In this document: one piece after another, positions 1-64,000 of the stretch
How positions within the stretch are numbered: the first letter of the stretch is position 1
Layout of the letters: each line of letters opens with the position of its first letter
Source: a virus
Reading direction: 5' to 3' (one strand)
IMG/VR virus record: IMGVR_UViG_3300045988_097776
Length of the DNA stretch: 64,000 nucleotides
Position numbers and translations under genes: made by a program
The notes under the pieces: model-generated
The model's input: the letters and a program-made list of their open reading frames with translations, nothing else
The model's database searches: none
Told to the model about the DNA's origin: nothing

Positions 1-254
1 ACAGTAGTATTTAGTGTGCCGTACCCTTTATATCCATCCATTGCGGTGAGATCGACATCACGGGCGATAGCCTTGATACCGGTATTTTTAAACCAAGACT
101 CAATAGTCTTCCGCGAACCACTCTCTTTATAGTTATTGGAGTCTCCAAAAACAGAATAAATTTCTACCTCAAGGGCAATCACGAAGGGATTACCATTAAT
201 TTCGTCAAGAACGAGGCACTTTACTCCATTTACAGTAATAGTTTCACCAATCAT
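1..254 (-). CDS. hypothetical protein, 5-prime part only (gene continues past window start)
   Basis: Minus-strand ATG at 252-254 with upstream AAGGAAG RBS; frame stays open to the window edge. Product begins MIGETITVNGVKCLVLDEINGNPF. Confidence 0.4.
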   Translation of the reverse strand, partial: MIGETITVNGVKCLVLDEINGNPFVIALEVEIYSVFGDSNNYKESGSRKTIESWFKNTGIKAIARDVDLTAMDGYKGYGTLNTT

Positions 255-270
255 GTTATTTCTTCCTTTC

Positions 271-456
271 TTAATTAGCAAATTCTTCAACCATGCGGGA
301 CAACATTTCAACTTCATCATCAGTTATATTTTCTAGGAAAATTCCATATTTGCGGCAGATCTTAGCTTGTAGGTCAAAGTCATCTTGCGCTTCTGGGGTT
401 TTAGCAAGTTCTCTTGCCGCTAACTCGAAGGAGCCTGTATAGATAAGAAATGACAT
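271..456 (-). CDS. hypothetical small protein
   Basis: ORF track, 61 aa. Same strand and tight spacing with its neighbours. Confidence 0.4.
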   Translation of the reverse strand: MSFLIYTGSFELAARELAKTPEAQDDFDLQAKICRKYGIFLENITDDEVEMLSRMVEEFAN

Positions 457-458
457 AT

Positions 459-896
459 TTATTTCCTCTTCTCTATAGAGTCGAATTCGTGAATTAGAAT
501 GGCTCCATCAGAGATCTTTTCTGCGCAAGTAATGTGTTTGATTTCATATTTACTTTCATCGGGGCAATAAATAATATGCCCACTTTTCAGCAAAGAAAGA
601 AAGTCACTTTGATAATAGATATTGCCTCCGTGCTCGTTGCAAACTTTGAGACAAATTTTATATCCTTTATCAACAGAGTAAAGTTCATCCACATCATTAT
701 TTACTTCGCATAGCCGCCAAGTCGGATCTCCATTATTTATACTAATTCCGAGAACCGGGATAGGACTATAAGTTTCTTGGATAGCAAAGAATTTAGCTCT
801 TTTGAGCTGATCAGTGTCAGAAAAATCGAGGAACTCACAAATTTTTACAGTAGAGTTCTTATATCCTTTTGTCTCAACTAGCTTACTAATCTCCAT
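459..896 (-). CDS. hypothetical protein
   Basis: ORF track, 145 aa. An AT-rich TATATTATATAAT promoter-like element and RBS lie just upstream at 897-940. Confidence 0.45.
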   Translation of the reverse strand: MEISKLVETKGYKNSTVKICEFLDFSDTDQLKRAKFFAIQETYSPIPVLGISINNGDPTWRLCEVNNDVDELYSVDKGYKICLKVCNEHGGNIYYQSDFLSLLKSGHIIYCPDESKYEIKHITCAEKISDGAILIHEFDSIEKRK

Positions 897-942
897 GACT
901 TTACTTCCTTTCTTACTTTCTATATATATTATATAATATTTT

Positions 943-985
943 TATAAAAAAATAAAGACTCCCTTAAAAGGGAGTCTTTATTTAC
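943..985. terminator. bidirectional rho-independent terminator
   Basis: Hairpin AAAGACTCCC-TTAAAA-GGGAGTCTTT with an A-run on one side and a T-run on the other. Confidence 0.6.
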
Positions 986-1305
986 TCAAGGCTAATGCCA
1001 TATCCATCTTGGATAAATGACCCTTCTGGAATATAGATATTATATTCTGTAGACCAAGAGCCAAACAAAACATTTAGGACGGGATTTTTAAAGCGGACAG
1101 TGTTTTCTGTTGCATATGGAGCGTCGGAAGTTTCTTGAATGTAAGTTTTATCTGCTTTAATAGACTTTGAAGTGATGCCTTTATCCGTTTGATATAGGAA
1201 CGAATAGCAAAGTCCATCTTCTGAACTAAAGTTATCACTTAGTGCGATAATATCATAGGTTGCGATAGTTTCTGCTGAATAGGTTTCGGGGGTTTGCACA
1301 TTCAA
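982..1305 (-). CDS. hypothetical protein
   Basis: ORF track, 107 aa. Confidence 0.4.
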   Translation of the reverse strand: MNVQTPETYSAETIATYDIIALSDNFSSEDGLCYSFLYQTDKGITSKSIKADKTYIQETSDAPYATENTVRFKNPVLNVLFGSWSTEYNIYIPEGSFIQDGYGISLE

Positions 1306-1455
1306 TGATGAATACGCATACTACGAGTGATAGAAATGTTAGAAATATAGAGCCAAACATGGAAAAGAGTGAGCATACTATATACTCGATAATGCTGTCA
1401 CAACCTGCGAGCAAAAAGATGAGCAGCATAATACAGAAAGCAATAGGTAGAATAA
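1253..1455 (-). CDS. small membrane protein (2 predicted TM helices)
   Basis: AAGGAGG RBS 9 nt before the ATG (cat at 1453-1455 on plus). Hydrophobic product MLPIILPIAFCIMLLIFLLAG... Confidence 0.45.
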
Positions 1456-1550
1456 TAGGTAGCATTACATTAACCTCCTTTATATATAAATATAATACCA
1501 TATAAAATATACAATTTCAAATGCGGGGGGCATACAACGAATCGTCATAA

Positions 1551-1673
1551 TTTCTCACGGATGCGGGAAAATTTTAGGCAAGAAAATTGCCAGTCCGCAG
1601 TTGTTATATTGTTTATTTTTTTAGAAAAAAGTTTAACAAATTTTAGGACAAAGCGGGAAAATTATGGTATAAT
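1551..1673 (+). promoter_or_regulatory. plus-strand promoter (TGgTATAAT extended -10 near 1664-1672) with two direct GCGGGAAAATT repeats; candidate operator for the RHH protein
   Basis: GATGCGGGAAAATTTTAGG at about 1558 and AAGCGGGAAAATTATGGTATAAT at about 1651, directly upstream of the RHH gene. Confidence 0.4.
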
Positions 1674-1703
1674 AAAAGTGAAATATAGTAGAGAGGTGAT
1701 AAT

Positions 1704-1847
1704 ATGAATTATTCGACTGTTTCTGTTAGATTAACAGAGGAAGAAAAAAAGACTTTAGAAGAGTTTGCGAAGGATAGAGATTTAACTATGTCGCAAGTAA
1801 TTAGAAAAGCAGTAAAAGAATATATAGAAAACCATTCAAACGACTAA
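1704..1847 (+). CDS. ribbon-helix-helix (CopG/Arc-like) transcriptional regulator, 47 aa
   Basis: Product MNYSTVSVRLTEEEKKTLEEFAKDRDLTMSQVIRKAV has the typical RHH beta-strand and helix pattern. RBS GAGAGGTG upstream. Confidence 0.6.
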   Translation: MNYSTVSVRLTEEEKKTLEEFAKDRDLTMSQVIRKAVKEYIENHSND

Positions 1848-1863
1848 AGGAGACGAAAACAAA

Positions 1864-2082
1864 ATGACTAATAATTATAAGGTTTTTACTTTGAAGTTAG
1901 CTAGAAAGCTATGTGAGTTGGGATTTAAGGTTGTTGGAACAGCACCAAATGCTTAGAAACCTTGGTTAAATGTTTATCTTTTTGAAGATACTTAGGAATT
2001 AAGAGAAGCGATTGAGAAATATAAGGGACAAAGTTCGCTATTGGAGGATGATTGCCATGGCAGACAAAAGAAGAAGTCCTAA
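1864..2082 (+). CDS. small conserved phage/plasmid protein (about 72 aa) with 2 in-frame TAG codons
   Basis: Product MTNNYKVFTLKLARKLCELGFKVVGTAPNA[Q]KPWLNVYLFEDT[Q]ELREAIEKYK. Its 3-prime end overlaps the rep gene start. Confidence 0.4.
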
Positions 2083-2446
2083 TTAGCGAACAGTAAGTCA
2101 TATTCATAAAGAGCCTTGTAATACTAATAATATATATGCTAGAATTAATAAGGATGCTTTATTTGCGGCGAGAAGAGAACTTAGTGATGGTGAGTTTTCT
2201 TTATGGATATTTTTTGCTAGTTAGTCAGAGAAGTTGACAGATTATGATTTTGGCCCTACTATTATTGAGAGGGAGTTGGGTATAAAGAAAGCTAAATATA
2301 CAAATGCAATAGAAGGATTGGTAGAAAAAGGGTATTTGATTCCTCTTGAGAAGAAGGGGTATTACGATTTTTACGAAGTTCCTAAAATTATTGACGAGGA
2401 TAAATATAATTATGTCGCTCCTAACGGAGAAAAATTTTCGTTTTAA
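2057..2446 (+). CDS. replication initiator / replisome organiser, RepA_N-like winged-helix, about 129 aa, 2 in-frame TAG
   Basis: GGAGG RBS 9 nt before ATG 2057. Product ...NIYARINKDALFAARRELSDGEFSLWIFFAS[Q]SEKLTDYDFGPTIIERELGIKKAKYTNAIEGLVEKGYLIP resembles Firmicutes plasmid/phage RepA N-terminal domains. An iteron array follows immediately. Confidence 0.55.
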
Positions 2447-2760
2447 TTTTCATGTATTTCTGAGAATACCATGAAATTTCATAGTATTGTGAGAAACCTA
2501 TGAAATCATGTATTTGTTGGAAAGCTATGAAAATTTCATAGTATTCTGACAATACTATGATTTTAATTGAAAGATTTATTTCATGGTATTCCAACAATAC
2601 TATGACATGGTTTTCTGACAATACCATGAAAGTAAATAAAAATCCATTTCATGGTATTCTGACAATACCATAAATATAACATATATAAGATAACAAAGAA
2701 AAGACAACGGCGACTTTTCATGTATTTGTGAGAAAGCGATGGATAGGGAGGATAACCATG
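2447..2760. repeat. iteron array: 8 copies of a 23-bp dyad CATGGTATT-CTGAC-AATACCATG (putative origin or Rep binding sites)
   Basis: Copies start at about 2451, 2479, 2508, 2537, 2582, 2607, 2650 and 2719. Each is an inverted repeat with a 5-nt spacer, and most are followed by AAA. Confidence 0.7.
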
Positions 2761-2907
2761 GAAGATTTTCAGAGGTGGGAGGATATTCAAGGAAGTATAG
2801 ATGGGACGATGGGAGCAAATGATTTAGAAAATCGAATTGAAAAGCTGGAAGAAGGTTTTAGAAAAATCGAATCAAAAATTAAAGGGAAAAGTCAAGAAGA
2901 AGAGTAA
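2758..2907 (+). CDS. small acidic coiled-coil protein, 49 aa
   Basis: ATG at 2758; product MEDFQRWEDIQGSIDGTMGANDLENRIEKLEEGFRKIESKIKGKSQEEE; stop TAA. Confidence 0.4.
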   Translation: MEDFQRWEDIQGSIDGTMGANDLENRIEKLEEGFRKIESKIKGKSQEEE

Positions 2908-3184
2908 TGGGTAGGGTAAGAGAGATTAATAGAGGTAGAGGAAAAGGGATTATTGAATCTATATGAGGATTCGAGTTAGATTACAAGCGAAGCCATAAGA
3001 AAGTGGATAGACTATAGGGAGAATATAAGTGAAATTGGAGAAAATTAGAAGAATAGTAGAGAAAATTGGAGAAATAGTAGAGTTGGGTGCCGATCGGGTC
3101 TAGGTACAACCATCACAACACTCGTCAAAACGATCGTAAACCTAGGCTTCCGCGATTCTTCTACTTCTTTCCTCTTGTTTAATA

Positions 3185-3222
3185 GCAATAAAAAAAGAGA
3201 GGTATCTCTACCTCTCTTTTAT
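3185..3222. terminator. rho-independent terminator
   Basis: GAGAGGTA-TCTC-TACCTCTC hairpin flanked by an A-run and a T-run. Confidence 0.6.
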
Positions 3223-3692
3223 CTAAGCCCTCTCAAGAACTTAGCTACCACATCTTCATCATTGTTGCTCTTGATGGAAACGGAGACCGATTCATTTCGC
3301 ATCTCCTGAATCGCCTTCTCAATTATCTTATCAAGCTCTTCCTCTGTCGCTGCAAGTGCATCATTGATATTATTCATCCCGACAATTCGGGCAGAAATAC
3401 GAGCAGTCTCAGTGATAGCCTCTGCATATTTATTGATAGTATCAGCATCCCACTCAGGGTGAGAAGGAGCATAAATAAGAACTGCAAGCTGTCCGATATG
3501 CTCTGCATCAAGATGCTCATCATCAACAGCATTTAGAAAGTCGCACTCAATTTCATCCAAAGCTTGCTGACGAGCCTTCCGAACCTGATTCTGCTTATTA
3601 AAGACATTTAGAGCATCAGTAAACTCCTTAGCAATATCGTCGAGAGACGCACCGCCATCAAGAGCACATTTAATCATATTAGTATAATCCAT
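3219..3692 (-). CDS. hypothetical protein, 157 aa
   Basis: ORF track. AT-rich promoter (TATAAT-like) plus AAGAGGAA RBS upstream at 3693-3760. Confidence 0.45.
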   Translation of the reverse strand: MDYTNMIKCALDGGASLDDIAKEFTDALNVFNKQNQVRKARQQALDEIECDFLNAVDDEHLDAEHIGQLAVLIYAPSHPEWDADTINKYAEAITETARISARIVGMNNINDALAATEEELDKIIEKAIQEMRNESVSVSIKSNNDEDVVAKFLRGLR

Positions 3693-3699
3693 GGAATAT

Positions 3700-4440
3700 A
3701 TTCCTCTTTTCTTTCCTTTTATATTTATATTATATAATATTATTTTATAAATTGCAACCGATCGGCCCTAGCTTAAAGATCTTTTATTCTAAAATAACTT
3801 CTCTGATTGAGGCATCGACTAGAAAATTCTTAGCTAGAGAATAAGTCTTTTTAATTGTATCTATAAAAGTATAGAAAGGGTGAACATCAAGAAGATTTGC
3901 TGAAAATGAGGCAAATTTTGCTAATTTTTAAGTAATTTTATTAGAAAAATGTGCGTTTTTGCTAGATTTTTAGAGAATTTTCGCTATATTAAGAGAAAAA
4001 CAAGAGGAAAAACCTGCGGACCGATCGGTTTACCTAGCTAAAAGTAGAATTTTCTAGCTATTTTTATTATAAAATCTCGTTATTCCGATCGGCGCCGCAG
4101 AAAAATCTCTCGCTGGTATTTGTTTTTCATAGCAACATCTTTGCTATTGTTAGCTGTATAGGGGATAATGTTAGTCTTATGAACACTTGACAATTTTAAA
4201 TTTTTTTATTATAAAAAATGGACGAGAAAGCCGCTATTGCTGGACCGATCGGGATAAGATAGAAAACCGATCGGGTTATAATATAATTTTGGGAGATTCT
4301 AGACTAAGTTGCGTTATGGCCAACTTGCTATGAAAATTTTGCGCTATGGTCCGATCGGGGAAATTCGGGCCGAGTCGCCCGCGACCGGCCCGCCCGCATA
4401 TTGGGATAAAAAAACCACCCCATTTCTGGGGTGGTTCTTG
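3700..4440. other. 740-bp AT-rich non-coding region with CCGATCGG palindromes and short direct repeats; candidate origin of replication or packaging/regulatory region
   Basis: CCGATCGG at 3758, 4021, 4085, 4245, 4267 and 4351, plus one at 3090 and a CGATCG at 3131. TTTTGCTAnnTTTTTA-like direct repeats at 3911-3990. No ORF on either strand. Confidence 0.5.
4400..4436 (-). terminator. rho-independent terminator (minus strand)
   Basis: CCACCCC-AGAAAT-GGGGTGG followed by TTTTTTT on the minus strand. Confidence 0.65.
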
Positions 4441-4790
4441 TTAGCTTAGAATAACCTGGTATGCCTTGCGGATAATGACTGTTACCATGCGCGGGGGCGT
4501 GTCACAGAGAAAGCGGTCGTTTCTGATAAAATGTCCAATTCCCATATTTTGCCATAAAGTCCGGTTCAAGTCCTCATATCGAGGGGTATTATACTTAGAT
4601 AACCGGATATACCAATCATAGGAAAAAGCACTATCCACAGGCATGGTATAGTCTTTTGCCCGTTTATAATTCCTTGTATGCTCGGCGGCCCGTCTTTCGA
4701 GGTCGTTTGTTGTGCCAATCTTGAGAATATAGCGTCCCTTTACGTCTACATAATGCCCGACGTATAGAAACTCCTTTTCCCGTGTCTGTG
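4441..4790 (-). CDS. GIY-YIG nuclease domain protein (start codon uncertain)
   Basis: The listed 67-aa ORF extends upstream in frame to ...EFLYVGHYVDVKGRYILKIGTTNDLERRAAEH..., which is the GIY-YIG signature. No obvious ATG/GTG/TTG start. Confidence 0.45.
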
Positions 4791-4847
4791 TGCTAACTAT
4801 GGAATACCTCTTTTCTGGTAGGGCTGGGGTAGGCCAGCCCTACCCCG

Positions 4848-5165
4848 TTATTTTTTCGGTTTACGCTTTTGTACAAGCGTTAACTCGAAACTATCCCCAC
4901 CGATAAAAAACGCAATTTGGCGTTCCTTGTTTGTTATGGCAAGGTCAACAATCGAGAATTGACTATTTTTTTCCAAAAAGTCCGCCAGCTCTGCGATTAT
5001 GCCGCCTTTAGTTGCGTTTGGCTTGCGTTGCCGTGGTGTAAATTTGTAGGCGGTAGGGGTTTTTCTTGTGCCAGCATGGGCGAATTTCTGCGCGATTTTC
5101 GCTTTATCGGGCGATAAATCGTATTGAGTTTTTTCACCAGCTTCCACCGCCTTGTCATAGGCCAA
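4848..5165 (-). CDS. hypothetical basic protein, 105 aa
   Basis: ORF track; GC-rich. Confidence 0.4.
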   Translation of the reverse strand: MAYDKAVEAGEKTQYDLSPDKAKIAQKFAHAGTRKTPTAYKFTPRQRKPNATKGGIIAELADFLEKNSQFSIVDLAITNKERQIAFFIGGDSFELTLVQKRKPKK

Positions 5166-5302
5166 TAGCTCCGCCTCCTCCTCTGGTGTCAGTTGGAGAG
5201 GCTTATATCTCGATAACCTCTCGGCGTCAGTGATACGGCTCGATATAGTCTCACCCCCTAAGATAGAGTAGGGCGGGGATTTTCGCCCCGCCCTATACGG
5301 GG

Positions 5303-5704
5303 TTACGCCATCTTAAAGAGAGACTTGCCCTTCTTCTCCTGACAGGTCACACGGCCGTCCAGCTTGAGCATCCGCACAAGGGCGGCGGCCTTCTGAGTGG
5401 AGAAAGCGGCCAGAGAGGGCACAGACTTGAAAATGTCGGTACAGGTCACGCCGTCGGTGTCATCGGGCAGGCCGGCCAGATACTCCATAATCTGCTCCTT
5501 CAGGCTCTCGTTCTCCTGCTGGGTCGGGGTCAGCTTCTTGTCACCGCCGGAGCTATTCTTCTTCCGCAACAGCTCCAGCTCATGGTCAATGACGGTCATG
5601 GCAATCTCCATGGTTGTGCCATGCTTCACCTCCTCACCAGCCAAGAGGGCCTTAATGTCCTCGAAACGCTGGGCCTTAGTGATACGGATTTTCTTCTCGC
5701 TCAT
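5303..5704 (-). CDS. hypothetical protein, 133 aa (GC-rich segment)
   Basis: ORF track; local GC content is well above the window average. Confidence 0.4.
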   Translation of the reverse strand: MSEKKIRITKAQRFEDIKALLAGEEVKHGTTMEIAMTVIDHELELLRKKNSSGGDKKLTPTQQENESLKEQIMEYLAGLPDDTDGVTCTDIFKSVPSLAAFSTQKAAALVRMLKLDGRVTCQEKKGKSLFKMA

Positions 5705-5744
5705 GGTAATACATCCTTTCTGGTTTTTAGGACTGTCCTTGTCC

Positions 5745-6060
5745 TTTGATTATATTGTACCACACTATCGGGAGTTTGTCAAGAGGTTTTTCAAACTTTT
5801 TTCAAGAGCTTTTGCCCTTTACTTGTTTGCCCTCTCTCGTTCCCCTTATAGTGTAACACACTTTGGAGAGTTTGTCAAGCCCTTTTTTATTCACTTTTCA
5901 AGGTTCCTTGCCTTGTTTTCTGTACTTATTATAGCACACTCACAAGGGCTTGTCAAGAGGTTTTTTGAAAGATTTTTGAAAGTTCGCTGTCGCTGTCTGC
6001 CGTTCGTCTCTCTCACTTTCTGTACTTATTGTACCACACCACAAAGCGGATTTCAATTGT
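5745..6060 (-). promoter_or_regulatory. array of 4 tandem near-consensus sigma70 promoters (TTGACA-17-TACAAT/TATAAT, some with TGn) reading leftward
   Basis: Minus strand: TTGACAaactcccgatagtgtggTACAAT at 5752-5780, TTGACAaactctccaaagtgtgTTACACT near 5850-5878, TTGACAagcccttgtgagtgtgcTATAAT near 5929-5956, and TTGAAAtccgctttgtggtgtggTACAAT at 6029-6057. Confidence 0.65.
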
Positions 6061-6096
6061 GAGATCCTCCAAAAGAACGTGATTTTGGGATAGGGT

Positions 6097-6120
6097 TTTT
6101 GTGCAAAATGTTGCACAAAA
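6097..6120. promoter_or_regulatory. perfect 24-bp palindrome TTTTGTGCAAAA-TG-TTGCACAAAA (operator-like) upstream of the promoter array
   Basis: The left half is the exact reverse complement of the right half. The TTGTGCAA motif recurs near other early promoters. Confidence 0.55.
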
Positions 6121-6159
6121 CGGAATCAAATTTTTTGTGCAACATTTACAAGGAAAAAA

Positions 6160-6200
6160 TCGGGTCGCGCCGCCCATGCGCGACCCGCCAAAATATAAAA
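6160..6200 (-). terminator. rho-independent terminator (minus strand)
   Basis: CGGGTCGCGC-ATGG-GCGGCGCGACCCG followed by a T-run on the minus strand. Confidence 0.6.
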
Positions 6201-6227
6201 CAAAAAAAGAAGGCCGAAGCCCTCTTT

Positions 6228-6512
6228 TTATCCGAAAAGGCAGTTATCTAAAAAGTCGAACAGGTGTTCATCCTCGGCGGGGATGGATACCAGTATATCC
6301 CCGTTTTCATCGGGTTCATCATGGCTCCATCCCATACGCTTGATGATTTCAAGCGCCGTGAAAACGGCATCGGGACAAAGGGAAGAAGTATATACAATTC
6401 TTGTTTGCATATTTAACCCTCTTTCTTTGAGTAGAACTGGTCGGCATAAAACTGCATTTCTTTCTGCGTTACCTTGGAAAGCATGGCCTTGATGGTAAAT
6501 ACATCTGGGCAC
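6228..6512 (-). CDS. hypothetical protein, 94 aa
   Basis: ORF track. Confidence 0.4.
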   Translation of the reverse strand: MPRCIYHQGHAFQGNAERNAVLCRPVLLKERGLNMQTRIVYTSSLCPDAVFTALEIIKRMGWSHDEPDENGDILVSIPAEDEHLFDFLDNCLFG

Positions 6513-6592
6513 GTCCGCTCAAGTAGGAAGCGAATAGCCTTATTCTTTAATCCCTGAAACATTTCTTATTTCTCCTTCTACCGGGCGGGGCA

Positions 6593-7417
6593 TTAAGCCC
6601 CGACCCGGATTGTCGGAATCTGCCGCAAACTTGCGGAAAGCTGACGCTGAAAATCTGTCATGGGCGGAAACTCCCGCTTGTTCTCATACAGGGCCTTTCT
6701 CATGGGCTTATGCTGGCGCATACAGTACCACATGATTTCCGCCTCAATCAGAACATCTTCCAGTCCCGTGTGGCTTTCCTCAAAATCAGTGTTGCCGGAG
6801 ATAAACCGCCACACGATTTCCGCAGTCTTGCGGGGAACGCCATTAGCCTGCACATACCCGTGTTCTTCACAGAATTTCTTATAGGTGGGCATCTGGCAAA
6901 TGACATCTTGCATCATTTTCATAATGTCCCAAATTTCCACGCTGTCAAATGGGAACCAATACCGGAATTTGGAACAAGTGACCCAACGCTGAGTGACCCG
7001 AAGGGCGTTATCATCGAAGCGGGCATTATATGCGGCGACCTCCTTAATGCCGTACCGCTCGATAGTGTCCAGCATGGCCTGACGGATTTCATAGGTAGTA
7101 GCCATCTTGCGACTGCCAGCCCGCAATTCCTCTACATACCGGGGGATTTTCCAGTTATAATAGGCCGTCCGCATTAAATCCCGCTCGTCATTGAAAATAT
7201 CCCGATTTACAAAACTTGCGGTTTCGTAAATATTGCCTTTGGTGTCTACGACCGCCCAGCCGCAGTCATATACCAAAACATTTGACATATCCATACGGAC
7301 GCGCTCTGGAGTAATAATTTCCCCATCTTCCCCAATTTCAGCGGGGACAGTCTCGGTTAATGTGTTGGCGGTTTCTGTATCAACCACCAGCACATAATGT
7401 CGGCGTTTATCAATCAT
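6593..7417 (-). CDS. DEDDh 3-prime to 5-prime exonuclease (DnaQ/RNase T-like)
   Basis: Exo I motif VLVVDTETANT, Exo II YNARFD and Exo III HTGLEDV. Length 274 aa. A consensus promoter (TTGACA-17-TATAAT) lies at 7452-7480. Confidence 0.6.
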   Translation of the reverse strand: MIDKRRHYVLVVDTETANTLTETVPAEIGEDGEIITPERVRMDMSNVLVYDCGWAVVDTKGNIYETASFVNRDIFNDERDLMRTAYYNWKIPRYVEELRAGSRKMATTYEIRQAMLDTIERYGIKEVAAYNARFDDNALRVTQRWVTCSKFRYWFPFDSVEIWDIMKMMQDVICQMPTYKKFCEEHGYVQANGVPRKTAEIVWRFISGNTDFEESHTGLEDVLIEAEIMWYCMRQHKPMRKALYENKREFPPMTDFQRQLSASLRQIPTIRVGA

Positions 7418-7590
7418 AATCTATCAAGTCCTTTCTTCTCTTGGTGGTATCATTATAGCACATTTAAGGCTTGGTGTCAAGAGGGATTTTATATTTTTTT
7501 TCTCCGTTGAAAAAGGCGTCGCGATAACCTCTCTCACAAAAGGGACTCTTTACCCTACTCTGGAGAACTTTTTCCTTTCCTCCTGACATG

Positions 7591-7720
7591 ATAATAATAC
7601 CATAGTTTCAGGATAATTGCAAGATGGCATTTTGCACAAGATTTCTGCTTGAAAATTGTGCAACATTACAACAGAAAAAAATGCGGCCCGCGGCGCTCAA
7701 GCGCGGGCCGCTGATTTTCT
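7591..7720 (-). promoter_or_regulatory. promoter-terminator cassette: TTGCAA-17-TATTAT promoter, TTGCACAA/TTGTGCAA dyad motifs and a GC-rich terminator hairpin
   Basis: About 75 bp are nearly identical to 9041-9120. Hairpin GCGGCCCGCGGCGCTCAAGCGCGGGCCGC. Confidence 0.55.
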
Positions 7721-7756
7721 TTATATAAAAAATTCTCCCATTTAGGGAGGATTTTT

Positions 7757-7993
7757 TTAAAACTCTAAAATTGGTGTTTCATCAGGCAGAGCATCTACGC
7801 TGGTGATGGAGATAGATTTATTGTAATCAGTGGAAATTCCTGTCACTCTCTCAATTTCTTTAGTGGCAATATCATACATAATATCGTTTGCAACTGAAGC
7901 CGGGCCTTTTCTATGAATATCGGCCAGCTGTTGGAAGATAGGATGATCGACCTCTAACTCACGCTGGATAGAAATTGAAATTTTAACTCTCAT
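7757..7993 (-). CDS. hypothetical protein, 78 aa
   Basis: ORF track. Confidence 0.4.
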   Translation of the reverse strand: MRVKISISIQRELEVDHPIFQQLADIHRKGPASVANDIMYDIATKEIERVTGISTDYNKSISITSVDALPDETPILEF

Positions 7994-8025
7994 ATAACTT
8001 TTCTTTCTATTGGGAACGCCTTAAA

Positions 8026-8174
8026 TGGCGTTCCCGATTTTGAAGCACTTGGCCGAAGGCGACCAAAGAGAACCGGCCTTGCGCTTGGCATCAGAACGGG
8101 CACGGTCAACATCCTTACCGACACCCACGAACACATGGCCCGCCGCAGTCTTAAAGTAGAAATTCATCATAGTA
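8026..8174 (-). CDS. hypothetical small GC-rich protein, about 49 aa
   Basis: Manual translation: MMNFYFKTAAGHVFVGVGKDVDRARSDAKRKAGSLWSPSAKCFKIGNAI. Confidence 0.35.
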
Positions 8175-8303
8175 AAGCTTCCTTTCTTTTATGAGGGTTA
8201 TCCCCTCTTGATGATTAAATTATACCACAATGCGGTGAGATTGTCAAGAACTTTTTTACGTATTTTCCAGATATGGGGCGGGGATTTCACCCGCCCCTTT
8301 TAT

Positions 8304-8768
8304 TTAGTCCAGATTGTTGATATATTCAATAATGTTTGTAGTTTGGGGGTCTACGGTATCCCCTAAATGCCAGCCGTTTCTAATTTTGCCGTTATCATCA
8401 AAGAGGATAAACGGCGGTTCATAGAAACTACGGAATACACATTTAGCTTTAGTTGTTCCATACGCCACACAATGGCATTTATGGGCCGGAAATTTATGCC
8501 TTGCAAGCCATTCCTTTTTGGCGGCTGTGACTGCTTTCTTATATTCAGGGGGGCTTTCAGGGGGCAACCATGTAATAACTCGAACCTCCCACCCGTTACT
8601 AATTGCGTTTAGAAGCGCATTTCGGAGGGCGTTCATATCCCACATGGGGGCGGCGTCTCGGAATGGGCTGGGGTCTCCATCGCGGAGTTTTTCAAGCCAG
8701 TTGGGGACTGCGTATAGATCTGCAATTGTCCCGTCCATATCAAAGCAGAGCATTTTTTTAGTTATCAT
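8304..8768 (-). CDS. HAD-superfamily phosphatase (5-prime nucleotidase / deoxyribonucleotidase-like)
   Basis: N-terminal CFDMDGTIAD (the DxDGT motif). Length 154 aa. Consensus promoter at 8791-8819. Confidence 0.55.
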   Translation of the reverse strand: MITKKMLCFDMDGTIADLYAVPNWLEKLRDGDPSPFRDAAPMWDMNALRNALLNAISNGWEVRVITWLPPESPPEYKKAVTAAKKEWLARHKFPAHKCHCVAYGTTKAKCVFRSFYEPPFILFDDNGKIRNGWHLGDTVDPQTTNIIEYINNLD

Positions 8769-8796
8769 ATATATAACCTCCTTTTGTTTTATTATA

Positions 8797-9021
8797 CTAC
8801 CTGTTGCCTATCTTGTCAACAAGTTTTTCAAAGAAATTTTTATGCCGATATACCTTATAAGGCATTGACGTATAATCCACATAAATTAGAGGGTCGCGCA
8901 AAAGAATAGCTTGCATATAGATCCCATAATTCTCTGGGGTGGTAGTACCACCAAATTGGCGGCGGTAGATTTCAGCCACAGTTAAACACTCATTAGGCCG
9001 AATAAACTTTGAAGGTTTCAT
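8797..9021 (-). CDS. hypothetical protein, 74 aa
   Basis: ORF track. Promoter TTGCAA-17-TATTAT at about 9041-9075, a duplicate of the 7600 cassette. Confidence 0.4.
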   Translation of the reverse strand: MKPSKFIRPNECLTVAEIYRRQFGGTTTPENYGIYMQAILLRDPLIYVDYTSMPYKVYRHKNFFEKLVDKIGNR

Positions 9022-9204
9022 TTAGTGTCCCTCCTTCTTTCTGTACTAATAATACCATAATTTAAGGATAATTGCAAGATGACATTTTGCACAAGATTTC
9101 AAGTCAAAAATTGTGCAGAACTTACAAACAAGAAAACTCGGCGCGCTGTGAGCGTCAGCGCGCCGTCGAAATTTTGGTATAAAAAAAGAGGGCCGAAGCC
9201 CTCT

Positions 9205-9684
9205 TTAATTTTCTGCAAATTGAGCTAGAAATTGCGCAGAAAGTCGAACCATATCATGCGCTGATTCTTTATCGTTTTTATAGCAAATAAAGCCGATTAC
9301 CTCACCTTCTGCAATAATAGGAGTAACAAACAACGATTTTCCCTTCCATTCAGTACCCCAATTACGAATATTGAACCATTCATCCGGGGTCTTTGACATT
9401 CCGAAGGGGCGAGGGCCGCACAAAAGACTTGAATTATCAAAAACCGATGCTAAAATGCCGTTAATGCTTAAAACTTTTTGAATATGTGCGGCCTGAGGAG
9501 CAAAAGAAGATAGTAGGGAATATTTCTTGAAAACCACCCCGCCATCTTCAATAAAGATTTCTAGCGGGTCGCCTTCCCGAATATTCATATTCCGACGAAT
9601 TTCCTTAGGAATTACTACCCGGCCGAGATCATCAATGCGCCGCACAATGCCAGTTACTTTCATTTTTTTTATTAGAGAGGGCAA
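9205..9684 (-). CDS. SpoVT/AbrB-family transcriptional regulator (swapped-hairpin N-domain plus GAF-like C-domain)
   Basis: N-terminus MKVTGIVRRIDDLGRVVIPKEIRRNMNIREGDPLEI is the AbrB/MazE/SpoVT signature. Length 159 aa. Terminator at 9170-9205. Confidence 0.7.
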   Translation of the reverse strand: MPSLIKKMKVTGIVRRIDDLGRVVIPKEIRRNMNIREGDPLEIFIEDGGVVFKKYSLLSSFAPQAAHIQKVLSINGILASVFDNSSLLCGPRPFGMSKTPDEWFNIRNWGTEWKGKSLFVTPIIAEGEVIGFICYKNDKESAHDMVRLSAQFLAQFAEN

Positions 9685-9714
9685 GGCTATTGCTTGCCCT
9701 CTCTACCTCCTTCC

Positions 9715-10110
9715 TTAAAACTCCTTGCGCAGTTCCTCAAGCATGGCTGTTAAGGTGTTCATATCTCCACCCATTTCCAATTTGACGCACATGAGCCGGG
9801 TCTGCTCGTTAATCCATGTGTTAATCTCTGCGATTTCATCATCCATTTTTTCCTTGGCCGGAGTATAAATGCCGCAAGTGCAGGTCTGGATGACATTCTC
9901 GCAATATCTGGAAGTCTTATAGCCCTTAGCCTGCATTTCCGCCTGGATAGTATCGCCCAGCTCATTGGCCGACTTGACGATAGCCTCCTTAAAAGCCTCC
10001 AGCGCGTCGAACTCTGGCTGATACCTCTCCCGGATAGCCGCCTCCTTACAGGCAGAAATCTTGCGAACCTCGTCACGAACATATTCTTCAATTCTCTTAG
10101 TAACACGCAT
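9715..10110 (-). CDS. hypothetical protein, 131 aa
   Basis: ORF track. Consensus promoter TTGACA-17-TATACT at 10176-10204 and terminator at 9680-9715. Confidence 0.45.
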   Translation of the reverse strand: MRVTKRIEEYVRDEVRKISACKEAAIRERYQPEFDALEAFKEAIVKSANELGDTIQAEMQAKGYKTSRYCENVIQTCTCGIYTPAKEKMDDEIAEINTWINEQTRLMCVKLEMGGDMNTLTAMLEELRKEF

Positions 10111-10344
10111 TTCTAAAAACTCCCTTTCTGTTTTAATTTGAGAGGTTTTACTCGTTTCCCCTCTTTACATTTAATAGTATAGCAGATTTCGGGAGAAGTG
10201 TCAATCGTCAAAATGCACAACATTTGCAAACATATTTTGTTGAAACTGCTAATCATAGAAAATTCGGATCGCGCCAACCCTGCGCGATCCGCCCAATATT
10301 ATGCAAATAAAAAAGAAGCTCCCGGAAAACCGGGAGCATTTCTT

Positions 10345-10584
10345 TTACATCATAGGGAAATCAATGCCAATTTCGTTAGCTCTGCGGTCAGCCTCTTCGT
10401 CGAAGACCGCCTTCAAAATAGTGGCCGCGTCATCGGGAGTACAGGTATCTTCACGCAGGAACTTCCCCAAAGACTGAACCAAAGCGGAGTCGGCCGAACT
10501 CCGGTCTATCAAACGCATTGCTGTATGAAGAGCAATCAGACTGTCCCTATCTTCCTCGGTCATCTTGGGCATCTTGATAGTCAT
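10345..10584 (-). CDS. hypothetical protein, 79 aa
   Basis: ORF track. Promoter TTGACA-17-TATAAT at 10635-10663. Terminator GCTCCCGG-AAAA-CCGGGAGC at 10318-10345. Confidence 0.45.
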   Translation of the reverse strand: MTIKMPKMTEEDRDSLIALHTAMRLIDRSSADSALVQSLGKFLREDTCTPDDAATILKAVFDEEADRRANEIGIDFPMM

Positions 10585-10838
10585 AACATACTTCCTTTCT
10601 GGTTTTATAGAGTTTTCCTTCTCTTGATGGTATTATTATATCATAAAGGGTTGGATTTGTCAACCCTTTATATCGGAGTATTTATAATATATCCAAACAT
10701 TATAATTTCGGCGGCGAAAAGTATAGCAAGCAGGAAATGGTTTTTTATTATAGCGGTCACATACTGGATAGTCAGGCAAATGGCAAGAACAATTATGATA
10801 AAAGTGGTCATGCTAGTTCCTCCTGCGGTAGAGAGGGA

Positions 10839-11078
10839 TTATACCCTCTCTACCTCGATAATTTCCATGTCGAAATTTTCCCAGCAGGCCCCAAGGAGCA
10901 TATCATGCCGCAGGTCGTTTTCGCTTTCGTAGTCCATATCTTCCAGAATGTCCTGCCAGTTATCGGGATTATATTGCTTTTTCAGCCAGTCCCAACCGGC
11001 GCCACGAGCCAGCCGCAGGTCATCAGATACACAGATAATATTCTCACGATTATCAGCCATAACCACATAGCTTTTCAT
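10839..11078 (-). CDS. hypothetical acidic protein, 79 aa
   Basis: ORF track. Promoter TTGACT-17-TATACT near 11121-11160. Confidence 0.4.
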   Translation of the reverse strand: MKSYVVMADNRENIICVSDDLRLARGAGWDWLKKQYNPDNWQDILEDMDYESENDLRHDMLLGACWENFDMEIIEVERV

Positions 11079-11324
11079 TTTCTTTTACTCCCTTTCTTGA
11101 GGGCTTTTGTTCTCCCCTCTTGATGGTTTAAGTATATCAGAATGAGAGAGAAAAGTCAAGCGATTTTGGGAAATTTCTTTCCGTCAATTTCACCAATAAA
11201 TCGAGCCAAAATTTGTGCAAATTACCTCTTGACAAAAAATTCCGGCCGCTGCGCTCATGCGCGGCCGGCTGAACAATATATTTTGAATTGGAAAAGAAAT
11301 TCCTCCCATTTTGGGAGGAAAATC

Positions 11325-11462
11325 TCAATCTACATATTCTCGATTTAAAACTTTTACAACCTCTTCAGGTTTACGTCGAGACCGGAAAAGAGCATCTTCA
11401 TAGGAATAACCAGAGATATTGTCGGTCGAGCCATTTTCAAGCAAAATCTCAAATTCATACAT
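11325..11462 (-). CDS. hypothetical small protein, about 45 aa (internal start of the listed ORF)
   Basis: A promoter -10 and TSS fall inside the listed ORF. AAGGAAG RBS before the internal ATG (MYEFEILLENG...). Confidence 0.3.
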   Translation of the reverse strand: MYEFEILLENGSTDNISGYSYEDALFRSRRKPEEVVKVLNREYVD

Positions 11463-11518
11463 ATCTCTCAACTTCCTTTCTTTTGATAACTTAATTTTAA
11501 CATAAGAATTTCGGGAAG

Positions 11519-11755
11519 TCAATCGGTACTTTCAACAATTTTCATTCCATTTGCTTGTATAATTCGCATAGCTTCTTCAAGAGAAGTATTGTCAACGGAG
11601 CCACAGTCGATACAAATATATTTTCTGCCATCCTTTACCATAGTAGTGAAATAATATTCTTGACCAGAAACAAGGCCCATCTACTCTCGTAGTCTTACGG
11701 GAATCATGATGCGCCCACTTGAATCCAATTTCCTTGAGAAAGTAGTTTCTTGCAT
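11519..11755 (-). CDS. AbrB/MazE-family DNA-binding protein, 78 aa, with 1 in-frame TAG
   Basis: Manual translation: MQETTFSRKLDSSGRIMIPVRLRE[Q]MGLVSGQEYYFTTMVKDGRKYICIDCGSVDNTSLEEAMRIIQANGMKIVESTD. The GRIMIP motif is the swapped-hairpin signature. Confidence 0.55.
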
Positions 11756-11843
11756 TTTGCTAAATAAATTCTAGTGACCTAGGTTCGTGCGAAAAACGAC
11801 TCCATCACGGGAATCGCCGATTTGTAACAATCGGAGGGAATAA

Positions 11844-11960
11844 TTACCACTCGCAAGGCATTTTCTGGCAGAACTGAGCCATAGGACAATTCTTACAAGA
11901 ATCCTAGTTCAAACAGAACTCCAGAATGACCGCAAGAGCTTTCAGCACTTCTAAGGTCAT
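11844..11960 (-). CDS. small Cys-rich protein, 38 aa, 1 in-frame TAG
   Basis: AAGGAG RBS. Product MTLEVLKALAVILEFCLN[Q]DSCKNCPMAQFCQKMPCEW. Confidence 0.35.
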
Positions 11961-12135
11961 TAGAAAACTCCTTTCTTTATTTTTCTATATATATTATAAA
12001 ATATTTTTTTAAAAAAAGCAAGGACTGACTTATGCCAGCTCCAGCCTCTGTAACCAGATAAGGTGATATTTCCCCAGTCTTGCCAAAACTGTTCCGTATC
12101 CCTTATTAGTCCAAACAGTGGAACCAATAGGATAT

Positions 12136-12387
12136 TCACGCGGAAGTCTCTCGATAGTCATTGATAATCCCCTTTTCTGTAAAGAATCCGACAAGATGTT
12201 CTGCTGCACTGGACTTATGCGGAGTTATCAACAACCACGCACCGCGAAGATTATCAATAGTCGATAAAGACCAGTCCGCGCCCATCTGACTAATTAAGCA
12301 CTCGAAACTTGCTCGATCCTCAAGAGAGTTAAACGAAACTACATATTTTCCCATGCGGAAATCGACCTCCATAGAATTTTTTATCAT
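12136..12387 (-). CDS. hypothetical protein, 83 aa; a coupled 43-aa ORF follows at 12004-12135
   Basis: ORF track. ATGA start/stop overlap at 12133-12138 suggests translational coupling with the downstream small ORF MTIERLPREYPIGSTVWTNKGYGTVLARLGKYHLIWLQRLELA. Confidence 0.4.
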   Translation of the reverse strand: MIKNSMEVDFRMGKYVVSFNSLEDRASFECLISQMGADWSLSTIDNLRGAWLLITPHKSSAAEHLVGFFTEKGIINDYRETSA

Positions 12388-12426
12388 GGGGAGTGGAAGT
12401 CATAGACCTCCACTCCCGCAGGTTTC

Positions 12427-12666
12427 TTATGCGTTAATGTAGATATTAACGCCACCTTCTTCTCTCATTTCAATCTCAGTCACCTGCTTCTTGAACAGGG
12501 CGCTGAGGTCATCGCCATAAAAGTCACCGCCGAGCTGGAGCTTCCATTCCTTGTCAAACCGGAAATGTGCGCCGGTATTGCTGTCGATTACCTGAATAGC
12601 CGCATCCTCTTCCAGACAGAAAGAGTATTGCCGGAACAAAATCACAACGTCTTTGAAGCACACCAT
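12427..12666 (-). CDS. hypothetical protein, 79 aa
   Basis: ORF track. Promoter TTGACA-17-TATATT at about 12705-12745. Confidence 0.4.
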   Translation of the reverse strand: MVCFKDVVILFRQYSFCLEEDAAIQVIDSNTGAHFRFDKEWKLQLGGDFYGDDLSALFKKQVTEIEMREEGGVNIYINA

Positions 12667-12922
12667 TTCTTTTACTTCCTTTCAAATTCTTTTTGTGGTC
12701 TGTCTCTCTGGACAAGTATAATATACCATACCCACAAAGGAATGTCAAGCGATTTCGGGAGAAAAATTCTCGGCAGATTGCACAAACTTTTGGCCATATA
12801 ATTGTTGAAACTGCCGAACAAACAAAAATTCGGGCCGCGGCGCACGCTGGCGGCCCGGCGAAAAGTCAATATGGGAAAGTGCACAAAAATATCCGGCAAT
12901 CTTTGTGTAGATTACCGGATAG

Positions 12923-13066
12923 AATATTAAAACATCACAGTAAAGAAGTTATACTCACTATGCTGTGGATTTGGATAGCTGTTATCTGCTACTATGTCAG
13001 CCCAGCTCAAAGCAATCCAGAGAAGGAGAGCGGCGCAAAGGCCGCCTCCTATATACCGTAGCACTC
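12923..13066 (-). CDS. small membrane protein, about 47 aa
   Basis: Manual translation: MRVLRYIGGGLCAALLLWIALSWADIVADNSYPNPQHSEYNFFTVMF. Start overlaps the stop of the upstream gene. Confidence 0.3.
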
Positions 13067-13453
13067 TCATACCGCAGGCTCCTTCCCCAGAAGGTCATAC
13101 CGTCCAGGGATTTCGGCATTAAGCCTATCCCATTCTTTGGCAGTTACCCTGTCATACTCATTATAATAGTTATCCCGAATGATATAAAGCTGTTCTGTGG
13201 TGTCCTTATCCAGAGCGGCCTTATACTCGTCAAGAGAGGCAGGACGAGTGTGAAGCTTGCTGTTGATATACCGTGCATTGATAAAGGCCCAATGTGGCAT
13301 GACGGCCTTAGAGATAGCATTAAAAGCGTCTAAGTCAAGGATGATACCATCATCCACAGCGGCCGCCTTCACATTCATGGAGTAACGGAGAACACGCACG
13401 AACTCAGGCTTATTAAAGGTGGGATTGGTGTAATACTTGATGAAGTTAGACAT
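13067..13453 (-). CDS. hypothetical protein, 128 aa
   Basis: ORF track; AAGGAT RBS. Confidence 0.45.
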   Translation of the reverse strand: MSNFIKYYTNPTFNKPEFVRVLRYSMNVKAAAVDDGIILDLDAFNAISKAVMPHWAFINARYINSKLHTRPASLDEYKAALDKDTTEQLYIIRDNYYNEYDRVTAKEWDRLNAEIPGRYDLLGKEPAV

Positions 13454-13508
13454 ATCTTTTATCCTTTCTCCCCGTATAGCCGTTAGGTCAGCTTCTTGTG
13501 GTATATGG

Positions 13509-13772
13509 TTACTTGATAGCTTCGCCGGTAGACAGGTCTACAATCCAATAGTCAGGATTGACAAGCTCATGGTCTACTCTCCATCTTGCGTGTGCAAAAG
13601 TAGACGGCTCATAGTATCGCATTTTGTCACCCACTAAAACCTGCAACTGATACCTCATAATACCGCCTTCTTTCTTTTGATTATTATAACCCTGCCTTGC
13701 CTTGGGTTTTGCAAGGCAGGGTTTATAAACTACTGCTGATTGAGTTCTTTTTGCTGGTCTTTCGTTGCCCAA
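13509..13772 (-). CDS. hypothetical protein, 87 aa
   Basis: ORF track. Confidence 0.35.
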   Translation of the reverse strand: MGNERPAKRTQSAVVYKPCLAKPKARQGYNNQKKEGGIMRYQLQVLVGDKMRYYEPSTFAHARWRVDHELVNPDYWIVDLSTGEAIK

Positions 13773-14170
13773 TCAAGAGAGGTTCTGACCGTCGGACGCT
13801 TGCGGTATTGCTCCGCCTCTGCCTTTGTGCCGCCTTTAGCTAAAGCGTAGGCTTTCCAGTCTATCGCTCCTTTAGCGGTAGTCTCTTTATAGACCACCGC
13901 ATGAGCGGCGCCCTTTATCTGGACTGTGCCGTACAGATAAGAGGTCTTATCCGTGGTCTTGAACTCTTTCCTCAAACGGGTGAAAAGCTCTTTCGCTTTG
14001 GCCTTGGCCGCTTTCTCTGCAACCTCTGCCGCCGCTACTGCTTGCTTAGCGGCTAGGTACTCCATGATGACCTTCCTATCATCATTGGCAAAATCAATCT
14101 TTTTCATACTCTTTTGACTCCCTTTCTTTTTGTGGTGTGATTCTCTTTTGTTCTGTCTGTATTGTATCAA
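13730..14170 (-). CDS. hypothetical protein, 146 aa (coiled-coil N-terminus; possibly a Gam-like nuclease inhibitor)
   Basis: ORF track. Consensus promoter TTGACA-17-TACAAT at about 14150-14200; a second TTGACA-17-TAAACT at about 14270-14300. Terminator at 13690-13730. Confidence 0.4.
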   Translation of the reverse strand: MIQYRQNKRESHHKKKGSQKSMKKIDFANDDRKVIMEYLAAKQAVAAAEVAEKAAKAKAKELFTRLRKEFKTTDKTSYLYGTVQIKGAAHAVVYKETTAKGAIDWKAYALAKGGTKAEAEQYRKRPTVRTSLDWATKDQQKELNQQ

Positions 14171-14592
14171 GTCTTTTAAGACTTGTCAATACTTTTTTTG
14201 AAAATTTTTAATTTTCAAGGTACATTGAGTTTTGCCCTGTCCTCTACTGGACAAGTCCAGTTTACACCCGTTTGCCCTGTTTGTCAATAGTTTTTTGAAA
14301 TTTCTTTCTCTCTCTTTTGCACAAAATAAACATTGTTCAACTGTGCAATTTGCATAAATCCTTTACGCGCGCGTATTCCTTTAGGGCGTGGCTTTTTACT
14401 TTCATACTTTAATGAGTGAAAGAGGCTGACTACACTTCAGCACTTTACCATGTGAAAGGGGAGGGTGTATTTTGGGAAAAACTGGAAATTTTTTCGCAAA
14501 TTTGTTCTGCCACGCCATTTCAAAATCTAAATCGTACTTTCAATCTCAATAACGAAAAAAAGATGAAAGGCTAAACTTTTAACCTTTCATCT

Positions 14593-14715
14593 TTTCTCCA
14601 CAACTAGGGCAAAAATTATATTCTCCTGCTTCATCATAGGTAACTAATAAATCGCCATCTTCCTTATAACACGAATGAGTGAATCCGCAATTTAAACACA
14701 AAGAATATAAGGCTC
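14593..14715 (-). CDS. small zinc-ribbon protein, about 40 aa (start uncertain)
   Basis: Product ...CLNCGFTHSCYKEDGDLLVTYDEAGEYNFCPSCGEKMKG contains CxxC...CxxC. A strong terminator hairpin follows on the minus strand at 14560-14600. Confidence 0.3.
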
Positions 14716-14759
14716 CATTCCCCTTAAATTTTATAATAAGCCATTTTCCATTCTATCCC

Positions 14760-15197
14760 TTAATGGTATAATTGATATTTTCTGCCAATCTTATCAATCT
14801 CCTCAGCTTCCATTGGCCTAAATCCAATACAAGTGAGAGTCCCTTCAGGACTCTCTTTTTCCAGCTCTGTCCTGCAAGCATCGTAAATCAAAAAGTAATC
14901 TTTATACTCCTCCATACCGAGCTCTTTAGCTGCTTCGACCGCCCGCAATAAATCATTCTTATTTTTCGCTCGACAAACAACTTTAGTTTCTGCTTCTATT
15001 ATCCAATTATGGTATAAATCTGTATCGAGACTTACATTCACATGATACATAATACCATCTCTTTCCCTAACTACTTCTTTGCTTCCCCAAAGTATTTTCT
15101 CTAAAAGAAAAGCAATAGAAGCATGGGAAACTTGTGCGGCCAGCTTACCTGGAGACATATTTAAATCTTTTCTAGCTATAATTAACTGTTTATACAT
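14760..15197 (-). CDS. peptidyl-tRNA hydrolase, PTH2 family
   Basis: IIARKDLNMSPGKLAAQVSHASIAF matches the PTH2 R-x-D-L-x-M-x-x-G-K-x-A-A-Q-x-x-H-A core. The C-terminal half aligns with the human PTRH2 fold (…KVV..A.....L......A...G…). Confidence 0.8.
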   Translation of the reverse strand: MYKQLIIARKDLNMSPGKLAAQVSHASIAFLLEKILWGSKEVVRERDGIMYHVNVSLDTDLYHNWIIEAETKVVCRAKNKNDLLRAVEAAKELGMEEYKDYFLIYDACRTELEKESPEGTLTCIGFRPMEAEEIDKIGRKYQLYH

Positions 15198-15946
15198 TCT
15201 TTACCTGCTTTCAAAAATGCCCTAAAATTCTGGGAGTTGCGGTCAGGAATTGCAAAATAAATATTTGGAATATTATAATTGCGGGCTGCGCCTATGAGCA
15301 AGGTTGCGACCGTATACGGATCTTGCATAAAAACTCCACAACCCCAGGCTCCCGCGATTAGATTTTCCACACCGTTTTCCTCAGCAATCTGATACATAAA
15401 GTGAATTCGATCTTCAAGAACTCTATCATTCTCGCTCTTACTCACACTCTGGTATCTATGCGCCGTTCGGAAATTCGGGGCCGCACAAGTTATAATATCT
15501 GCTTCCTTTTGTTTGTCATTGCGCTCGAATACTACGCTAGGAGAATACAGCGCTCTATTTAAATATAAAGCCTTATTTAATCTCTGTCGATTCCATGCGT
15601 AATACGTTTCATCAAAAGCAAGAAGGATAGGGTAAAGATTGGATTCATGACAAAGAGCCTCTTCCTGCGCGGGACTACCTCCTAGAAAAAATCCACCCGG
15701 GTTTTTATAACTGGCGTAGTTAAGAATTGCTGTTCTACCATTGTTAGATAAATTGAATAGGCAAGATACACTATCCATATCTGTTAGAGTAAAAGCTGGT
15801 TTCTGATTGCCGGATTCATGCTGTGTAAAAGAATCTGGACTATATACATATGTGCGCTCGATAGATAATTTAGTGTTTGCGGCAAGTCTAGTTTTAATAT
15901 CTTCATAATGCGCTCGTGCCTTGATTGCGCGCTCTTGTTTTGTCAT
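15182..15946 (-). CDS. macrodomain-fold poly(ADP-ribose) glycohydrolase-like protein (bacterial PARG/DUF2263 family)
   Basis: NPGGFFLGGSPAQEEALC matches the bacterial PARG signature G-G-x(6-8)-Q-E-E. Length 254 aa. AAAGGAGG RBS. Overlaps the PTH2 start, so the two probably form an operon. Confidence 0.55.
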   Translation of the reverse strand: MTKQERAIKARAHYEDIKTRLAANTKLSIERTYVYSPDSFTQHESGNQKPAFTLTDMDSVSCLFNLSNNGRTAILNYASYKNPGGFFLGGSPAQEEALCHESNLYPILLAFDETYYAWNRQRLNKALYLNRALYSPSVVFERNDKQKEADIITCAAPNFRTAHRYQSVSKSENDRVLEDRIHFMYQIAEENGVENLIAGAWGCGVFMQDPYTVATLLIGAARNYNIPNIYFAIPDRNSQNFRAFLKAGKECINS

Positions 15947-16145
15947 CGCGGCCTCCTTTTATAAAAATGCCGTTGGGCAAAATTAAATAATTGTCTTATT
16001 TTATTTTTCAAATAAAGTGTGTTGAGTTTTTAATTCCTCGATCTTCTACTTTAACTCTTTGTTTTCTTTTATTACTTTTGCATATTCGCATGAATCATCG
16101 CATCTAATTGGATCATACTATTGATGCAATCTAAGATAACAATAA

Positions 16146-16505
16146 TCAATGCATGGGTTCATATTTACACCCCTTTATTCTACAATCTAGTAAACACTGT
16201 CCTGTAGCTCCATCACAGGGAATTGCATCAGGGTAATCCTCAAAATAAGACGAAGCTAATAGGACTTCATACCCGAGTTCTCGCAATATTCTTTCTGCGA
16301 TATATCTATTCCTCAGCTTTACCCATTCTTCTCTATTTATTTTTGTTTCTCTGTATATTTCTCTGGATTTCTCCATATCTACTGTTATGCTGCCATCAAT
16401 ATTAGTCTTAAATGTTGAATCCTGTGTACGATAAAATTCTCGAAAAGGATTTTCAATATGAAGAACCTCTCTAGCATAATTATCAAAATCTTCTGAGAAT
16501 TTCAT
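16146..16505 (-). CDS. hypothetical protein, about 119 aa
   Basis: ORF track; the likely start ATG at 16503-16505 overlaps the FolD stop (TAATG). Confidence 0.4.
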   Translation of the reverse strand: MKFSEDFDNYAREVLHIENPFREFYRTQDSTFKTNIDGSITVDMEKSREIYRETKINREEWVKLRNRYIAERILRELGYEVLLASSYFEDYPDAIPCDGATGQCLLDCRIKGCKYEPMH

Positions 16506-17296
16506 TATCTTCGCGCCTGTTTCGCTAACTATAAGCAATTTTTCATCAACCCCAATCTAGTCAATAATCCCACCCCTCCGGGCACAGGAGTTGACCACAC
16601 TTCATTTCTCTTTGCAATATTTTCAAGTTCAACAAAATCGCCTTGAATAAAATTCGCCTAATTTCTACGAATACCAACATCAACAACAATAGCGTGAGGG
16701 CAAGCCTCTCTTGTCAAAGTAAAATCTCCAACTGCGGATACTACTAAATCTGCTATTCTTGCTAAATAAAGCTTCGCATTTACATTTGTTTTACTGTGAC
16801 AGATAGATACAGTCATATTTCTCGCCAACAACTCTTTCGCCATTGGCTTACCAACTATATTACTTCTACCTAATATTAAAGCACTTTTACCTTCATACTT
16901 AAAACCACAGTCATCAAGATAGTCTACTATTCCTCTTACCGTTGCCGGTAAAACAAGAGTAGAAGAAGTTAAACCGTCGCAGTCTTTTATCGTAGGAATT
17001 ACATCAATAGAAAAAGAACTCAATGAATCTCTTAGTGGCATTTGTGCTATAATACAATCAGTATCTATACTATTTATGTAATTATTTAAATCTGCGGGAG
17101 TCCAGTGTTCTGGAACTTTAATCACGCTTACTGGCCATCCTAATTCATTAAAGTCGTCTACTTTTTTCTATATATAAATCTAATTTCCGGCATCCCCGTT
17201 AGTTGCATCAATTATGGTCAATGATGGCTTGACATCGGACTGCCGCAATTCATCTTTCTATTGTTTAAAATATTCTTTTATGTTAATCTATTGCAT
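16505..17296 (-). CDS. folD: bifunctional methylenetetrahydrofolate dehydrogenase/cyclohydrolase FolD, 263 aa, 3 in-frame TAG
   Basis: The listed 155-aa ORF ends at a TAG. Reading through gives ...GRSNIVGKPMAKELL...VVDVGI...PVPGGVGLLT, the FolD C-domain. Upstream through two more TAGs gives the N-domain MQQINIKEYFKQQKDELRQSDVKPSLTIIDATNGDAGNQIYIQKK. Confidence 0.8.
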
Positions 17297-17621
17297 CTGG
17301 TTCTAGCCCCCATGGATCATCAGTATCATAATCAATCATATCATAGAATGATATTTTGTTATTAGGCGTTATTTCTAAAACCTAATGTGGGATACAACAT
17401 ATTTCATAATCAGAATCTCTATCTAAATTATATGAAGCATAAATATGCAAAGCCGTTGGTCTTGCATTATTGATATTTTGAACATCCCATAAGTCAACAG
17501 TGTTTTTATGTCCAAGTATGTCTGTTAGAACTTCTGGCTATACTGCTATGCTTATAATTAAAATGTTAAAGTAATACTATGCTCGTTTTGGTAATTCAGA
17601 ATAGGGCGTATCGAAAAACAT
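17283..17621 (-). CDS. hypothetical protein, 112 aa, 3 in-frame TAG; first gene of the leftward early transcript
   Basis: GGAGG RBS 10 nt before the ATG (cat at 17619-17621 on plus). Reading through TAG gives one ORF ending at TAA 17283-17285 and overlapping the folD start. Confidence 0.45.
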
Positions 17622-17736
17622 GATGGCGAAGCCTCCTATCTTATTTCTATAATTATATTATATCATTTTTAAATAAATTGGTCAAATTTTATTATTTATT
17701 TGTAAAGTTTTGTCAAATATAATAGGAGATGATAGA

Positions 17737-18450
17737 ATGAAGAAAACACATTGTATTTATATGCATAAAAACAAGATTAATGGGAAAATTTATGTTGGTC
17801 AAACATTTTAGGATAATCCTAATGCTAGATGGCAAAACGGGCATGGATATATAAAACAGCCAAAGTTTTTTTCAGATATTATAAAATACGGATGGATAAA
17901 TTTTGAACATATTATTTTAGAAGAAAACTTAACGCAATAGGAGGCGAATGAAAGAGAAAATTTTTGGATTCAATATTTTGATAGTTGTAAAAATGGGTAT
18001 AATACAATTTCAAAGAATAATAGATCAGAGGTATAGAAAAAAACAACAAATAGCCTTATTGTATGCTTAAATACAAATAAATCATATAAAACATTAAAAG
18101 AAGCGTCTTTGGATACCGGAGTTGATCCATCTGCAATTTCAAGATGTTATGGAGGATAGCGTAAAAGTGCAGGAATAATAAATGGTGTTCCTGGGTTTTG
18201 GATTTTAACAACATCGGATAAAAGCCTTATTAATAAAATAAAAAATAATTATAATGATGCTATAAGAAAGATAGTTTGTGTTGAGACTTCTAGAATTTTT
18301 AATTCTTTAGATGAGGTAATAGAATATTGTGGATTGCCAGTATCTTCTTCAAATAGAGCAAGATTAAAAAGTATTTTAAAATATAAGACAAATTCTTCTT
18401 TTGGGCGAGATAAAGAGTTAAATATAAAATTACATTGGAGTTATCTATAA
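17737..18450 (+). mobile_element. GIY-YIG homing endonuclease with two NUMOD-like HTH modules, 237 aa, 4 in-frame TAG
   Basis: N-terminus MKKTHCIYMHKNKINGKIYVGQTF[Q]DNPNARWQNGHGY (GIY...YIG...R...H...E). C-terminal repeats ...LKEASLDTGVDPSAISRCYGG[Q]RKSAGIINGVPGFWI... AGGAG RBS. Confidence 0.7.
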
Positions 18451-18521
18451 TTTGTAATAAGATTTGACAATCTAGTTTTTTTTTGTTATTATATGAGTAT
18501 AAAAAGGAGATGAACCAGTAT

Positions 18522-19568
18522 ATGATAAAATTAGACTATACGATTGAATCTCCCGAAGAGCGCAAGGCGCTTGTCGAAAAAATAATCGCAGAAAATCCTG
18601 ATTTAACTCCAGGTTATTTAGAAGTATTAGCAGATTATTTAGTTCTATGTATGGAGAAACAAGAGAAGAAAGAGAAGAACATATTGACTGATAACCGAAT
18701 GGCCACTGTCAATAAACGAGAATGTTCTTTTGAGGGACTCGCTTCATAGATGGAAAATGGCGAGGATGGCATTTATGGTTTAATGTCAGACAATAAAAAT
18801 GTTATATTTTAGCCAAAGATTTCTATTACACAAAAAGATTTAGATTCTATACCATGTTTAAAATAGTTGAGAGAAACCATTAATGCTTGGGAAGGTGCCT
18901 TGAAACGCGCCGCGGGAACGAAACAAGCTTATATGATGAAAAAAGCATTGATAGAAATGCGAAAAGATTAGTATATTATTAAATAGGCATATCAAAAGCC
19001 TATAGTTCCTTGTAAGCTAACAAGAAATACAAGAACACATATACCTCTTGATGATGAAAGTTATCTTAATGGATAGGAAGTAGTCGTTAAAGGTATTTCC
19101 TTAATGGATCCAAATGTAGTTTCTGCTATTTTATGCAATTATTCAAAATTAAAAGAAGATAGTTATGATTAGTTCGATGGGGATACGTGGTATCTAATTC
19201 AAGCGTTTGAAGAGATATGCGATAAAGCTCTTGAGGATTTTCCAATCTATTTACGAATTGTTGAGTTAAAGATTGATAAAAAGCAGAATAATGAGATATA
19301 GGAAATATTAAATGAAGAGTTCGGAAAAACATATAGCGTGGAATATATCTCCAGTTTATGGAGAAATAAAATTCCTAAATTGATAGCCGAAGCCGCCCTA
19401 GAGGATTTTTTATATTGGTAGTATAAAAACAGAAATTATCCAATGAAAAAATGTTCTAAGTGTGGGCAATTAAAGCCAGCTCATAATCAATTCTTTTCAA
19501 AAAATAAGACAAGTAAAGATAATTTATATAGTATTTGTAAGAAGTGTCGTAACAAGAAAAGAGGTTGA
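18522..19568 (+). CDS. putative late-gene transcription regulator (sigma-region-4-like HTH plus C-terminal zinc ribbon), about 348 aa, many TAG
   Basis: ...NEI[Q]EILNEEFGKTYSVEYISSLWRNKIPKLIAEAA resembles a sigma-70 region 4 HTH. C-terminus CSKCG...CKKCRNKKRG. The family assignment is tentative. Confidence 0.3.
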
Positions 19569-19573
19569 TTATA

Positions 19574-20746
19574 GTGAGTCATTATTGTAAAAAGTGTGGT
19601 AAAACTATGGATGATACATAGTTTTATACATCAAAGAATATAGAAAAATATCCTCCAGATGGAAAGATGGATATTTGTAAAAAGTGTCTTACTATGCACG
19701 TAGATAATTGGGATCCAGAAACTTATAAATGGATTTTATAGGAAATTGATGTTCCATATATCAAAGAAGAGTGGAATGGCTTATTGGAGAGGTATGGAAA
19801 AGATCCAAAGAAGGTTACTGGATTAACCATTATTGGACGCTATTTATCCAAAATGAAATTAAAACAATGGAATAAGTATACTTGGGCAGATACAGAGGCA
19901 CTAGAGAAGGATTCAACCGAGAAAAAAGTTCTTAATATGAAAGCTCAAGGATTTACAGAGGATGAAATTCAAGAGCAATTAGCTATTGATAGAACTCCAC
20001 CAAAACCGAAAGAATTGGAAGATGTTTAGGCTCCAGTTGGAACTCCAGAATATCAAGATCCAGAAGAGGAAGAAGACGACTTTAGTGATTAGCTAACAGA
20101 AGAAGATAAATTAATGCTTCGTCTTAAATGGGGTCGAGGCTATTCTTGGGAAGAAAGAGTAAGAATGGAGTAGCTCTATAAAGATATGATGAGTTCATAT
20201 GATATTTAGGGAGCTGGACATAAAGATACTCTTATTATGGTATGCAAGACTAGTTTAAAAGCAAATTAGTTAATTGATGCTGGAGATATTGATGGCTTTT
20301 AGAAAATGTAGAAGGCCTATGATAGCTTAATGAAAAGTGGAAAGTTCACTGCCGCCTAGAATAAAGGAGAATCCGGCGAATTTGTTGATTCTATTGGTGA
20401 GTTAGTAGCATTATGCGAGAAAGAAGGGTTTATTCCTAGATATTATACTGATGGGCCATAGGATAAAGTAGATAGAACTCTTTAGGATTTGTAGCAATAT
20501 ACGCATACTCTAGTTACAGAAGAAATGAATCTTGGTAATATGATTGAAGCTTCTTTGAGAGAAATCGTGAAAGATAAAGAGCGCGAAGCCAATATTGATG
20601 TTGAAGATAGTGATGAGGATGAAGATTTATTTAATTATGAACATCCAGAACTGACAGAAGAAGATTATCAAGAGTATGAGGATATGAAAGAATCTGAAAG
20701 AGATAAAGATGAAGAAATGTTAAATAGCATACTAAAGGAGGTTTAA
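19574..20746 (+). CDS. hypothetical acidic protein with N-terminal zinc ribbon, about 390 aa (possible packaging-associated protein or small terminase)
   Basis: Located immediately upstream of the large terminase. Starts CKKCGKTMDD...CKKC. Many TAG codons. No recognisable TerS motif. Confidence 0.3.
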
Positions 20747-20748
20747 TA

Positions 20749-22494
20749 ATGGCGCTAAAAGATTTATTAAACCTCTCGAACAATAATAAAAAAATTGGAC
20801 TCTCAGAAGAAAGAGTTCGAGCTATAATTCCAGTTGCAAGATAGTATGTAGCATTTTGGAGAGAGTATCCAGATATGTTTATTGATTTCTTGTAGACTGG
20901 TGGAGATGAAACTAGGAAAAAAGAAATTAACTTTTATTTTTACTAGAGAGTTTTCTTGCGGGCCGCCATGCGATATAAGTATGTATACATGGTATTCCCC
21001 CGTGCTTATTCTAAATCATTTCTTTCTGTAATGGTGCTTATGTGTAGATGTATTTTATATCCTGGATGTAAGTTATTCATTACTTCTGGGGGAAAAGAAC
21101 AAGCTGCGGGAATTGCTAAAGAAAAAGTCTAGGAAATATGTAATGCAATCCCTGCACTCCAAAGAGAAATTGATTGGAGACGAGGCAAGACGCAGGAAGG
21201 AAAAGATTATTGTAAATATATCTTCAAAAACGGTTCCTACTTTGATAACGTAGCAGCTAGAGAATCCTCTCGTGGTAAACGTAGACATGGAGGACTTATT
21301 GAGGAGTGTGTCGGCGTAGATGGAGATATTCTAAACGAAGTTTTAATTCCTTTGATGAACGTTGATAGAAGATGTTTAGATGGCTCTGTTCATGAAGAAG
21401 AAACACTTAATAAATCCTAGATTTATGTTACTACTGCGGGATGGAAGAATACGTTCCCCTACAATAAACTTATTACTCTCCTTGTGCGCATGATATTAGA
21501 ACCAGAAAAGAGTATTGTTATGGGCGGAACATGGAGAATTCCTGTGTTAGTAGGATTGCAATCCCGCAATTTCGTATAGGAACTAAAATAGGACGGTACT
21601 TTTAATGAAGCTTCATTCGATAGAGAGTATGAATCTAAGTGGAGTGGAACTGTTGAAGATGCTTTCTTTAATGGAGATGCTTTTGATAGAAGTAGAAAAC
21701 TCCTTTAGCCTGAATATGAATCGTCTGGAAGATCTTCTGCACAGGCTTATTATGTTCTTTCTGTTGATGTAGGTAGAAAGAAATGTCAATCTGTTGTTTG
21801 TGTCTTTAAGGTAACTCCTTAGTCACAAGGACCTGCTATAAAGTCTTTGGTAAATATATATACTATGGACGATGAACATTTTGAAGATTAGGCAATTAAG
21901 TTAAAGAGATTATATTATAATTATAAGGCTAAGATTATTGTAATCGACGGTAATGGCCTTGGCGCCGGATTGATGGATTATATGGTTAAACCTTAGATAG
22001 TACCTGATACCAATGAAGTTTTTCCTGACTTTGGTGTAGCTAATGATGAAGATGGTGAGTATAAGCGGTTTAGGACAGAAAACACAGAATATGATGCCAT
22101 CTATGAAATTAAGGCTAACGCTCCTATTAATACCGAGGCGCATAGTAATGTTTAGACACAATTAAGAGCGGGAAAACTTAGATTTTTGATTGATGAAAAA
22201 GTTGCAAGAAATAAATTGCTTGGTACTAAAAAAGGTTAGGCTATGAAACCAGAAGAACGGGCAGAATATTTAAAACCGTTCACTTTAACTTCTATATTAA
22301 GAGAAGAAATGCTGAATTTGCGAGAAGAAAATGAAGGCGTGAATATTATTTTGAAACAAGCAAATAAATCCGTGCCTAAAGATAAATTCTCTGCGCTTGA
22401 ATATGGGCTGTATTATATTAAATAGGAAGAAGATAGTAAACGCAAGCGTAAAAGTAGAAGATTTTCAGACTTTATGTTTATGAGCGAGGTGTGA
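20749..22494 (+). CDS. terL: terminase large subunit, about 581 aa, about 14 in-frame TAG
   Basis: AAGGAGG RBS. The read-through product carries ...FYFY[Q]RVFLRAAMRYKYVYMVFPRAYSKSFLSVMVLM... and ...IVIDGNGLGAGLMDY..., typical of PBSX/Terminase_6-type large terminases. Sits upstream of the portal. Confidence 0.6.
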
Positions 22495-22496
22495 GT

Positions 22497-22853
22497 ATGA
22501 AAGCTAGTCGTGGAGAAATTAAAATTCATGAAATACTAGAGCAAAATGGCATAAACTTTAAAGAAGAGTATGAATTTCCTGGGTTAAAAGCGCCAAGCGG
22601 TAGACCACTTCGTTTTGATTTTGCTGTTTTTGATGATGATGGAAATCTTGATTTTTTAATTGAATATCAAGGAAAATAGCACTATTAGGCTGTAAGTAAA
22701 TTTGGTGGAAATAGAGGGTTATATCAATAGAAATATAATGATAATCAAAAGCGTAGATTTTGTGCCTTAAAAGGAATTACGCTTATAGAAGTTCCCTATA
22801 CCGAGGAAAATATCATCTCTTATGATTACTTAATGAGCAAGGCTGGATACTGA
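22497..22853 (+). mobile_element. small PD-(D/E)XK / Vsr-like endonuclease (free-standing homing-endonuclease-like gene between terminase and portal), about 118 aa
   Basis: Product MKASRGEIKIHEILEQNGINFKEEYEF...LRFDFAVFDDDGNLDFLIEYQGK[Q]HY...; family assignment tentative. The intergenic insertion site is typical of homing-endonuclease genes. Confidence 0.35.
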
Positions 22854-22870
22854 ATCCGGGAGGTGATATT

Positions 22871-24499
22871 TTGTTAAAGAGTAGACAAGAAAGTATTAGA
22901 GCCAAAGGTTTTGATTTATTAAATCAAGACGTTACTCGCTATTAGCAGCAAGAGGAAGAAGATGACTTAGATTATAAGAGCATTGATTATGCTAAGATGC
23001 GGGTGGGGCTTCGCTCGGTAGATGATGCGCTTATTAATCTAGGTACATATAAGAAAATAAATAGAAATTATGGAGATAAGAAGTTCGTATTAAATGCTAT
23101 TTATAAGCATGATTATAGAACTCTAAGAGAAATCTCTAATTATTTCTATGAAAGTAGCGGTATATATTACAGATTATGTAAATACCTAGCTTTCTTATAC
23201 AGATTTGATTGGTATATAACCCCATATACCGTAAGCGCGCAGAAAGATAAGGAGAAGTTATTAAAAGACTTTTCTAAAGTATTGCTTTATCTTGATAAAT
23301 CTAATATAAAGAGAATGTTTGGTAATATATCATTAGATATCATCAAAGAAGGGGCATATTATGGTATAATTGTTGACTTCGGAGATAGGTTTGCCATTTA
23401 GAAGCTACCTGCTTCATATTGTCGCAATAGATATTTCCAAGGCCCTAATCCTATTGTTGAATTAAATCTTGAGTTTTTTGATGTTTATTTCCCAAACCCA
23501 CAGTATAAGGTTCAGATATTAAAGATTTTTCCTCAAGATATATAGAAGGCTTATATTCTTTATAAGTAGGGGAAATTAAAGGGAGATTACCCGGGGAGTA
23601 CAACTGTTTGGTATCCTCTAGATCCTAGTGTTTCAGTTAAGTTTAGCTTAAACGATAATGAATTTCCCTTTCTTGCGGGAGTTATTCCTTCTATTATTGA
23701 TTTGGATTAGGCGCAAGAATTGGATCGTCAAAAAACAATGTAGCAACTATTGAAAATCATCATTTAGAAGTTGCCTCTTGATAAGAATGGTGATTTAATT
23801 TTTGACGTTGATGAAGCCAGAGATATTCATAATAACGCAGTTGCAATGCTTAAAAGAGCTATTGGAGTAGATGTATTGACAACTTTTGCGGATATTGAAA
23901 AAATTGATACAAAAGACAATAACTCCAATACAACAACCGACGATTTGGAAAAGGTTGAACGTACAGTTTACAACAATTCAGGTGTAACTCATAATTTGTT
24001 TAATGCCGATGGAAATATTGCTGTAACAAATTCTATATTGACTGATGAATCTAGCGTTAGAGATATACCTCTCATGTTTACAGAATTACTAAATAGAGTG
24101 GTAGAAAAATTCAATCGCAAGAATCATTATGAATTTAGAGCTGAGATGTTAGAAACAACATAGTTTAATTATAAAGAATTATCAAAGTTGTATAAAGAAC
24201 ACGCTCAGTTAGGATATTCTAAGATGTTGCCACAAATCGCTTTAGGGCATTCTCAATCAAGCATTTTAGCTACATTAACGTTTGAGAATGAAGTATTGAA
24301 CTTGGCGGAGATTATGATTCCTCCTATGAGTTCTAATACCAGAAGCGGAAAAGATTTGGGTAATAATAATTAGTCATCTAATACTAATTCTTAGAATAAA
24401 TAGACAAGTTCAACTAACAATAATGGAGCCGGAAGGCCAAAGAAGGAAGATGGCGAAAAGTCTGATAAGACAATAGCTAATCAAGAAAGTTCGTCATAA
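22871..24499 (+). CDS. portal protein, about 542 aa, many TAG
   Basis: Size and position after the large terminase; TTG start with GGGAGGTGA RBS. The three listed ORFs (22997, 23771, 24188) share its frame and join across TAGs. Confidence 0.5.
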
Positions 24500-24513
24500 A
24501 GGAGGGATTGAAC

Positions 24514-25767
24514 TTGCATATTAGTGTTCCTATTTTAAACACAATGGAATATATTTAGAACACTTAGATTTCTCCTCTAGTTAGCAAAGGCGTTTGTAAA
24601 GTTTGTTATGTCGGGCAACAGCCAAACCGCAATCATACAGTGATTACTAAGGAAGTAGCTGTAGAGATGGGGCGTAAATTGCCGGGAAGTCCTATTGTTG
24701 GCTATTTTAATCAAGAGACAAAGGATTTTGAAGGTCACAATAGAGCGATTGATATTAAAGACGGCAAGTTTGCTATTGTTGATGTAACAAGACCTTATGG
24801 ATTTGTTCCAGATAACGCTAATGTATGGTTTTAGAAGTTCAATGATGAAGGTGTAGAAAGAGAATATCTAGTTACTGATGTATATATTTGGACTGGTGTT
24901 TATCCAGAATCTAAGAGAATTTTAGAAAATGGAAACAACCATTCTATGGAATTAAATGAAAAAAATCAGTCAGGATTTTGGACAAAAGATGAAAAAACAA
25001 ATGAAAGAATCTTTATCTACAATGAAGCATTGATTGAGAAATTATGTGTTCTCGGAGAAAATGTTGAGCCTTGTTTCGAGGGAGCTCAATTTAGTTCTCA
25101 ATTTTCTTTAGAGGGTAATCAAGAGTTTTAGAAACTTAAAACTATGGTATACTCTATGATGGATCAATTAAAAGAAACTTTTAATAAAGGAGGCTCTCAA
25201 GAACCTATGGATAATGAGAATAAAGCACTTACCGAATTCGAGAAAAATAATCCTAATCCAGAGGATAAAAACAAGGAGAAAGAAAATTCTTCTGGAACTC
25301 CTGCCCCTGAGAAAGAGGGAAAAGAGGATAAGGATAAGAAAGGCAAGTATAATCTCGAAGATGTAACTGAATATACAGAGTTGCTTGCTAAATTTAATGA
25401 ATTAGAGAGTAAATATTCTGCTCTTGAGCAAGAGAAGAATACTCTAGATACCGAAGTTGCTGAATTGAAAGAGTTTAAGCTCAAAGCTGAACGTCAAAAT
25501 AAGCAACAAATGATTGATAGTTTCTATATGCTTAGCGATGATGATAAGAAAGACGTCGTGGAGCATATTGACACTTATTCTTTAGATGATATTGAAGCTA
25601 AGTTATCTATTCTTTGTGTTAGAAATAAGGTAAACTTTAACCTTGAGGATAAACATGAAGAGGATGATAAGACCCCAAAAGGACTTTTCAATTTGGAGCA
25701 TCCAGAGACAGATAATGTTCCTGATTGGGTAAAAGCAATTCGTGAGACTGCTAAGAGCAGTATTTAA
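24514..25767 (+). CDS. prohead protease/scaffold fusion candidate (N-terminal globular domain plus C-terminal coiled-coil scaffold), about 417 aa
   Basis: The listed ORFs 24640 and 25144 are in one frame joined by TAGs. The C-terminal half is a Glu/Lys-rich coiled coil (EFKLKAERQNKQQM...), typical of scaffolds. The gene lies just upstream of the capsid genes. Confidence 0.45.
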
Positions 25768-25780
25768 GGAGGATTAAAGA

Positions 25781-26470
25781 ATGGCTAAGAGTTCTAAAAG
25801 ATTAGGTAATGCTACTTTTGTCCAATATGGATATGGTCAAGTAGAACCAAACCATCTTTCCGCTCCAAGAAATGGTCAGGTATATGCCCAGCTTCCTGCT
25901 GCTAGCACAATCACCCTTCTTGAGAATGGTCAATTCGTAAAGTATGACTATGCTAAGGGTGTATGTGATTTTAGCACAGAGGCTACTTCTGGTGCTTGGA
26001 TGATGGTATTCAATGAGGTAAAAATTTATAGAGATCGTGAGACTGATGCCGATTTTGCTATGATTAAAGATAACTATAACGCTCGTGTTTATAGCCCAAT
26101 CGGACAGACCGTTTCTACACTCGCTACCATTAATGACTATACTGGTGAAGCTGTACGTGAAGGTAGTAACGTAGCATATAAAAAGAATATGGAAACATTT
26201 ACTTATCCAGCTTTGATGCCAGAAGGAACTAAAATGGTTCCACGTGTAATTAAGATTAGTATTGGTGATATTTGGACAACTAATACTATTAAGGCTGATG
26301 CCGGTTCACTTGCTGTTGGAGATCGTTTAAAGATTGGTACTGATGGTTATTTAACCGAGGATACTGAATCTTCTGCTAAGGGTGGAGATTTAGATCCTAT
26401 CTTTACAGTAGTAAAAGTATACACCATGCCCGATCTTCAACCCGGTGTAAAAGTACAGCGTGTAGGTTAA
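25781..26470 (+). CDS. capsid-associated protein (decoration or minor capsid protein), 229 aa, no TAG
   Basis: Lies between the scaffold and the major capsid gene. Ends with TAA and contains no TAG. Confidence 0.35.
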   Translation: MAKSSKRLGNATFVQYGYGQVEPNHLSAPRNGQVYAQLPAASTITLLENGQFVKYDYAKGVCDFSTEATSGAWMMVFNEVKIYRDRETDADFAMIKDNYNARVYSPIGQTVSTLATINDYTGEAVREGSNVAYKKNMETFTYPALMPEGTKMVPRVIKISIGDIWTTNTIKADAGSLAVGDRLKIGTDGYLTEDTESSAKGGDLDPIFTVVKVYTMPDLQPGVKVQRVG

Positions 26471-26489
26471 TTGGAAGGAGTGAAGAAGA

Positions 26490-27542
26490 ATGTTAGATAA
26501 AGCTAATTTACTTAGTTTAATGAAGACTGTCGCCAATGCAAATCCTTCTGGTACCTATAGCTATCAAGGAGAATCCTTTAGCTACGACGCTTTGAACACC
26601 ACTTTGCGCAATGAGTTAAATGAGCTTGTTGGCACAGATGAACTTTATAGAGAAAATAAACATACTCTATTCTCTTTAATTGAGCAAACTATGGATGAAG
26701 TTGTTCCTAATCGTTTACTCAATTCTTATGGCAATTTTGCCGAGATTAGAACTTTCGGACAGGGAGATAAACCTGTATTTACTCGTAGAACTGGACTTAC
26801 CCGTGCTAAGCAATTCATCACTCGTGTGGGACTTGCTGGCGTATACGAGACCTTTAAGCTCGGTTCTGAGAGCTTCGAAGTTGGTACAAGTGCTATCGGC
26901 GGAGCTGCTCGTATCGGATTCGAGGAGTTCCTCGACGGAAGAGTAAACTTCGCAGAACTTACTCAGATTGTAACTGAGGGTATGCAAGAGCTTATTTATA
27001 GAGAGATTGCTCAAGCTCTTATGGGTTCTATTAATCAGCTTCCCGCGGCAAACCGTTGTGCCGTTGCTGGTTTTGATGAAGCTACTATGGATTATCTTGT
27101 AAATACTGCTAGTGCTTATGGTCAGCCCACTATTTACTGTACTCGTGAGTTTGCAGTAAAGATGATTCCAGACAACGAGGCTTGGATTTCTGATAACATG
27201 AGAGATCAGTATTGGGGAACTGGATACCTTGCTAACTACAAGGGAACTAGAGTGGTAATTCTACCTCAAACCCTTGAGGATGAGACTAACTCTAGAAAGA
27301 TGATTGACCCTGGTTATGCTTGGGTTATCCCCGGTGGAGCAGATACTCGTCCTGTTAAAGTTGCTTTTGAGGGTACTACTCACGTGCGCGAGCGCGATGA
27401 TAACGACGACTGGTCTCGTGATATTCAGGTTTACCGCAAGGTCGGAGTTGGCGTAATGATGGCAAATAACATTTTCTCTTACGTTGATACTGAACTTCAA
27501 GGTGAGCTTGATAATACTAACCCAAATCCAAATAATGGTTAA
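26490..27542 (+). CDS. major capsid protein, 350 aa, no TAG
   Basis: Size, position after the scaffold, a strong terminator directly downstream, and complete absence of TAG codons (highly expressed). Confidence 0.55.
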   Translation: MLDKANLLSLMKTVANANPSGTYSYQGESFSYDALNTTLRNELNELVGTDELYRENKHTLFSLIEQTMDEVVPNRLLNSYGNFAEIRTFGQGDKPVFTRRTGLTRAKQFITRVGLAGVYETFKLGSESFEVGTSAIGGAARIGFEEFLDGRVNFAELTQIVTEGMQELIYREIAQALMGSINQLPAANRCAVAGFDEATMDYLVNTASAYGQPTIYCTREFAVKMIPDNEAWISDNMRDQYWGTGYLANYKGTRVVILPQTLEDETNSRKMIDPGYAWVIPGGADTRPVKVAFEGTTHVRERDDNDDWSRDIQVYRKVGVGVMMANNIFSYVDTELQGELDNTNPNPNNG

Positions 27543-27544
27543 TT

Positions 27545-27580
27545 AAAAGGGGATAGGGAAATATCCCTATCCCCTTTATT
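27545..27580 (+). terminator. rho-independent terminator after the capsid gene
   Basis: AGGGGATAGGGA-AAT-ATCCCTATCCCCT followed by a T-run. Confidence 0.7.
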
Positions 27581-27603
27581 TATTGAGAAAAAGGAGATAT
27601 AAT

Positions 27604-28140
27604 ATGAAAGATAAGTGTATTGTTTATAATAAAAGTGCGGGCCGCGCGGTATATAAACTGCCTGAGCTTGGTGTACGTCGTATGTTCTATCCAGGTGAGC
27701 ATAAAGAGATTAGTGTATCTGAGCTTGAAAAGTTGGTTCAAACACCCGGAGGCCGCAAGCTGATTTATAATTATCTATTAATTGATGATAAAGAAATTAT
27801 TGAATATCTTATTAATGGGAAAGTTGAACCAGAATATTGGTTAAAAGAGAAAGATATTGATTCGTGGATGCAGTCATGCTCTTTGGATGAATTCAAGGAT
27901 GCTCTTGATTTTGCCCCTGATGGGACAAAAGATTTGATTAAGGCTCACGCGGTTTCTCTTCCTTTGAATGATATTTCAAAGCGAGATGCGATAGAAAAAC
28001 AATTAGGTTTTAACGTTACTAAAGCGTTGGAATTAACCGCGGACGAAGGAAAAAATTCTAAAAATGAGGTTAAGCCTGTTAGAAGAGCATCGGTTGCAAG
28101 TGATGATACTCCAAAGCGTAGAGTAACTATATCCGAGTAA
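27604..28140 (+). CDS. hypothetical structural protein, about 178 aa
   Basis: AAAAGGAG RBS plus ATG at 27604; no TAG codons. Confidence 0.4.
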   Translation: MKDKCIVYNKSAGRAVYKLPELGVRRMFYPGEHKEISVSELEKLVQTPGGRKLIYNYLLIDDKEIIEYLINGKVEPEYWLKEKDIDSWMQSCSLDEFKDALDFAPDGTKDLIKAHAVSLPLNDISKRDAIEKQLGFNVTKALELTADEGKNSKNEVKPVRRASVASDDTPKRRVTISE

Positions 28141-28159
28141 GATAAGGGAGGTTATAGCC

Positions 28160-28696
28160 ATGGATAATAAGTATCCAATTTAGGGCGATCCTACCCTTTT
28201 TGAAGAAGTGTACGATAGATTTTTTGGTAAAATTACTGATGATATGTATATGGAATGGACTAAGGAAGATACCGAGAAAGATTTGTATAATATTTTAATG
28301 GATGCGCTCCCAGGGTTTGAATTTCCTAGATTTCCATTATATAGTTTTACCAATGTTGAGATAGCTAGTGAAGAGACTGGGACGGTTGCTGTTCCAGCCT
28401 TTTCCGCACATTTAACAACTGAAGAAATAAACATTCTTGCATTATTGATGTATAATACTTGGTTATAGCGTTAGGTAGCATCAATAGAGTAGACGAGAAT
28501 GAAATATTCTGGTACAGATTTTAAAATGACTTCTTAGGCTAATCATTTAGCAAAATTGATAGAGCTAAAGAAGGAAGCTGAGCGTCAAAGCCACCATATG
28601 CAACGTCTTTATAAAAGAAGAAAACTAATTGATAATGAAGGGTCTTATAAGTCGAATTGGTCTACTCTTAGAGAAACGAGTGTTTTTGATGGATAA
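28160..28696 (+). CDS. head-tail connector / adaptor protein candidate, about 178 aa
   Basis: Position in the head-to-tail joining block; 3 in-frame TAG. Confidence 0.35.
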
Positions 28697-28976
28697 ATAT
28701 GAAATTGATTTTCCATTAGATACTAGAGAGCAAGACTTAAAGAGGCTAATCAATTAGTTATGGAAGTTAATACCAATGAAGGAAAACGATGAAGACTGGA
28801 TAAATCATTTAAATACTATGATAGAGGAAATTAGTGGTTTGGTTAGGATATATAAAGATAAAGTCGAAGGTCTTATCTTATTATCTAAATTAGAAGGTTT
28901 AACTTCAAGTGTATGTAAAGAAGATTTTATGATTTATCGAAAAACAGTCTTTAGATGTATAGATTTATTGGCATAG
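28689..28976 (+). CDS. head-tail joining protein candidate, 95 aa
   Basis: ATG overlaps the upstream stop; 1 in-frame TAG. Confidence 0.3.
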
Positions 28977-28986
28977 GTAATAAAAG

Positions 28987-29979
28987 ATGACGAATCTTGA
29001 ATTAATGAGGAAAAGACTCGAGTGGCAAGGCGGCGTTCGGCAAGAAGATAGAATGATAAAGGATAAATGGCGCACTCTTCAAAAAGCGTTATAGTATTCT
29101 TATCAAAGTTGTTCAGTTTAGATGGTACAAAAATCATCTTAGGTATTAGATGCATCTTTAGATGCTATTGATAATGAAATGGGTATTTATCCTATATATA
29201 GAGCGCTTATTAATCCCGATAAAGTAAAACAAGATTATGATGATAAGATAATTTCAATAGATCATATGGCAAAATATGAACCGGGAGATGTCTTTGAGTG
29301 GAAAAGAACTGGGACTTATTGGATTATCTATTTAGAAGAAATAACCGAGGATGCTTACTTTAGAGGAGAAATAAGACGTTGTAGATATAAGATTAAATTT
29401 AAAGATTAGGATGGAAAATGGTGTGAAACATGGGCGGCAATTAGAGGGCCAGTTGAAACTTAGATAGAATCTATTCAGAAAAATCAAGAGAGATTAGATA
29501 AACCTAATTTAAGTTTAAATATCCTCATGCCAAGAAATGAGAAAACAATTCATGCTTTTGATAGATATAAAGAATTTCTATTTGCGGGACGGTGCTGGAA
29601 AGTCTAGGCTCCAGACGATATTAGCATGAGAAATGTTATTGAAGTCAATGCAGAAGAGGACTATATCAATAGAGATACAGACGATATTGAGAATAGTATG
29701 AAAGATGGATTAGTTTTTGAGCCTGTTGATCCTACTCCAGAAAGTGGAATATTAGGTGAAACTTTCATTAAGCCCTTAATAAAAGAGACTTATTCTGTTG
29801 AAGAACCTAATGGAACTTGGTCAATACTAGAAAAAGATTTCCCTGTAACTTTATGTCCGAATGGAAATAAAGCAGTAGATTTAGTATGGAATAAATCTAC
29901 TCATGGTCAATTCACTCTAATATGGGAAAAAGAAAATATTACGCTAGAAAAAGTTATTGTGGTAGAGTCTTTGTTCTAA
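28987..29979 (+). CDS. head-tail joining / neck protein candidate, about 330 aa (may be two genes)
   Basis: The listed ORFs 29179 and 29626 share a frame and join across TAGs. Confidence 0.3.
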
Positions 29980-29991
29980 GGGGTGAAATTA

Positions 29992-30528
29992 ATGAAAAAG
30001 AATACCTATGAATATCCTAAATCTAGTTTATTGGGAATTTAGAAAGACGCTTCATTGATTATGGAGAGGATACTTTCTAATTAGAATGTTTTAAAGTTAT
30101 TAGCTTATAATACTAGAGATTGGAAAAGTAAACCTGCGGTTACCGGAGATATGATAAAGGAAATGATTGAAACATAGCAAATTTCTCCTGTGCCTAAAAT
30201 TAAAGTAGATAGGCCAGAAAAATCATATTTGCGATTAATTTATGGTACGATGGTTAGAAATTCTACTAATCCTGAATATAGAGATAATACCTTTGGAATA
30301 GATATTATATGTCATTATGATAATTGGGATTTAGGAGATTATGATTTGCGTCCTTATAGGATAGCCGGAGAGATAGATTCAATGTTGGATAAAACTCATT
30401 TAACTGGGATAGGAGAACTTGAATTTGTATCCGCTGTTCCGTATATTTATGATGAAGAGTTTGCCGGTTTGTCTCTTACCTATCTTGCAATTCGTGGTAA
30501 TGAGGATAAGGTAAATCCACTTGTCTGA
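29992..30528 (+). CDS. tail-associated protein, about 178 aa
   Basis: ATG at 29992; joins the listed ORF 30190 across TAGs. Confidence 0.3.
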
Positions 30529-30544
30529 TTATAGATTAGCTTTA

Positions 30545-31270
30545 ATGGCTGGGATTGATATTCCCATTCCTGAATTACAACTTATTATTCATGTTCCCAC
30601 CATTAAAGAAATAGCTCTTATAGGCGAGACAAAATTTTTTATGGCAGTTCAATATCTTTGTTTAGACAAAGAATCATTAATATAGGACGAAATTCTTTCA
30701 TCATCCTTAACTAATTTTCAAGTATTGATGAAGGTGTTAGAACAATCTTAGGATAAGGATAAGAAAGATGCAATTATCATGCTTCTTACGTTATTATTTC
30801 CTGACTATATACCACTATTTACGAGAAATTCTATTATTTTAACAAAATAGAATGAAAAGCAACCTATTTTGATAGATGATAATAACTTTGATATTTTCCA
30901 AGATACATTAAAAGAGGTCTTATGTGTAAATAGCATATTTCAAGGTAATAATGTTATCTATAATCCTGCGAATGATAGAGCAAAAGAAATAGCAGAGAAG
31001 TTAATGCGGGGACGTCGTAAAGTAGCGGAAATAAAGAATAAGGGAAATAATGAAAGTGTTTTAACACGTTATGTATCTATCCTAACAGTTGGATCTTAGA
31101 CAATGAGCTTGGAGGATTGCCTTAATCTCAATATGTTTTAGATATTTGACTTGATGGAAAGATATAATGCATTTATTGAATGGGATGTTGATCTGCGGAT
31201 TCATCTTGCAGGCGGCAAACCGGATAAACCAGTTGAATCATGGATGCGAGATATACATCCTAAAAATTAA
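30545..31270 (+). CDS. tail completion / terminator protein candidate, about 241 aa
   Basis: Joins the listed ORF 30869 and runs through TAGs to TAA 31268. Immediately precedes the major tail gene. Confidence 0.3.
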
Positions 31271-31284
31271 GGAGGAATTAGCTC

Positions 31285-32679
31285 ATGCGTTTTGGTATTC
31301 GTGAGATTTGCGATGTAGTGCTTCGTGCGAAGAGTTATCAAACCCTTGGTAATCGTAAGTTCTACAAAAATGAACCAGTTTTATATTTCGACACTTTAAG
31401 AACCTCTACTCTTGAGGGTGCTGCAACAACAGTATATGCGCAGGGCGGACGTGGATATTCTAGATTGATTGCTTGGGAAGGTGAGCGTACTCTAACCTTT
31501 ACAATGGAAGATGCTCTACTCTCTCCAGAAAGCTTCTCTATTCTTTCTGGTGCTGGCCTACTTGATGCAACAAAAGAAGCTCCTATCTATGTTCACCAGA
31601 CTTCTCAGATTGAAGTTGAGACTGCCAATACTATTATTGTTCCAGACAAGGCTTGCTGGAATGGATTTACTGACCATGATAATGAAATGTATCATCGTTC
31701 TGCCGACATCTTTGTGATGGTTTTAGGTGATGATGGTCAGGTTAATGCCGAGCCTTGTATTCCTGTTTCTGTAAGTTACACAGAAGATGGCAAAACAACT
31801 TTAACTTGTTATTCTCATGCGGGTGTACTTCCTGCGGGAACCATTGTTTTAGTTGACTACTATGTAAAACGTACCGGTGGAGCACAAATGATTGAAATTA
31901 CTGCTGATAAGTTTGGTGGTAACTATTATCTTGAGGCTTCAACTCTATTCCGTCGTGAGAGCGATGGCGTGGATATGCCTGCTGAATTTATCATTCCTAA
32001 CTGTAAAGTTCAGAGTAACTTCACATTCAGCATGGCAGCTAACGGAGATCCTTCTACCTTCACCTTTACAATGGATGCTTTCCCTGATTACACCAAGTTC
32101 GACCAAACCCATAAGGTATTGGCTGCAATTCAAGTAATTACTGATGAAAGCGGCGAGACCGAGGAAACTCGTGAGCCATGTTCTGAGAATGTAGGCACTT
32201 ATGAGAGCGAAGCTGCTGATGTGACTGTAAGTTTCGTATCTAATAGTGCTACAGCCGCAGAGCTTGATGTTACCGGTAATGTAACAGGAAAAGCTTATGA
32301 TACTGAGGCCTATGGCGATACTATCGCAGAAGCTGCTCAGATCAGCCTACAAATTCCAGTAGAGAGCGATAGCACCCAATATAATGTGGTAACTACAAAC
32401 CCAGCTTATGAGAAATACTTCTCTACAGACCCAAGAATTGAAGGTAATACAAAGACTCAAACCGTTAGTGGCGAAGAGTTGGCTCAAGGATTGCTTGTAA
32501 TTCTTACCAGCGAAGATCAGGCAACTCCTATTACCGCAAAGATTAATAAGATTAATGGTGATTTTGAAAAGAGTTATACCATTAACAACAAACTTAGCTT
32601 TGCTACATCTACCGCAGCAAAAGCTAAGACTAGCATTCGCAATAAGTTAGTCTCTGTCACCGAGGATGACGGAATTTAA
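31285..32679 (+). CDS. major tail protein (tube, or possibly sheath), 464 aa, no TAG
   Basis: GGAGG RBS. Large TAG-free gene followed by a strong terminator, located upstream of the chaperone and tape measure. Confidence 0.5.
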   Translation: MRFGIREICDVVLRAKSYQTLGNRKFYKNEPVLYFDTLRTSTLEGAATTVYAQGGRGYSRLIAWEGERTLTFTMEDALLSPESFSILSGAGLLDATKEAPIYVHQTSQIEVETANTIIVPDKACWNGFTDHDNEMYHRSADIFVMVLGDDGQVNAEPCIPVSVSYTEDGKTTLTCYSHAGVLPAGTIVLVDYYVKRTGGAQMIEITADKFGGNYYLEASTLFRRESDGVDMPAEFIIPNCKVQSNFTFSMAANGDPSTFTFTMDAFPDYTKFDQTHKVLAAIQVITDESGETEETREPCSENVGTYESEAADVTVSFVSNSATAAELDVTGNVTGKAYDTEAYGDTIAEAAQISLQIPVESDSTQYNVVTTNPAYEKYFSTDPRIEGNTKTQTVSGEELAQGLLVILTSEDQATPITAKINKINGDFEKSYTINNKLSFATSTAAKAKTSIRNKLVSVTEDDGI

Positions 32680-32685
32680 TCTAAA

Positions 32686-32722
32686 GGGAGGACTTAATGT
32701 CCTCCCTTTTTCTTTTTATAAG
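32686..32722 (+). terminator. rho-independent terminator
   Basis: AGGGAGGAC-TTAAT-GTCCTCCCT followed by TTTTCTTTTT. Confidence 0.7.
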
Positions 32723-32736
32723 GAGTAATTGGAGTT

Positions 32737-34173
32737 ATGGATATTGATATTTATGATTATGTTTAGCGTTGGTCTATTAACTATATTGTATATCACAGTA
32801 GCCATTTGAGAGAATATGGCGACGTAGAATCAGCGAATACCTTATTCAGCGCATAGTATCAATAGGCAGTAAATAAAGCATAGACCGCGGGAATTGAGGC
32901 TTAGATCTCCTCAATTCAAGAATAGATGCAGCTAAAAGCGCCTTCCGCAGCCAGTGGATTAAAGATTCTAAGTGATCTAGAGATAGGAACCCTATTAGAC
33001 TCTACTCTTGATTAGATTGCCGCCGGTATTAATGAGGGTATTGAATTAGCTGGTGGATAGGTAGATTTTGAAAACTATAATACTATATTGCAATAGGTTG
33101 GAAGCTTTAATAACTTGTTATCAACTGGTACACCGGAAATATAGAGAGTGAATGATTTCTTTAGGTTACTTATATCAGCTTTAACGAAAGCGAATATGAT
33201 AAATGTTAATGTTCTTGATGCTTTAACATAGATTGGAAGATAGCTAATAGGAACTAGCTTTTAGATAGATTAGGCATAGCAAAGTTATGTTATGGCTGTT
33301 GGCAAAGGAGATATAAATATCGCAAAAGATGTAATAGATTCTTTAAACAGGGCTGTTACTCGTTTAAGTGAATAGGGATCAGTAAACTCTCGTTCTTTTG
33401 CTAATACTATTGCTTATATATTTAGAAGGGTTATTGGAAATTAGATTAGTTAGGCGATAGTTGCAGAGGGTATATCAATAGGAGTTAATACCGCGGATAG
33501 TATATTAGATAAGGTAATCGCGCAATCTGGTGGAAAATTGCGATGGGTTGATAAAGGATAGAATAATGTCTCTAAGTCTAAAGGTACTACAAATATATTT
33601 AATAATGATACCTTTAGTTTGCAAGTAACCAAGGGCAATCAGACTTTTAATATAGAGATAGGGACAAATGTAAATGCAAGATGGCAAAATAAGAAAATGT
33701 CTTAGAATAAAATTTCTGCTTCTTCAAGTATGAATGTTGGAGAATATTTTTCTGGTTAGCCAGAGAAGTATCTTGCTTATAATATGATTGCTCATAGATA
33801 TACTGGAGCTGATTTTGAAGAATCGTTTAATAATATACGGGCTTCTGTTGCAGCGTCCTTCTTTAATTAGTGGATTCAGTCTAGTGAGTTTAGTTCATAG
33901 AAGGGTCATTTAGGATAGTTTATTATAGTTAATGGTAGAGTATTTTCAATCTAGCGAATTATTAATAATATCTGTGATGATATTGTTAGAAATAGTGCTC
34001 ATGAAGTGGTTTCTATTGGTGGAGAAGGCGCTCTGGGTAATAAGTGGTATGGCAATTCTGGAGCAAACATATTAGATGCAATCACCCGTAGTAATATAGT
34101 CAATGGAGTTATAAATAAATTAACTATTGCAGCAACTTTAAATAATAATATACTATCTAAATACGCATATTAA
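32737..34173 (+). CDS. structural protein of unknown function, 478 aa, with about 30 in-frame TAG codons (over 6 percent of codons)
   Basis: GGAG RBS plus ATG at 32737. One frame stays open to TAA 34171 when TAG is read as a sense codon. The product is globular-looking (…IGTNVNARW[Q]NKKMS[Q]NKISASSSMNVGEYFSG[Q]PEKYLAYNMIAHRYTGADFEESF…). Its neighbours have zero TAG. Confidence 0.5.
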
Positions 34174-34236
34174 ACTTGACAATAGTTAATTTTTCTAGTA
34201 TAATAAAAATATAAATGAGATAAAGGAGATTTTACA

Positions 34237-34767
34237 ATGACTTTTAAAGATTTGGGGCTTGAGCCTAAAGTTAAATATACAGAAGTAAAGGTTGGAGCAG
34301 ATAAGATTTTGTCTGTGGCTAATTATCTTCCTATTGCTGATAAAACAAATCTTATTATGTTTGTCACTGATTTATCAATAGATGAGGCAACTGGCTGTTT
34401 TAGTCCAGTTAGAGTGGAGACCTATTTTGCTATTGCTATATGCAGATGGTATGGCGGAATTACTTTTGAGCCAGAAGATGTGCATGAAAATATCGCAAAA
34501 ACCTATGACACTCTTGAGACAAACGGTGTAATTGATGCAATTCGTGATATTATTCCGGTGGAGGAACTATCTTTTATTGAGGATTTAGTTAAGGATACTA
34601 TAAGCGATATTTCAAGATATAATAGTTCTGCGGCCGGCATTATTCAGATGATGAATAAAAATGCTTCTGGTCTTGATACATATATTACTGATATGCTAGA
34701 AAAGATTAAGAATGGTGAAAATCTTGAAACACTATCAGTAATTAAAGATGTGGTTGGAAAAGATTAA
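34237..34767 (+). CDS. tail assembly chaperone candidate, 176 aa, no TAG
   Basis: Acidic protein immediately upstream of the tape measure. Confidence 0.45.
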   Translation: MTFKDLGLEPKVKYTEVKVGADKILSVANYLPIADKTNLIMFVTDLSIDEATGCFSPVRVETYFAIAICRWYGGITFEPEDVHENIAKTYDTLETNGVIDAIRDIIPVEELSFIEDLVKDTISDISRYNSSAAGIIQMMNKNASGLDTYITDMLEKIKNGENLETLSVIKDVVGKD

Positions 34768-34802
34768 TAAATCTAATAAAATTTACAAATTAGATAGAGA
34801 AT

Positions 34803-34838
34803 TAAAAGGCTCTTGAGAAGATATAATTCTCAAGAGCC
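34803..34838 (+). terminator. rho-independent terminator
   Basis: AGGCTCTTGAGA-AGATATAAT-TCTCAAGAGCCT followed by a T-rich stretch. Confidence 0.6.
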
Positions 34839-34877
34839 TTATTTGTTTTATCGTAGAGATAAAGGAGGAAAAGGACT

Positions 34878-37800
34878 GTGGCTAATAAAAGATTAAACTA
34901 TTAGATTGGGTTTACCGCTGACGCGAGTCAGCTAAAAACCTCTGTTAATGAAGTTATAAATAGTTTATAGAAATTAGGCAATTAGCCATCTATTTCTAGT
35001 GAACTTCAGTAGGCATCTTTGGCGGCCCTTGAATTGAGCCGTAATCTTTAGATGGCTACTAATGGAAATTCAGGTAAGTTAGATTTGACTGCTTTTAATG
35101 ATAGTTTAGTAAAAAGCGGAAAGACTTTAACAGACTATTATAATCAACTAAGCAAACTGGGAATTTAGGGGCAAGAAACATTCTTAAATCTTTCTCAGGC
35201 TATTATGGCGGCGGAAACTCCGTTAATCAGAACTAATAAGTTAATGTCTGATTTGTGGATTACAATGAAAAATACGGTTCGTTGGTAGATTACAGCAAGC
35301 ACTTTATAGGGTTTTATTGGCTCTTTAGAGACAGCTTATGGTTATGCAAAAGATTTAAATGAATCTCTGACAAACATTCGTATAGTTACTGAAAATTCTG
35401 CCGAGGATATGGCTGTTTTTGCTAAGTAGGCTAACGAAGCAGCTAAGGCATTGAGTACAACTACAGTAGATTATACTGACGCAGCTCTGATTTACTATCA
35501 GTAGGGCCTTACTGAGTAGGAAGTTTTAGATAGAACTGAAACTACTATAAAAATGGCAAACGCCGCGGGTGTTAGCGCTTAGACTGCATCTGACTAGTTA
35601 ACTGCGGTATGGAATAACTTCTATGATGGAAGTAAAAGTCTTGAGTATTATGCAGACGTCATGGTGCGCTTAGGTGCAGATACTGCATCAAGCTCTGATG
35701 AAATTTCAGAAGGTATCTAGCAGTTTGCCGCAGTTGCAGAGACGGTAGGTTTGAGTTATGAGTATGCCGCGTCTGCGCTTGCTACTGTTACTGCTACAAC
35801 TCGTGAATCTGCGAATACTGTAGGTACTGCATTTAGAACATTATTTGCACGTATTCAGGGCTTAAATCTTGGAGAAACACTTGATGATGGAACTACTCTA
35901 AATAAATATTCTTAGGCTCTTGATAAAGTTGGAATTAACATCTTTGACGTTAATGGAGAAATCAAGACTATGGATACTTTATTAGATGAAATGGGAGAGA
36001 AATGGGAAACTCTATCTAATGATCAATAGATTGCATTAGCACAGACTGTAGCTGGAGTACGTCAATATACTCGTCTTATTGCTCTTATGGATAACTGGGA
36101 TTTCTTCTAGGAAAATTTGGAGAGTTCTTATGGAGCAGAAGGATCTCTACAAGAACAAGCAGATATTTATGCTGAATCTTGGGAGGCGGCAAGAGATAGA
36201 GTAAGAGCATCCGCGGAAGATATTTATGATAGTTTAATAAATCCTGATTTTTATATTGGGGTAGATGATGTTCTTAGTCCTATTTTAAGTACAACTGCTG
36301 ATATTATTGATGGTTTAGGCGGAATGTCTGGCGTTTTAGCAACAACTGCTTTACTGATGAATAAGGCTTTTGGTGATAAGATTGCGCAAGGAATGAGAGA
36401 TATTGCTTCTAATCTTGGTATTATCGGATAGAGAGAAAAGGATAGAGCGCAAACTTTGAGAACTGAAGCCGCATAGATGGCTGATATTATCGCGAAATCC
36501 GCACTTGATAATACTATTTAGGGATAGATGGTAAATACTCAAGCTTAGATTGTTTAGCTTGAAGGAGAAGCGTCCGCTGCGGCCACACAACTATCTGAGC
36601 GCTAGGCTGGTATTTTACAACAAGATTTAGATAGAGTAAAGGTTTTATAGACATAGGTTAATTTAATTGGGTAGTAGGTTAGCAAATCAGATGAACTTAT
36701 TACAGCTTATACAAATAGTTTGTCTGAGCGTTTAGTTCCCAATAAAAAATGGAAGGATAATCTACTATCGGCGCTTGTGTTAGAAGATGAAAATAAATTT
36801 TCTTTTTATGAGGACATAGAAACAGAAATTCTCTATAGTTCAAAGACAAATTAGCAAGCCCTTTAGAGTTTAATTGACAAATTAAAAGTGGCGAGCGTAA
36901 GTCTTTCTAAGTTTTAGCAAGTATAGAAATTAGTTGGTTCTGGAACCAATGAAATCTCTCAAGAAACTATTAATTTAGTAAGAAGCCTAAATCTTTTTGA
37001 AGGTGCTCAAGATGCAACAAATTAGGAGATAATAGAATATCTTACTACCTCTTAGTAGTTTTAGGAAGCATTAAAGGGGGCAGAATCAGACGTTGCTGCA
37101 TTAAATAGAGTTATTACTTCTTTAGGTGATGGTTCTGTTAAATTTAAAAATGATCTAAGTGGTCTTGTAGCAGCTTTTAAGAATAATGAAATTAGTGTTG
37201 AGGCTTTTAGATAGGGATTAGAATTATTACAGTAGAAAACAAAAGAAATTAGTGAGGGGTTAAAGAATAACAGATATGCTACTTTAGACTGGGCTGAGAC
37301 ATTGGTTAAAGTAGGAACCACTTTATCGCAAGTTACAATGGGAATGACAAGTATTAATTCCATGTTCTCTACTTTTACAAATTCTGTGAAAGAGGGAGAG
37401 TTTACTGTTGAAGATTTTACAGTTATTCTTACTAACTTTGGAATGTTATTACCAACAATCTCTACCTTGTTTAAAAAGCAGGCATTACAAAATAGTTTAA
37501 CTGCAATATCGTATTTAACAGTTGGAGCTTCAGCTAAAACTGCGGCTGCTGGTATTACTACTGTTGGTGCGGCTATCTCAACTGCTTTACCACTTATTGG
37601 GTTAATCACTTTGGGAGTAACCTTACTTGTTAATGTTATTTCTCTCATTATTGTTACGGAAGAAGAGGCTAGAGAAAAAATATCTAGTGCTACCTAGGCT
37701 TATGAGGATTAGAAATCTGCATTAGAATCTTTAAATTCTGAATTATAGACAACGAAAGATAGAATAGAAGAATTAAATAATTAGGATTCTTTAAGTATAG

Positions 37801-40800
37801 TCGAACAAGAAGAATTAGAAAAACTTAAATAGGCAGAATCTTCTTTGTAGAGATAGGTTGAGTTACAAGAGAAGTTAACAGAAGAAGCGCAAAAAGCCTA
37901 GGCAAAAACTATCGAAGAGAATTATGATAAATCTACTAAGAGTTTGGCAGGAGGACCAGATTTAACCTAGTGGAGAAGTTGGAATGAATACAATGGAGAC
38001 TAGGACTGGTTTAAAGAGTTAGAATAGAGCATGGATTTAAATGATCCAAATGCTCAATTTGTACTTGAATAGAATAGATATACTTATAAAGATTAGTACG
38101 TAGATGCAGACACTTGGTTTAATAGTATTACTTAGGGCCTTGATAAAAATTCTGATGCCTATCGTGATTACTTAGTAGAGTATCAAGATTGGGTTACTCA
38201 AAATGAATAGATTACGGCACAGTGGGTAACTGACAATTCTGAAGCTATATAGCAAGCAGAAGATGATTATGCTGCATATATTAAATCTGTTACTGACGGG
38301 GTTATTGAGTATAATCCAGAAATGATAGCTTCAATGCAGGAGCAGTTATCTCTTATTCGTAAAAATCTTTATGGCAGTCAAAGTGAATATGAAGAGGTTA
38401 TATTAAAACCAATTTTAGATAACCAATCAGTTAAATAGATTTCTACTTAGCTTTATAGCACTTTGGCTAGTAGTGATATTAGTGCAGCCTCTGGTTTGAT
38501 AACAGAATCCATTAAAAATGAATTAATGTTAGCTGGAGTCAGCGTAGATGAGTTTTTAACTTTTGTAGATAGCAGAGTAGATGAAGCAAAGGAAAAAGTA
38601 GAAAGTAAATTTAGTGATTTTGATTTTGATTCTCTATCAAATGAGGATTGGGAAATCCTTATGGATGTCAATATAGATAATTTTGATGCGGTTGAAGAAT
38701 TATAGGAATTTTTAGATAATTATAAAATTAATGAAATAAATATAAATGTAAAGGGAATAGACGACTTAAAATCTATATTGGAAGAATTAAATAATAGTTA
38801 GAGTGCTCTTGAATCTGCCTTATAGTCATATAAGGATCAAGAAGGCTATCTAACCATGGATCAAGTTCAAGAACTCATTAATGCAGATGAAAGATATGCT
38901 TAGTATATTGTTAAAGTTGGAGATGCGTATAAACTAACAAATTAGTCTCTTTAGACATTTTTAGATTCTGAACGACAAGAAGAGCAAATTCTTGATGCTA
39001 CAATAGAATCTATGAAAGAAAAATATGGGGTAAATACTGATTATCTCTAGAATTATATTAATATGTGGGATGAATTAGTATCGCGAGCCAGTGATTCAAA
39101 TGCAATAAATGATTATACGTTTACAAGTGAAACTGATGTAGAATTGTTTAAAGAGAGAACATAGGCCCTTAGTGATAATGCGAAAGCGTATCAGGAGGGG
39201 GCAATATCTGCCCAAGAATATTTTGATACGATTAATAAAAGATTAAGTAATATAAATGCAGGCTTTCATAGATTAAACGAAGAAATTGACGATAATATAG
39301 AAGAAACTGATTTATATGAAGCTACTTTGGTCGCTGCAACCGGGTCTATAGGGGATGGACTGATAGATTTAAATAAAAAGTTTAAATCTGGAACCATCAA
39401 TATGGATGATTACTATGAGGGAACAATCGCTGCCACGAAAGCATTAATTACGGCTTAGTCTAAATTAAATTAGAATATTACAAAAAATACAGACGGAGTT
39501 TGGGAACTCAGAGATGGAGTAGATCAAACTACAATTTCTGAGGAAGAATATGCCAGAACCATGTCTGATATATCTAATTTAAATACTTGGGAAAAACAAG
39601 TGAGCGATGCCCAAGACATGATGGGAATTGTAAATAGTTTAGTAGATAATTACGATTACTTATTAAACTATGCTGATAGCTTTGGAGCGATAGATTTTAC
39701 CATTGATAATAATTTCGATACTACTGCGACAGAATTTTAGGCAATGGTATCAAGTATTGGACAATAGCTCGTAGGACTAGAATAGACTAATAACGAATCT
39801 TATAAAAGGATTCTCTAGGGTGTTCTTGATTAGGGAATAACGCTAGCAAATGGACTAGATACAAGCGCCGATGCTTTAATGCAAGCAATGTCCACTGATG
39901 CTAGTATCGCTGGAGCCGTTATTAATTCTACTATGTCCGAGAGTGCTAATACAATTAGCTCAACTTCATAGGCGGCTGGGGCTGTTCTAACAGCACTAGG
40001 AGATTTAATTTCTAATTTTGAATATGATTTAGGTTTTACTCCATATGTAAAATCATGGGGAAAATTATAGATAGATGATTGGCTAGCTGGCAAAGCGGAT
40101 CTTCCTTTTGAGCTTCCCACTCTAGGATTAAAAATTTCCGGCGAGGGCGGAGATGCTATTGGTAATTTTACTAATGCTCTAAAAGAAGCTGGTTCATATT
40201 TATCTTCTTAGGGTACGGGATCTGGATAGAATGGTATTTTTGATTATGGTTAGGAGCCATTTGCATTTGATCCTGATGGAGCATTAGATCCGAATAGAAT
40301 AGCAACAGACAATATTAGAAATAAAGATTCTGGCGGAGATAACGAAGGTACAAAATATGATGCCGAAGATGAAAAAACTCTTGAAGATATAGAAGATAGA
40401 TACCATGAAATAACTCGTGAGATTGAGAATTAGAATAATTTATTAGATGATATTGGTAATAATATAGATAGAGCATATGGAGCGAAGAAATTATAGGCTT
40501 ATTAGAAAGAGCTTCAAGAGTTAGAAAAACAGCAAGCTAATTATAATAAGATGCTTGATGAGGCTGAGACCTATCTTGAGAAAGATAGATCAGACCTTCA
40601 AGGATTATTCAACAATTCTCTTACTTTTGATGAAAATGGAGAAATTGAAGGTTATCAAGACGTTCTTCAATCTATTGTTGATGATTATAATAATAACTTC
40701 TTAACCGATTACAACGCTTTCTTATTAATGTTTAGCAGTCTTACTAAAGATGAATAGGAGGCTAGATAGGCAGAATATGATAGTTGGCAATTACAAAAAG

Positions 40801-43577
40801 AAGTTGCTGATGAATTATTCTAGGCTCGTTAGGACGCTTTAGCTCAATATGAAGAAACTCTTGACAAGATTCAAGATGTAAAAGATGAGCAAGAAGAGCT
40901 AGAAAGAAATATTGCAGATAATAGATTAAATTAGATTGAATATAAACTTGAAGTTGCGATAGATATAAAAGATGCTAAAGATGCGGTTAATGAGCTAACA
41001 AGACAAATAGCAGAATCTTTTGGTGATGAGCTAACTCATGGAATGGAAGTCGCTCGTATTGATAAAAACAGTATGAACGAGAACATTGAAATCATCAAGA
41101 GCTATGAAGAAGCCCTTAAAAGTTATCAGGAAGAATTAGCTAATGCCACAGATGCGACTAATATTGATGAGATTGTAAGTAAGTTATCTGACTTACAAGG
41201 TAAAATGATTTCTACCGCAGAGGCTTTGCTTGATTGGGTAGAAGGTCTTGAAGAAATGCTACCAGATGCATTAGATGCCGCGTCAGAAAGATTTGCAGCT
41301 TTTACTGATTAGCTTGACCATAATGAATCCGTTCTAGGACTTATCAAAGAACTATATGCTCTTTAGGGAGTTACATATAAGACTGAGGAAGGATTTGAGT
41401 AGCTTCAGGAAGTAAGCGAAGAAACTATGAAGGCTCAGGTCGCCAATGCGCAGCTAAATAAACAATGGTACGATGGAATCCGTCAAGAACTATTGGAAGC
41501 TCAAGCTGCACTAGACGCATTAGGCGGAGATGAAACGGATCCTGCATATGATGGTTTAAAAGCTAATAGAGATGCTCTACTAGAAGAATTTAATGAAGCA
41601 CAAGAGGCTATGTTAAGTTCCGCGCAAGCTGCTATGGAGACTGCTTAGGAGATGTATACTCAAGCTATTGAAAGAGCAGTATATGAATTTGGATAGGCTG
41701 TTTCTGGTGGAGTAGGATTAGATCTACTACAAGACAAATTCGATCATTATATCGAACAAGAGGATAGATATTTAGATAAAGTAAATGAAGCGTATGAGGT
41801 ATCTTCTTGGTATAATAAACTACAACAGGATATTGATAAGGCTACTAACTCTAAGATGAAAGATTAGTTAAAATAGCTACAAGAGGAAATTGATATACGT
41901 AGAGAGAACAATACCTTATCTGAATACGATTTAGAAATTCTCGAAGCTAAGTATAATGTTCTTTAGGCTTAGATGGCACTTGAAGATGCTCAAAATGCGA
42001 AAAATCAACTTAGACTAGTGAGAGATAGTCAAGGTAACTGGAATTATCAATACACCGCAGATGCGAGCCAGATAGCTGACGCAGAATAGAATTTGCTTGA
42101 TGCGGAGAATGAGTGGTATAATATAGCAAAGCAGTAGGTAGAGGATGTTACAGGAGAGATTATTTCTACTTGGCAAGAATGTCAAGATAAGATAAAAGAA
42201 ATCTATTCTGATATGACCTTGACTGATGAAGAAAGATCTGCCCGCGCGCAAGAAATCTATTCTTATTATACGCAGAAGGTTAAGGACCTAGAGAACGAAA
42301 AATAGATCGCTATTAAGGATATGACCGAAGCCGGCAATAAAGCTTTAATTGATATGGCTATTGTTGCGGGAGACGAGGTAAGTGACCTAACTGGAATTAC
42401 AAGTCAAGAAATTCAAGATATTATAGCTAACTCTGGCTCTAGCATTATTGATTTGTTACTATCAGATAACGAGTAGATTCAAGATATAGTAGGAAGTAAT
42501 ACAAAACTTATTGACCTATTTGATAACGTATTTGCGAAAGACTTAGCGAATATGACCGCTAATGCCGGCAACTTTGAAGAGTTTTTATCTAATGCAATGG
42601 ATGAAGCTAGCGGAGCGATGGAGGATTATCAAACTACTGTTTCTGGAGTAGCCGATTAGACTGGAACAAGTCTCGATGATTTAAAAGATTATATCGACGA
42701 TGTTTCAACTTCTACTGATTTGTGCTCTGAGGCTGGATCAAATGCCGTTACTTAGATGTTAGAATAGATAAGCACTATTCAAGATTTAAGTCAAGAGTAT
42801 TTAGATATGGCCGATTCAGTCAGAGAATATATAAGAGCGCTTGAAGAAGCCGCTAGAGCTGCTGGTAGCACAATAGAAAGTGCAGGAAGTATAGATAAAG
42901 ATGACTTACCTTCTTCTGATTCAAGTCAATCTTCTGATACTGATAAAGGTAACTCAGGTAATAGTGGTAGTGGATCTTCCAGTAGTGGAACTGGAGGAGG
43001 TAATGGAATCCCCGAAGTAGGAGATGAAGTTATTTATACTGGTGGAACTTACTATCATGATTCTTATGGCACTGATCCTGCTGGTAGACGCGGTCCAGGT
43101 AAAAAGGTTAGAATAACAAACATAGCTAAGGGTAGACCTTATCCAATCCATGTACAGTCCAATAATTCCGCTTATGGATGGCTAAAAGAAAGTTAGATAA
43201 GTGGCTTCGATACTGGAGGATATACTGGAGAATTTGATAATGCTAAATTAGCTTTCTTACATGAAAAAGAGTTAGTTTTAAATCAAGAGGATACGAAAAA
43301 TATCTTGGCGGCGGTCTCTGCTATGAGAGCCTTTGGACCTAGTTTTATAGCCTCTATTGAGAAAACTCTTGACGGGAACGCACTATCTATTTCTAGTATT
43401 ATGGCATCTAGATTGGGAACTAATACCTAGATTGCGCCGACAGATAATGTGGTTTAGCCAAATATAAATATTGAACGAGTTGAATTCCCCAATGCGACAT
43501 CTTCTGATGAAATTCAAGATGCTATTCGTAGTTTGGCGGATGATGCTACTCAATGGGCGAATAGAAGAAAAGAATAA
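34878..43577 (+). CDS. tail tape measure protein, about 2899 aa, many tens of in-frame TAG
   Basis: All listed ORF fragments in this span (36117, 37302, 38463, 40551, 41043, 41427, 42807) are in frame 0 and join across TAGs. It carries TMP motifs (…SEGI[Q]QFAAVAETVGLSYEYAASALATVTATTRESANTVGTAFRTLFARIQGL…, …[Q]TVAGVR[Q]YTRLIALMDNWD…) and the canonical C-terminus …SGFDTGGYTGEFDNAKLAFLHEKELVLN[Q]EDT…. Confidence 0.85.
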
Positions 43578-43628
43578 TAGGGGAGAAAATCTCCCCTATT
43601 ATTCCCTATGAGTAAAAGGAGGAAGAAT

Positions 43629-46600
43629 ATGAATACAGCTTCTGAATCTATCTTTTAGACAATAGATATTCTTGTTGATAAAGCACTATCAAAATTAACT
43701 TATGATAAAACTGTTTCAGCAGAGATTAATAGTATAGTTAATTTGGATACTGGAGAATATAAAGTTAAATATTCTGGTAATATAGTATCTGCTTTTTCCG
43801 ATGATGTAAAGAAACAATATAAAGTGGGAGATACCGTATACGTTACCATACCTCAAGACGATTTGTCAGCAAGGAAAAGAATAGTATGTAAAACAAGTGA
43901 ATAGTCGCTATCATATGGAGAGATGTTGTCCCTATCCAATTCAATAATAGAGAAAAGTCCAACCTTTGATACTATGTATGAATATGATAAGAGTGCGGAA
44001 AGGGGCGTTGTAGCTGGAGCACCTGCCGATAGTGATCTAAGTCAATAGATTATTTATGATGGTGCTGAAGAGGGTTATCATGGATTATTCCAACAATACG
44101 CAAACAATAATGAACTTATTAGAATCAAGGCTTCTTTCTTGACCACCTTCCACTGTGAGCATACAAAAGGAAATTATGGTTTAGATATATAGTTTTTCAC
44201 AAAAAGTGGAGATATAGTTTCTTACAAACTAGATCTAAGCTCTTTTAATGGAGATCCATATCGCTTTTAGGTCTATAGCCCGCAATCTGTAGTCATAAAA
44301 ACTCAAAAGAATTATTTAACTGGACTTAAACAGATTAAATTATTTGAAGAAAACTTTGTCTATGATCGTTATGTAGAATCTGGTGTAGTTACAGATAAAG
44401 AGAATAGAACTGTACCTAATATTTTTGTAAAGGATATAGAGATTCAGTTTGTTGAATAGAAAGATTTAACTGATAATTTATATTACTTAGATATATCAAC
44501 CCCGCGAGGAAACTCATTCACTAACGAGATCTCTTCTCTTGATTTGGTTGGTAGATTGATTTATTAGGGCGATAATATTATGGACGAAGAAACCTGTGAA
44601 TGTAAATGGTTTGAGAGGGATGTAAGCGTTTTACTAGGGAGCGATTTGTATGACAAAAATGCTGGGGTAGGATGGGCTCCCGTCACAGCGTCCGAGAGCA
44701 ATACGCTGACACTTAATGCTGAATAGGTTGAGTATCAAAAGTAGTATAAATTGATCGTTGTATATAATGATAGCGTGACATTAAGCGCAGAAACAACGAT
44801 TTATAACTTAACAAGTGACTATAGTTTTGAGTTAGATCAAACTACGGTTGGTGAAGATATTATCATTCAAATTTAGAACAATGTAGATGATACTGTTTTA
44901 ATTGGAGATTGGTATATGCTTTATCCAGATGGAAGTTATACCGCAGTAGGGTTAAAACAAAATTCTATCACTGTAACTAATTTACTGCTATATTCTTCTG
45001 TTACTTTTGTTTGCGGCGTTTATAATAAAGAGCATAGCTAGATTATTTGTGTATTAGAACATCTTGTCACAAATAGTTCTTCCGAGGAAGATGTTACAAT
45101 CACTTATAATGGAGAAGATACCTTTAGATATGATGCAAACGGAGATATAACAATAGAAGATGCTGAGAAGGAACGAACTCTTTAGGTTGTTTTAACTTGG
45201 AAAGATGGAGTTGGAACTTCTTATAAGGTTGAATGGATTGGCCCAGATGGGAAAAATATCACTAATTCAAGATATAATCCTAGTGAATCTATGATAGAAA
45301 ATCTTTGGGTTGACAATAGCAATATTTTACATTATACTATTAAATAGAAGTATAAAGTTAATTTTAATAATAATACTATCTTAGTTCGTATAGTTACTAT
45401 GGATGAATAGAGATACTCTTTCTAGAAAGAGATTTTATTCTTAAAAGATGGAGATTAGGGTACTAATGGTACGACCTATGTTACTGCAATTCGTCCTTTT
45501 GATGAAAATACTGGTCTAAAACTTTCTGGCCTGGTTCCTCTTATCTATAGGGATAACTCATGGCAAAATACTTTACCTTTAAGATGTTACGTATATAAAG
45601 ATGGAGAGTTAATTAACGACAATGGAAACTATACATTGACCTATAAATGGACAGGGGTTAATGTTAATATTGGGGATAGCACCTTGGATGACCGCAAGAT
45701 AATTAGTGGAGATAATCAACTGGTATCTACTCCCATTGGCGGTTATGTGAAAGTACAAGTTACTATTAATGATAATAAGAATAATAGAACTTATGATATT
45801 TATAGTAATTATCCTATTGATGTCGCTGTTAATTTTTCTGATCAAGAAATAGAGAGTATTGATATTAGCTCTATTCCTTCTTATATTAAATATACTGCTT
45901 CTGGAGTAAATCCCTAGTTCTATAGTAATAATATTGAATTTATTGTCAACGAAGTTGATTAGAGCAAGAATATTACTTCTATTATAGAAGAAATACTAAC
46001 AATAGAAGAATAGGATGGTCTTTACTATTTGGAACCAGCTTCTAGCTTTATCTTTGAAGATAATAGCATCGCATTATTAAAGTGTGAGTATGAAGGGAAA
46101 TATATTTATCATCCAATCATCTTGTATCTTGACACCTATGGAAATGAATTAATCAATGGGTGGGATGGTACATAGCTTGAAATTGATGAAGAAAATGGTC
46201 AGTATATTTTGGCACCATAGATAGGCGCAGGAGAAAAAGATAGCTTTAATCGTTTTACTGGTGTAGTAATGGGGAAAGATAGTGTCTAGTCTAAAATTGG
46301 TTTGTATGGATATAAAGCAGGAGTTAATACCTTTGGTCTAATGGAAGATGGTACAGCCTTCTTTGGATCCAAAACTGGTGGTGGGTAGATTATTATTGAT
46401 GGTACCTCTGCCGAAATTTATGGAGGAGGAAATTCTTCTGGTGAAGGTGGAGACGCATCCAATGGAATGACTATTACACTAGCAGATCTTAAAGCTGATG
46501 GCTCTACAGAGGCTATTAAAATCGGTGGCGGTGTTTTCACAGTAAAGTATAATGGTACTGTAAATGCGGCCAATGCTGAAATTTCAGGAACTATTTATGC

Positions 46601-47549
46601 TTCTTCCGGCAAGATAGGTGGTACAAAAACTGGGTCTAATGGTTGGACTATTGAAACCAATAGACTGTATAGCGGTTCTGGTTCAACAAGAGTCGAATTG
46701 AATAGCCAGTCGCCTACTAATACATCTACACCTACAAATAATAATGATTTTGCTATGTGGGCTGGTAGTGCAACTGCTTCAAGCGCTAAGTTTTCTGTCT
46801 CTAAAGGTGGATTAATTACTGCTAAATAGGGAAATATTGGAGGATGGATTCTTTCTTCTAATAAACTTACTAGCGATAATTACAGAACCGGTATAGCAAG
46901 TTCAGGAACTTATCGTTTCTGGGTTGGAGCTAGTTCTAGCAGCACAGCAGATAGACCTGTTTTCTCTGGTTCTTCTTATTTTTATGTTGCCAGTTCAGGT
47001 GAGATGTAGTGTAAAAATGCAACGATTAATGGCTCTATTTATGCAGACGATGGCGAAATCGGCGGGTGGACTATTAGTCCAAGTAGAATCTCTGGAGGCG
47101 GAACCACTCTATATTCAAATGGTAGGATTGTATGTGAGGATTTTGAATCTGATAACGTAGATATTAGTGGAGATATTAATGCGACTACTTTAACCTGTGA
47201 TAATGGCGAAATCGGCGGGTGGACTATTAGTGAAGATGGATTAGAGAATGGTACTACAAGATTGTTTAACGGCTTAGTATAGACAGAATAGGTGCAAATA
47301 TATTATAATGATCATGGTCGCTGGAATACTTATCTTGGATTTTTAGGATATGTACCAGGTAGAGATGATGATGGTGTTACTGACAATATTGGTATTAGGA
47401 CACTTGATTAGGGATAGAGTATTATTCTTTAGTCTGCAAGAAATATAGCTTTAAATGCTGAGGGAGCAGGTATCTGGGTAAATGCAGAAAATTTCAACAT
47501 GAATGTACCAAAATCTGGATAGAAAGGTATTTATGCCTAGTTTGCATAA
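43629..47549 (+). CDS. large tail/baseplate structural protein, about 1300 aa
   Basis: One frame stays open from ATG 43629 to TAA 47547 when read through TAGs. The C-terminal part carries repeated G-x-I-G-G-W-x-I motifs typical of phage distal-tail or fiber proteins. Confidence 0.45.
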
Positions 47550-47562
47550 GGAGTGATTATAT

Positions 47563-48303
47563 ATGGGTTCTGTAACCTTACACTCTCCCTCTTATTCTAG
47601 TGTTGGATAGAGATATGCTTCAATAAGTTGTACTGCGGTAGGATGGGTATATCCAAGCGATTCTGGAACAACCACAACCGGAGATAGTAAAAATGGTTCT
47701 AGAACTACTATCTCTTATAGTAATACAGTATGGAGTTGGAGTTTTAGTGATGGAGGAACTTCTAGCTCTAAAGAACCAACTCATACCTTTACTGGTTTAA
47801 CTGCGGGCAGGGCAAATACGGTAAGAGGGACGTTGAGTGCTAGATGCACAAAAACCACTACTGTAACTAGATGGTCCACTCATAGACAAGAGGTTGGAAA
47901 AGACGAAAATGGAAAACCAATTTATGAAGATGTAACAACAACAACTGGTCCAACTACATCTAGAACAACAGTTAGCTTAGGTTCTGCATCAGATAGTGTA
48001 ACTGTATATACGCAACCAACTGGTTTTTCTTTTGGATGCAGTCCGGGGGATTATATAGCGGATTATGCCACCGCAGCTAACTGGAATGAATTAGCTGATT
48101 AGGTTGGTAAATATAAAAGTTGGCGCAGTCAATCAAGTTAGTATTCTTCATATGATTATTTGAAAGTTTCAAGTGGAGATTGGATAACCGCAAGCATTTA
48201 TAATTCTATGGCATCTGCCTGCGGGACTTCAAAAGTTACTGCGGATAAAACTTTGATTAGCGCTGCATTATTTGAAGCACTAGCTGACGCAGTTTCGCCA
48301 TAA
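47563..48303 (+). CDS. tail-associated Thr/Ser-rich protein, about 246 aa
   Basis: TAAGGAG RBS; 3 in-frame TAG. Confidence 0.35.
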
Positions 48304-48323
48304 GAGAAAAAGGAGTTTTAATT

Positions 48324-48695
48324 ATGAAAATGTCAAACAAAGATATTTTAGAAATAACCGAGGGATTAAGCAGTATAGTTCAAGATCGATCATGCCTTCC
48401 CGCGAGTGTGTCATATTCGGTAATAAGAAATTTTAAAATTCTTTCTTCTATTGCTGAGGATATTTATAATGAACGTAAGAAAATTATTGAAAGATATGGA
48501 GAACAGGTAGACGATATTACTTATTCAATCCCAGAGGAGAAAAGAGATGCGGCGAATAAAGAACTAAATGATTTACTGGCTGTAAATACTAGCGTTCCAT
48601 TAGCTACCTTTTCTATTGATATTTTGTAGGGGTATGATATTCCTTTAAAGGTTATGAATATTCTATACTTTATGGTGGAGGCTGACGAGGAATAA
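48324..48695 (+). CDS. hypothetical protein, about 123 aa
   Basis: The listed ORF continues through one TAG to TAA, which lies inside the terminator hairpin GGCTGACGAG-GAATAAAA-CTCGTCAGCC at 48671-48710. Confidence 0.35.
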
Positions 48696-48780
48696 AACTC
48701 GTCAGCCTTTTGGCCAATTATCTTTATTAATGATATAAGATTTTTTAAATATCTTAGATGAGAAAAAGGAGGCGTTAACT

Positions 48781-51573
48781 ATGCCAATTAGTATTTACCC
48801 ACCTACTTTGTAGAGTACATAGCCAGCGTTTCTAGCCAGCGTAAATGTATATCAAATCTATTTTACCTTACAGTCAATTACATCTTTTAATGATATAGGA
48901 CATATATAGGTAAGAATAGTGCGTTAGTCGAATAATAAAAGCATTGTTAATACAAATCAATACCCAGATGGAACAATCTATAAAGCGCCTTCCGCTATTG
49001 GCTCTCTGGGCAATTAGTATTTTGTATCAATCAATAAAAATGAATTGTTCGAATCTTGGTAGCCAGGGTATTTATATAAAGTGCAGATGCGCTTTGGAAT
49101 TAATCCTATGTATACCTCGGTAGATGAATTTGCAACATGGAAACAATAGCAAATAGATGAAGGAGCTTTCTCTGAATGGTCTACTGTAATGGTAATTAAA
49201 GCGATAGATACTCCGACTATTATTATAGAAAACGACGAGGCAAAGCGAGAAGATGTTATATCTACAGAACGAGTAGAAGCAACTTTAACACCGCTATTTA
49301 TTGGCAGTTACAAGATTGAATCTAGTAGTAATGAATTATTGGATAAATATAAATTTGATTTATACAAAGGTTCTTCGTAGGATCTCAGTGATTTAATCGA
49401 AAGCTCTGGGTGGATCTAGCATAATGGCTCTATTAATAATACAGATACTCATAGATTTAAAACAGTATTAACTAATAGTGAAGATTATACTGTTGTGTAC
49501 TCTATTATTACCGTCAATGGTTATGAGGGAGAGTCTGATTAGTATAATTTTTCTGTTAGTCGAACTTATCTAGGTGATTTAGAAGGAGTATCTATAAGAG
49601 TTGAAGATAGCGATATATATTGCAAAGAGAATGGTTGTATAAAGATTTTTTGCACAGCAAAAGATGGATTAAGTGGAAGTTATGTAATAACTAGAAGTTC
49701 AGAGAAAGATAATTATTAGATATGGGAAGATTTGAAGTATCTTAAATTTTCTAATTAGGTTTTGAACGATTCACTAATCTATACCGATTTTATTATTGAA
49801 AGCGGAATTAGATACAAATACGCTATATAGCAAGAGAACTCCGCAGGATTGCGGACTTCCTAGGTATATGAAACCTCTAACCAAGGTCGTAGTGTTGATT
49901 TTGAGCACAGCTATATTTATAGAGATGGAGTATAGTTAAAACTATCACTCAATCAAACCTTATCCAGCTTTAAACATACCACTTTAAGAAGTAAATAGGA
50001 TACTTTAGGAGATAAATACCCTCATTTAATTTAGAATGGTAATGCTTACTATGCAGAATTTCCTATTTCTGGTTTGATTAGTTTTTAGATGGATGAATAT
50101 TAGACATTCTTCTCTCTAGATGATGATGGCCTTTATTATAATGGCAAACTTGCAATCCCAGAAGATAAGTTTACTATCAAAAATGTGGTTAGAGGAAAAT
50201 GTCAAGAGAGATAGACAACTCATTCAGAAGTCTCAACTAATGAGAGTAAATTATCTATTTCAACTGATTTAACAGATGATAATGTTTTCATTGAAAGAGC
50301 TTTTAGAGAAAAGGTAGAAGAATTTTTAAATGATTTTAACTATAAATTATTTAAGTCTCCAACCGAAGGGAATATAGTTATAGGCTTGCTTAATATTTCT
50401 TTGACTCCGAATAATACGGTCGGCCGCATGCTCTATTCTTTTTCTGCTACGGCATATGAAGTATTAGAGAACACCATAGAAAATTTAAATGAAGTTAATA
50501 TAATTGATATTGGTGAATTTGAGAGTTTAGCAAGCGAAGATAGAATAAATTCCTTTGGGCAGATAAGCGGAATTTATGGTCGAAATATAGACTTATACGC
50601 AAAGATAAGAGAATAGGAAGAGGTTAGCATAGGTGGAGGGTATAAACTAAACTTAGTTTAGGTTACTGATATCCTAGTTGAACAATACCCAAAGATAGAT
50701 CTAACCGCGTAGCTACTAGAATTAGAAGCTCTTAGAGCGGAAGCCGCAGGTAATGAAGAAGATACTTCTGAGTATGATAGATAGATTGAGGAATGTGAAA
50801 ATTTAATTCTTGCTCTTAATGGGCCTGAATCTGCGACTATTGAAATTAATGTTAATGGTTCAAGGATCTTAGTTGCACCAGGTAGAATGTATCATTTAAG
50901 TGAGAATGTTAATTCTCTATCTCTATCTGCATCAACAGTTCCTATTATTGTGAATTATGTTTGTCAGTTAAATTAGGTTGAAGATGTTTCAGTGGGAGTT
51001 GTTTCTGCTATTGAGGCTTCTCGTATTTGGGGTTAGATTTCTGGAATATTTACAGGAACAGATGGTGTTTTAAAGTTTTATAACTATGATTATAAGAATA
51101 GTGACACATATCGCATATTTAGTAATGTTCCTGCGAATATAGAAAAATTTCTAGTTAGGGATAAACAAGGAGATATTATTGTTGATAATACGACTTTTAA
51201 TCTATATAAAACGGTAAATATCTACGAGATAATAAAAGAAGAGACACAAAAGCAAGTTGAGCTTATATATAATACACACTTTGAATTAAGTAGCGATGGA
51301 CAGCTAACAGACGGAGAGATTTATTACACTTTTAGTGATATTACTTTGTTCGATATAGAAGCAGACGAAGGAACTACTATTCTTCTTAGCTCAAATGCTG
51401 ATGGAAGTAATCCTATTACTGTAAAAATCGGTCCCACAGGGAGATATACACTTAACCCATTGGATAATATGATTAAATATATCGCTCTAGAAAGCGCTCA
51501 ATTCTGTGTAATAAACTATAAGTGTTTAACAAATCAAATGCGTATGAAGGTGGAATAGTATTATGTTTGATTA
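48781..51573 (+). CDS. baseplate/tail structural protein, about 930 aa
   Basis: AAAGGAGG RBS. The listed fragments 49189, 50386 and 51346 are in its frame; about 45 in-frame TAG. Confidence 0.4.
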
Positions 51574-53467
51574 TTTAAACGATATGGAATTTCTTACTGC
51601 CCTTGATAAGTTAAACATTAAAACCCATTATGCGAAAATTATTTTGCTTTCTTTCGATGAAAAACCTATTAGAGAGATACAAGGTCGCATAACAGCAGGA
51701 AGTTTAAGTGTTAATGGTTCATCTTCAGTGCGCAGAACAATTAGTTTAACTATGCTAGCCGATGGAAATAATAGCGATATAGAGAATATAGATAACGAGA
51801 TTTCGATAAACAAAAAGGTTAAAGTGTTTGTTGGATATAATAACCCCTTAAGATCTTATTCTAGTTATGGAGATATAATTTGGTTTCCTTGCGGACTATT
51901 TGTCTTGTCTAATGCATCAATAGCAAGATCGACTTCTGGATGGACAATTTCTATAAATGGAAAAGATAAGATGTGTTTATTAGATGGAACTGCGGGAGGT
52001 ACCTTTCCAGGTTCTATTACCCTCCATGAAAGTTACATATAGAAGAATGATGGAGATATAGAGATTGTATATCCGACCATATTCCAGATTATATATGAAG
52101 CGGTAAACCACTGGGGAGGGGAAGCTATAGAGAATATAATTATTACAGATATAGAGGAAACCTGTAAAATGTTGGTTAAGTATATTGGTGACAAACCAGT
52201 ATATTTTAGTAATAATTATGAGAGTATGGATTTCTCTCCCAGCTCAGACTTCCCGCATATGGTAAGCTATGGATAGGATGCTGGATATAAAGAAACAGAA
52301 TTTACATATCCCGGTGAATTGATTTTAGATGCTGGTGATACTGTAACTGCATTACTAGATAAGATAGTGGATGTTCTTGGAAATTTTGAATATTTCTATG
52401 ATATAAACGGTCGTTTTATCTTTTAGGAGATAAAGAACTATCTTAATACTGGAAGCCCTTTAACTGAACTTACGCCAGCAAACTATGTAAAGAGTTATAA
52501 TAATGCTAAATTCTTATATTCTTTAACCGAGCTTGATACCACGACTGCGATAACCCGCAGTCCAAAGTTTGATAATATTAAAAATGATTTTTATGTTTGG
52601 GGTAAAAGAAAAACTACATCTGATGTAGAAGTGGACATTAGATACCATTTAGCTATTGATACCAAACCTATTATAGATTTGGCTGGGTATTATATGTGGG
52701 CTATTAGTGATAAAGAAACTGGACTAATAGTAAGATATGATTTTAATAATATAGCTAGTGATTACTCTGTATCTGGATATGAAACAAAATTAATCGGGTC
52801 TCCATGTGATGAGTGGCGAGAAGAGCTGTACCGTAGAGCATTAAATGCGCAGGTAACTAATAGCGTATATGATAACTACTATGATTCCGAATTAATCGCG
52901 GAATGGCGTAATTTATATGATCCATTGAATGAGAAATGGGATGAATACGATCATTGGAACCCTGATGTTTTTAACAATCCAGAAAATTTGAACTATTGGT
53001 TAGATTTTATAGATACGGGTTCAGAGATGGGAAAATATTCAATAAATGAAATAGGCAGAAGGACTAAAGTGGTTAATGGTTCTGATATAACTTCCGTATA
53101 TAATATGGAAGCCCCTGATATTATTTTTATTGAAGGACTTGATTAGGACTTGATAGCAGAATATCGAGGGATAGGTTAGAGATTTTTTGTTCTTACTTCT
53201 GAATACTATGATTTATTTTCAATAAGCTCTACTAATGCGAGTTGTTTTGATAAGATTAGAGAAATGTTGTATTAGAATTTAAATTATAATACAACCATAT
53301 CTATTACTTGCTTACCAAAGTATTATATGGAGCCAAATAATATTCTCTATATTGAAGATAAAGATAGCGGCATTAGTGGAAATTACTAGATAACTCAGTT
53401 TACTTTGCCTCTTGCTTATAATGGAACTATGAGCATTACTGCAACGGAAGTATTAACGAGAGTATAA
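51563..53467 (+). CDS. baseplate/tail structural protein, about 634 aa
   Basis: Joins the listed ORFs 51563 and 52631 across TAGs. Confidence 0.4.
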
Positions 53468-53483
53468 GGAGGAGTAGGAGATA

Positions 53484-54074
53484 ATGCCAACTGTTGGTCA
53501 AGTATATTATAATGTAATAGATAATAACAGTGGTAGCTACGTCTCTAGTGGGTAGAATATATTTAGTGATATTATTGCCTAGGTAGGAGCCTCTCAATTT
53601 AATAAAGTTGGGGTATAGGCTCCTGCCGGCACAAAAATAGTTATGAATGAATCAAAGACTATTATGGTTGGTAGAACTGGAATATATGAACTAGATGATG
53701 ACATAGCTATTACTAATATGTATTTTATTAGACCTAGAAAGTATGAAAAAGATGAAGAAGCCTCCTAGTAGGCGATTGAGTAGGGAACTGAAGGAATGTA
53801 GGCTGCGGATAAAAAACGAGCAGACGATTTGGAACAATTTTATAAAGAAAATCCAGTTATGCCAGACCCGGATACAGATCCAGAGGGATATAGAGCTTAC
53901 TGGGATTCATATAATAATATTTAGACTACCTATATAGAGGCTTATTAGACAGCATTAAGTTTGTATAATTAGGGTGTAAACGGTATATATGTGTTACCCA
54001 ATCCTGATAATATTGATGCTCCAGAGAACTATTAGGATTTGTATAATGTTATTATTGATTTTATCTATGTATAA
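53484..54074 (+). CDS. tail structural protein, about 196 aa
   Basis: AAGGAGG RBS; several TAG. Confidence 0.3.
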
Positions 54075-54088
54075 GGAGGTGTCAAACT

Positions 54089-55999
54089 ATGGAAAGTTTC
54101 TATGGAGGACCTAAAGGTAGAGATTTTGATATTAAGGAAATCTTTACTAGCAAATATTAGATGGATAGAGATTTATCAAAGGGTTGGACATCTTCTATCT
54201 TCCCAGGTGATCTCGTTGTTGTATCATATGGTTTGCCAAGCGATACAAACTATGATATTTATAAGAATGAAGATTTATAGAATTATGGGAAAAGCTATAA
54301 CTCTACTCTTTGGCAAAAATGTTATAATGATAAAGATGGAAGCGGATCTGCGGGCGGCCTATACTATAAGATGATAGCTTCCATGACTGGTAATACACCA
54401 AGAATTAGCTTAAATGACACAGAAGTCTTGGATGCAGATGAAGATCCAAACGTGGTTTGGGATAATACCGATCTAGATAGACTTTGGCTTACTTTTCAGT
54501 TACCATAGAGTTAGAATATCTAGTTAGGAGAGACTACTATTCTGGATTGTAATGAACTTCCAGAAGCGTCTTTAGACACGACCGATATAAATAATCCTAG
54601 CTTAAAGTTGTCCTTACCGCAATCTTAGGTAATTAATACTGCATTAGTAGAATTATTAGATGTAGGTGAAAATCCAAGAGTATCTTTAGAAGTTTCAGGA
54701 GATTATTCTATCAACAAACCGGCAATTAAGTTTTATCTACCTGTATCTTAGTCATTATAGGAAGGTATTACTACAACTTTAGATGCTAATGAAAAACCTA
54801 GATTTGAAATAAATTTTGATGATATAAACAATCCAATTATTAATTTCTTCTTGCCTCAAAGTTAGGTGATGGGAGATCCAGAAACTACGGTAGTGGGACC
54901 CGAGGAGAATCCATCTGTAGTAATGGATGATTCGAATATTAATGCGCCAGTATTGAAATTTAGTTTACCAGAAGCGGTTAAATTTTACTATGGCGAGTTA
55001 CTAGGCGAGAGAACAGAAGGAACTTACGAAGAAACTAATGATTCTTTTGTGGATTATAATGTTGGTGATTATTACATTAATGCACCAACCGGTTTTATTT
55101 ATAAAGTAATCAATAAAACTGGAACCACTTGTACTTTTTAGTATATAGCTTGTATTTAGTCTCCTCTTCCTACTATAGAAGTTACAGAATTAAAGCCATA
55201 TACAGATAAAGGTTCTGAGTTTGAGCCGACAATTCCTACGGTTACAAGGGAGTTTACTAACGAAGAACAAACTGCCTGGAAGCTAGTTTTTGGGCTGCCA
55301 TCCGCGGTTAAATACACTACTTCATTTGCTTTTGTTGGAATTGACGAAACTGGCTCTGTATCCAATGAAATTACAGCAGATGACACTATAAATATTGATT
55401 TTAAGATTCCTAGAGGATCAAAATTATACTCTGGAACTTAGATTTCTGATTCAACAACATCTACTGTTATTGAGGGTGCGAAAGCTGGAGATTTATATTT
55501 AAATACAGAAACCGGAGATATATATGAATTAAATTCTTCTGGTATATGGGAGAAAAATTCCGGCAATTTAAAAGGCCCTGTTGGCGAGGCTCTTAATATC
55601 GTTAAGAGCTACACAATAAATGAGACAGACACGCTAAAAGATTCTTTATAGAATGGTGTAGATTATATTGAAGAAAACTATGATGGAGAAATTAGCGCGT
55701 AGGATATTTTCTCTATTACGTGGGTAGAATATGAAACTAACCAAGAAACTTCTTACTGGTATTATAAAGCCGCAGATGGAGTGTGGGGAAGAGTCTAGCT
55801 AACCGGAGGTATTGCTAACCTTATTGATAATGATTATAATAATGAAGATGGTGGAGAGGTAACAAATAAAACTTATAGCGTTCATTATATCAACACTTTA
55901 ATCGGTGGAGCTATTACAAATAAAGATAGATAGACATATTCTGCCGAATAGATAGAAGAGTTGTTATCTTGGGGAAGTTTTAGTGATTTAATACCTTAA
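54089..55999 (+). CDS. tail fiber / receptor-binding protein with tandem repeats of about 40 aa, about 636 aa
   Basis: Repeated units …NNPSLKLSLP[Q]S[Q]…, …NKPAIKFYLPVS[Q]…, …NNPIINFFLP[Q]S[Q]…, …NAPVLKFSLPEA… AAGGAGG RBS. Confidence 0.4.
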
Positions 56000-56032
56000 T
56001 TTATATTTAGAGAGTATAAAGGAGGGCCTAAA

Positions 56033-56815
56033 ATGGCTTTATTTAAGATTTTTCGAGGACCAGAAGATAATTTGAATAGTGTACCTCTTCATGAAGGATA
56101 CGCTTATTTCACAGAAGATAAAGGAAATCTCTTTATTGATATTAGTAATGAAGAAGGTGGGCGTTTGCAGGTAAATGCCTATGCTGCTCAAGTTCTAAAG
56201 AATGATATTACTGAGATTGATATTGATGATATTTTTCTTAAAAATATGACTGCCACTGTAGCTCAGGGCGGAACTGGACATAATAGTCTAACTGTAAATG
56301 CTTTATTAATTGGTAATGGAACTAATGCGGTAAAGATGGTTGAAATTGAGGCTGGTTAGGTTGTTATCGGAAATAGCGAGAATGGTGTAACAGGATTGCA
56401 AGGAACTGGCGCTTTATTTGCCGCTACAGCTGGCGCTCCGCAATTTGGAACGCTTCCAATTTCAGTTGGTGGAACTGGGGCAATTAATGCAGCAGGGGCG
56501 AGAACTAATTTAGATGTGTATAGCAAATTGGAAACAGATAACTAGATTAGTGGAAGTACTACGGCAGCTTATCCAGCAACTCTTTCTGCATCAGGTTGGG
56601 TATTAAATGAAGATATGTATACATATACTTATTCCAATACTTCTTTAACTTGCGGAAAAGCAGGTAATGTGCCACCTATTATTAGTTATACTTCTAATCT
56701 TGAAGAGTATAGTAAAATTGATCACGCTGATGCATCAGTTGGGGTTGGAATTACCTTTTATACAAAAGAAAAACCAACAAATGATATTGCTATTATTATC
56801 ATTGATGTAAAATAA
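56033..56815 (+). CDS. tail fiber protein, about 260 aa
   Basis: …TVAQGGTGHNSLTVNALLIGNG… and …LPISVGGTGAINAAGARTNLDVY… match the widespread phage tail-fiber GGTGA…AAGAR…NLG motif. Last gene of the plus-strand late operon. Confidence 0.6.
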
Positions 56816-56862
56816 AAAAAATGGGGAGAACCTTGAAATTAAGGTTCTCCCCATTTTTTTTT
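56811..56862. terminator. bidirectional rho-independent terminator separating convergent transcription units
   Basis: A9-GGGGAGAACCTT-GAAATT-AAGGTTCTCCCC-T9. Confidence 0.75.
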
Positions 56863-57319
56863 ATTTCTCGCAAGGAGGTTTACTATATAAATGATAATGC
56901 GGTTTTTCTTCTCCAAACCATTTCCATCTTAGGTAGTCGTCTAATACTATTGCCAAAAGGCTTAAAAAGAACCAGGCGATAGAGAATGGTAAACAAATCT
57001 ACCCCATAAAATTCAATGGAACGTGAGAATAATCCCAAATACCTAAGCCTAGTTTTACATTTAATACTAGACCAAAGATTAATTCTAAAGCAGTTATGAT
57101 TAAAGAGCCTTTTACTCCTTGAGTAAGAATAGATTCTTCCCAAAGAACGTTCTCATTCATTAGTCCTATTAATAAAAAGCATAAGCCGCCCAATAAGAAC
57201 ATAGACCAATGACAAGTTCCAAAGCTGATAAAAGTTTTATAGAGGAACTCTATACCGTAATATAGAGTTCCTCCAACTGCAAATAGAATTATATTTTTAC
57301 TCACTGTCGGTATCTTCAT
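56861..57319 (-). CDS. integral membrane protein (about 4 TM), 152 aa, 1 in-frame TAG
   Basis: Listed ORF 56999-57319 continues through a TAG to TAA 56861. Hydrophobic segments FAVGGTLYYGIEFLY, MFLLGGLCFLLIGLM, IITALELIFGLVLNV and FSIAWFFLSLLAIVL. Confidence 0.5.
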
Positions 57320-57959
57320 AGTTTAATTCAATAGCTTTTAATTTATCTATTGAATCAGCTTCGAATATCTAAGTTTTATATTCTTGCATTAAATGATATT
57401 TGGGATATACCACATTTGAAATAGCTAAACTTAGAGCGGATAATTGCTCTAAACTCCATGGCACACATTCTTCGTGTCGAGCGTGCCACTCAAGCGTAGG
57501 ATTTTCTACTTCAGCCGCGAGAGCGACTTGATATTGATTGAGATTTAAGCTAATCTCAGACTGGTCCTCCTACGTAATTCCATATTCTTTTCCATCAACC
57601 CAAGTTAGTGGGTGGGTAGCAAGATACTCTGCGAATAGTTTCTTGTTTTCCTCTTGTTTGTCATACTTTGCCTAATCTAAATCAGAAGTGAATGTTCCAT
57701 CTTCTTGATTATATATTGAATAATTAGGAGTAACATCTGATGGAATTGTTTCTATCTCTAATACTTTTACAGCATTAGATTGATTTAATACATCGGCTTT
57801 AATTAGAGTATAATGTGTATCTCCATTTGAGCCGATAACCCCAGTTCCCTCTTCTTCCTCGCAGGCAACGACAATACCATTTGAGGATTGCAGTTTAATG
57901 TAACGTGCTTCTGAAAGAATATCAACTACTACATTCTCTCTATTTAATAGAATATACAT
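57297..57959 (-). CDS. DUF4376-like protein (tail-fiber assembly/chaperone-like), about 220 aa, 4 in-frame TAG
   Basis: The listed 95-aa ORF continues through TAGs (…ATHPLTWVDGKEYGIT[Q]ED[Q]SEISLNLN[Q]Y…). Family assignment is from memory and tentative. Confidence 0.3.
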
Positions 57960-58135
57960 TACTTTATTTCAACTCCTTTAAATAATGAACGAAAATAATT
58001 GTCCATATCTTGAATTATATAAAAACAAGTTCCTTTAGAAATATGTGCCCTCCAACCTTGATAGGATTTCTAAATTTCATCTGTTGAAATTTTACCCTCT
58101 AACCATAGCGCTTGCATTTTCTTTAACTTTCTGCG

Positions 58136-59176
58136 CTAATGAGCCACTTTCTTTTTAAAAGGAATTTGTATTATATGATTAGTGTCTGTGAGATAAAAGT
58201 TCCACTTTAAGTATTTTAATGGAGCGTGACGTTTGCCGTCCGCATGAATAGGAGAGATTCTAGTAATAGTAGTCTTTTTCTTATTCATCTTTAATCCTTG
58301 CTTATTTAAGCGAACTTCTATTCTCTTTTCACATTCGGCTAAGTATTGACTGTCATTGTGGAATAAATATAAATCATCCATATAACGACCATAATACTTA
58401 ATATGTAACTCTTCTTTGATGAAGTGGTCAATTTCGTTCAATGCTAGCAATGCGAATAATTGTGATGTTTGACTTCCTAATCCAAGACTTTTATTATCAT
58501 ATTCATAGTATTTGCGGCCAGGCTTAAAATTAGTGGTACTAATTCTCGTGTATTTGTGCCGTTTACTAATATAATAATCTTTTCCTGGTATGGGAGAGGA
58601 ATCTTTTGTTAGCTTAAAAGAAAATGTATCTATTAAATAACAGCATAGTTGATAAATTCTTTTATCTTTTATCAAACGTTTAGCCGCTTTCTTTAAAGAT
58701 TTATGGTCAATAGAATCAAAATATTTTTGAATATCAATTCTTAACCCATAAAAATCTTTTCCTAATCCATATTCTCTATGAGCTTGTTGAAGATGTTTCT
58801 TTACTCTTTTTAAAGCAAAGTCTATTCCTTTTCCTCTTAAAGTAGCACAATTATCGTAGATAAATCTAGGAGTTAATTCTGGTAATAAAACTTGTTCACA
58901 TAACGCATTTTGTACCAGTCTGTCGTTGATATGACACGCTCTTATATCTCTTGGTTTGCCTCGTTCGATTATCGAAAAACAACTAAACACAAGCTATTCG
59001 TATTCACACGCTCGCAGATCAGCTTCTGTTTTTAAAATTGTTTCTATCCTATTCTCTTCAAAATTAATTGTACTATCTTTCCATCGAACGTTTCGGCATA
59101 CCTTATAAGACGCATCATACATAGTGTCAAAACTACAAAAACGCTCGAAAGTAGTATCTTGATTTATTTCAGACAT
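58136..59176 (-). CDS. diversity-generating retroelement (DGR) reverse transcriptase, 346 aa, 1 in-frame TAG
   Basis: The two listed ORFs (59176-58994 and 58990-58136) are one frame joined by TAG 58994-58996. RT motifs FDSIDH and YMDD (GRYMDDLYLF). The DGR-specific motif LGLGSQTSQ (I/LGxxxSQ) replaces the group-II-intron QGxxxSP. AAGGAG RBS 6 nt before the ATG. Confidence 0.85.
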
Positions 59177-59485
59177 ACTTTCTCCTTATCATGTAGCTAT
59201 AGTAGTAGCTACTCGAGCTCCACGTCTACAGTCTTACTTTATCCACTTTTTCAGTGAAATGGTTAAGTTCTCCTTAGATGAAAAGGCAGATCTACCTATA
59301 GTATATTATTCGATAGTTGTAGAGCAAAGCTCTTTAATGGTCTCTCAATCTCTTCCCCACATAGTGAGTGCAATCCAGAGTAAACCTTAATTAGATGGAT
59401 AATAATATACTCCGGGGTACTATTTAGGCGTTGCTCGTTTGCGCTGCTCCGCAGCTTAACTCGCAACATGATAGCTCCATCTAAT
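59177..59485 (-). ncRNA. DGR spacer region between TR and the RT (expected to be transcribed with TR as the TR-Sp template/primer RNA)
   Basis: About 310-nt non-coding interval between TR and the RT start. Its role is inferred from DGR architecture, not from the sequence. Confidence 0.4.
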
Positions 59486-59585
59486 CCGGCGCGAGCCCGT
59501 TGCTGTTGTTGTAGTTGTTGTTGTTCGCAGATCCATCGTTGTTGACATTGCAAACGTTGTTCGAGTTGTTGTAGTTACGGGACCG
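59486..59585 (-). repeat. DGR template repeat (TR), 100 bp
   Basis: Identical to 60209-60308 except at 17 positions, all of which are adenines on the minus (coding) strand of this copy. Reads as AAC-rich codons (RSRNYNNSNNVCNVNNDGSANNNNYNNSNGLAP). Confidence 0.9.
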
Positions 59586-59615
59586 AAAGATACAGAACTT
59601 AACCGCAGAAAAATA

Positions 59616-60110
59616 TTATCGACCTCTCCTATGGGTTTTAGGAGCCGAATATCTATGCTCGACTATAAGTTTATCTCTATTTTTTCTATCTTGGATTGAT
59701 TCTTTTACTTTCTTAGTCAATCTAGCTAGATGTTCAAAAGATCTTCTTTTCTTTTTGCTGTTCTGAGCATACTAATAAATACATAGGTCGATTTGTCGAA
59801 ATATACTATCACAATATTCAATCGCTCTATTGTGATATTCATTTCTTTTTGTAAGGGTTTCTTTATCTTTTAAGTTTATCCTACACGCCTCATAACAGCA
59901 AGCGTGTATACCCTTTCCGCATTTAATTATATCGTACCCGAACGCTTGAAGAGGTTGACCCTCTCCAAGCAGTCCAGGTTTGCAGATTTGTTTTCCATCC
60001 TTATCAAATTCTCTAGGACGAGTTAAGACTAAAATGTAGCCAACCAATTCACGGGCTTTATAAAGACAGTCTTGTTTTGATAGGTGTCTATCCTTTACTT
60101 TTACAGACAT
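59616..60110 (-). CDS. avd: accessory variability determinant (Avd)-like protein, about 164 aa, 1 in-frame TAG
   Basis: Small basic protein in the canonical Avd position between VR and TR. GAGGGA RBS. The sequence does not look obviously like the classic four-helix-bundle family, so the call is positional. Confidence 0.45.
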
Positions 60111-60191
60111 TTAAAATTTCCCTCACTTGAATATATAATTTTTTTATTGGACAATTTAACCTTAACTGTCCCGAATTGTTATTTTGCTGTA

Positions 60192-61949
60192 TTATCCAAT
60201 GACGAAAGCCGGCGCGAGCCCGTAGCTGGTGCCGTAGGGGTTGGAGTTCGCAGATCCACCGGTGTCGACAAAGCAAACGTGGTTCGAGTGGCTGTAGTAA
60301 CGGGACCGTTCCCAATACCACATCGTTGAATTCGTCAACGAACCATTGGCGTTCATCTGGTATTTAACTCTAGTAGAGTTGCTTGTATAGTAACTATAGG
60401 CCGTCTAACTTCCTCCAACAGTCCACTCCTAATAAGAACTAGCATAGCCGCTAGAGCTAGTAAATCCCATCTCACATTCAGAAGGTAGCCAACATTTTGC
60501 AGTTGTTTGAACATCCGCAGTATTATTCTAATTACCATTACTAGCAGAACTTGTCTTCTTAGTAACAGATTTAATAGAAGCGGTTGCGCTACATCTATTA
60601 CCAAAATCATTGCACAAGGATTGAGCGGTTGAACCATTCCATAACGCGTTACTACCAAATGATGTACTGTTAGGTAAAGTTCCCGCAGTCTGGAAAGTTA
60701 ATGTTCCAGTTCCATCCTAATCAGCACCAATACAAATCATTGTAGCAGCATTTCCCCCGAGGACCGCAGAAGAAAGACTTACGAGTTTCTTCTTGCCTAC
60801 ACAATTTTTTCGCTCTCCAGATGACGCTTTAGCAGCCCATGTTTTTAATCCAGCCCACCATTTAGCATCACCAACAGTAGTTTCAGAACCCCACTCCCAA
60901 TAGCTAGCTGTTACAGTAACAGTCTTATTTCCTGGGGCTATATAGTTGGTTCCCTCTGCGACTTTAATAGTAATAGTAGTAGAAGAAATAGCCGTACTGC
61001 CATCACCTTTAATTGTAAGAACATTTCCACTTAAAGACAAAGTTAAACCAGAAACGCTAGTTGGACTATAACTAATAGCTCCATCTCCAGAACGAGTAAT
61101 GGTAACCTTTACACCGGCACTATAGTTATCTCCATCAAGAGCTACAGAAGTCGGATTTACTGTTAAACTTCCAGCAGCTTTATTAATAGTCCAATTTACA
61201 TCAAGATTTGATGTAGTTCCATCGGCCCATCTATAATTACTATTTAGTGTGAAAGTAGCAGTATAGGTTCCAGCGTTAGTCGCGGAAGTTGTCCCGCCAA
61301 TCGTCATATAAGTGGTATTAAAGTTATTCCAATAGGAAGCACCACTTACTGATTGGCTACTACCAGTATAGGTAAGATTATTCTTCCATGTTGGTTTCGG
61401 CACCGATTTTCTTTCAACAGTAACATTGAAAGAAGCAGACTGAGTTACTCCATTTTCTGTGTAAGAAACAGTAATTTTCTAGGTGCCAACCGCAGTTAAT
61501 GACGTTGGAGAGCAACTATACCCGGTAACCGCGGATGATGTACTATCAGAATAACTTGCTGTAACTACCATTCCTGTTGTTTGGAGAGTGTCTCCATATT
61601 CATAAGTTGTCTTAGTTGGGTTAGTAGTAACCTAAATACTAAGAAGTTTATGAATAACAGTAATGTCTTGAGTGGTCTAACAAGTTTCTCCTAATTCAGA
61701 GTAAGTAATTGTTACTTTAGTAACCCCATCAGTTAAAGGGTTTGGAGTAACTTGATACCCAGTTACTTCTGCTGTTGTTACAATAACGCCGTCCATGCCG
61801 TAAGATGCGGTGACTACCATTCCCGCGGGATTAAAAGTATCACCAGCAAGATAGCTCGTTTTAGTAGGGGGAGTGGTTACTTCAATTTTTACAAGAGAAA
61901 GAGAACCTCCACCTTTTCCACCCTATTCAGCTAAAATACATTTAGGCAA
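60192..61949 (-). CDS. DGR target protein: N-terminal tandem bacterial Ig-like domains plus C-terminal C-type-lectin/FGE-fold variable domain, about 585 aa, about 8 in-frame TAG
   Basis: TTG start with AGGAGGT RBS at 61949. Listed ORF 60717-61403 is in frame and joins through TAGs to …AKCWLPSECEMGFTSSSGYASSY[Q]EWTVGGS[Q]TAYSYYTSNSTRVKY[Q]MNANGSLTNSTMWYWERSRYYSHSNHVCFVDTGGSANSNPYGTSYGLAPAFVIG, then TAA 60192. VR covers the last 35 codons. Confidence 0.8.
60209..60308 (-). repeat. DGR variable repeat (VR), 100 bp, at the 3-prime end of the target gene
   Basis: 17 of 35 TR adenine positions are substituted (to C, G or T) and there are 0 of 65 differences at non-adenine positions. GC-rich IMH-like 3-prime end GGGCTCGCGCCGG. 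Confidence 0.9.
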
Positions 61950-62274
61950 ATTATTTACCTCCTTCTATCTAGCTATTGTTTCAAACAAATCTAAACTACT
62001 AGATAGAAGGTCGAGGATGGAAGCGATCTTCGCTCCAGTCTTTTAGAAAGCCATAAACAATTTCCGAGAAAAAGTACACTTTTTAACAGGAAAAATACTT
62101 TTTCTTCCTAGATAACAAAAAATTGGGAAAAGGGTAAGAAACCCTTTTCCCAAAAGTGAGTATCTTACTCTTTTCAAATATACTTGAAAAAGAGTATAGA
62201 TTGATTATATATGTTTGACCAAGTTCAGTAAAGTGTACTTTTTCAAAAGTTTTAGATGAAAGGAGAATTATGCT

Positions 62275-63264
62275 ATGAATTGTATTTTATAGGGTTAGAT
62301 TAAAGGAGCAAATAAGGAGTTATCTAACCTAAGCAACTACCAAAAAACTCTCCGCAACATCGGTGGGCGACCGAACCGGAACCTTCTGGACAACTGGTAC
62401 TTCGTGGGCGGCGGCTCCCAGCAGGTCGGTGGCCAGTTCCCCATTAACCAGAGGGGGGAGACGAGCCATGCCGGTTCAGGGGGATTCATAGACAGATGGA
62501 AGCTGAGTGGGGAAGGCACTGCAATCCTGGGCAGCGATGGAATCACTTTAACTGCTACAACAGGGAATCTGGAATTTATTCAATTTTTGGGCATTCCAAA
62601 TGACCGTCTATTGGGAGAAACAGTTTGCCTCTCTGGACTGGTTGATGGAGACCTGCTATCGATGTCCACGTCTGCCCCGGAAGAAAAACCGAGTGCGTGG
62701 ACAAATATCATAAACATTATCAAACCGTTTGGATTTGTCCAGTTTAATTATGACAATACGGCGGACAGGTTTTTTTGTAGCGCTATCGTCTCGGCAGGCA
62801 ACAGCGTACTCCTGCAAGCATCTAAGCTGGAGCTTGGCTCCACCCAAACCCTCGCTTACCAGGACGAGGAGAGTAATTGGAAGCTCTTTGAGACGCCGGA
62901 TTATGCCGGGGAGCTGGCTCGGTGCCAGAGGTATCTACTGGTTTTGCCTGGATTCAACACATTGTTTTCAAATATTGGGGTTGGTTCGTTCTTTTCGGAA
63001 ACAGAGGCGGAAATCACAATACCAACACCTACTACGATGCGGATTATGCCGACATGCGCATCCACAGGGAATTGGCTTCTGAGAGGCGGTGGGCAACTTA
63101 TAAATGTAGAAGCGAGTGCATCAAATTTCTTCGTCCAGCAGATGTCCTCAAACGCAGTGAGCATGATAATCAACGGATTGTCTGGGTGCCCAGCAAATCA
63201 AGCTACCCAGCTCTTACGAAGTAATAACAGCACGGCCAAGATTACACTTTCCGCCGAACTATAA
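62275..63264 (+). CDS. tail fiber / receptor-binding-like protein, about 329 aa; GC-rich compared with the rest of the window
   Basis: AGGAG RBS plus ATG at 62275. N-terminus MNCIL[Q]G[Q]IKGANKELSNLSNYQKTLRNIGGRPNRNLLDNWYFVGGGSQQ resembles fiber-tip and receptor-binding domains. GC content rises sharply from about 62330 to about 63470. Confidence 0.4.
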
Positions 63265-63276
63265 GAGGTGACCACC

Positions 63277-63954
63277 ATGGACTACACACTCGAACCATAC
63301 ATCGTCTATGTTCAGACAGACGAGCAAGGCCGCATTACCGCCGTCAATAGCTCCGCCTTTGTCTCCACCGACTGGGGCACGGAGATTGACAGCGGATTTG
63401 GCGATAAATATTACCATGCTTAGGGTAACTATTTTCCAGAGTCTATCTATATCAACGATGGAATTCCCCGATACAAGCTAGTGGACGGCTAGGCGATGGA
63501 ACGCACGGAGGAAGAAATAGAGCAAGATAGACTCCCAAATATAAAACTATTAAAAGAAAAGCAAATCTCTAGTTATTGTAATAAAGCTATAATAGAAGGA
63601 ATGGATATTACCACTTCAAAGGGAATAGAACATTTCTCTTTACAAGAAACAGACTAGATTAACTTAACAACAGCATTGGCAGCTGTTTAGTAGGGAGCTT
63701 CTGTTTATCCTTATCATGCGGATAAAAGCCTTTGTCGTATGTTTACAGCAGAGGAAATTAAGAATATTTCTCAATCTGTCATATAGCATAAACTCTATCA
63801 TACAACTTTATGTAATCATTTATTAACTTGGATTAGACGCTCTACATCAAGAGAAGAGATAGAAAATATCTCTTATTCAGCGGAAAACTTACCAGACGAT
63901 CTGGCTCAAAATATGCTATCTATATTATCCCAAGAACAATCTTATTCTTTATAA
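63277..63954 (+). CDS. DUF4376-like tail-fiber chaperone candidate, about 225 aa
   Basis: Follows the receptor-binding-like gene by 12 bp. Reads through about 8 TAG to TAA 63952. The first 190 nt are GC-rich and the rest is AT-rich. Confidence 0.3.

Positions 63955-64000: not shown

Follow-up and report, generated by a model that had tools for sequence, protein, structure and literature searches.

AbrB and Abh of B. subtilis are transition-state regulators, and SpoVT of the same species joins an AbrB-type DNA-binding domain to a GAF domain. In recoded phages, late functions are delayed by in-frame stop codons; Borges et al. (bioRxiv 10.1101/2021.08.26.457843) give recoding-timed examples such as lysis genes and, in Agate phages, a homing endonuclease that lies within an early gene. 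The gut phage phAss-1 reads TAG as glutamine and carries three tRNA-Sup-CTA genes (Babkin et al. 2023, PMC10607447). Gut phages of spore formers have been found to carry spoVT and abrB homologues (Schwartz et al. 2023, PMC10294663). Stop-codon recoding as a timer for late and lysis genes and the presence of abrB/spoVT homologues in phages are both already published; no route has been described that leads from the code switch back to transcription.

The locus analysed here lies in a 64-kb stretch of viral DNA (the window), whose only two AbrB-like ORFs, gene A and gene B, are found among presumed early genes. Gene A resembles SpoVT; gene B is a divergent AbrB-type gene that adjoins a small Cys-rich ORF, and each member of this pair (the unit) is interrupted by one TAG. 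Our main reading, which we hold with a probability of roughly 0.6, is that the full-length products of the unit are made late amid early genes because their synthesis is gated by a suppressor, and that gene B then acts on transcription.

The phage and its two AbrB-type genes

The source can be described, roughly, as a tailed phage of gut Firmicutes, about 145 kb in size, whose late genes decode TAG as glutamine. A terminase search placed it near Enterococcus phages EF1/H1, Geobacillus E3 and phAss-1, and phage contigs bearing gene B fall into the bins of Oscillospiraceae and Eubacterium MAGs; neither blastn with the region nor megablast with a 24-kb late stretch gave a useful match among GenBank phage records. 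TAG stands for glutamine in this phage group: with TAG as sense, ORFs of at least 100 aa take up 81.8 kb, compared with 33.8 kb by the standard code; a single late ORF (2904 aa) has 103 in-frame TAGs; and in 144 of the 184 comparisons made across lineages a late-gene TAG of the window lies opposite Gln or TAG. The window itself holds no tRNA gene. A tRNA(CUA) was located in the sister lineages B and C, not for the window's own lineage (A), and the syntenic site of lineages D and E had none. In lineage B it lies at contig position 84,660, on the strand of gene B and 37.4 kb downstream, at the distal end of about 30 clustered tRNAs. A sister phage has the gene at L043:8938-9013. The acceptor stem and 3' end of the tRNA(CUA) match those of the phage tRNA-Gln(UUG).

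The initial annotation recognised two AbrB/SpoVT-family regulators, and both assignments were upheld, that of gene B by profile-level matches below curated cut-offs. It had described gene A as a SpoVT-like protein with a GAF-like domain and a TAA end, which agrees with our results except at the start: the ORF 9205-9684 opens with TTG, and the likely start is the ATG at 9663, giving MKVTGIVRRIDDLGRVVIPKEIRR... and 152 aa, with an N-terminus that matches those of AbrB and SpoVT. Residues 1-50 form the AbrB swapped-hairpin domain and residues 51-152 the GAF-like domain. HMM searches suggested at the outset (MazE_antitoxin, SpoVT_AbrB; PF04014) were positive for gene A, with 43.7 bits against a cut-off of 24.7, and negative for gene B (18.3 bits). 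Gene A also exceeds the cut-off of TIGR01439 (50.2 bits; cut-off 28.3), stays under those of Pfam SpoVT_C and GAF (17 bits; SpoVT_C cut-off 27.5) and falls far under that of the NCBIfam SpoVT equivalog TIGR02851 (96.4 bits; cut-off 235.9). Despite the sub-threshold SpoVT_C and GAF scores, resemblance to SpoVT over the full length is shown by homologues and by the predicted structure. The homologues are 180-aa proteins with PF15714, about 40% identical over 100% of the query, and phmmer against the PDB found SpoVT (2w1t) at 2.9e-22. The AF2 model (pLDDT 85) has B. subtilis SpoVT as its best Foldseek match (2w1t_A, E 2.4e-10, 35% identity, 173 columns), while its C-terminal half matches GAF domains of CodY, fRMsr and KdpD. 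The 131-aa ORF next to gene A (Table 1) is probably co-transcribed with it; loci L008 and L015 keep this ORF in the same order with the AbrB-type gene.

Gene B (translation MQETTFSRKLDSSGRIMIPVRLRE*MGLVSGQ...) contains the invariant motif CxxCG (ICIDCG) and, at its C-terminus, a helix about 28 aa long; no Shine-Dalgarno sequence stands ahead of its ATG. Its 43 homologues are each 76-80 aa long, and tblastn found none in GenBank phage records. Besides PF04014, it stays below the cut-offs of MraZ (21.2 bits; cut-off 23) and TIGR01439 (17.5 bits; cut-off 28.3). Profile comparisons establish homology to the swapped-hairpin domain across the whole domain: gene B matches PHROG 4681 (E 7e-8, residues 1-62), its family profile matches the AbrB N-domain in the PDB at 7.5e-5, and hhalign pairs it with the gene A/SpoVT family (85% probability, E 6.2e-6, 49 columns). 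The AF2 model of the monomer is of moderate confidence (pLDDT 71), with the helix 20-26 and the hairpin 36-49 present and the N-terminal strands weak; from this model Foldseek gave 1yfb_A with a probability of 0.99 but an E-value of 0.019. Membership of both proteins in the AbrB/SpoVT swapped-hairpin superfamily is supported.

Table 1. Features of the two AbrB-type loci in the window
Feature	Position	Strand	Remarks
Dyads TTGCACAA-N15/16-TTGTGCA	6111, 7632, 9087		
Terminator-like hairpin and T-run	9185..9206	-	directly 3' of gene A
Gene A, 152-aa SpoVT-like regulator	9205..9663	-	TAA stop; no in-frame TAG
131-aa ORF	9715..10110	-	immediately 5' of gene A; no family match
Promoter-like TTGACA-17-TATACT	10204-10176	-	TG extension; before 131-aa ORF/gene A
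Terminator-like hairpin of 45-aa ORF	11320-11300	-	
45-aa ORF (MYEFE...EYVD)	11325..11462	-	conserved; downstream of gene B; TAG-free in the window
Promoter-like TTGACT-17-TAAAAT of 45-aa ORF	11522-11494	-	
Gene B, 78-aa divergent AbrB-type protein	11519..11755	-	ATG 11755; TGA stop 11521-11519
In-frame TAG of gene B	11681..11683	-	codon 25; in helix of swapped-hairpin domain
Tandem hairpins, then UUUUU	11834-11817 and 11816-11797; 11796-11792	-	in the 88-nt spacer between Cys-rich ORF and gene B
Cys-rich ORF, 38 aa, MTLEVLKALAVILEFCLN[TAG]DSCKNCPMAQFCQKMPCEW	11844..11960	-	upstream of gene B; good Shine-Dalgarno sequence
In-frame TAG of Cys-rich ORF	11904-11906	-	codon 19
Promoter-like TTGCTT-17-TATAAT of the unit	11993..12021	-	preceded by the hairpin ending the upstream gene

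The Cys-rich ORF, which had been placed downstream of gene B, lies upstream of it in the direction of transcription and adjoins it in every lineage. It is strongly conserved, with 138 database homologues, and a by-eye comparison of the window with locus L013 counts about 17 synonymous differences against one amino-acid change. Across lineages the -10 element of the unit's promoter is invariant and the -35 is mostly TTGnTT (variants: TTTACT in L012/L015, TTGCCT in L024); the TTGCTT of the window is too weak to be listed by a consensus promoter scan. The tandem hairpins of the spacer (11792..11834) look like a terminator or an attenuator, the latter term being used as a description only. Both are kept, with differing stem sequences, in lineages A, C, D, E, and G; in single-sequence folding their z-scores are non-significant. 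No recurring promoter motif is common to the gene B unit and the late genes (TTATAATATATATAG; CTAGGTCACTAGAAT). The TTGTGCAA dyads to which the initial annotation had drawn attention are confirmed in the sequence, and none of them is at the promoter of the gene B unit.

In-frame TAG codons of gene B and the Cys-rich ORF

The statement that gene B is full-length only once TAG is decoded was confirmed, a single in-frame TAG standing at codon 25. The codon is not an assembly accident, since it recurs in the IMG/VR locus L001 and the ENA contigs L143-L147, and since the 53-aa standard-code product that follows it (P0024, 42 member sequences) is found on 14 contigs. We surveyed 116 related loci, amounting to 42 distinct sequences. 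A TAG is present in gene B in 84 of the 116, in various lineages, never more than one per gene and only at codons 25, 32, and 40, all of them Gln columns. At codon 25 the lineages B, C, D, F, and G and most of E have CAA or CAG, and TAG reappears in L015/L019 and in the L135/L136 group. Its occurrence at three Gln columns in different lineages implies at least three to four independent gains. The invariant Gln66 is never TAG among the 42 distinct sequences. In the Cys-rich ORF, codons 19 and 33 are likewise CAA/CAG elsewhere, TAG and CAA/CAG interchanging.

Both halves of gene B are constrained: dN/dS is 0.03-0.2 on either side of the TAG and 0.05 between two TAG-bearing lineages. Conservation within the family is highest in the first 24 codons, where the window and L002 differ by 4 nonsynonymous and 13 synonymous changes. 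With Gln at the TAG column and purifying selection on both sides, the homologues strongly support the read-through form, so that the refuting condition named at the outset does not hold; this form is the selected product of gene B. The TAG itself is not required for function, since recoded lineages (C, D, F, and G) carry the gene without it, as does part of lineage E.

TAG usage was compared in curated window genes matched per locus and in the public collection's own gene calls. Expressed as TAG per Gln codons, the values for the window are 1/4 in gene B and 1/3 in the Cys-rich ORF (2/7 for the unit) against 2/90 in the other early genes, and range from 13/26 to 37/62 (up to about 60%) in the late genes. 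The contrast between gene groups gives Fisher p-values of 0.01-0.07 per lineage, and the independent gene calls of the public collection show the same contrast. Some 25 neighbouring early families have no TAG in any lineage, the exception being two TAGs of lineage A that are likely terminal, and gene B and the Cys-rich ORF are the sole TAG carriers in about 13 kb of near-TAG-free minus-strand early genes. The exceptional TAG content of the unit is local, not unique. Elsewhere in the leftward arm, TAG-bearing genes occur at 16001-17621 (minus strand) and as plus-strand ORFs at 1.5-2.5 kb.

Proposed delayed synthesis and its alternatives

We take the leftward genes to be early from their strand, their promoter/terminator cassettes and their avoidance of TAG. 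Short, individually promoted and nearly free of TAG, they should be translatable by the standard machinery of the host, and gene A, which has no TAG, would be made immediately. Gene B and the 38-aa Cys-rich ORF would form one unit with a single TAG in each. Without Gln-charged tRNA(CUA), translation would break off 24 residues into gene B and 18 residues into the Cys-rich ORF, leaving fragments that could not fold. Because of this premature stop, which would last until charged tRNA(CUA) is at hand, both full-length proteins are expected later than those of their neighbours, the host-type promoter notwithstanding; such a suppressor-dependent delay has good support, and we infer that it actually occurs. 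Gene B may afterwards act on transcription, for example by shutting early promoters or by aiding the late programme.

A stronger form of this scheme, which we consider doubtful, regards the single TAG per gene as a selected translational checkpoint that ties the code switch to the transcription programme. Synthesis of the pair would have to wait for the amber suppressor to accumulate, whereupon early promoters would be shut or late ones licensed; the CxxC motifs of the two proteins might join them in a single metal-bridged complex; and selection would hold exactly one TAG per gene while letting its position drift. The initial annotation had likewise proposed that gene B senses suppressor availability and acts as a developmental switch between early and late programmes. 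This role is plausible, given that the unit alone bears TAG within about 13 kb and that TAG arose repeatedly at different Gln codons. It is also open to doubt, because several recoded lineages have no TAG here and mere tolerance of TAG in a gene needed late would fit as well. Neutral tolerance in fact accounts for the data about as well as a developmental switch does.

Such tolerance is the alternative that survives best, and we consider it possible, if tentatively. The unit would work only in the middle or late phase, once TAG is being decoded, and CAR-to-TAG changes would drift in and out, with their effect on timing unselected; CAG becomes TAG by a single C-to-T step. The turnover of TAG positions among lineages, the recoded lineages that have none and the other TAG-bearing genes of the leftward arm are all consistent with drift, as is the unit's share of 2/7, which is close to that of the late genes of lineage E (22-30%); the 1/4 of gene B is about what drift would give for a late-type gene in that lineage. 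Drift fits less easily with lineages A and B, where 50-60% of late-gene Gln codons are TAG and yet no unit gene among the 42 distinct sequences has more than one, or with lineage G, where the unit has 0/7 against 43% in late genes. The constancy of Gln66 and the conserved host-type promoter of the unit, which resembles those of its TAG-free neighbours, also argue against it.

It is somewhat unlikely, in our estimation, that one or both AbrB-type proteins mainly target host genes, such as clostridial sporulation or transition-state regulons. In its favour, by a by-eye count over 50 residues the DNA-binding domain of gene A is about 85% identical to that of B. subtilis SpoVT, and among cellular proteins gene A is closest to SpoVT of Oscillospiraceae and other Clostridia. 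The binning of gene B contigs with Oscillospiraceae and Eubacterium MAGs and the spoVT and abrB homologues reported from gut phages of spore formers (PMC10294663) point in the same direction. However, gene A scores far under the SpoVT equivalog cut-off and has a shortened GAF domain; its homologues in sister phage lineages have the C-terminal domain swapped for unrelated ones; and gene B has no relatives in cells beyond the generic N-terminal motif.

The initial suggestion that the small Cys-rich ORF and gene B make up a toxin-antitoxin-like pair, with gene B as the antitoxin, was not borne out, and we consider such a pairing with either flanking ORF very improbable. The swapped-hairpin fold is common to MazE-type antitoxins, and the PHROG family that best matches gene A and gene B alike is labelled 'antitoxin', but neither the 38-aa nor the 45-aa ORF matched a toxin or defence family in Pfam, PHROGs, NCBIfam or PADLOC, the 45-aa ORF is independently promoted, and the upstream Cys-rich ORF is separated from gene B by terminator-like hairpins. 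That the TAG is a true stop, gene B being a pseudogene or the 53-aa ORF being the real product, is scarcely credible: standard-code gene callers do call that ORF and an ATG stands immediately 3' of the TAG in the window, but the codons before the TAG are those most conserved, TAG elsewhere falls at codon 32 or 40 with no ATG next to it, lineages D-F have Leu at the position following codon 25, and half of the swapped-hairpin domain is missing from the 53-aa fragment. Translation restarting at that ATG was also weighed and rejected.

Significance and comparison with described systems

Gene B offers a compact test case: it is small and conserved, has one TAG in TAG-free surroundings and has gained TAG repeatedly. 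A one-codon change (TAG to CAG) or the supply of one tRNA is expected to shift the timing of the protein. If gene B regulates phage promoters, code switching would be part of a developmental circuit and more than a passive block; otherwise, it still shows which genes of such phages tolerate TAG. Annotation under the standard code cuts a real regulator gene into two.

With the MazE/AbrB-type antitoxins after which PHROG 4681 is labelled, gene B shares the fold superfamily, and no toxin partner was found. Gene A has the AbrB + GAF architecture of B. subtilis SpoVT (2W1T) and a nearly identical DNA-binding domain. It differs in length (152 against 178 aa), in failing the equivalog cut-off, in its place in a phage early-gene cassette, where SpoVT proper is a chromosomal sporulation gene of endospore formers, and in the exchange of its C-terminal domain for unrelated ones in sister phage lineages. 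Residues 1-49 of gene B align to the whole swapped-hairpin DNA-binding domain of B. subtilis AbrB and Abh (1YFB, 1Z0R, 2K1N), with the GR(I/V)xIP motif and the arginines of the helix, and its best fold matches are AbrB N-domains. Unlike AbrB and Abh, gene B falls below the curated family cut-offs, has a different C-terminus (the invariant CxxCG motif and one helix), is encoded by a phage next to a 38-aa Cys-rich ORF and has an mRNA that needs TAG decoding.

The survey of Schwartz et al. 2023 (PMC10294663) does not extend to recoding or to a TAG-containing regulator. Phage phAss-1 and the proposed Phassvirus group are human-gut phages of about 135 kb with predicted clostridial hosts and large tRNA arrays that include tRNA-Sup-CTA (PMC10607447); that paper does not mention AbrB or SpoVT genes. 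The phAss-1 terminase is 44% identical to that of the window phage, and phAss-1 is a distant relative only. The cases of Borges et al. are alike in having a reassigned in-frame stop amid standard-code genes, with translation expected to be blocked until the code switch. Here, by contrast, the putatively gated gene encodes a predicted DNA-binding regulator with a small partner instead of a lysis or structural protein; the unit has one TAG per gene, at a position that shifts among lineages; and the phage belongs to a different group, which infects Firmicutes and is related to phAss-1 and Enterococcus phage EF1.

Two AbrB-type regulators of the early block

Both genes that the initial annotation had described in the early, leftward block are present, and when all window ORFs were searched with HMM profiles of both families, no other AbrB-like gene came up (see the table of features). 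Gene A, whose N-terminus (MKVTGIVRRIDDLGRVVIPKEIRR) is canonical for AbrB/SpoVT proteins, was rightly described as SpoVT-like: Pfam SpoVT_AbrB scores over its cut-off (SpoVT_C and GAF are weak); phmmer against the PDB finds Bacillus subtilis SpoVT at 2.9e-22, with a second match, weak but correctly placed, in the GAF domain; and among its database homologues are clostridial SpoVT proteins of 180 aa, ca. 40% identical over the full length. The best structural match of its AF2 model (pLDDT 85; pTM 0.76) is SpoVT 2w1t_A (E 2.4e-10), and the C-terminal half of the model matches the GAF domains of CodY, fRMsr, and KdpD. It is not a SpoVT equivalog (96 bits versus a cut-off of 236). Sister phages join a gene A-type N-terminal domain to unrelated C-terminal domains, and the related locus L001 holds an extra paralogue; neither gene A nor any sister-phage version, this paralogue included, contains an in-frame TAG. 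A 12-bp hairpin lies between a strong Shine-Dalgarno sequence and the gene A start codon, and only if it folds would the ribosome-binding site come near that codon.

Curated cut-offs bore out only the first of the two family assignments, as gene B scores below them. Despite these scores, its divergent homology to the AbrB domain is supported at the profile level because it matches PHROG 4681 (7e-8) across the TAG, its family profile matches AbrB N-domains in the PDB (7.5e-5), and hhalign aligns the gene B and gene A families over 49 columns (85% probability; E 6e-6). The best fold matches of gene B, too, are AbrB N-domains, although their significance is modest.

Features of the window discussed in the text
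Feature	Coordinates	Strand	Remarks
Gene A	9205-9663	-	ATG 9663 most likely start; TAA at 9205
Shine-Dalgarno, gene A	9714-9706		GGAAGGAGG
12-bp hairpin, gene A	9674-9685 / 9693-9704	-	
Gene B	11519-11755	-	78 aa; ATG 11755, TGA 11519
TAG of gene B	11683-11681	-	codon 25
Cys-rich ORF	11844-11960	-	38 aa; good Shine-Dalgarno; MTLEVLKALAVILEFCLN[TAG]DSCKNCPMAQFCQKMPCEW
Junction genes (three)	16001-17621	-	one FolD-like (16505-17335)
Small genes at 1.5-2.5 kb	1551-2446	+	
ORFs apparently ending in TAG	8797-9021; ~13730-14107	-	TAG 8797-8799; 13730-13732
Early gene pair	14760-15197; 15182-15946	-	
Late ORF, example	34863-43577	+	2904 aa; 103 TAGs
Reverse-transcriptase-like ORF	57959-59185	-	YMDD and LGSQTSQ motifs
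Repeat-rich protein	60192-62042	-	616 aa
Inverted dyads	6111-6142; 7632-7663; 9087-9118		TTGCACAA-N15/16-TTGTGCA(A)
Dyad half-sites	6099; 11213; 12778; 14317		
GC-rich hairpins	9139-9165; 10265-10291; 11243-11268	-	ca. 10 bp; 8-9 G-C pairs

Read-through of gene B and its companion

That gene B is full-length only when TAG is decoded, as first proposed, is backed by 43 database homologues of 76-80 aa, which align over the full length of the query with Gln at the TAG column. Its dN/dS is 0.03-0.2 (0.05 for the window versus L002, a related locus), and constraint extends over both the 24 codons preceding the TAG and the part following it, also in that pair. This low dN/dS on both sides shows that the predicted full-length, read-through protein is the selected, functional product. 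Conservation argues strongly against a pseudogene, or a 53-aa ORF as the product.

The small Cys-rich ORF, placed downstream of gene B by the initial annotation and tentatively paired with it as toxin and antitoxin, in fact lies directly upstream; an antitoxin role of gene B is very unlikely, as no toxin partner was found in Pfam, PHROGs, NCBIfam, or PADLOC. The ORF sits next to gene B in all lineages; its 138 database homologues belong to the same group of phages, and no protein family profile matches it. Between the window and the related locus L013 we counted by eye ca. 17 synonymous changes and one amino-acid change. Its TAG stands at either of two Gln columns (NqD for lineage A, the window's own, and lineage B; CqK for lineage E), and the lineages that have it are those with a TAG in gene B. 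Many database variants show Cys-to-Tyr changes at varying cysteines, short in-frame deletions, or a frameshifted C-terminal third (P0173, P0175, P0179, L001:9796-9912, L015), which is odd given the otherwise strong conservation.

The unit of the two genes has a conserved putative promoter (TTGnTT-17-TATAAT) and, between them, a tandem pair of hairpins that precedes a U-run, kept in five lineages with differing stem sequences. No Shine-Dalgarno sequence precedes gene B, and a 45-aa ORF downstream has its own predicted promoter and terminator. Early intergenic regions also contain inverted dyads (3 full dyads versus 0 expected; 10 exact half-sites versus 2.0, 9 of them between 6 and 14.4 kb), two of which (9087 and 6111) hold a -35-like hexamer in the spacer, TTGACT and TTGATT; the promoter of the unit has none. 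GC-rich hairpins recur in early intergenic regions in addition to ordinary terminator hairpins, in a genome of 36.6% G+C.

TAG in early and late genes

With TAG as sense, ORFs of at least 100 aa in the window amount to 81.8 kb versus 33.8 kb under the standard code, and the longest grows from 1.4 to 8.7 kb. The plus strand from ca. 17.7 to 56.8 kb carries terminase, portal, capsid, and tail-like genes rich in in-frame TAG; the minus strand from ca. 3.2 to 16 kb carries short genes, each of which has a predicted strong promoter of sigma-70 type and a hairpin resembling a terminator (13 terminator-like sites versus 2.9 expected in a scan of 9000-12500). Late genes are recoded in all seven lineages to unequal degree, the TAG share of their Gln codons being 5-12% for lineage C and 55-62% for lineage A. 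The phage group decodes TAG as Gln. In a lineage B contig of 146,360 bp, the stretch equivalent to the window is followed, ca. 9 kb past its left end, by an array of ca. 30 tRNAs. The distal end of the array holds a tRNA with anticodon CUA (84,660-84,735), which lies on the early-gene strand, downstream of gene B by 37.4 kb, and agrees with the phage tRNA-Gln(UUG) in its acceptor stem and 3' end. Lineage C also has a tRNA(CUA); none is present at the syntenic position in lineages D and E, and no tRNA genes were found within the 64-kb window. A sister-phage array includes a tmRNA gene (tag peptide DNDYFENYLAA; L041:2025-2340), and that of lineage E a tRNA-like gene whose anticodon loop is 8 nt long (ARAGORN anticodon 'taaa'; L121:384-457, L122:310-383). 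Homologues of the early gene pair in sister contigs have the Pfam domains PTH2 (peptidyl-tRNA hydrolase 2) and PARG_cat_microb, the former notable in a phage that alters stop-codon reading. By eye, the reverse-transcriptase-like ORF and the adjacent repeat-rich protein look like a candidate diversity-generating retroelement with its target gene.

Curated window genes were matched to each locus for TAG counts. Across all lineages, the Gln codons of about 25 early families include no TAG; the exceptions are gene B, the three junction genes, and two lineage A TAGs that resemble normal stop codons of early genes. TAG accounts in the window for 2 of 90 Gln codons in other early genes, 1/4 in gene B, 1/3 in the Cys-rich ORF, 7/15 in the junction genes, and 13/26 in late genes (37/62 in L001). 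Fisher tests of the unit versus other early genes gave p = 0.01-0.07 per lineage, on small counts; the public collection's gene calls for L051-L054 repeat the pattern. In the more distant contig L050, where TAG serves as a stop, the module is TAG-free. The unit is a local exception to TAG avoidance, and the two AbrB-type regulators follow opposite codon policies, gene A being TAG-free and gene B TAG-bearing. Further conserved TAG-bearing ORFs within the leftward arm or at its edge are the junction genes and the small plus-strand genes. TAG also seems to be the terminal codon of two early ORFs that otherwise lack it; under an active suppressor, ribosomes would continue past it and add a short C-terminal extension.

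Delay, timer, or tolerance

Early in infection, release factor would halt ribosomes on both genes of the unit, at codon 25 in gene B and at codon 19 in the Cys-rich ORF, and the full-length proteins would appear only once suppressor has accumulated. We put such delayed synthesis at a probability of about 0.6-0.75.

The TAG may simply be tolerated in the unit, or it may be a selected timer. At the DNA level, codon 25 is CAA or CAG in most lineages (28 IMG/VR loci), and some have a single TAG at codon 32 (GqEYYF) or 40 (RqIDGR) instead, both Gln columns in relatives. Adding ENA, NCBI, and MAG contigs gave 116 loci (42 distinct sequences), which are non-independent samples: 84 of them have a TAG in gene B, always at codon 25, 32, or 40 and never two per gene. 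TAG was gained repeatedly, by parsimony at least 3-4 times: at codon 25 in lineage A and relatives, at 32 in lineage B, at 40 in most of lineage E, and at 25 again in a sub-lineage of E. This turnover of position, and several recoded lineages without TAG in the unit, speak for tolerance. A selected timer acting as a switch would fit the ceiling of one TAG per gene, which holds also where TAG makes up more than half of the Gln codons of late genes, the invariant Gln66 of gene B that is never TAG, and the host-type promoter of the unit; we nevertheless consider it unlikely.

Among known phages, Enterococcus phages EF1/H1, Geobacillus E3, and phAss-1 have terminases that share 44-51% identity with the one in the window; phAss-1, from the human gut, likewise reads TAG as Gln and has three tRNA-Sup-CTA genes (PMC10607447). 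Recoding as a translational timer has been published, one example being a homing endonuclease that lies within an early gene and is itself recoded (bioRxiv 10.1101/2021.08.26.457843), whereas here the gene is an AbrB-type regulator; phage-borne spoVT and abrB homologues have been published as well (PMC10294663). Our literature search found no report of a regulator gene with a reassigned stop.

Follow-up and report, generated by a model that had tools for sequence, protein, structure and literature searches.

Bacterial-type PARGs, which are macrodomain ADP-ribose glycohydrolases, have been shown to hydrolyze PAR and to remove ADP-ribose from the 2'-OH and the 5'-phosphate of RNA (PMC11833690). 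No hydrolases besides SCO0909 and DRB0099 have been found to undo the 2'-OH ADP-ribosylation of RNA by RhsP2; these two also clear ADP-ribose from the 5'-phosphate ends of RNA and DNA and protect E. coli from the toxin, and the operon of DrPARG includes an RNA/DNA ligase and an HD-Pnk protein (PMC11833690). A DUF2263 protein of Clostridia, CdPARG, clears the PAR that a clostridial PARP synthesizes (PMC5966428). The thymidine-ADP-ribose formed by DarT is reversed by macrodomains of the DarG/TARG1 type, human PARG, MacroD1 and ARH3 being reported as inactive on it (review PMC9967889). As for peptidyl-tRNA hydrolases of the PTH2 type, genes of this kind are annotated in the phages XacN1 and phiCD211 and in mycobacteriophages (PHROG 1866), and phage PTH2 has been read as a ribosome-rescue part of phage RNA repair (PMC7824862). 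The RNA-repair and ribosome-rescue toolkits of phages include Pnkp-Rnl1 of T4 and the sets of jumbo phages, the latter comprising RtcB, Rnl, RlaP, a CCA-adding enzyme, Thg1, KptA/Macro and PTH2 (Iyer et al. 2021). PTH2 and macrodomain enzymes are already listed components of such toolkits; PARG is not mentioned by Iyer et al. (2021). Our literature search found no description of a tight PARG-PTH2 gene pair, no paper joining PTH2, PARG and phage, and none assigning an anti-defence function to a phage PARG.

A pair of this kind is present in the 64-kb stretch of DNA analyzed here (the window), which derives from a large gut phage with a genome of ~100-160 kb and, probably, a clostridial host; Lachnospiraceae/Acetatifactor-like bacteria are the host candidates. 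As originally predicted, the phage is TAG-recoded: when TAG is read as Gln, the total length of the ORFs of at least 150 aa triples. No suppressor tRNA and no known RNA family was detected by a tRNA scan and an Rfam search of the full window, and among cultured-phage GenBank records there was no megablast match to positions 13-18 kb. PADLOC reported nothing for PARG, PTH2 or their neighbours.

The first gene of the pair (15182..15946, minus strand) ends in TAA, has no in-frame TAG and encodes a 254-aa bacterial-type PARG macrodomain (TIGR02452/DUF2263) with intact catalytic motifs, on which the HMMs, the PDB sequence matches and the AlphaFold/Foldseek results concur. It matches Pfam PF10021 (PARG_cat_microb; E 8e-27, 94.8 bits, cutoff 23.5) and, over residues 10-244, NCBIfam TIGR02452 (E 1.4e-53, 182.1 bits, cutoff 50), and its PDB sequence matches include the PARGs of D. 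radiodurans (5zdg, E 8e-24) and T. curvata (3sig, E 4e-21). The GG-x8-QEE signature (G84 G85 ... Q94 E95 E96) and the diphosphate-binding Gly-rich loop (G199-A-W-G-C-G-V-F206) are both conserved; the invariant residues in alignment A1 are P83, G84, G85, G90, Q94, E95 and E96, together with G199, G202 and G204-V-F206. The AlphaFold (AF2) model has a pLDDT of 92.8, and its best Foldseek matches in the PDB are bacterial PARGs only, with TcPARG and DrPARG on top (TM ~0.8). Like the characterized bacterial-type PARGs (TcPARG, 3SIG; DRB0099, 5ZDB-5ZDG; SCO0909; CdPARG), the phage protein thus has the same macrodomain fold, the QEE glutamates, the GAWGCGVF loop and a similar size (~250-280 aa). Unlike them, it shares only 27-30% identity with the solved structures and has Phe (F86) in place of the third Gly of "GGG", a column occupied by G, Y, F or M among close homologues (alignment A1); its gene moreover overlaps that of PTH2, whereas PTH2 was absent from the vicinity of PARG in all 80 bacterial loci. 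Several homologues (P0079, P0082, P0088 and P0104) are fused to a YAcAr SLOG domain. Every sequence and fold match is of the PARG type and none is ALC1/TARG1-like, so that the protein shares with the DarG/TARG1-type macrodomains the superfamily and the logic of erasing a toxic ADP-ribose mark, but falls in a different class and has no DarT-like partner gene. The predicted activity is hydrolysis of the ribose-ribose ADP-ribose bond, as in PAR or 2'-O-ADPr-RNA.

The second gene (14760..15197, minus strand), likewise with a TAA stop and no in-frame TAG, encodes a 145-aa PTH2 esterase with its catalytic Lys/Asp/Thr intact, and here too the HMMs, the PDB sequence matches and the AlphaFold/Foldseek results concur. 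The match to Pfam PF01981 covers the complete model (positions 1-115 of 115; E 1.9e-23, 83.3 bits, cutoff 23), the protein matches PHROG 1866, and sequence matches in the PDB comprise archaeal Pth2 (1rlk, 1wn2, 1xty) and human Bit1/PTRH2 (1q7s). Residues K18, D106 and T110 are invariant (alignment A3) and line up with the DxGxT motif of the archaeal structures. We take K18 (G-K motif), D106 and T110 (D-x-x-x-T) to be the catalytic residues, following the S. solfataricus Pth2 study. In the AlphaFold (AF2) model (pLDDT 85.5) the protein adopts the Pth2 alpha/beta fold, and all 14 of the 14 top Foldseek matches in the PDB are Pth2/Bit1 (target TM 0.73-0.79). The fold, Lys18 and the D-x-x-x-T motif are thus common to the phage enzyme and to Pth2 of S. 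solfataricus (1XTY), A. fulgidus (3ERJ) and human (PTRH2/Bit1, 1Q7S). Compared with archaeal Pth2, the phage protein is divergent: it scores below both archaeal equivalog cutoffs of NCBIfam (NF003314, 83.6 versus 126; TIGR00283, 68.7 versus 82) and therefore represents a divergent phage subfamily and not an equivalog. The subfamily carries a variable insertion after helix 1, of ~25 aa here and up to ~80 aa in relatives, and an extra beta-hairpin is inserted at about residues 39-53.

These results, whose scores greatly exceed what chance would give, uphold the original prediction as regards the two proteins. Both ORFs lie on the minus strand exactly where they had been placed, with the PTH2 start overlapping the end of a 254-aa PARG-like protein, and the PTH2 had been aligned with human PTRH2. 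A check for membership of 15182-15946 in a non-macrodomain family, which had been named as grounds for withdrawing the assignment, returned a PARG macrodomain.

The ATG of PTH2 lies 16 nt inside the 3' end of PARG (15182..15197, minus strand; read from the sequence as ...GAATGTATAAACAGTTAA), and the identical 16-nt overlap occurs in the relatives L002 and L021, suggesting translational coupling. A strong Shine-Dalgarno sequence, AAAGGAGG (15952..15959, minus strand), precedes the PARG ATG. About 170 nt downstream of PTH2, a hairpin resembling an intrinsic terminator (14554..14593, minus strand; stem AAGATGAAAGG, 12-nt loop, CCTTTCATCTT, then a T-run) appears to close the transcription unit; the automatic terminator scan, which skipped loops of more than 8 nt, had missed it. 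In L002 and L006 a hairpin with a T-run stands in the same place as the terminator of our phage but differs in the sequence of its stem. The last ORF before the terminator is a possible Cys-rich, zinc-ribbon-like mini-ORF of 40 aa with a TTG start (14579..14701, minus strand); its zinc-ribbon Pfam hints are weak and below cutoff, and it is variable and dispensable, being mostly deleted in the 97%-identical relative L001.

Directly upstream of PARG, after a gap of 200 nt, ORF112 (16146..16505, minus strand) encodes a conserved 119-aa protein with no predicted function and no match in Pfam, PHROG or PADLOC, homologues of which occupy the equivalent position in L002, L006, L023 and L106. Next in the upstream direction is a FolD-like methylene-THF dehydrogenase/cyclohydrolase (16505..17329, minus strand; PF02882, and PHROG 7320 with E 1e-43 when TAG = Q). 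The nearest strong sigma70-like promoter for the strand of the pair lies upstream of both ORF112 and FolD: the best candidate for the leftward unit (17657..17685, minus strand) is TTGACC-17-TATAAT with an extended TG, a pattern match from a consensus scan at 11 of 12 positions. The overlap, the strong Shine-Dalgarno sequence and the shared terminator fit a single unit, in which PARG and PTH2 would be transcribed together and coupled in translation, as an accessory cassette. Of the "early operon" originally proposed, the overlap and operon arrangement stand, whereas "early" is inferred, since ORF112 and FolD, upstream of the pair, bear TAG codons and the promoter lies upstream of both.

Codon usage across this region is sharply divided. 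Within PARG and PTH2, TAG accounts for 0 of 13 Gln-type codons, versus 51% in the late genes (P ~9e-5), and in the scanned genes at 5.3-16.5 kb, the pair included, for 1 of 63. On the other side of the boundary, FolD and ORF112, with seven and three in-frame TAGs respectively, use TAG at 10 of their 18 Gln-type codons. Because both genes of the pair avoid TAG, they would be translatable under the standard code of the host, before or independently of suppression, and it is plausible that their expression does not depend on TAG suppression. The simple rule that early genes keep the standard code was rejected on two counts: the TAG-poor block includes an AbrB-like gene with a single TAG in frame, and the TAG-rich FolD and ORF112 adjoin the pair on the same strand. 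L002 has Gln where the AbrB-like gene has this TAG, and cases of the opposite kind exist as well. The border between TAG-free and TAG-rich genes, inside one leftward gene string, offers a place to test the timing of expression in recoded phages.

The PARG-PTH2 order is kept in the phage family (L002-L007, L020, L021, L022), down to a PARG identity of ~52-54%, and is reversed in L026 and L080 (FolD-PTH2-x-PARG). Proximity of PARG to PTH2 recurs in at least two phages unrelated to this family, namely the standard-code phage L059 (RlaP-DHH-x-PARG-x-DUF4406-x-PTH2-x-SIR2) and L024/L025, where they are 3.4 kb apart. Distant phage homologues of PARG, in Lak megaphages, Bacillus phage G and huge-phage MAGs, have no adjacent PTH2. 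Within the family, L023 lacks PARG and L106 lacks PTH2; PARG and PTH2 are therefore not obligate partners, as each occurs without the other. An apparent PTH2 beside the PARG of L106 was dismissed, as the match was to an N-terminal part of P0176 that had been over-called from conserved DNA upstream of the gene, and L106 was left out of the proximity count. By that count, the partner gene lies within ~1.5 kb in 4 of 18 viral PARG clusters and in ~2-3 of 36 viral PTH2 clusters. Six PARG clusters have a PTH2 within 10 kb, and in four of the six it is within 1.5 kb (binomial P ~0.006 from p = 0.15, a hand calculation in which three of the four clusters are one phage family), which supports a link between the genes weakly. 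The adjacency may reflect a shared insertion hot-spot.

The pair occupies a variable accessory slot between FolD, its conserved left border (beside the pair or slot in L020, L022, L023 and L026), and a conserved "MKKIDF" gene, with ~90-95% conservation of the flanking intergenic DNA. Among relatives the slot holds PTH2 alone, PARG-PTH2 or PTH2-x-PARG, with or without SIR2, YpsA, DUF488 and DUF1653; PTH2 is the more constant slot gene in the recoded family (L023, L118-L127). The comparison of gene neighbourhoods that had been proposed as a check thus shows a conserved pair in a variable slot, but also the two single-gene members. None of the homologues of the relatives' SIR2, YpsA (SLOG), DUF488 and DUF1653 slot genes is present in the 64-kb window.

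Homologues number roughly 2,800 for PTH2 and 700 for PARG. The genes surrounding PARG and PTH2 elsewhere were enumerated in a descriptive census, in which counts are given without a formal background model. Phage PTH2 genes are neighboured by Thg1 (four cases), Metallophos (four), HAD_SAK_2 (two), RlaP (two), RtcB, ATP-dependent ligase (two) and SLOG proteins (YpsA in two cases, YAcAr in two), and phage PARG genes by a CCA-adding enzyme, Thg1, RlaP, an AAA_33/KTI12 kinase, DUF2828+DUF7788 (two cases) and SIR2. Firmicutes PARGs have Tpt1/KptA (two cases) and NADAR as neighbours, and GNAT genes near 3 of 18 loci. Taken together, the three sets point to RNA repair. Unlike the toolkits elsewhere, in which both genes adjoin those for Thg1, RlaP, RtcB, HAD_SAK_2 or a CCA-adding enzyme, the present pair has a specifically PARG-type macrodomain and no such partner: no RNA ligase, kinase, RlaP, Thg1, Tpt1, ART, CCA-adding enzyme or nucleotidyltransferase was found in the scanned genes of the window, and Pfam scans of its remaining left-block and right-end genes gave no ART, ligase, kinase or Thg1. 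With no RNA-repair gene in the scanned parts of the window, the RNA-repair context is borrowed from other phages.

We favour, with a probability of roughly 0.45, the reading that PARG-PTH2 is an RNA- or tRNA-directed accessory cassette, serving translation rescue and protection or counter-defence during infection. Most likely, and plausibly, both enzymes would keep the host tRNAs and translation machinery working. PARG would strip ADP-ribose linked O-glycosidically to a ribose or a terminal phosphate, its likely substrate being RNA, chiefly tRNA and other structured RNAs, ADP-ribosylated at the 2'-OH or 5'-P. The mark might be written by host ART-type toxins, by defence effectors or by Tpt1/KptA-type chemistry. 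PTH2, for its part, would cleave the peptidyl-tRNA or N-blocked aminoacyl-tRNA piling up when damage to tRNA or its absence makes ribosomes stall, and would thereby return tRNA to the pool. Both proteins would be made under the standard code of the host, before or independently of TAG suppression, and would probably act in parallel on one problem, the shut-down of translation, and not as an obligate two-step pathway. Given the variable accessory slot in which the genes lie, counter-defence, as originally proposed, or host maintenance is a plausible role. We know of no tRNA-ADP-ribosylating defence system in the presumed hosts.

Other readings assign PARG a substrate other than RNA. PAR hydrolysis is the classical PARG activity, and CdPARG supplies a clostridial precedent (PMC5966428) for an unlikely scheme in which the phage enzyme turns over poly- or oligo-ADP-ribose, or protein ADP-ribose marks, set by a phage or host PARP, Sir2 or ART, as a writer/eraser toggle of takeover, with PTH2 as a general booster of translation capacity. 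SIR2 adjoins the pair in L020 and L059, and phage ARTs and PARPs are known (PMC7824862), but the window, 64 kb of the ~164-kb genome, holds no ART, PARP or SIR2, and in other phages it is mainly RNA-repair genes, and not ARTs, that surround the two. Moreover, to our knowledge bacterial-type PARGs leave the protein-proximal ADP-ribose and are therefore poor erasers of mono-ADP-ribosylation, which argues against such a toggle. It is also improbable that the molecules broken down by PARG are NAD-derived immune signals or metabolites of ADP-ribose, such as Thoeris-type cyclic ADPR isomers with a ribose-ribose link, O-acetyl-ADP-ribose or ADPr-1''-phosphate, the slot being an anti-NAD-signalling island and PTH2 an unrelated neighbour. 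The genes just downstream of PTH2 in relatives (SIR2 in L020; DUF1653, DUF488-N3a and a YpsA SLOG protein in L022) would suit such an island, as would the recurrence of SLOG and SIR2 around PTH2 and PARG of other phages, the YAcAr SLOG fusions of PARG homologues and the proposed breakdown of ADPr-derived signals by the Macro and NADAR domains of phages (Iyer et al. 2021). Against it, SIR2, SLOG and DUF488 are absent from the window, the literature search yielded no report of gcADPR cleavage by a PARG, and the tight translational coupling with PTH2 is left unexplained.

The two remaining alternatives, both raised in the original prediction, concern PTH2 in the first place. With TAG read as Gln and making up half of the late Gln-type codons, PTH2 could be present for the code change, recycling peptidyl-tRNA dropped by ribosomes that pause at TAG while suppressor tRNA and RF1 compete, with PARG incidental. 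The constancy of PTH2 in the slot of the recoded family and its own lack of TAG agree with this. A recoding signature is nevertheless seen at only ~5 of 36 viral PTH2 clusters and at none of the other ~31, many phages that use the standard code also carry PTH2 (among them phages of Enterococcus, C. difficile, Mycobacterium and Xanthomonas), and no paper linking stop-codon recoding with Pth was found in the literature search; as the main reason for carrying PTH2, drop-off at TAG is quite unlikely and is not favoured. Least probable, with only a slim chance, is that PTH2 detoxifies the acetyl-aminoacyl-tRNA of GNAT toxins of the TacT/AtaT type, while the macrodomain reverses DNA ADP-ribosylation of the DarT type. 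Pth2 enzymes have been assayed on N-acylated aminoacyl-tRNA, which makes the TacT/AtaT chemistry feasible. Bacterial Pth does reverse TacT acetylation (PMC9241777), and the GNATs near Firmicutes PARG loci point weakly the same way, GNATs being very common. This half of the proposal is thus chemically reasonable but gains no support from gene context, in which nothing related to TacT or DarT was seen. The DarT half is disfavoured, since it is DarG/TARG1-type macrodomains that reverse DarT adducts, human PARG being reported as inactive (PMC9967889), and the window protein is of the PARG type and not the ALC1/TARG1 type.

Taken singly, neither protein stands out within its family, both families being known, and PTH2 is already recognized in large phages. 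A more specific form of the RNA-directed reading, which we consider rather doubtful, is that the cassette counters an undescribed immunity of gut Clostridia that ADP-ribosylates translation RNAs at the 2'-OH or at their ends; PARG would then be the first enzyme from a virus to erase ADP-ribosylation on RNA, and the coupled PTH2 would clear peptidyl-tRNA from stalled ribosomes, both being made before the TAG switch. If the proposed role is true, the reversal of RNA 2'-OH ADP-ribosylation would extend from bacterial self-protection to phage counter-defence, and RNA-directed ADP-ribosyltransferases would be indicated as an anti-phage mechanism in gut Firmicutes.

Two open reading frames were confirmed on the minus strand exactly as originally predicted, at 15182..15946 (254 aa) and 14760..15197 (145 aa). 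The 254-aa product belongs to the bacterial-type PARGs. Nearly its whole length is covered by Pfam PF10021 (microbial-type PARG catalytic domain; E 8e-27) and by NCBIfam TIGR02452 (E 1.4e-53; 182 bits, cutoff 50). The solved structures matched in sequence are the PARGs of Deinococcus radiodurans (5zdg, E 8e-24) and Thermomonospora curvata (3sig, E 4e-21). TcPARG and DrPARG give the best superposition with the AlphaFold model (pLDDT 92.8; TM about 0.8), and eukaryotic PARGs and ordinary macrodomains score far lower. Family matches and fold thus place the protein among the macrodomain PARGs, as had been proposed, and not in a non-macrodomain family. The anticipated GG-x8-QEE signature reads G84-G85-F-F-L-G-G-S-P-A-Q94-E95-E96. 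The active site is intact: an alignment of 15 diverse homologues shows no variation at P83, G84, G85, G90, Q94, E95 and E96 or along the diphosphate loop G199-A-W-G-C-G-V-F206. Where the textbook “GGG” has its third glycine, the branch of the window protein varies (G/Y/F/M). Four PARG homologues of about 395 aa (P0079, P0082, P0088 and P0104) carry a YAcAr (PF10686) SLOG domain fused to their C-terminus, which connects this branch of PARGs with the binding of ligands derived from nucleotides.

The 145-aa protein is a PTH2, in keeping with the original prediction. It covers the full PF01981 model (E 1.9e-23), matches PHROG 1866, and resembles archaeal Pth2 structures and human Bit1/PTRH2 in sequence; in fold, all of the top 14 Foldseek entries are Pth2/Bit1. 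Its active site is likewise intact, residues K18, D106 and T110 being invariant among homologues. Scores under the NCBIfam equivalog cutoffs and an additional hairpin after helix 1 mark it as a divergent, phage-type PTH2. To our knowledge, the sole chemistry of PTH2 is hydrolysis of the peptidyl- or N-acyl-aminoacyl-tRNA ester.

With TAG read through, ORFs of 150 aa or more total about 20,600 codons instead of ~7,100, and a long late block emerges on the plus strand (17.7-56.8 kb). It encodes a sigma-factor-like protein, terminase, portal, a 2904-aa giant protein and a putative major capsid protein, the last being called by its position and matching a PHROG family of unknown function. Two giant late ORFs are read through TAG (2904 aa, 34863-43577, and 1323 aa, 43578-47549, both on the plus strand), and the sigma-factor-like protein (18468..19568, plus strand) has a C-terminal HNH/zinc-ribbon region. 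A 163.6-kb IMG/VR contig shows 94-97% protein identity across the region. TAG is read as Gln, since in the AbrB-like gene (11519..11755, minus strand) a TAG of the window aligns with a CAG/CAA Gln codon in the relative L002, and the reverse is also seen. TAG accounts for 301 of 588 Gln-type codons (51%) in the late genes, for 1 of 63 in the 17 genes scanned in the minus-strand block (5.3-16.5 kb), and for none of the 13 in PARG and PTH2 (P about 9e-5 at the late-gene rate). As both genes avoid TAG, they would be translatable under the host code. Directly upstream on the same strand, the FolD-like gene (16505..17329) uses TAG in 7 of 14 such codons and ORF112 (17283..17621) in 3 of 4, so that a sharp code-usage boundary (16505-17621 versus 5303-16505) falls inside one leftward gene string. 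The TAG-poor block is higher in G+C (0.38-0.47 versus about 0.33), and its scanned genes, with a G+C of 0.38-0.56, favour CAG over CAA. It also holds two AbrB/SpoVT-type proteins conserved in relatives, one (9205-9663, minus strand) matching PHROG “antitoxin” families and the other (11519-11755) recognised from its N-terminal sequence only; they may regulate phage transcription or be akin to antitoxins. The host is likely of Clostridia type, judging from the nearest cellular PARG homologues (at most 45% identity; Acetatifactor, Lachnospiraceae, Eubacterium and Oscillospiraceae MAGs) and from the PARG Shine-Dalgarno sequence, AAAGGAGG.

Elsewhere in the window, the minus-strand stretch 57959-62042 looks like a diversity-generating retroelement. 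It comprises a reverse transcriptase (57959..59185; PF00078, YMDD motif), a template repeat (59483-59585), a 164-aa ORF without a family match in the position expected of the Avd accessory gene (59616..60110), and a target protein with Big_3 and DUF6273 (60192..62042), whose C-terminus carries the variable repeat (60206-60308). Over 103 nt the repeats share 83% identity, and their differences lie mostly at template adenines (23 of 38, counting the repeat and 15-nt flanks).

PARG and PTH2 form a compact unit. The PTH2 ATG sits 16 nt within the PARG ORF (...AAAGAATGTATAAACAGTTAA), both genes stop at TAA, and the unit ends in a hairpin with a T-run (14593-14554, minus strand); relatives retain a hairpin in this position with a differing stem sequence. 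A possible 40-aa Cys-rich mini-ORF after PTH2 (14579..14701, minus strand) is mostly deleted in a 97% relative and is thus dispensable. The 200-nt gap before PARG gives only a weak promoter match, the best upstream candidate from the pattern scan lying ahead of ORF112 and FolD (17685-17657, minus strand). From the promoter region common to this leftward ORF112-FolD-PARG-PTH2 string diverges the first gene of the rightward block, a GIY-YIG domain protein (17737-18450, plus strand) with four in-frame TAGs. Of the proposed “early operon”, the operon part is upheld by the overlap and the shared hairpin end, while early timing is no more than plausible, given the avoidance of TAG and the host-type signals; a complication, so far unexplained, is that FolD in the same string is rich in TAG.

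The order FolD - small ORF - PARG - PTH2 is retained in relatives with a PARG 65-77% identical (L002-L007 and L020) and in more distant ones (L021 and L022; 52-54%), and an overlap of the same 16 nt recurs in L002 and L021. Other family members vary: L023 has FolD - PTH2 and lacks PARG, L026 and L080 have FolD - PTH2 - x - PARG, and L106 has ORF119 (the 119-aa protein at 16146..16505, minus strand, in the window) - PARG - FolD without PTH2. Outside the family, a standard-code phage (L059) shows RlaP - DHH - x - PARG - x - DUF4406 - x - PTH2 - x - SIR2, and in a 105-kb phage (L024/L025) the two genes are 3.4 kb apart. When the 80 best viral PARG loci were grouped into 18 clusters at 75% identity, 4 had PTH2 within about 1.5 kb; conversely, only 2-3 of 36 viral PTH2 clusters had PARG nearby. 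PTH2 was found beside none of 80 bacterial PARG loci, nor adjacent to the PARG homologues of Lak megaphages and Bacillus phage G. The linkage is thus a real one that recurs and is specific to phages, yet it is not obligate.

Downstream of PTH2 lies a cargo slot, occupied by SIR2 in L020 (6521-7114) and by DUF1653, DUF488-N3a and a YpsA SLOG protein in L022 (6390-7986); in L059, SIR2 follows PTH2 at 12477-13220. Here the slot holds no recognisable gene, and no homologue of these four was found anywhere in the window. The ~400 nt of intergenic DNA bordering it (14160-14560, from terminator to next gene) keep about 90-95% identity between phages with just 65% identity in PARG, a pattern that would fit a recombination-anchored hot-spot. 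No Rfam family matches this segment, and two sigma70-type promoters close to consensus (14287-14259 and 14189-14161) lie in it ahead of the gene that follows. Its role may be regulatory, it may encode an ncRNA, or it may serve the variable slot as a recombination anchor.

Gene neighbourhoods were enumerated by a Pfam census reaching about 2.6 kb from each homologue. Near phage PTH2 were found Thg1 (4), calcineurin-like phosphoesterase (4), Swiss-army-knife HAD (2), RlaP (2), RtcB (1), ATP-dependent ligase (2), YpsA SLOG (2), YAcAr SLOG (2) and DUF488-N3a (2). Phage PARG is accompanied by CCA-adding enzyme, Thg1, RlaP, AAA_33/KTI12-type kinase, DUF2828+DUF7788 (2), SIR2, isochorismatase and DUF488-N3a, and Firmicutes PARG by Tpt1/KptA (2/18) and NADAR. 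On a short viral contig, a 60%-identical PTH2 is flanked by proteins read from their sequence as metallophosphoesterase-like and KxDG-motif ligase-like, calls that agree with the Metallophos and ATP-dependent-ligase counts in the census, in which those same ORFs were included. The neighbours in other phages are components of the tRNA/RNA-repair and NAD-centred systems of Iyer et al. 2021 (PMC7824862), who list PTH2 among ribosome-rescue functions and assign Macro domains to the degradation of ADPr signals and to NAD-dependent RNA repair.

Combined with the ester chemistry of PTH2, the results of Lu et al. 2025 (PMC11833690) suggest a function. In that work, 2'-OH ADP-ribosylation of RNA by RhsP2, a bond chemically equal to the ribose-ribose bond of PAR, was reversed by the bacterial-type PARGs SCO0909 and DRB0099 and not by the other hydrolase classes tested. 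These PARGs also removed ADP-ribose at RNA and DNA 5'-phosphate ends and shielded E. coli from the toxin, and the DrPARG operon includes an RNA/DNA ligase and an HD-Pnk protein. The best-supported reading of the phage pair is accordingly a translation-protection cassette, in which PARG would strip ADP-ribose off RNA (tRNA, other structured RNAs or RNA ends) and PTH2 would recycle the peptidyl-tRNA that accumulates upon ribosome stalling. We assign this reading, with its presumed substrates, timing and counter-defence purpose, a probability of roughly 0.45.

PARG might instead degrade NAD-derived signals or metabolites, as SLOG and SIR2 genes in the cargo slot of relatives and the PARG-YAcAr fusions could indicate; a literature search on gcADPR and PARG found no report of such an activity, and PTH2 would be left without explanation, which makes this unlikely. 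Equally unlikely is that PARG erases marks set by a PARP, ART or Sir2 writer of phage or host: a PARP/PARG pair has been described from a clostridium (PMC5966428), but no writer gene turned up among the genes scanned in the 64-kb window of a genome of about 164 kb. The suggestion that PTH2 serves TAG recoding, clearing peptidyl-tRNA that drops off at TAG, is disfavoured and quite improbable, since most PTH2-bearing viral clusters lack a recoding signature and standard-code phages commonly carry PTH2. Very improbable is the originally predicted pairing of PTH2 against TacT with a macrodomain against DarT. Its TacT half draws on chemistry established for bacterial Pth (PMC9241777) and feasible for PTH2; its DarT half is disfavoured because the protein is of PARG type and human PARG is reported not to reverse DarT adducts (PMC9967889).

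The two proteins clearly belong to known families. PTH2 has already been annotated in phages and discussed in publications, and phage PARG-type macrodomains exist in public genomes (Lak phages; phage G gp114), where they are essentially undiscussed. We found no published description of a conserved overlapping PARG-PTH2 pair, and the pairing is modestly new. It is doubtful that the phage uses this PARG to erase ADP-ribosylation of RNA as a countermeasure to a host defence yet to be described; if true, it would make the PARG-PTH2 finding considerably more interesting.

Follow-up and report, generated by a model that had tools for sequence, protein, structure and literature searches.

A divergent FolD gene with six in-frame TAG codons in a TAG-recoded phage related to SPbeta and Geobacillus E3

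We analysed a stretch of 64,000 nucleotides from the IMG/VR virus record IMGVR_UViG_3300045988_097776, which is referred to here as the window. Its minus strand carries a gene of the FolD family, and the gene and the features discussed with it are the following.

14760-15197, minus strand: peptidyl-tRNA hydrolase of the PTH2 family (phrog_1866), without TAG, syntenic with FolD in relatives
15182-15946, minus strand: microbial-type PARG (poly-ADP-ribose glycohydrolase-like), in the same leftward array, without TAG
16146-16505, minus strand: downstream ORF of 119 amino acids, without TAG, with a Cys-rich C-terminus and without family match
16505-17296, minus strand: FolD-family coding sequence of 263 sense codons, with the ATG at 17294-17296 and the TAA at 16505-16507
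17283-17621, minus strand: upstream ORF of 112 amino acids with three TAGs, the first gene of the leftward operon, without family match
17657-17685, minus strand: promoter-like site of the sigma-70/sigma-A type (TTGACC, 17 nt, TG-n-TATAAT) with 11/12 matches and an extended -10
17737-18450, plus strand: GIY-YIG homing endonuclease, inserted in the divergent intergenic region
20749-22494, plus strand: large terminase with 14 in-frame TAGs

Read on the minus strand from the ATG at 17296 to the TAA at 16505, the FolD frame contains neither an internal TAA nor an internal TGA. It does contain TAGs, and these number six (codons 3, 13, 39, 43, 213 and 256) rather than the three counted in a preliminary description of this DNA.

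17288-17290, minus strand: TAG codon 3; CAA or CAG (Gln) in relatives
17258-17260, minus strand: TAG codon 13; mostly GAG (Glu) in relatives
17180-17182, minus strand: TAG codon 39, aligned with the Gln that is conserved in the bacterial motif A-S-Q-x-Y-x-x-x-K; 91% of the phage family have Gln here
17168-17170, minus strand: TAG codon 43, within the Y41-x-x-x-K45 catalytic motif; Arg or Lys in relatives
16658-16660, minus strand: TAG codon 213, in the variable loop from the VDVGI to the GDF motif
16529-16531, minus strand: TAG codon 256, in the C-terminal helix; Asp, Glu or Gln in relatives

Under the standard code the biggest remaining piece of the gene is an ORF of 155 residues at 16658-17125, and the plus strand of the interval holds short ORFs only (at most 60 amino acids). 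With TAG decoded, the frame comprises a catalytic domain (approximately residues 5-107) and an NAD(P)-binding domain (approximately residues 112-261), and the motifs GRSNIVGKPMAKELL, VVDVGI and PVPGGVG are all found in the translation. The earlier claims that both domains and these motifs are present, and that the two-domain protein is complete only if TAG is decoded, are therefore borne out by the Pfam matches described below, the translation and the size of the standard-code remnant. The gene was also said to overlap both of its neighbours, and it does: The stop codon of the upstream ORF falls 14 nt within the start of FolD, the ATG of the downstream ORF shares one base with the FolD stop codon (TAATG), and the two overlaps are found in relatives as well.

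With TAG read as Gln, residues 5-107 match PF00763 (34.4 bits against a cut-off of 32.8; 3e-08), residues 112-261 match PF02882 (123 bits against a cut-off of 27; 9e-36), and the protein matches PHROG 7320 ('tetrahydrofolate dehydrogenase and cyclohydrolase') at 2.6e-43. Solved FolD proteins align along the full length, the best PDB sequence match being Campylobacter 3p2o (3e-30). An AlphaFold model was built for P0001, a protein that is 99% identical to the window FolD and differs from it at three residues. This model (pLDDT 95.5, pTM 0.92) has human MTHFD1 and E. coli FolD as its best PDB matches (TM 0.85-0.88), and all of its top Foldseek PDB matches are FolD, MTHFD1 or MTHFD2 (TM 0.80-0.88). 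The phage protein has its two-domain fold in common with the bacterial enzymes (E. coli 1b0a/5o22, Campylobacter 3p2o) and with human MTHFD1 (1a4i), at TM 0.85-0.88, as well as the Y-x-x-x-K motif, the Gln, the Asp, the Arg/Ser NADP contacts and PGGVG; it differs from them in being only 29-34% identical and approximately 20 residues shorter, and in having GLLT after PGGVG instead of GPMT. GLLT is common to the FolD proteins of Bacilli.

In the alignment, Y41, K45, Q85 and D107 of the phage protein correspond to human Y52, K56, Q100 and D125, which we take to be active-site residues, and R144 and S168 correspond to human R173 and S197, which we take to be NADP(H) contacts; the PGGVG motif lies at P239-G243. 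Among 101 family members Y41, K45, Q85 and D107 are conserved in 100%, 95%, 95% and 95%, respectively, and R144, S168 and P239-G243 in at least 98%. The catalytic Lys and Asp, on which the preliminary description had made the status of the gene depend, are thus intact, and the cofactor is probably NADP. Every FolD equivalog model of NCBIfam falls below its cut-off (best 139.6 bits against 355), and the NCBIfam matches listed (25 of 30) are all FolD models. By sequence, the window FolD is a divergent member of the family and not an equivalog of any cellular lineage.

The window also encodes a portal protein, a YonB-like probable capsid protein and other virion proteins in addition to the large terminase, and orthologues in 98% identical and in more distant relatives match the Pfam families YonB, YonD_N and YonG_N. 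The terminase is 48-51% identical to those of the Enterococcus phages VRE9_4, H1, EF1 and EF5, of Geobacillus virus E3 and of an Alicyclobacillus phage, 44% identical to that of the TAG-recoded phage Phass-1 and 35% identical to YonF of Brevibacillus phage Sundance. A nucleotide search with the 10-30 kb part of the window against deposited phages gave no match. The window comes from a phage that recodes TAG and is a relative of SPbeta and Geobacillus E3.

The recoding extends across the window. If TAG is read as sense, ORFs of 150 codons or more cover 0.97 of the window instead of 0.33, and one ORF reaches 2,904 codons; reading TGA as sense changes the ORF coverage of the window little. An ORF of 2,899 codons contains 103 TAGs. 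The portal gene contains 10 TAGs, and TAGs are present in 32 of the 40 genes of at least 100 amino acids from position 13,000 onward. In the terminase, the TAGs at positions 66 and 381 face a Gln in each of the four standard-code phages aligned, and the TAG at position 224 does so in three of them; three more TAG positions are Gln in some standard-code relatives, and the remainder fall on polar residues. At FolD codons 3 and 39 relatives have CAA or CAG, and opposite two of the FolD TAGs they have Glu or Asp; Glu, Asp, Lys or Asn stand opposite other TAGs. The best reading of these alignments is that TAG encodes Gln (code 15), an assignment that we regard as probable because some TAGs align with residues other than Gln. 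Apart from one TAG in one locus, the genes of the most abundant virion proteins contain no TAG in any relative examined, which suggests that highly expressed genes avoid TAG.

It is established that gut phages recode TAG, that the recoding is linked to late genes and that it leads to mis-annotation (bioRxiv 10.1101/2021.08.26.457843; PMC10607447; PMC9523058). As in the window, the code 15 gut phages (crAss-like phages, Lak phages, the 'gemstone' clades and Phass-1) have TAGs in structural and packaging genes, a TAG-free subset of genes, and TAG at Gln positions of standard-code homologues. A phage-encoded suppressor tRNA with the anticodon CUA is frequent in such phages, though not universal. 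Phass-1 has suppressor tRNA-CTA genes (PMC10607447), whereas ARAGORN and Rfam found no tRNA gene in the window and no TAG-suppressor tRNA (CUA) was found in the approximately 70 kb of relatives' flanks covered. A sister lineage carries an array of 25-27 tRNAs and a tmRNA, including tRNA-Gln(UUG) and tRNA-Gln(CUG); a CUA anticodon was not found in this array.

Combining the domain, structure and conservation data with the recoding of the phage, we consider it probable that the gene is a functional phage-encoded FolD that follows the phage's own code, where TAG is read as sense and most likely stands for Gln. Two other readings of its identity have to be weighed against this. The gene could be a decaying pseudogene, a piece of host DNA or a mis-assembly, with the TAGs as true stops; the standard code does split the gene, and GenBank contains only the fragment of 155 residues (DAO08472.1). 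However, the frame is broken by TAG alone and never by TAA or TGA, the same six TAGs are retained in 97-98% identical genomes from other samples, and the essential terminase and portal genes show a like TAG pattern. Moreover, dN/dS of FolD between lineages is 0.05-0.31, well under 1 and with pairs of TAG-bearing lineages included, the gene is placed within conserved phage synteny, and the 263-residue read-through form is present on many contigs. With these observations the reading as pseudogene, host piece or mis-assembly is effectively refuted.

The other reading keeps the fold and changes the job, to a dehydrogenase without the second activity, to an NAD-dependent enzyme or to an enzyme acting on another substrate, e.g. 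in a DNA-modification pathway. Altered specificity is possible because the NCBIfam scores lie far under their cut-offs, all of which are missed, and because PF00763 barely exceeds its threshold; the protein is also approximately 20 residues shorter than bacterial FolD, and the phage family sits on a long stem with 36-41% identity to the nearest Bacilli proteins. On the other hand, the defining residues of both activities and of NADP binding are all retained and at least 95% conserved in the family, and the predicted structure fits bifunctional enzymes along its full length. In monofunctional relatives, yeast Mtd1 among them, the Lys/Gln pair is lost; the phage FolD retains it. A changed job is, in our judgement, quite improbable, and we continue with the functional FolD as the preferred reading.

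The gene belongs to a large family of phage genes. In the protein database, FolD relatives of approximately 260 residues with 47-99% identity form at least 120 clusters, many of them on contigs of 50-150 kb; the phage FolD family itself comprises more than 100 clusters at 90% identity, has a fixed genomic position and occurs on many gut phage contigs of 80-165 kb. In IMG/VR, two peptide patterns matched 159 stretches, approximately 28 of which are in the close family. A phylogeny bearing on the donor lineage, a crude neighbour-joining tree with sampling biased by the search patterns, placed the close FolD family as a monophyletic, phage-specific group on a long stem, with cellular FolD proteins of the Bacilli type as its sister group (36-41% identity). 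The monophyly and the fixed synteny bear out that this FolD is phage-encoded. The statement that FolD is uncommon in phages is right as far as deposited genomes are concerned (matches in 53 of 50,697 records), although the gene is not unprecedented there, and FolD (K01491) is among the frequent auxiliary genes of gut viruses (PMC11938785).

Among cultured phages, the Enterococcus phages EF1, EF5, H1 and VRE9_1 to VRE9_4 (134-142 kb) carry a gene annotated as FolD of PHROG 7320, as here, and their large terminases are approximately 50% identical to that of the window. In VRE9_4 the gene lies in a nucleotide-metabolism block with nrdD, nrdG, thyA and dfr and near phrog_1866 (PTH2-like), which is near FolD in the window as well. 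These phages use the standard code and have thyA and dfr beside FolD, whereas the latter two were not found around the window FolD. The Enterococcus-phage FolD is only approximately 32% identical to that of the window and is the most distant sequence from it in the tree, so that it possibly represents a separate acquisition. Lak phages have a FolD too (approximately 31% identical); Phass-1 gave no FolD match. Phage FolD is thus already known as a named PHROG family that is annotated in cultured relatives, and TAG recoding is likewise already known.

The window FolD has itself been deposited in part. GenBank DAO08472.1 ('MAG TPA: 5,10-methylene-tetrahydropholate dehydrogenase [Caudoviricetes sp.]') is the 155-residue fragment at 16658-17125 and was found on 107 contigs of up to 165 kb. 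Translation by the standard code (table 11) has reduced the public entry to a stump that is without the N-terminal 58 residues, which include the catalytic Tyr and Lys, and without the C-terminal 50, which include PGGVG.

The gene order around FolD, i.e. a sigma-like gene, the divergent promoter region, a small ORF, FolD, a small ORF, PARG and PTH2, is kept in relatives down to 56% FolD identity. The promoter-like site at 17657-17685 is followed by an AGGAGG ribosome-binding site and is kept upstream of the same 112-amino-acid ORF in six relatives; the overall count of the promoter scan is no better than in shuffled sequence, and it is the position and conservation of the single 11/12 site that carry weight. 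The site suggests transcription by the unmodified host RNA polymerase. A long leftward array begins at this conserved sigma-A-like promoter, next to the packaging and structural module. FolD comes second in it and is apparently translationally coupled to both of its small neighbours. Neither a THF riboswitch nor any other Rfam family was found in the window. The 17687-18456 segment of the window, in which the homing endonuclease lies, is missing from a 97% identical IMG/VR relative.

What the enzyme would do in the infected cell can be proposed from its family and from the genes around it in relatives. FolD may interconvert 5,10-methylene-, 5,10-methenyl- and 10-formyl-THF and in that way match one-carbon units to the nucleotide demand of the phage, with methylene-THF used for dTMP synthesis and 10-formyl-THF for purine synthesis and possibly for fMet-tRNA. 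The partners thyA, thyX and dfr, which the preliminary description had envisaged elsewhere in the genome, did not turn up in the regions covered: ThyA and DHFR (tblastn with the VRE9_4 proteins) and the ThyX motif were not found in the window, in approximately 38 kb to its left (an IMG/VR relative) or in approximately 20 kb to its right (two other relatives). The dTMP link consequently rests on host enzymes. In the 163.6-kb IMG/VR relative, the flanks were covered at coordinates 91-164 kb. The relatives' flanks do hold NrdD, NrdG, a formate/nitrite-transporter-like protein, dUTPase and guanylate kinase, a full replication set (GyrB/GyrA, LigA, DnaB, primase and Pol III alpha) and, left of the window, a PurA-like adenylosuccinate synthetase with the PurA catalytic Asp. 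We suggest that FolD would act together with host folate enzymes and with the NrdD/NrdG, dUTPase, guanylate kinase and PurA-like enzyme encoded in the flanks of close relatives, and that its likely role, as far as gene content indicates, is one-carbon folate supply for nucleotide synthesis.

Two candidates from these flanks were set aside. For the PurA-like gene, an identity as PurZ, which would imply 2-aminoadenine DNA, was considered because PHROG 1211 bears the PurZ label; PurZ has a specific Ser23 in its base pocket (PMC8342488, PMC12884076), whereas the protein keeps the Asp of GDEGKG, which is characteristic of PurA, and matches PurA structures far better than PurZ 6fm1. A 291-residue protein in one relative (L111), considered as ThyX-like, lacks an RHR motif and matched neither Pfam nor the PDB.

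The preliminary description regarded the gene as gated by the recoding. One part of this stands: Codon 3 is a TAG, and a useful FolD product from the window gene needs TAG decoding for that reason. The other part, that the gating is a property of FolD, does not. TAG makes up 6 of the 12 presumed Gln codons of FolD (0.50), close to the window mean of 0.47, in a window in which most genes carry TAGs. FolD has six TAGs in the window and in the 97% identical IMG/VR relative, four in the sister lineage, two in one lineage and one in one locus; it is without TAG in at least 19 of the 28 close family loci examined, and these include lineages in which packaging genes carry TAGs and the terminase is complete only with TAG as sense. 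The positions of the TAGs differ among sub-lineages. The dependence on TAG decoding is real in this sub-lineage, yet it is recent and generic and not a conserved regulatory device. The FolD TAGs look like recent drift under a code that tolerates TAG, and the dependence would be a by-product of genome-wide recoding and not a FolD-specific switch.

The competing explanation is that the TAGs are a selected translational gate, such that the operon is transcribed early in host-type fashion, FolD is made only after the switch to TAG decoding, and the rerouting of one-carbon units is timed to DNA synthesis or the late phase. The conserved, consensus-like sigma-A promoter upstream of the operon would fit such a scheme, as would the TAGs at codons 3 and 13, which leave no useful product without suppression, and the TAG-free state of the downstream genes of the array (PARG, PTH2 and the 119-amino-acid ORF); a published model also holds that recoding delays late genes (bioRxiv 10.1101/2021.08.26.457843). 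Against it stand the ordinary TAG share of the gene in a window with TAGs in 32 of 40 genes, the lack of conservation of TAG positions between sub-lineages and a pattern that fits neutral CAR/GAG-to-TAG drift once TAG is readable. A dedicated gate is unsupported because most recoded relatives have a TAG-free FolD, and we regard this explanation as rather unlikely. A broader reading joins the timing to the metabolism. According to it, recoding has recently spread from the late genes into the first genes of an operon under a conserved host-type early promoter and the codon-3 TAG would act as a translational timer for FolD. FolD would serve a formate-centred dNTP supply of the phage, to which the formate/nitrite-transporter-like protein beside the class III ribonucleotide reductase in close relatives would belong; the host formate-THF ligase would produce 10-formyl-THF and FolD would work reductively to give methylene-THF for dTMP, and TAG would be decoded without a recognisable suppressor tRNA. 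We hold this joint reading to be unlikely and offer it as speculation. By-product of the recoding remains our preferred account of the TAGs in FolD.

The result changes nothing that is known about FolD or about recoding. Its bearing is on annotation and on the gene repertoire of these phages. The mis-annotation seen in DAO08472.1 is to be expected for most genes of this abundant gut phage lineage, and the auxiliary metabolic genes of recoded phages are undercounted or mislabelled by surveys that leave code 15 out of account. The known folate and nucleotide genes of large Firmicutes-type gut phages are joined by a FolD family that is phage-specific and well conserved. The family also constitutes a small natural experiment on the spread of TAG, with no TAG in most lineages and then one to two, four and six in a few.

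The relatives of the window phage are mosaic. Near the right end of the window, the protein encoded at 63277-63954 has no match on the 163.6-kb IMG/VR relative, and that at 62275-63264 matched, in a viral scan, only unrelated small phages that have a 1.15-kb segment in common.

The public FolD entry, GenBank DAO08472.1, is a 155-residue standard-code fragment that is identical to the window ORF 16658-17125 and lacks the catalytic Tyr and Lys as well as the PGGVG motif; this entry is an example of the truncation that results from table 11 annotation of a code-15 phage. In the sister lineage, in which FolD is 64% identical, three loci (L316, L322 and L325) carry an array of 25-27 tRNA genes that includes tRNA-Gln(UUG) and tRNA-Gln(CUG), and no CUA suppressor was found among these 25-27 genes. 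TAGs are present in FolD and in structural genes of this lineage despite an array without a CUA suppressor. The arrays of L316 and L320 also hold a phage-borne tmRNA with the tag DNDYFENYLAA or DNDYFENYFAA.

TAG is not evenly distributed among the genes of the window. Several TAG-free genes and a very long ORF that is rich in TAGs are:

25781-28140, probable major capsid (YonB-like) gene and its two neighbours, TAG-free
31285-32679, 464-aa virion structural protein, TAG-free
34237-34767, 176-aa protein, TAG-free
34878-43577, one ORF of 2,899 codons with 103 in-frame TAGs

In the genes surrounding the TAG-free ones, TAG occupies 40-79% of Gln positions. The relatives examined likewise show no TAG in the capsid gene or in its 226-229-aa neighbour, the exception being a single TAG in the capsid gene of the relative L008. 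That the capsid and neighbouring genes are TAG-free amid TAG-rich genes suggests that the most highly expressed late genes avoid TAG. The 2,899-codon ORF probably encodes a giant tail or tape-measure-type protein, and the contig of the 163.6-kb IMG/VR relative stops near it.

Both flanks of FolD differ among the relatives. The genes concerned are:

within 14590-16126, two TAG-free genes, one for a PTH2 peptidyl-tRNA hydrolase and one for a microbial PARG
within 17687-18456, GIY-YIG homing endonuclease gene with 4 TAGs, located in the region that separates the FolD operon from the sigma-like gene and holds their divergent promoters

PTH2 and PARG are missing in one 98.5%-identical relative (L001); other relatives keep them in synteny with FolD, and in one relative SIR2 substitutes for PARG. 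Because the stretch 17687-18456 is absent from the 97%-identical IMG/VR relative, it is a recent mobile insertion. FolD itself is ~24 residues longer in the proteins P0003 and P0004, which are 69-72% identical to FolD of the window, and this extension ends in the Cys-rich sequence …C-x-x-x-Q-C-N-x-x-C-L-I-x-G-C-K. The C-terminus of the downstream 119-aa ORF (16146-16505), …P-C-D-G-A-T-G-Q-C-L-L-D-C-R-I-K-G-C-K, resembles the end of the extension, and this likeness of the Cys-rich ends suggests that a fusion or deletion has joined FolD and the 119-aa ORF in these two relatives.

Beyond the ends of the window, relatives carry further genes of nucleotide metabolism and a possible formate channel:

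L103 13225-14397, adenylosuccinate-synthetase homologue, 390 aa (PF00709; PHROG 1211)
L326 17923-20162 and L331 9512-12488, short formate/nitrite-transporter-family membrane protein, NrdG and NrdD (class III ribonucleotide reductase)

The L103 gene lies about 2-3 kb to the left of window position 1, as placed by the IMG/VR relative. PHROG 1211 is labelled PurZ type; the L103 protein retains the PurA-type GDEGKG aspartate and is matched far better by PurA than by PurZ structures, and is probably PurA-like and not a sign of 2-aminoadenine DNA. The L326/L331 region is located about 8-10 kb to the right of the window end in the relatives, with dUTPase and RuvC close by. Ribonucleotide reductases of the class III type can use formate as reductant. 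Since the putative phage-borne formate channel directly adjoins NrdG and NrdD of this type in a phage with FolD, the arrangement hints at a formate theme.

The right part of the window contains a complete diversity-generating retroelement (57959-61988, minus strand) with the following parts:

57959-59176, minus, reverse transcriptase (RVT_1)
59483-59585, minus, template repeat
59616-60110, minus, small possible accessory gene without Pfam match
60192-61988, minus, target gene (Big_3 and DUF6273)
60206-60308, minus, variable repeat at the 3' end of the target gene

All mismatches between the template and variable repeats (18/18) fall on template adenines. Nearby, a 1.15-kb segment (62377-63522) takes in the greater part of a 329-aa fibre-like gene and the first part of the gene that follows. 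It shares 94-95% identity with viral contigs (14-56 kb) to which the phage is not otherwise related, a sign that a receptor-binding module was recently exchanged.

Finally, the region 4000-14000 has a G+C content of 0.41-0.47 versus about 0.33-0.35 across most of the remaining window. Convincing long ORFs and TAGs are both scarce there, and its small genes include:

9205-9663, AbrB/MazE-like regulator
11519-11755, AbrB/MazE-like regulator

Its collinearity with phage relatives identifies this region as phage DNA, and its role may be that of an early or accessory region.

Follow-up and report, generated by a model that had tools for sequence, protein, structure and literature searches.

In a phage that reads TAG as glutamine, this codon is the majority glutamine codon of 23 late genes (308 of 564, 55%) and is completely absent from five others, namely the major capsid gene g9 together with g8, g10, g16 and g18 (0/40 Gln codons; Fisher p = 9.7e-14). 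The pattern is probably due to translational selection that purges costly, suppressor-decoded TAG from the highest-expressed genes, i.e. to ordinary codon optimisation. The DNA analysed (64,000 nucleotides, hereafter the window) is part of the genome, roughly 130-165 kb in full, of a siphophage that uses code 15 (TAG as Gln) and belongs to the phAss-1/SPbeta-like gut clade.

When TAG was treated as sense, plus-strand open reading frames of at least 100 aa totalled 49.7 kb, compared with 14.3 kb under code 11 and only 17.5 kb in a control with TGA as sense; in the late region (17700-57010), coverage rose from 0.39 to 0.98 (TGA control, 0.42). At the columns aligned with the window's TAG codons, relatives carry Gln in 36% of the cells, a 10-fold enrichment, and TAG in 12%. 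Four contigs of this clade, whose capsid proteins are 96-97% identical to that of the window, carry a suppressor tRNA(CUA), and a phage-encoded tRNA of this kind, with its gene located outside the window, probably decodes TAG here as well. The human-gut phage phAss-1 (~136 kb, SPbeta/EF1-like kin; record OQ749652.1, proposed Phassvirus group, 'Caudoviricetes code 15 clade') also reads TAG as Gln and has three tRNA-Sup-CTA genes (Babkin et al. 2023, PMC10607447). Along with these three suppressor tRNA(CUA), phAss-1 has tRNAs reading CAG, AAG and GAG; the suppressor of the window's clade is close to phAss-1 Sup-CTA_2. The late region comprises the following features.

17710..57009, plus strand: late operon, 28 genes (g1-g28) in tight succession that can be read only if TAG is sense (PHROG annotations)
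18483..19568, plus strand: g2, sigma-factor-like, 9 TAG (phrog_5767, 1.6e-38; promoter-like site at 18464-18492, 11 of 12 positions matched)
20749..22494, plus strand: g4, probable large terminase (TerL), 14 TAG, 61% of Gln codons (weak phrog_38 match and position)
22871..24499, plus strand: g6, portal protein, 11 TAG, 41% of Gln codons (phrog_2739, 2.4e-80)
24508..25767, plus strand: g7, putative protease/scaffold, 4 TAG (phrog_3313)
25781..26470, plus strand: g8, uncharacterised, just upstream of the capsid gene, TAG in 0/8 Gln codons
26490..27542, plus strand: g9, major capsid protein (MCP), TAG in 0/13 Gln codons (phrog_4088)
27546..27577, plus strand: terminator-like hairpin with a 14-bp stem, directly after the capsid gene
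27583..28140, plus strand: g10, head-region protein, TAG-free, 3 Gln codons
31285..32679, plus strand: g16, virion structural protein, TAG in 0/15 Gln codons (phrog_2729, 3.9e-56)
32683..32709, plus strand: terminator-like hairpin (11-bp stem, T-run), directly after g16
32737..34173, plus strand: g17, highest TAG density, 25 TAG in 478 codons, 71% of Gln codons
34176..34204, plus strand: promoter-like site ahead of g18, a perfect match to the sigma-70 consensus (TTGACA-17-TATAAT)
34237..34767, plus strand: g18, putative tail assembly chaperone, TAG-free, 1 Gln codon
34806-34840: hairpin downstream of g18
34878..43577, plus strand: g19, tape measure protein (TMP), 2,899 aa, 103 TAG, 51% of Gln codons (phrog_34405)
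43608..56815, plus strand: g20-g27, genes of the distal tail, baseplate and fibres, each with TAG (32, 3, 1, 27, 7, 11, 17 and 2, in order)

The terminase assignment draws on a weak match of g4 to phrog_38 (E = 0.00087, 19 bits; its strong PHROG hits fall in families without a known function) and on its place upstream of the portal gene, with only the small homing-endonuclease gene g5 intervening. For g9, annotated major capsid proteins of Bacillus phages are among the tblastn hits, as is the phAss-1 capsid, with 51% identity. The product of g8, for which no Pfam or PDB match was found and the AF2 model is poor, may be a decoration or scaffold-like protein. That of g16 is plausibly the major tail protein, given that the gene follows the connector genes and precedes the chaperone-like gene and TMP; a confident beta-rich C-terminal domain is predicted by AF2. 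Overall, the AF2 models were too poor for folds to be confirmed.

Among the TAG-free genes, g8, g9 and g16 together have TAG in 0/36 Gln codons, and each is significant individually (P of zero TAG = 0.002 for g8, 3.5e-5 for g9 and 7e-6 for g16); g10 and g18 have too few Gln codons for individual significance within the window. In g7, all 4 TAG lie in the N-terminal half, and the coiled-coil C-terminal half (aa 216-419) has 0/6. The TAG-rich genes are TerL, portal, TMP, g17, g20, g23, g24 and g26. Thus, two claims of a preliminary description of this DNA are borne out: capsid, scaffold domain, major tail and chaperone avoid TAG (the chaperone with its single Gln codon), and terminase, portal, tape measure, baseplate and fibre genes carry it. 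Where TAG does occur, its share of a gene's Gln codons ranges from 0.24 to 0.79 and is nearly homogeneous (chi-square p = 0.02), so that the pattern among late genes is essentially binary.

Highly expressed bacterial and phage genes are under translational codon selection, and capsid genes are the most host-adapted genes of phages. The codon usage of g8, g9 and g16 is a general high-expression signature. Within the window, these three prefer GAG (0.56 vs. 0.32), AAG (0.57 vs. 0.32), TTC (0.50 vs. 0.20) and AAC (0.36 vs. 0.16), and the same bias is stronger in the relatives (AAG, 0.89 vs. 0.40; CAG, 0.78 vs. 0.29). ATA is absent (0/57 vs. 279/891 in bulk genes), as is AGG; in the four-fold families G-ending codons are near zero (none in 6 of 8; GCG 0.06, GTG 0.10), and CGT, GCT, TCT and CTT are favoured. 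As in classical translational selection, C-ending two-fold and T-ending four-fold codons are preferred and ATA and AGG are avoided; the difference is that the disfavoured codons of the window include one at which the host would stop. The strong terminator-like hairpins directly after g9 and g16, and strong SD sequences combined with ATG starts, those of g8 among them, point independently to high expression. From gene order and codon bias, g8 and g16 are presumably highly expressed and high in copy number, and g18 is presumably high in copy number as well.

Because in the same three genes leucine TTG is retained (TTG:CTG = 7:0) and TAG is not (TAG:CAG = 0:17), the avoidance appears to be specific to TAG rather than a preference for C in the first position. 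A trivial origin of the pattern, whereby these genes were recently acquired from a standard-code phage or are simply GC-richer or Gln-poor, is barely plausible. Their overall GC content is indeed higher (0.39-0.42 vs. ~0.33). However, the excess is found at codon positions 1 and 2 (0.47 vs. 0.38) and thus reflects amino-acid composition, whereas GC3 is just 0.24-0.33 vs. 0.25; moreover, the 36 Gln codons without a single TAG are not few, and synteny and identity profiles equal those of the neighbouring genes in all relatives, with the TAG-free state clade-wide.

The preliminary description had read the distribution as a possible control of stoichiometry or timing through suppressor tRNA. The link to expression class stands, whereas a tuned stoichiometric dial is not supported, given a binary pattern at the level set by AT bias. 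In its active form, such control would make TAG load a selected attenuator, with RF1-mediated loss at each TAG and suppressor tRNA level setting the ratios, so that low-copy TMP, terminase, portal, baseplate and fibre proteins are kept scarce and high-copy proteins are unattenuated. At 99% readthrough per codon, the yield would be 36% for TMP with its 103 TAG, 90% for portal and 100% for capsid, and at 95%, the TMP yield would fall to 0.5%; Borges et al. propose gene-family selection enriching or depleting recoded stops (10.1101/2021.08.26.457843). Nevertheless, we consider dosage control unlikely. The preliminary description proposed to correlate TAG density with expected copy number; the TAG share of TAG-bearing genes shows no such gradient (TMP 0.51, TerL 0.61, portal 0.41, fibre g27 0.29), and the high count in TMP stems from the length of the protein and its Gln content (7%) without any increase in share. 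TAG/CAG in TAG-bearing genes is 5.6, between the leucine ratios TTG/CTG (7.3) and TTA/CTA (3.3), such that AT bias alone fits and there is no TAG excess that requires explanation. Furthermore, the TAG-free genes deviate over the entire codon table, not at TAG alone. TAG share in TAG-bearing genes did not correlate with the codon-adaptation score (rho = -0.12), so that the effect appears confined to the top class and g7, in which TAG takes a smaller share than in any other gene that carries it (0.24 in the window, 0.09 in relatives). In-frame TAG is followed by T at +4 less often than CAG (p = 0.004), but no difference was found between TAG and all G-ending codons (p = 0.07 in the window, p = 0.49 in relatives), so that RF1 competition leaves no clear footprint in this context.

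Comparison with related recoded phages, which the preliminary description had called for, showed that the pattern holds. We used nine diverged phages, not phylogenetically independent, with capsid proteins 51-81% identical, so that synonymous sites are saturated. In these phages TAG accounts for 0/84 Gln codons in g8, 0/115 in g9, 0/52 in g16 and 0/31 in g18, compared with 9-43% in other genes and 4/50 in g10; homologues of g17 carry 6-20 TAG. The avoidance is significant in each lineage tested. In the relatives, TAG-bearing genes differ significantly from one another in TAG share (chi-square p = 2e-12), with a weak correlation to the shares in the window (rho = 0.52, p = 0.07), which leaves room for gene-specific selection and is compatible with some dosage control. 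Among close relatives, we identified two independent CAG-to-TAG changes in the capsid gene (L006, aa 240; L007/L008, aa 313), which indicate that this gene is translated while the suppressor is active. TAG in the capsid gene is thus tolerated and does not persist, as expected under weak purifying selection.

These variants also bear on a temporal programme within the late phase, whereby translation of the TAG-free structural genes would precede the suppressor or do without it, providing building blocks first, and the initiator and completion proteins, whose genes carry TAG, would have to wait until the suppressor is abundant. Such a programme would agree with the known model of standard-code early genes; g18 is preceded by a perfect sigma-70-like promoter of its own, and the sigma-like gene g2 carries 9 TAG. 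Yet without a suppressor, the capsid variants with in-frame TAG would be lethal; g8, g9 and g16 lie inside the operon, 13-19 nt from TAG-bearing neighbours and without a promoter-like site of their own above background; and their codon bias is of the high-expression type, unlike the profile of early genes, which are merely GC-richer. Hence, we regard such a programme as quite improbable. The minus-strand features are as follows.

3219..15946, minus strand: early-type block of small genes, essentially standard-code compatible and GC-richer
11519..11830, minus strand: AbrB/MazE-like gene with one TAG (aa 50; phrog_4681 match over aa 26-87)
16505..17335, minus strand: FolD homologue, 7 TAG in the reading frame (PF02882 at 1e-35; PF00763)
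17283..17621, minus strand: 112-aa reading frame with 3 in-frame TAG and a promoter-like site in front (17685-17657)

The early-type block, which includes AbrB/SpoVT-like, PTH2, PARG-like and exonuclease genes, is code-neutral: coverage of 3000-16500 on the minus strand changes from 0.63 to 0.75 with TAG as sense and to 0.81 in the TGA control, in agreement with the earlier observation that early genes mostly lack TAG. The AbrB/MazE-like gene is the sole gene found in this block that requires readthrough inside a recognised domain. In folD, 5 of the 7 TAG fall within the Pfam-aligned region; the reading frame at 17283-17621 had no family match. Of the minus-strand genes previously listed as carrying TAG, these three do so, whereas the 'rep' gene was not found. 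The early-versus-late timing component of the earlier reading is an already published model: Borges et al. [quoted passage not shown] CAA/CAG preference per family (10.1101/2021.08.26.457843). They reported families with enrichment (lysis genes and a crAss-like tail tube gene), not depletion in the most abundant virion proteins, and their crAss-like case is the opposite of the window, where the putative tail tube gene is TAG-free.

phAss-1 has recoded TerL and TMP genes, as does the window, and a head module syntenic with that of the window; by our count, its capsid gene has TAG in 0/15 Gln codons and is absent from the list of recoded proteins of Babkin et al., who list TAG-carrying ORFs and do not analyse expression-linked avoidance (PMC10607447). 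phAss-1 is distant, with most genes at 30-50% amino-acid identity to those of the window, and TAG makes up ~19% of Gln codons in its late genes, compared with 55% here. For a genus of Crassvirales from Egypt with reassigned amber codons, the authors state that the gene of the major capsid protein 'shows no alternative codon usage', which they credit to pressure for efficient translation (bioRxiv 10.64898/2026.08.21.746148). That case concerns only the capsid gene of one genome of an unrelated order with a Bacteroidota host, without the conditional statistics, clade-wide replication and link to the whole codon table that are present here. In ciliates, reassigned UAA and UAG are widespread and rarer in highly expressed genes, possibly reflecting translational inefficiency (McGowan et al. 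2023, PMC10553269). However, these are eukaryotic cellular genomes in which eRF1 is altered and no release factor competes for the reassigned codons, and the reduction is graded, whereas in the window it is a complete absence from a few genes.

In the favoured explanation, early genes would remain compatible with the standard code because, as in the published model, their translation precedes the accumulation of the suppressor. With the suppressor available, TAG would be an ordinary Gln codon in most late genes, and AT-biased mutation from CAG may have driven it to ~55% of Gln codons. The proteins produced in the largest amounts would be capsid, the putative major tail protein and g8, the partner encoded upstream of capsid, with the scaffold-like g7, g10 and g18 belonging to this group to a lesser degree, and the genes of highest output would experience strong selection on codon usage. 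TAG, read only by a single phage tRNA that competes with release factor 1 of the host, would be translated more slowly and with occasional termination, a cost that we infer to scale with expression, such that TAG would be purged alongside ATA, AGG and G-ending four-fold codons. Given that the bias spans the whole codon table, the loss of TAG looks like a consequence of high expression rather than its cause.

Reading TAG as a sense codon raised the + strand total of ORFs of at least 100 aa from 14.3 kb under code 11 to 49.7 kb, compared with 17.5 kb when TGA was read as sense, the control reassignment for both ORF totals and coverage. In the late operon (17700-57010, +), ORF coverage was 0.39 for code 11 and 0.42 for the TGA control but 0.98 when TAG was read as sense; the TAG-sense reading yields long contiguous ORFs of the right size, whereas the control reassignment fails to do so. 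In the alignment columns where the window has TAG, Gln fills 36% of the cells from diverged orthologues (10-fold enriched) and TAG 12% (13-fold); all other residues stay at or below 1.3-fold. Because the orthologues show Gln or TAG at these sites, TAG encodes Gln, and the window represents a TAG-to-Gln (genetic code 15) recoded bacteriophage. The early block (-, ~3.2-16 kb) is code-neutral by ORF coverage (0.63 under code 11, 0.75 with TAG as sense and 0.81 in the TGA control). Thus, by coverage, early genes are compatible with the standard code and late structural genes are recoded, a division that, together with the suppressor-tRNA switch, has already been published (Borges et al., bioRxiv 10.1101/2021.08.26.457843).

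A tRNA search of the 64-kb window found no tRNA. A tRNA(CUA) lies within a tRNA cluster in four contigs that belong to the clade of the window and encode capsid proteins 96-97% identical to its own; the tRNA scores 59.8 bits with the Rfam tRNA model and resembles Sup-CTA_2 of the recoded gut phage phAss-1 (OQ749652.1), which has three suppressor tRNAs with a CUA anticodon (PMC10607447). An Rfam scan of the window and of the flanks of the relatives' suppressor tRNA for ribozymes and other RNAs returned tRNAs only.

With TAG as sense, the late operon resolves into 28 tightly packed genes, g1-g28, for which identities were taken from PHROG matches.

Late-operon genes with PHROG matches or without TAG, with TAG counts
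17710-18450, +: g1, GIY-YIG endonuclease of the homing-endonuclease type, ahead of the sigma-like gene; 4 TAG
18483-19568, +: g2, sigma-like factor (phrog_5767); 9 TAG
20749-22494, +: g4, probable large terminase (TerL), from a weak phrog_38 match and position only; 14 TAG
22491-22853, +: g5, HNH-type endonuclease of the homing type, between terminase and portal; 3 TAG
22871-24499, +: g6, portal; 11 TAG
25781-26470, +: g8, uncharacterised gene before the capsid gene; 0 of 8 Gln codons, individually significant
26490-27542, +: g9, capsid (phrog_4088 family); 0 of 13 Gln codons, individually significant
27583-28140, +: g10; 0 of 3 Gln codons, individually not significant
31285-32679, +: g16, like g14 a virion structural protein by PHROG, putative tail tube; 0 of 15 Gln codons, individually significant
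34237-34767, +: g18, putative tail assembly chaperone; 0 of 1 Gln codon, individually not significant
34878-43577, +: g19, tape measure protein (TMP), 2,899 aa; 103 TAG
+ strand: g24 and g27, tail and fibre proteins

With phAss-1, which is filed under 'Caudoviricetes code 15 clade', the capsid protein shares 51% identity, and with Enterococcus EF1-like (SPbeta-like) phages 38%; the relative locus L001 keeps orthologues of g3-g15 in identical order. This homologous, syntenic head/connector module places the window in the phAss-1 / SPbeta-like gut phage clade. A 163.6-kb IMG/VR contig (L002) is nearly identical to the window, with 13 nucleotide differences in the capsid gene. Membership in the proposed genus Phassvirus, whose three proposed members share 80-86% genome-wide nucleotide identity (PMC10607447), is excluded: 24 kb of the late operon had no megablast match among deposited phages and protein identities to phAss-1 are 31-51%, so that the window is a relative only.

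The preliminary description had divided the late genes into TAG-free and TAG-rich ones, and this split was borne out. Among Gln codons, TAG accounts for 0 of 40 in g8, g9, g10, g16 and g18 and for 308 of 564 (55%) in the 23 other genes (Fisher p = 9.7 × 10−14); counting per Gln codon removes the effect of amino-acid composition. Besides TerL (14), portal (11) and TMP (103), high TAG counts were found in g17 (25), g20 (32), g23 (27) and g26 (17), and in the coiled-coil C-terminal half of g7 none of the 6 Gln codons is TAG. No gene in the window is denser in TAG than g17 (32737-34173, +; 25 of 478 codons), which follows the putative tail tube gene and precedes g18; g17 matched no PHROG or Pfam family, and its homologues are confined to the nearer relatives L003-L013 and absent from more distant ones. 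The early exceptions named beforehand are real, all three with in-frame TAG, whereas a rep gene named with them was not found among the early ORFs tested.

Early genes with in-frame TAG
11519-11830, -: AbrB/MazE-like gene, 1 TAG within the domain
16505-17335, -: folD, TAGs within Pfam domains
17283-17621, -: ORF with 3 in-frame TAG

Several other features of the early side were observed. An ORF at 13655-14170 (-) ends at a TAG in the standard code (146 aa) and, with TAG as sense, gains 25 residues up to a TGA; its product could possibly change once the suppressor is active. At 1-3200, + strand ORF coverage rises from 0.13 to 0.62 with TAG as sense, and overlapping - strand ORFs (0.54) are TAG-free; no homology was obtained for the ORFs in this segment. 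The TAG-free early block also contains a PTH2-type peptidyl-tRNA hydrolase (14760-15197, -; Pfam 1.9 × 10−23), adjoined by a gene for a microbial-type PARG domain protein (15182-15946, -). One might speculate that a phage peptidyl-tRNA hydrolase bears on ribosome drop-off at UAG when the phage is recoded.

Past the late operon lies a complete diversity-generating retroelement (DGR) in canonical order (57959-61988, -), the genes of which also require TAG readthrough. Its TR/VR pair (103 nt, 83% identity) has 18 of 18 mismatches at template adenines on the coding strand.

Components of the diversity-generating retroelement
57959-59176, -: reverse transcriptase (Pfam RVT_1), 3 TAG
59483-59585, -: TR, 103 nt
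59616-60110, -: Avd-like ORF
60206-60308, -: VR, inside the target gene
60192-61988, -: target gene with Big_3 and DUF6273 domains, 9 TAG

We compared relatives across the capsid gene and 10 kb on either side in 31 IMG/VR loci and phAss-1 (51-100% capsid identity), all of which are recoded, to varying degree. The comparison with related recoded phages proposed in the preliminary description shows that the pattern recurs: in nine representatives outside the immediate lineage of the window, TAG accounts for 0 of 84 Gln codons in g8, 0 of 115 in g9, 0 of 52 in g16 and 0 of 31 in g18, for 4 of 50 in g10 and 8 of 89 in g7, and for 11-43% in other genes. The depletion is significant in each lineage (p from 0.026 to 3 × 10−6). 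Synonymous sites are saturated at these divergences, so the absence of TAG is not due to short time, and the TAG-free genes have the same identity profiles as the genes next to them, which speaks against a recent transfer. TAG is not wholly barred from the capsid gene: single CAG-to-TAG changes occur in close relatives at aa 240 (L006) and aa 313 (L007/L008). These polymorphisms argue against obligatory suppressor-free translation of the TAG-free genes.

The TAG-free genes also differ from the bulk of the late genes in synonymous codon usage. Their overall GC content is 0.39-0.42, with the excess in codon positions 1 and 2, and their GC3 is 0.24-0.33 (0.30 in the codon-bias test) vs. 0.25 for the remaining late genes. 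In the window, seven of nine two-fold families show a shift at p < 0.05, and in the relatives it is far stronger; four-fold families, Ile and Arg are shifted as well.

Codon shares in TAG-free vs. bulk genes
GAG: window 0.56 vs. 0.32; relatives 0.65 vs. 0.32
AAG: window 0.57 vs. 0.32; relatives 0.89 vs. 0.40
TTC: window 0.50 vs. 0.20; relatives 0.60 vs. 0.28
AAC: window 0.36 vs. 0.16; relatives 0.40 vs. 0.23
CAG of CAG+CAA: window 0.47 vs. 0.22; relatives 0.78 vs. 0.29

ATA accounts for 0 of 57 Ile codons in the TAG-free genes vs. 279 of 891 in the bulk late genes. AGG is missing from the TAG-free genes, their four-fold families are almost without G-ending codons, and the T-ending CGT, GCT, TCT and CTT are preferred; early genes differ, having merely more G and C at third positions. 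The codon bias thus goes beyond base composition. The avoidance is specific to TAG, given that in g8, g9 and g16 the Leu ratio TTG:CTG is 7:0 and TAG:CAG is 0:17. The Gln-conditioned counts, GC3 and the relatives led us to reject chance, horizontal transfer, base composition and a scarcity of Gln as causes of the TAG absence. Highly expressed genes classically show a synonymous shift of this kind. Strong SD sequences with ATG starts precede g8, g9, g16 and g18, and hairpins lie 3' of three of these genes; together they would represent independent sequence signs of high output.

Hairpins downstream of TAG-free genes
27546-27577, +: strong terminator-like hairpin, directly 3' of g9
32683-32709, +: strong terminator-like hairpin, directly 3' of g16
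34806-34840, +: strong terminator-like 14-bp hairpin able to form on either strand, 3' of g18

A promoter-like site matching the sigma-70 consensus perfectly (12/12; 34176-34204, +) lies upstream of g18 and the hairpin at 34806-34840 downstream, so that g18 looks like its own transcription unit amid the tail genes.

In siphophages, capsid, scaffold and tail-tube subunits are present in hundreds of copies, the portal in 12 and the TMP in a few, and the terminase is absent from the virion; copy numbers used here follow this established architecture. A 2,899-aa TMP corresponds to a tail of ~430 nm and hence to hundreds of tube subunits. From the identity of the capsid gene, operon position, hairpins and SD sequences, we infer that the TAG-free genes are probably the most highly expressed, and gene order and codon bias suggest that g16 encodes the tail tube and g8 an abundant head protein. 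Searches of PDB sequences with g9 and g16 gave no matches, and none was found in Pfam for g8, g9, g10, g16, g17 or g18; AF2 models from shallow alignments reached a mean pLDDT of 60 (g16) and 56 (g8), and Foldseek searches with these folds against viral models found unannotated relatives only. The tail-tube and decoration assignments accordingly stay putative.

Among TAG-bearing genes, TAG/CAG is 5.6, between the Leu first-position ratios TTG/CTG (7.3) and TTA/CTA (3.3); AT bias at a freely synonymous site thus predicts the TAG frequency that is observed. These genes vary little in their TAG share (chi-square p = 0.02), with g7 as the chief, low outlier, and the share does not follow the copy number expected of the protein (TMP 0.51, TerL 0.61, portal 0.41, fibre g27 0.29). 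No graded relation was found between the codon-adaptation score and the TAG share of TAG-bearing genes (rho = −0.12). The 103 TAG of the TMP follow from its length and 7% Gln content. At 95% per-codon readthrough, a computed 0.5% of ribosomes would complete the TMP, and at 99%, 36% would; this implies per-codon readthrough of roughly 99% or better. The +4 context, examined as a footprint of RF1 competition, differs between in-frame TAG and CAG but not between TAG and other G-ending codons (p = 0.07 in the window, p = 0.49 in relatives). Programmed readthrough, as in Q-beta A1 or retroviral gag-pol, involves a single leaky stop in a stimulatory context that gives two products in a set ratio. 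With 308 in-frame TAG over 23 genes and no distinct downstream context, programmed stop-codon readthrough for a protein ratio was rejected.

TAG use is thus correctly tied to expression class, and the tie is conserved in relatives; the causal direction first proposed, in which TAG density sets stoichiometry, gains no support from the distribution, with no copy-number gradient. We consider it rather improbable that TAG load is a selected, gene-specific translational rheostat tied to the suppressor-tRNA level. Under such a rheostat, the sigma-like g2 would gate late transcription on the suppressor, and the output of low-copy assembly initiators and enzymes would be damped in step with TAG number, with mass-produced subunits exempt, so that one tRNA would govern when virion assembly takes place as well as its stoichiometry. 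The sole hint in its favour is the partly conserved variation in the TAG share among the relatives' TAG-bearing genes (p = 2 × 10−12), which weakly tracks that in the window (rho = 0.52, p = 0.07); some gene-specific selection may extend beyond the top class. An 11/12 sigma-70-like site with an extended −10 TG lies upstream of g2 (18464-19568, +, with the promoter-like site). If g2 is a late sigma factor, late transcription itself would need suppressor tRNA.

Translational selection is the best-supported explanation of the TAG absence. A codon for which a suppressor tRNA of the phage is the sole decoder and host RF1 a competitor would be a poor codon, purged at the highest expression and neutral in the remaining genes. 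Published data show related patterns. For one amber-reassigned Crassvirales phage, a 2026 preprint states that the capsid gene lacks alternative codon usage and credits pressure for efficient translation (bioRxiv 10.64898/2026.08.21.746148), and in a ciliate that has reassigned UAA/UAG, highly expressed genes use them less (PMC10553269). The phAss-1 study lists TerL and TMP as recoded among four signature proteins, and the capsid protein is not in the list (PMC10607447); Borges et al. measured the TAG preference per family, and the families they reported were all enriched ones, among them a crAss-like tail tube gene. The present case involves no new mechanism and is a well-replicated instance in another phage clade; it takes in several high-copy genes and is connected with a bias across the whole codon table.

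For gene calling, TAG-free genes in a recoded block are to be expected and are no sign of a code switch or chimeric assembly. For uncultured recoded phages, the absence of TAG would provide a cheap, sequence-only marker of the virion proteins made in the highest copy numbers; in the window it points to g8 and g16, both of which are without functional annotation. With replication across the clade, these observations suggest that a reassigned stop in a phage is not fully equal to the canonical codons but is costly and is removed from the top-expressed genes.
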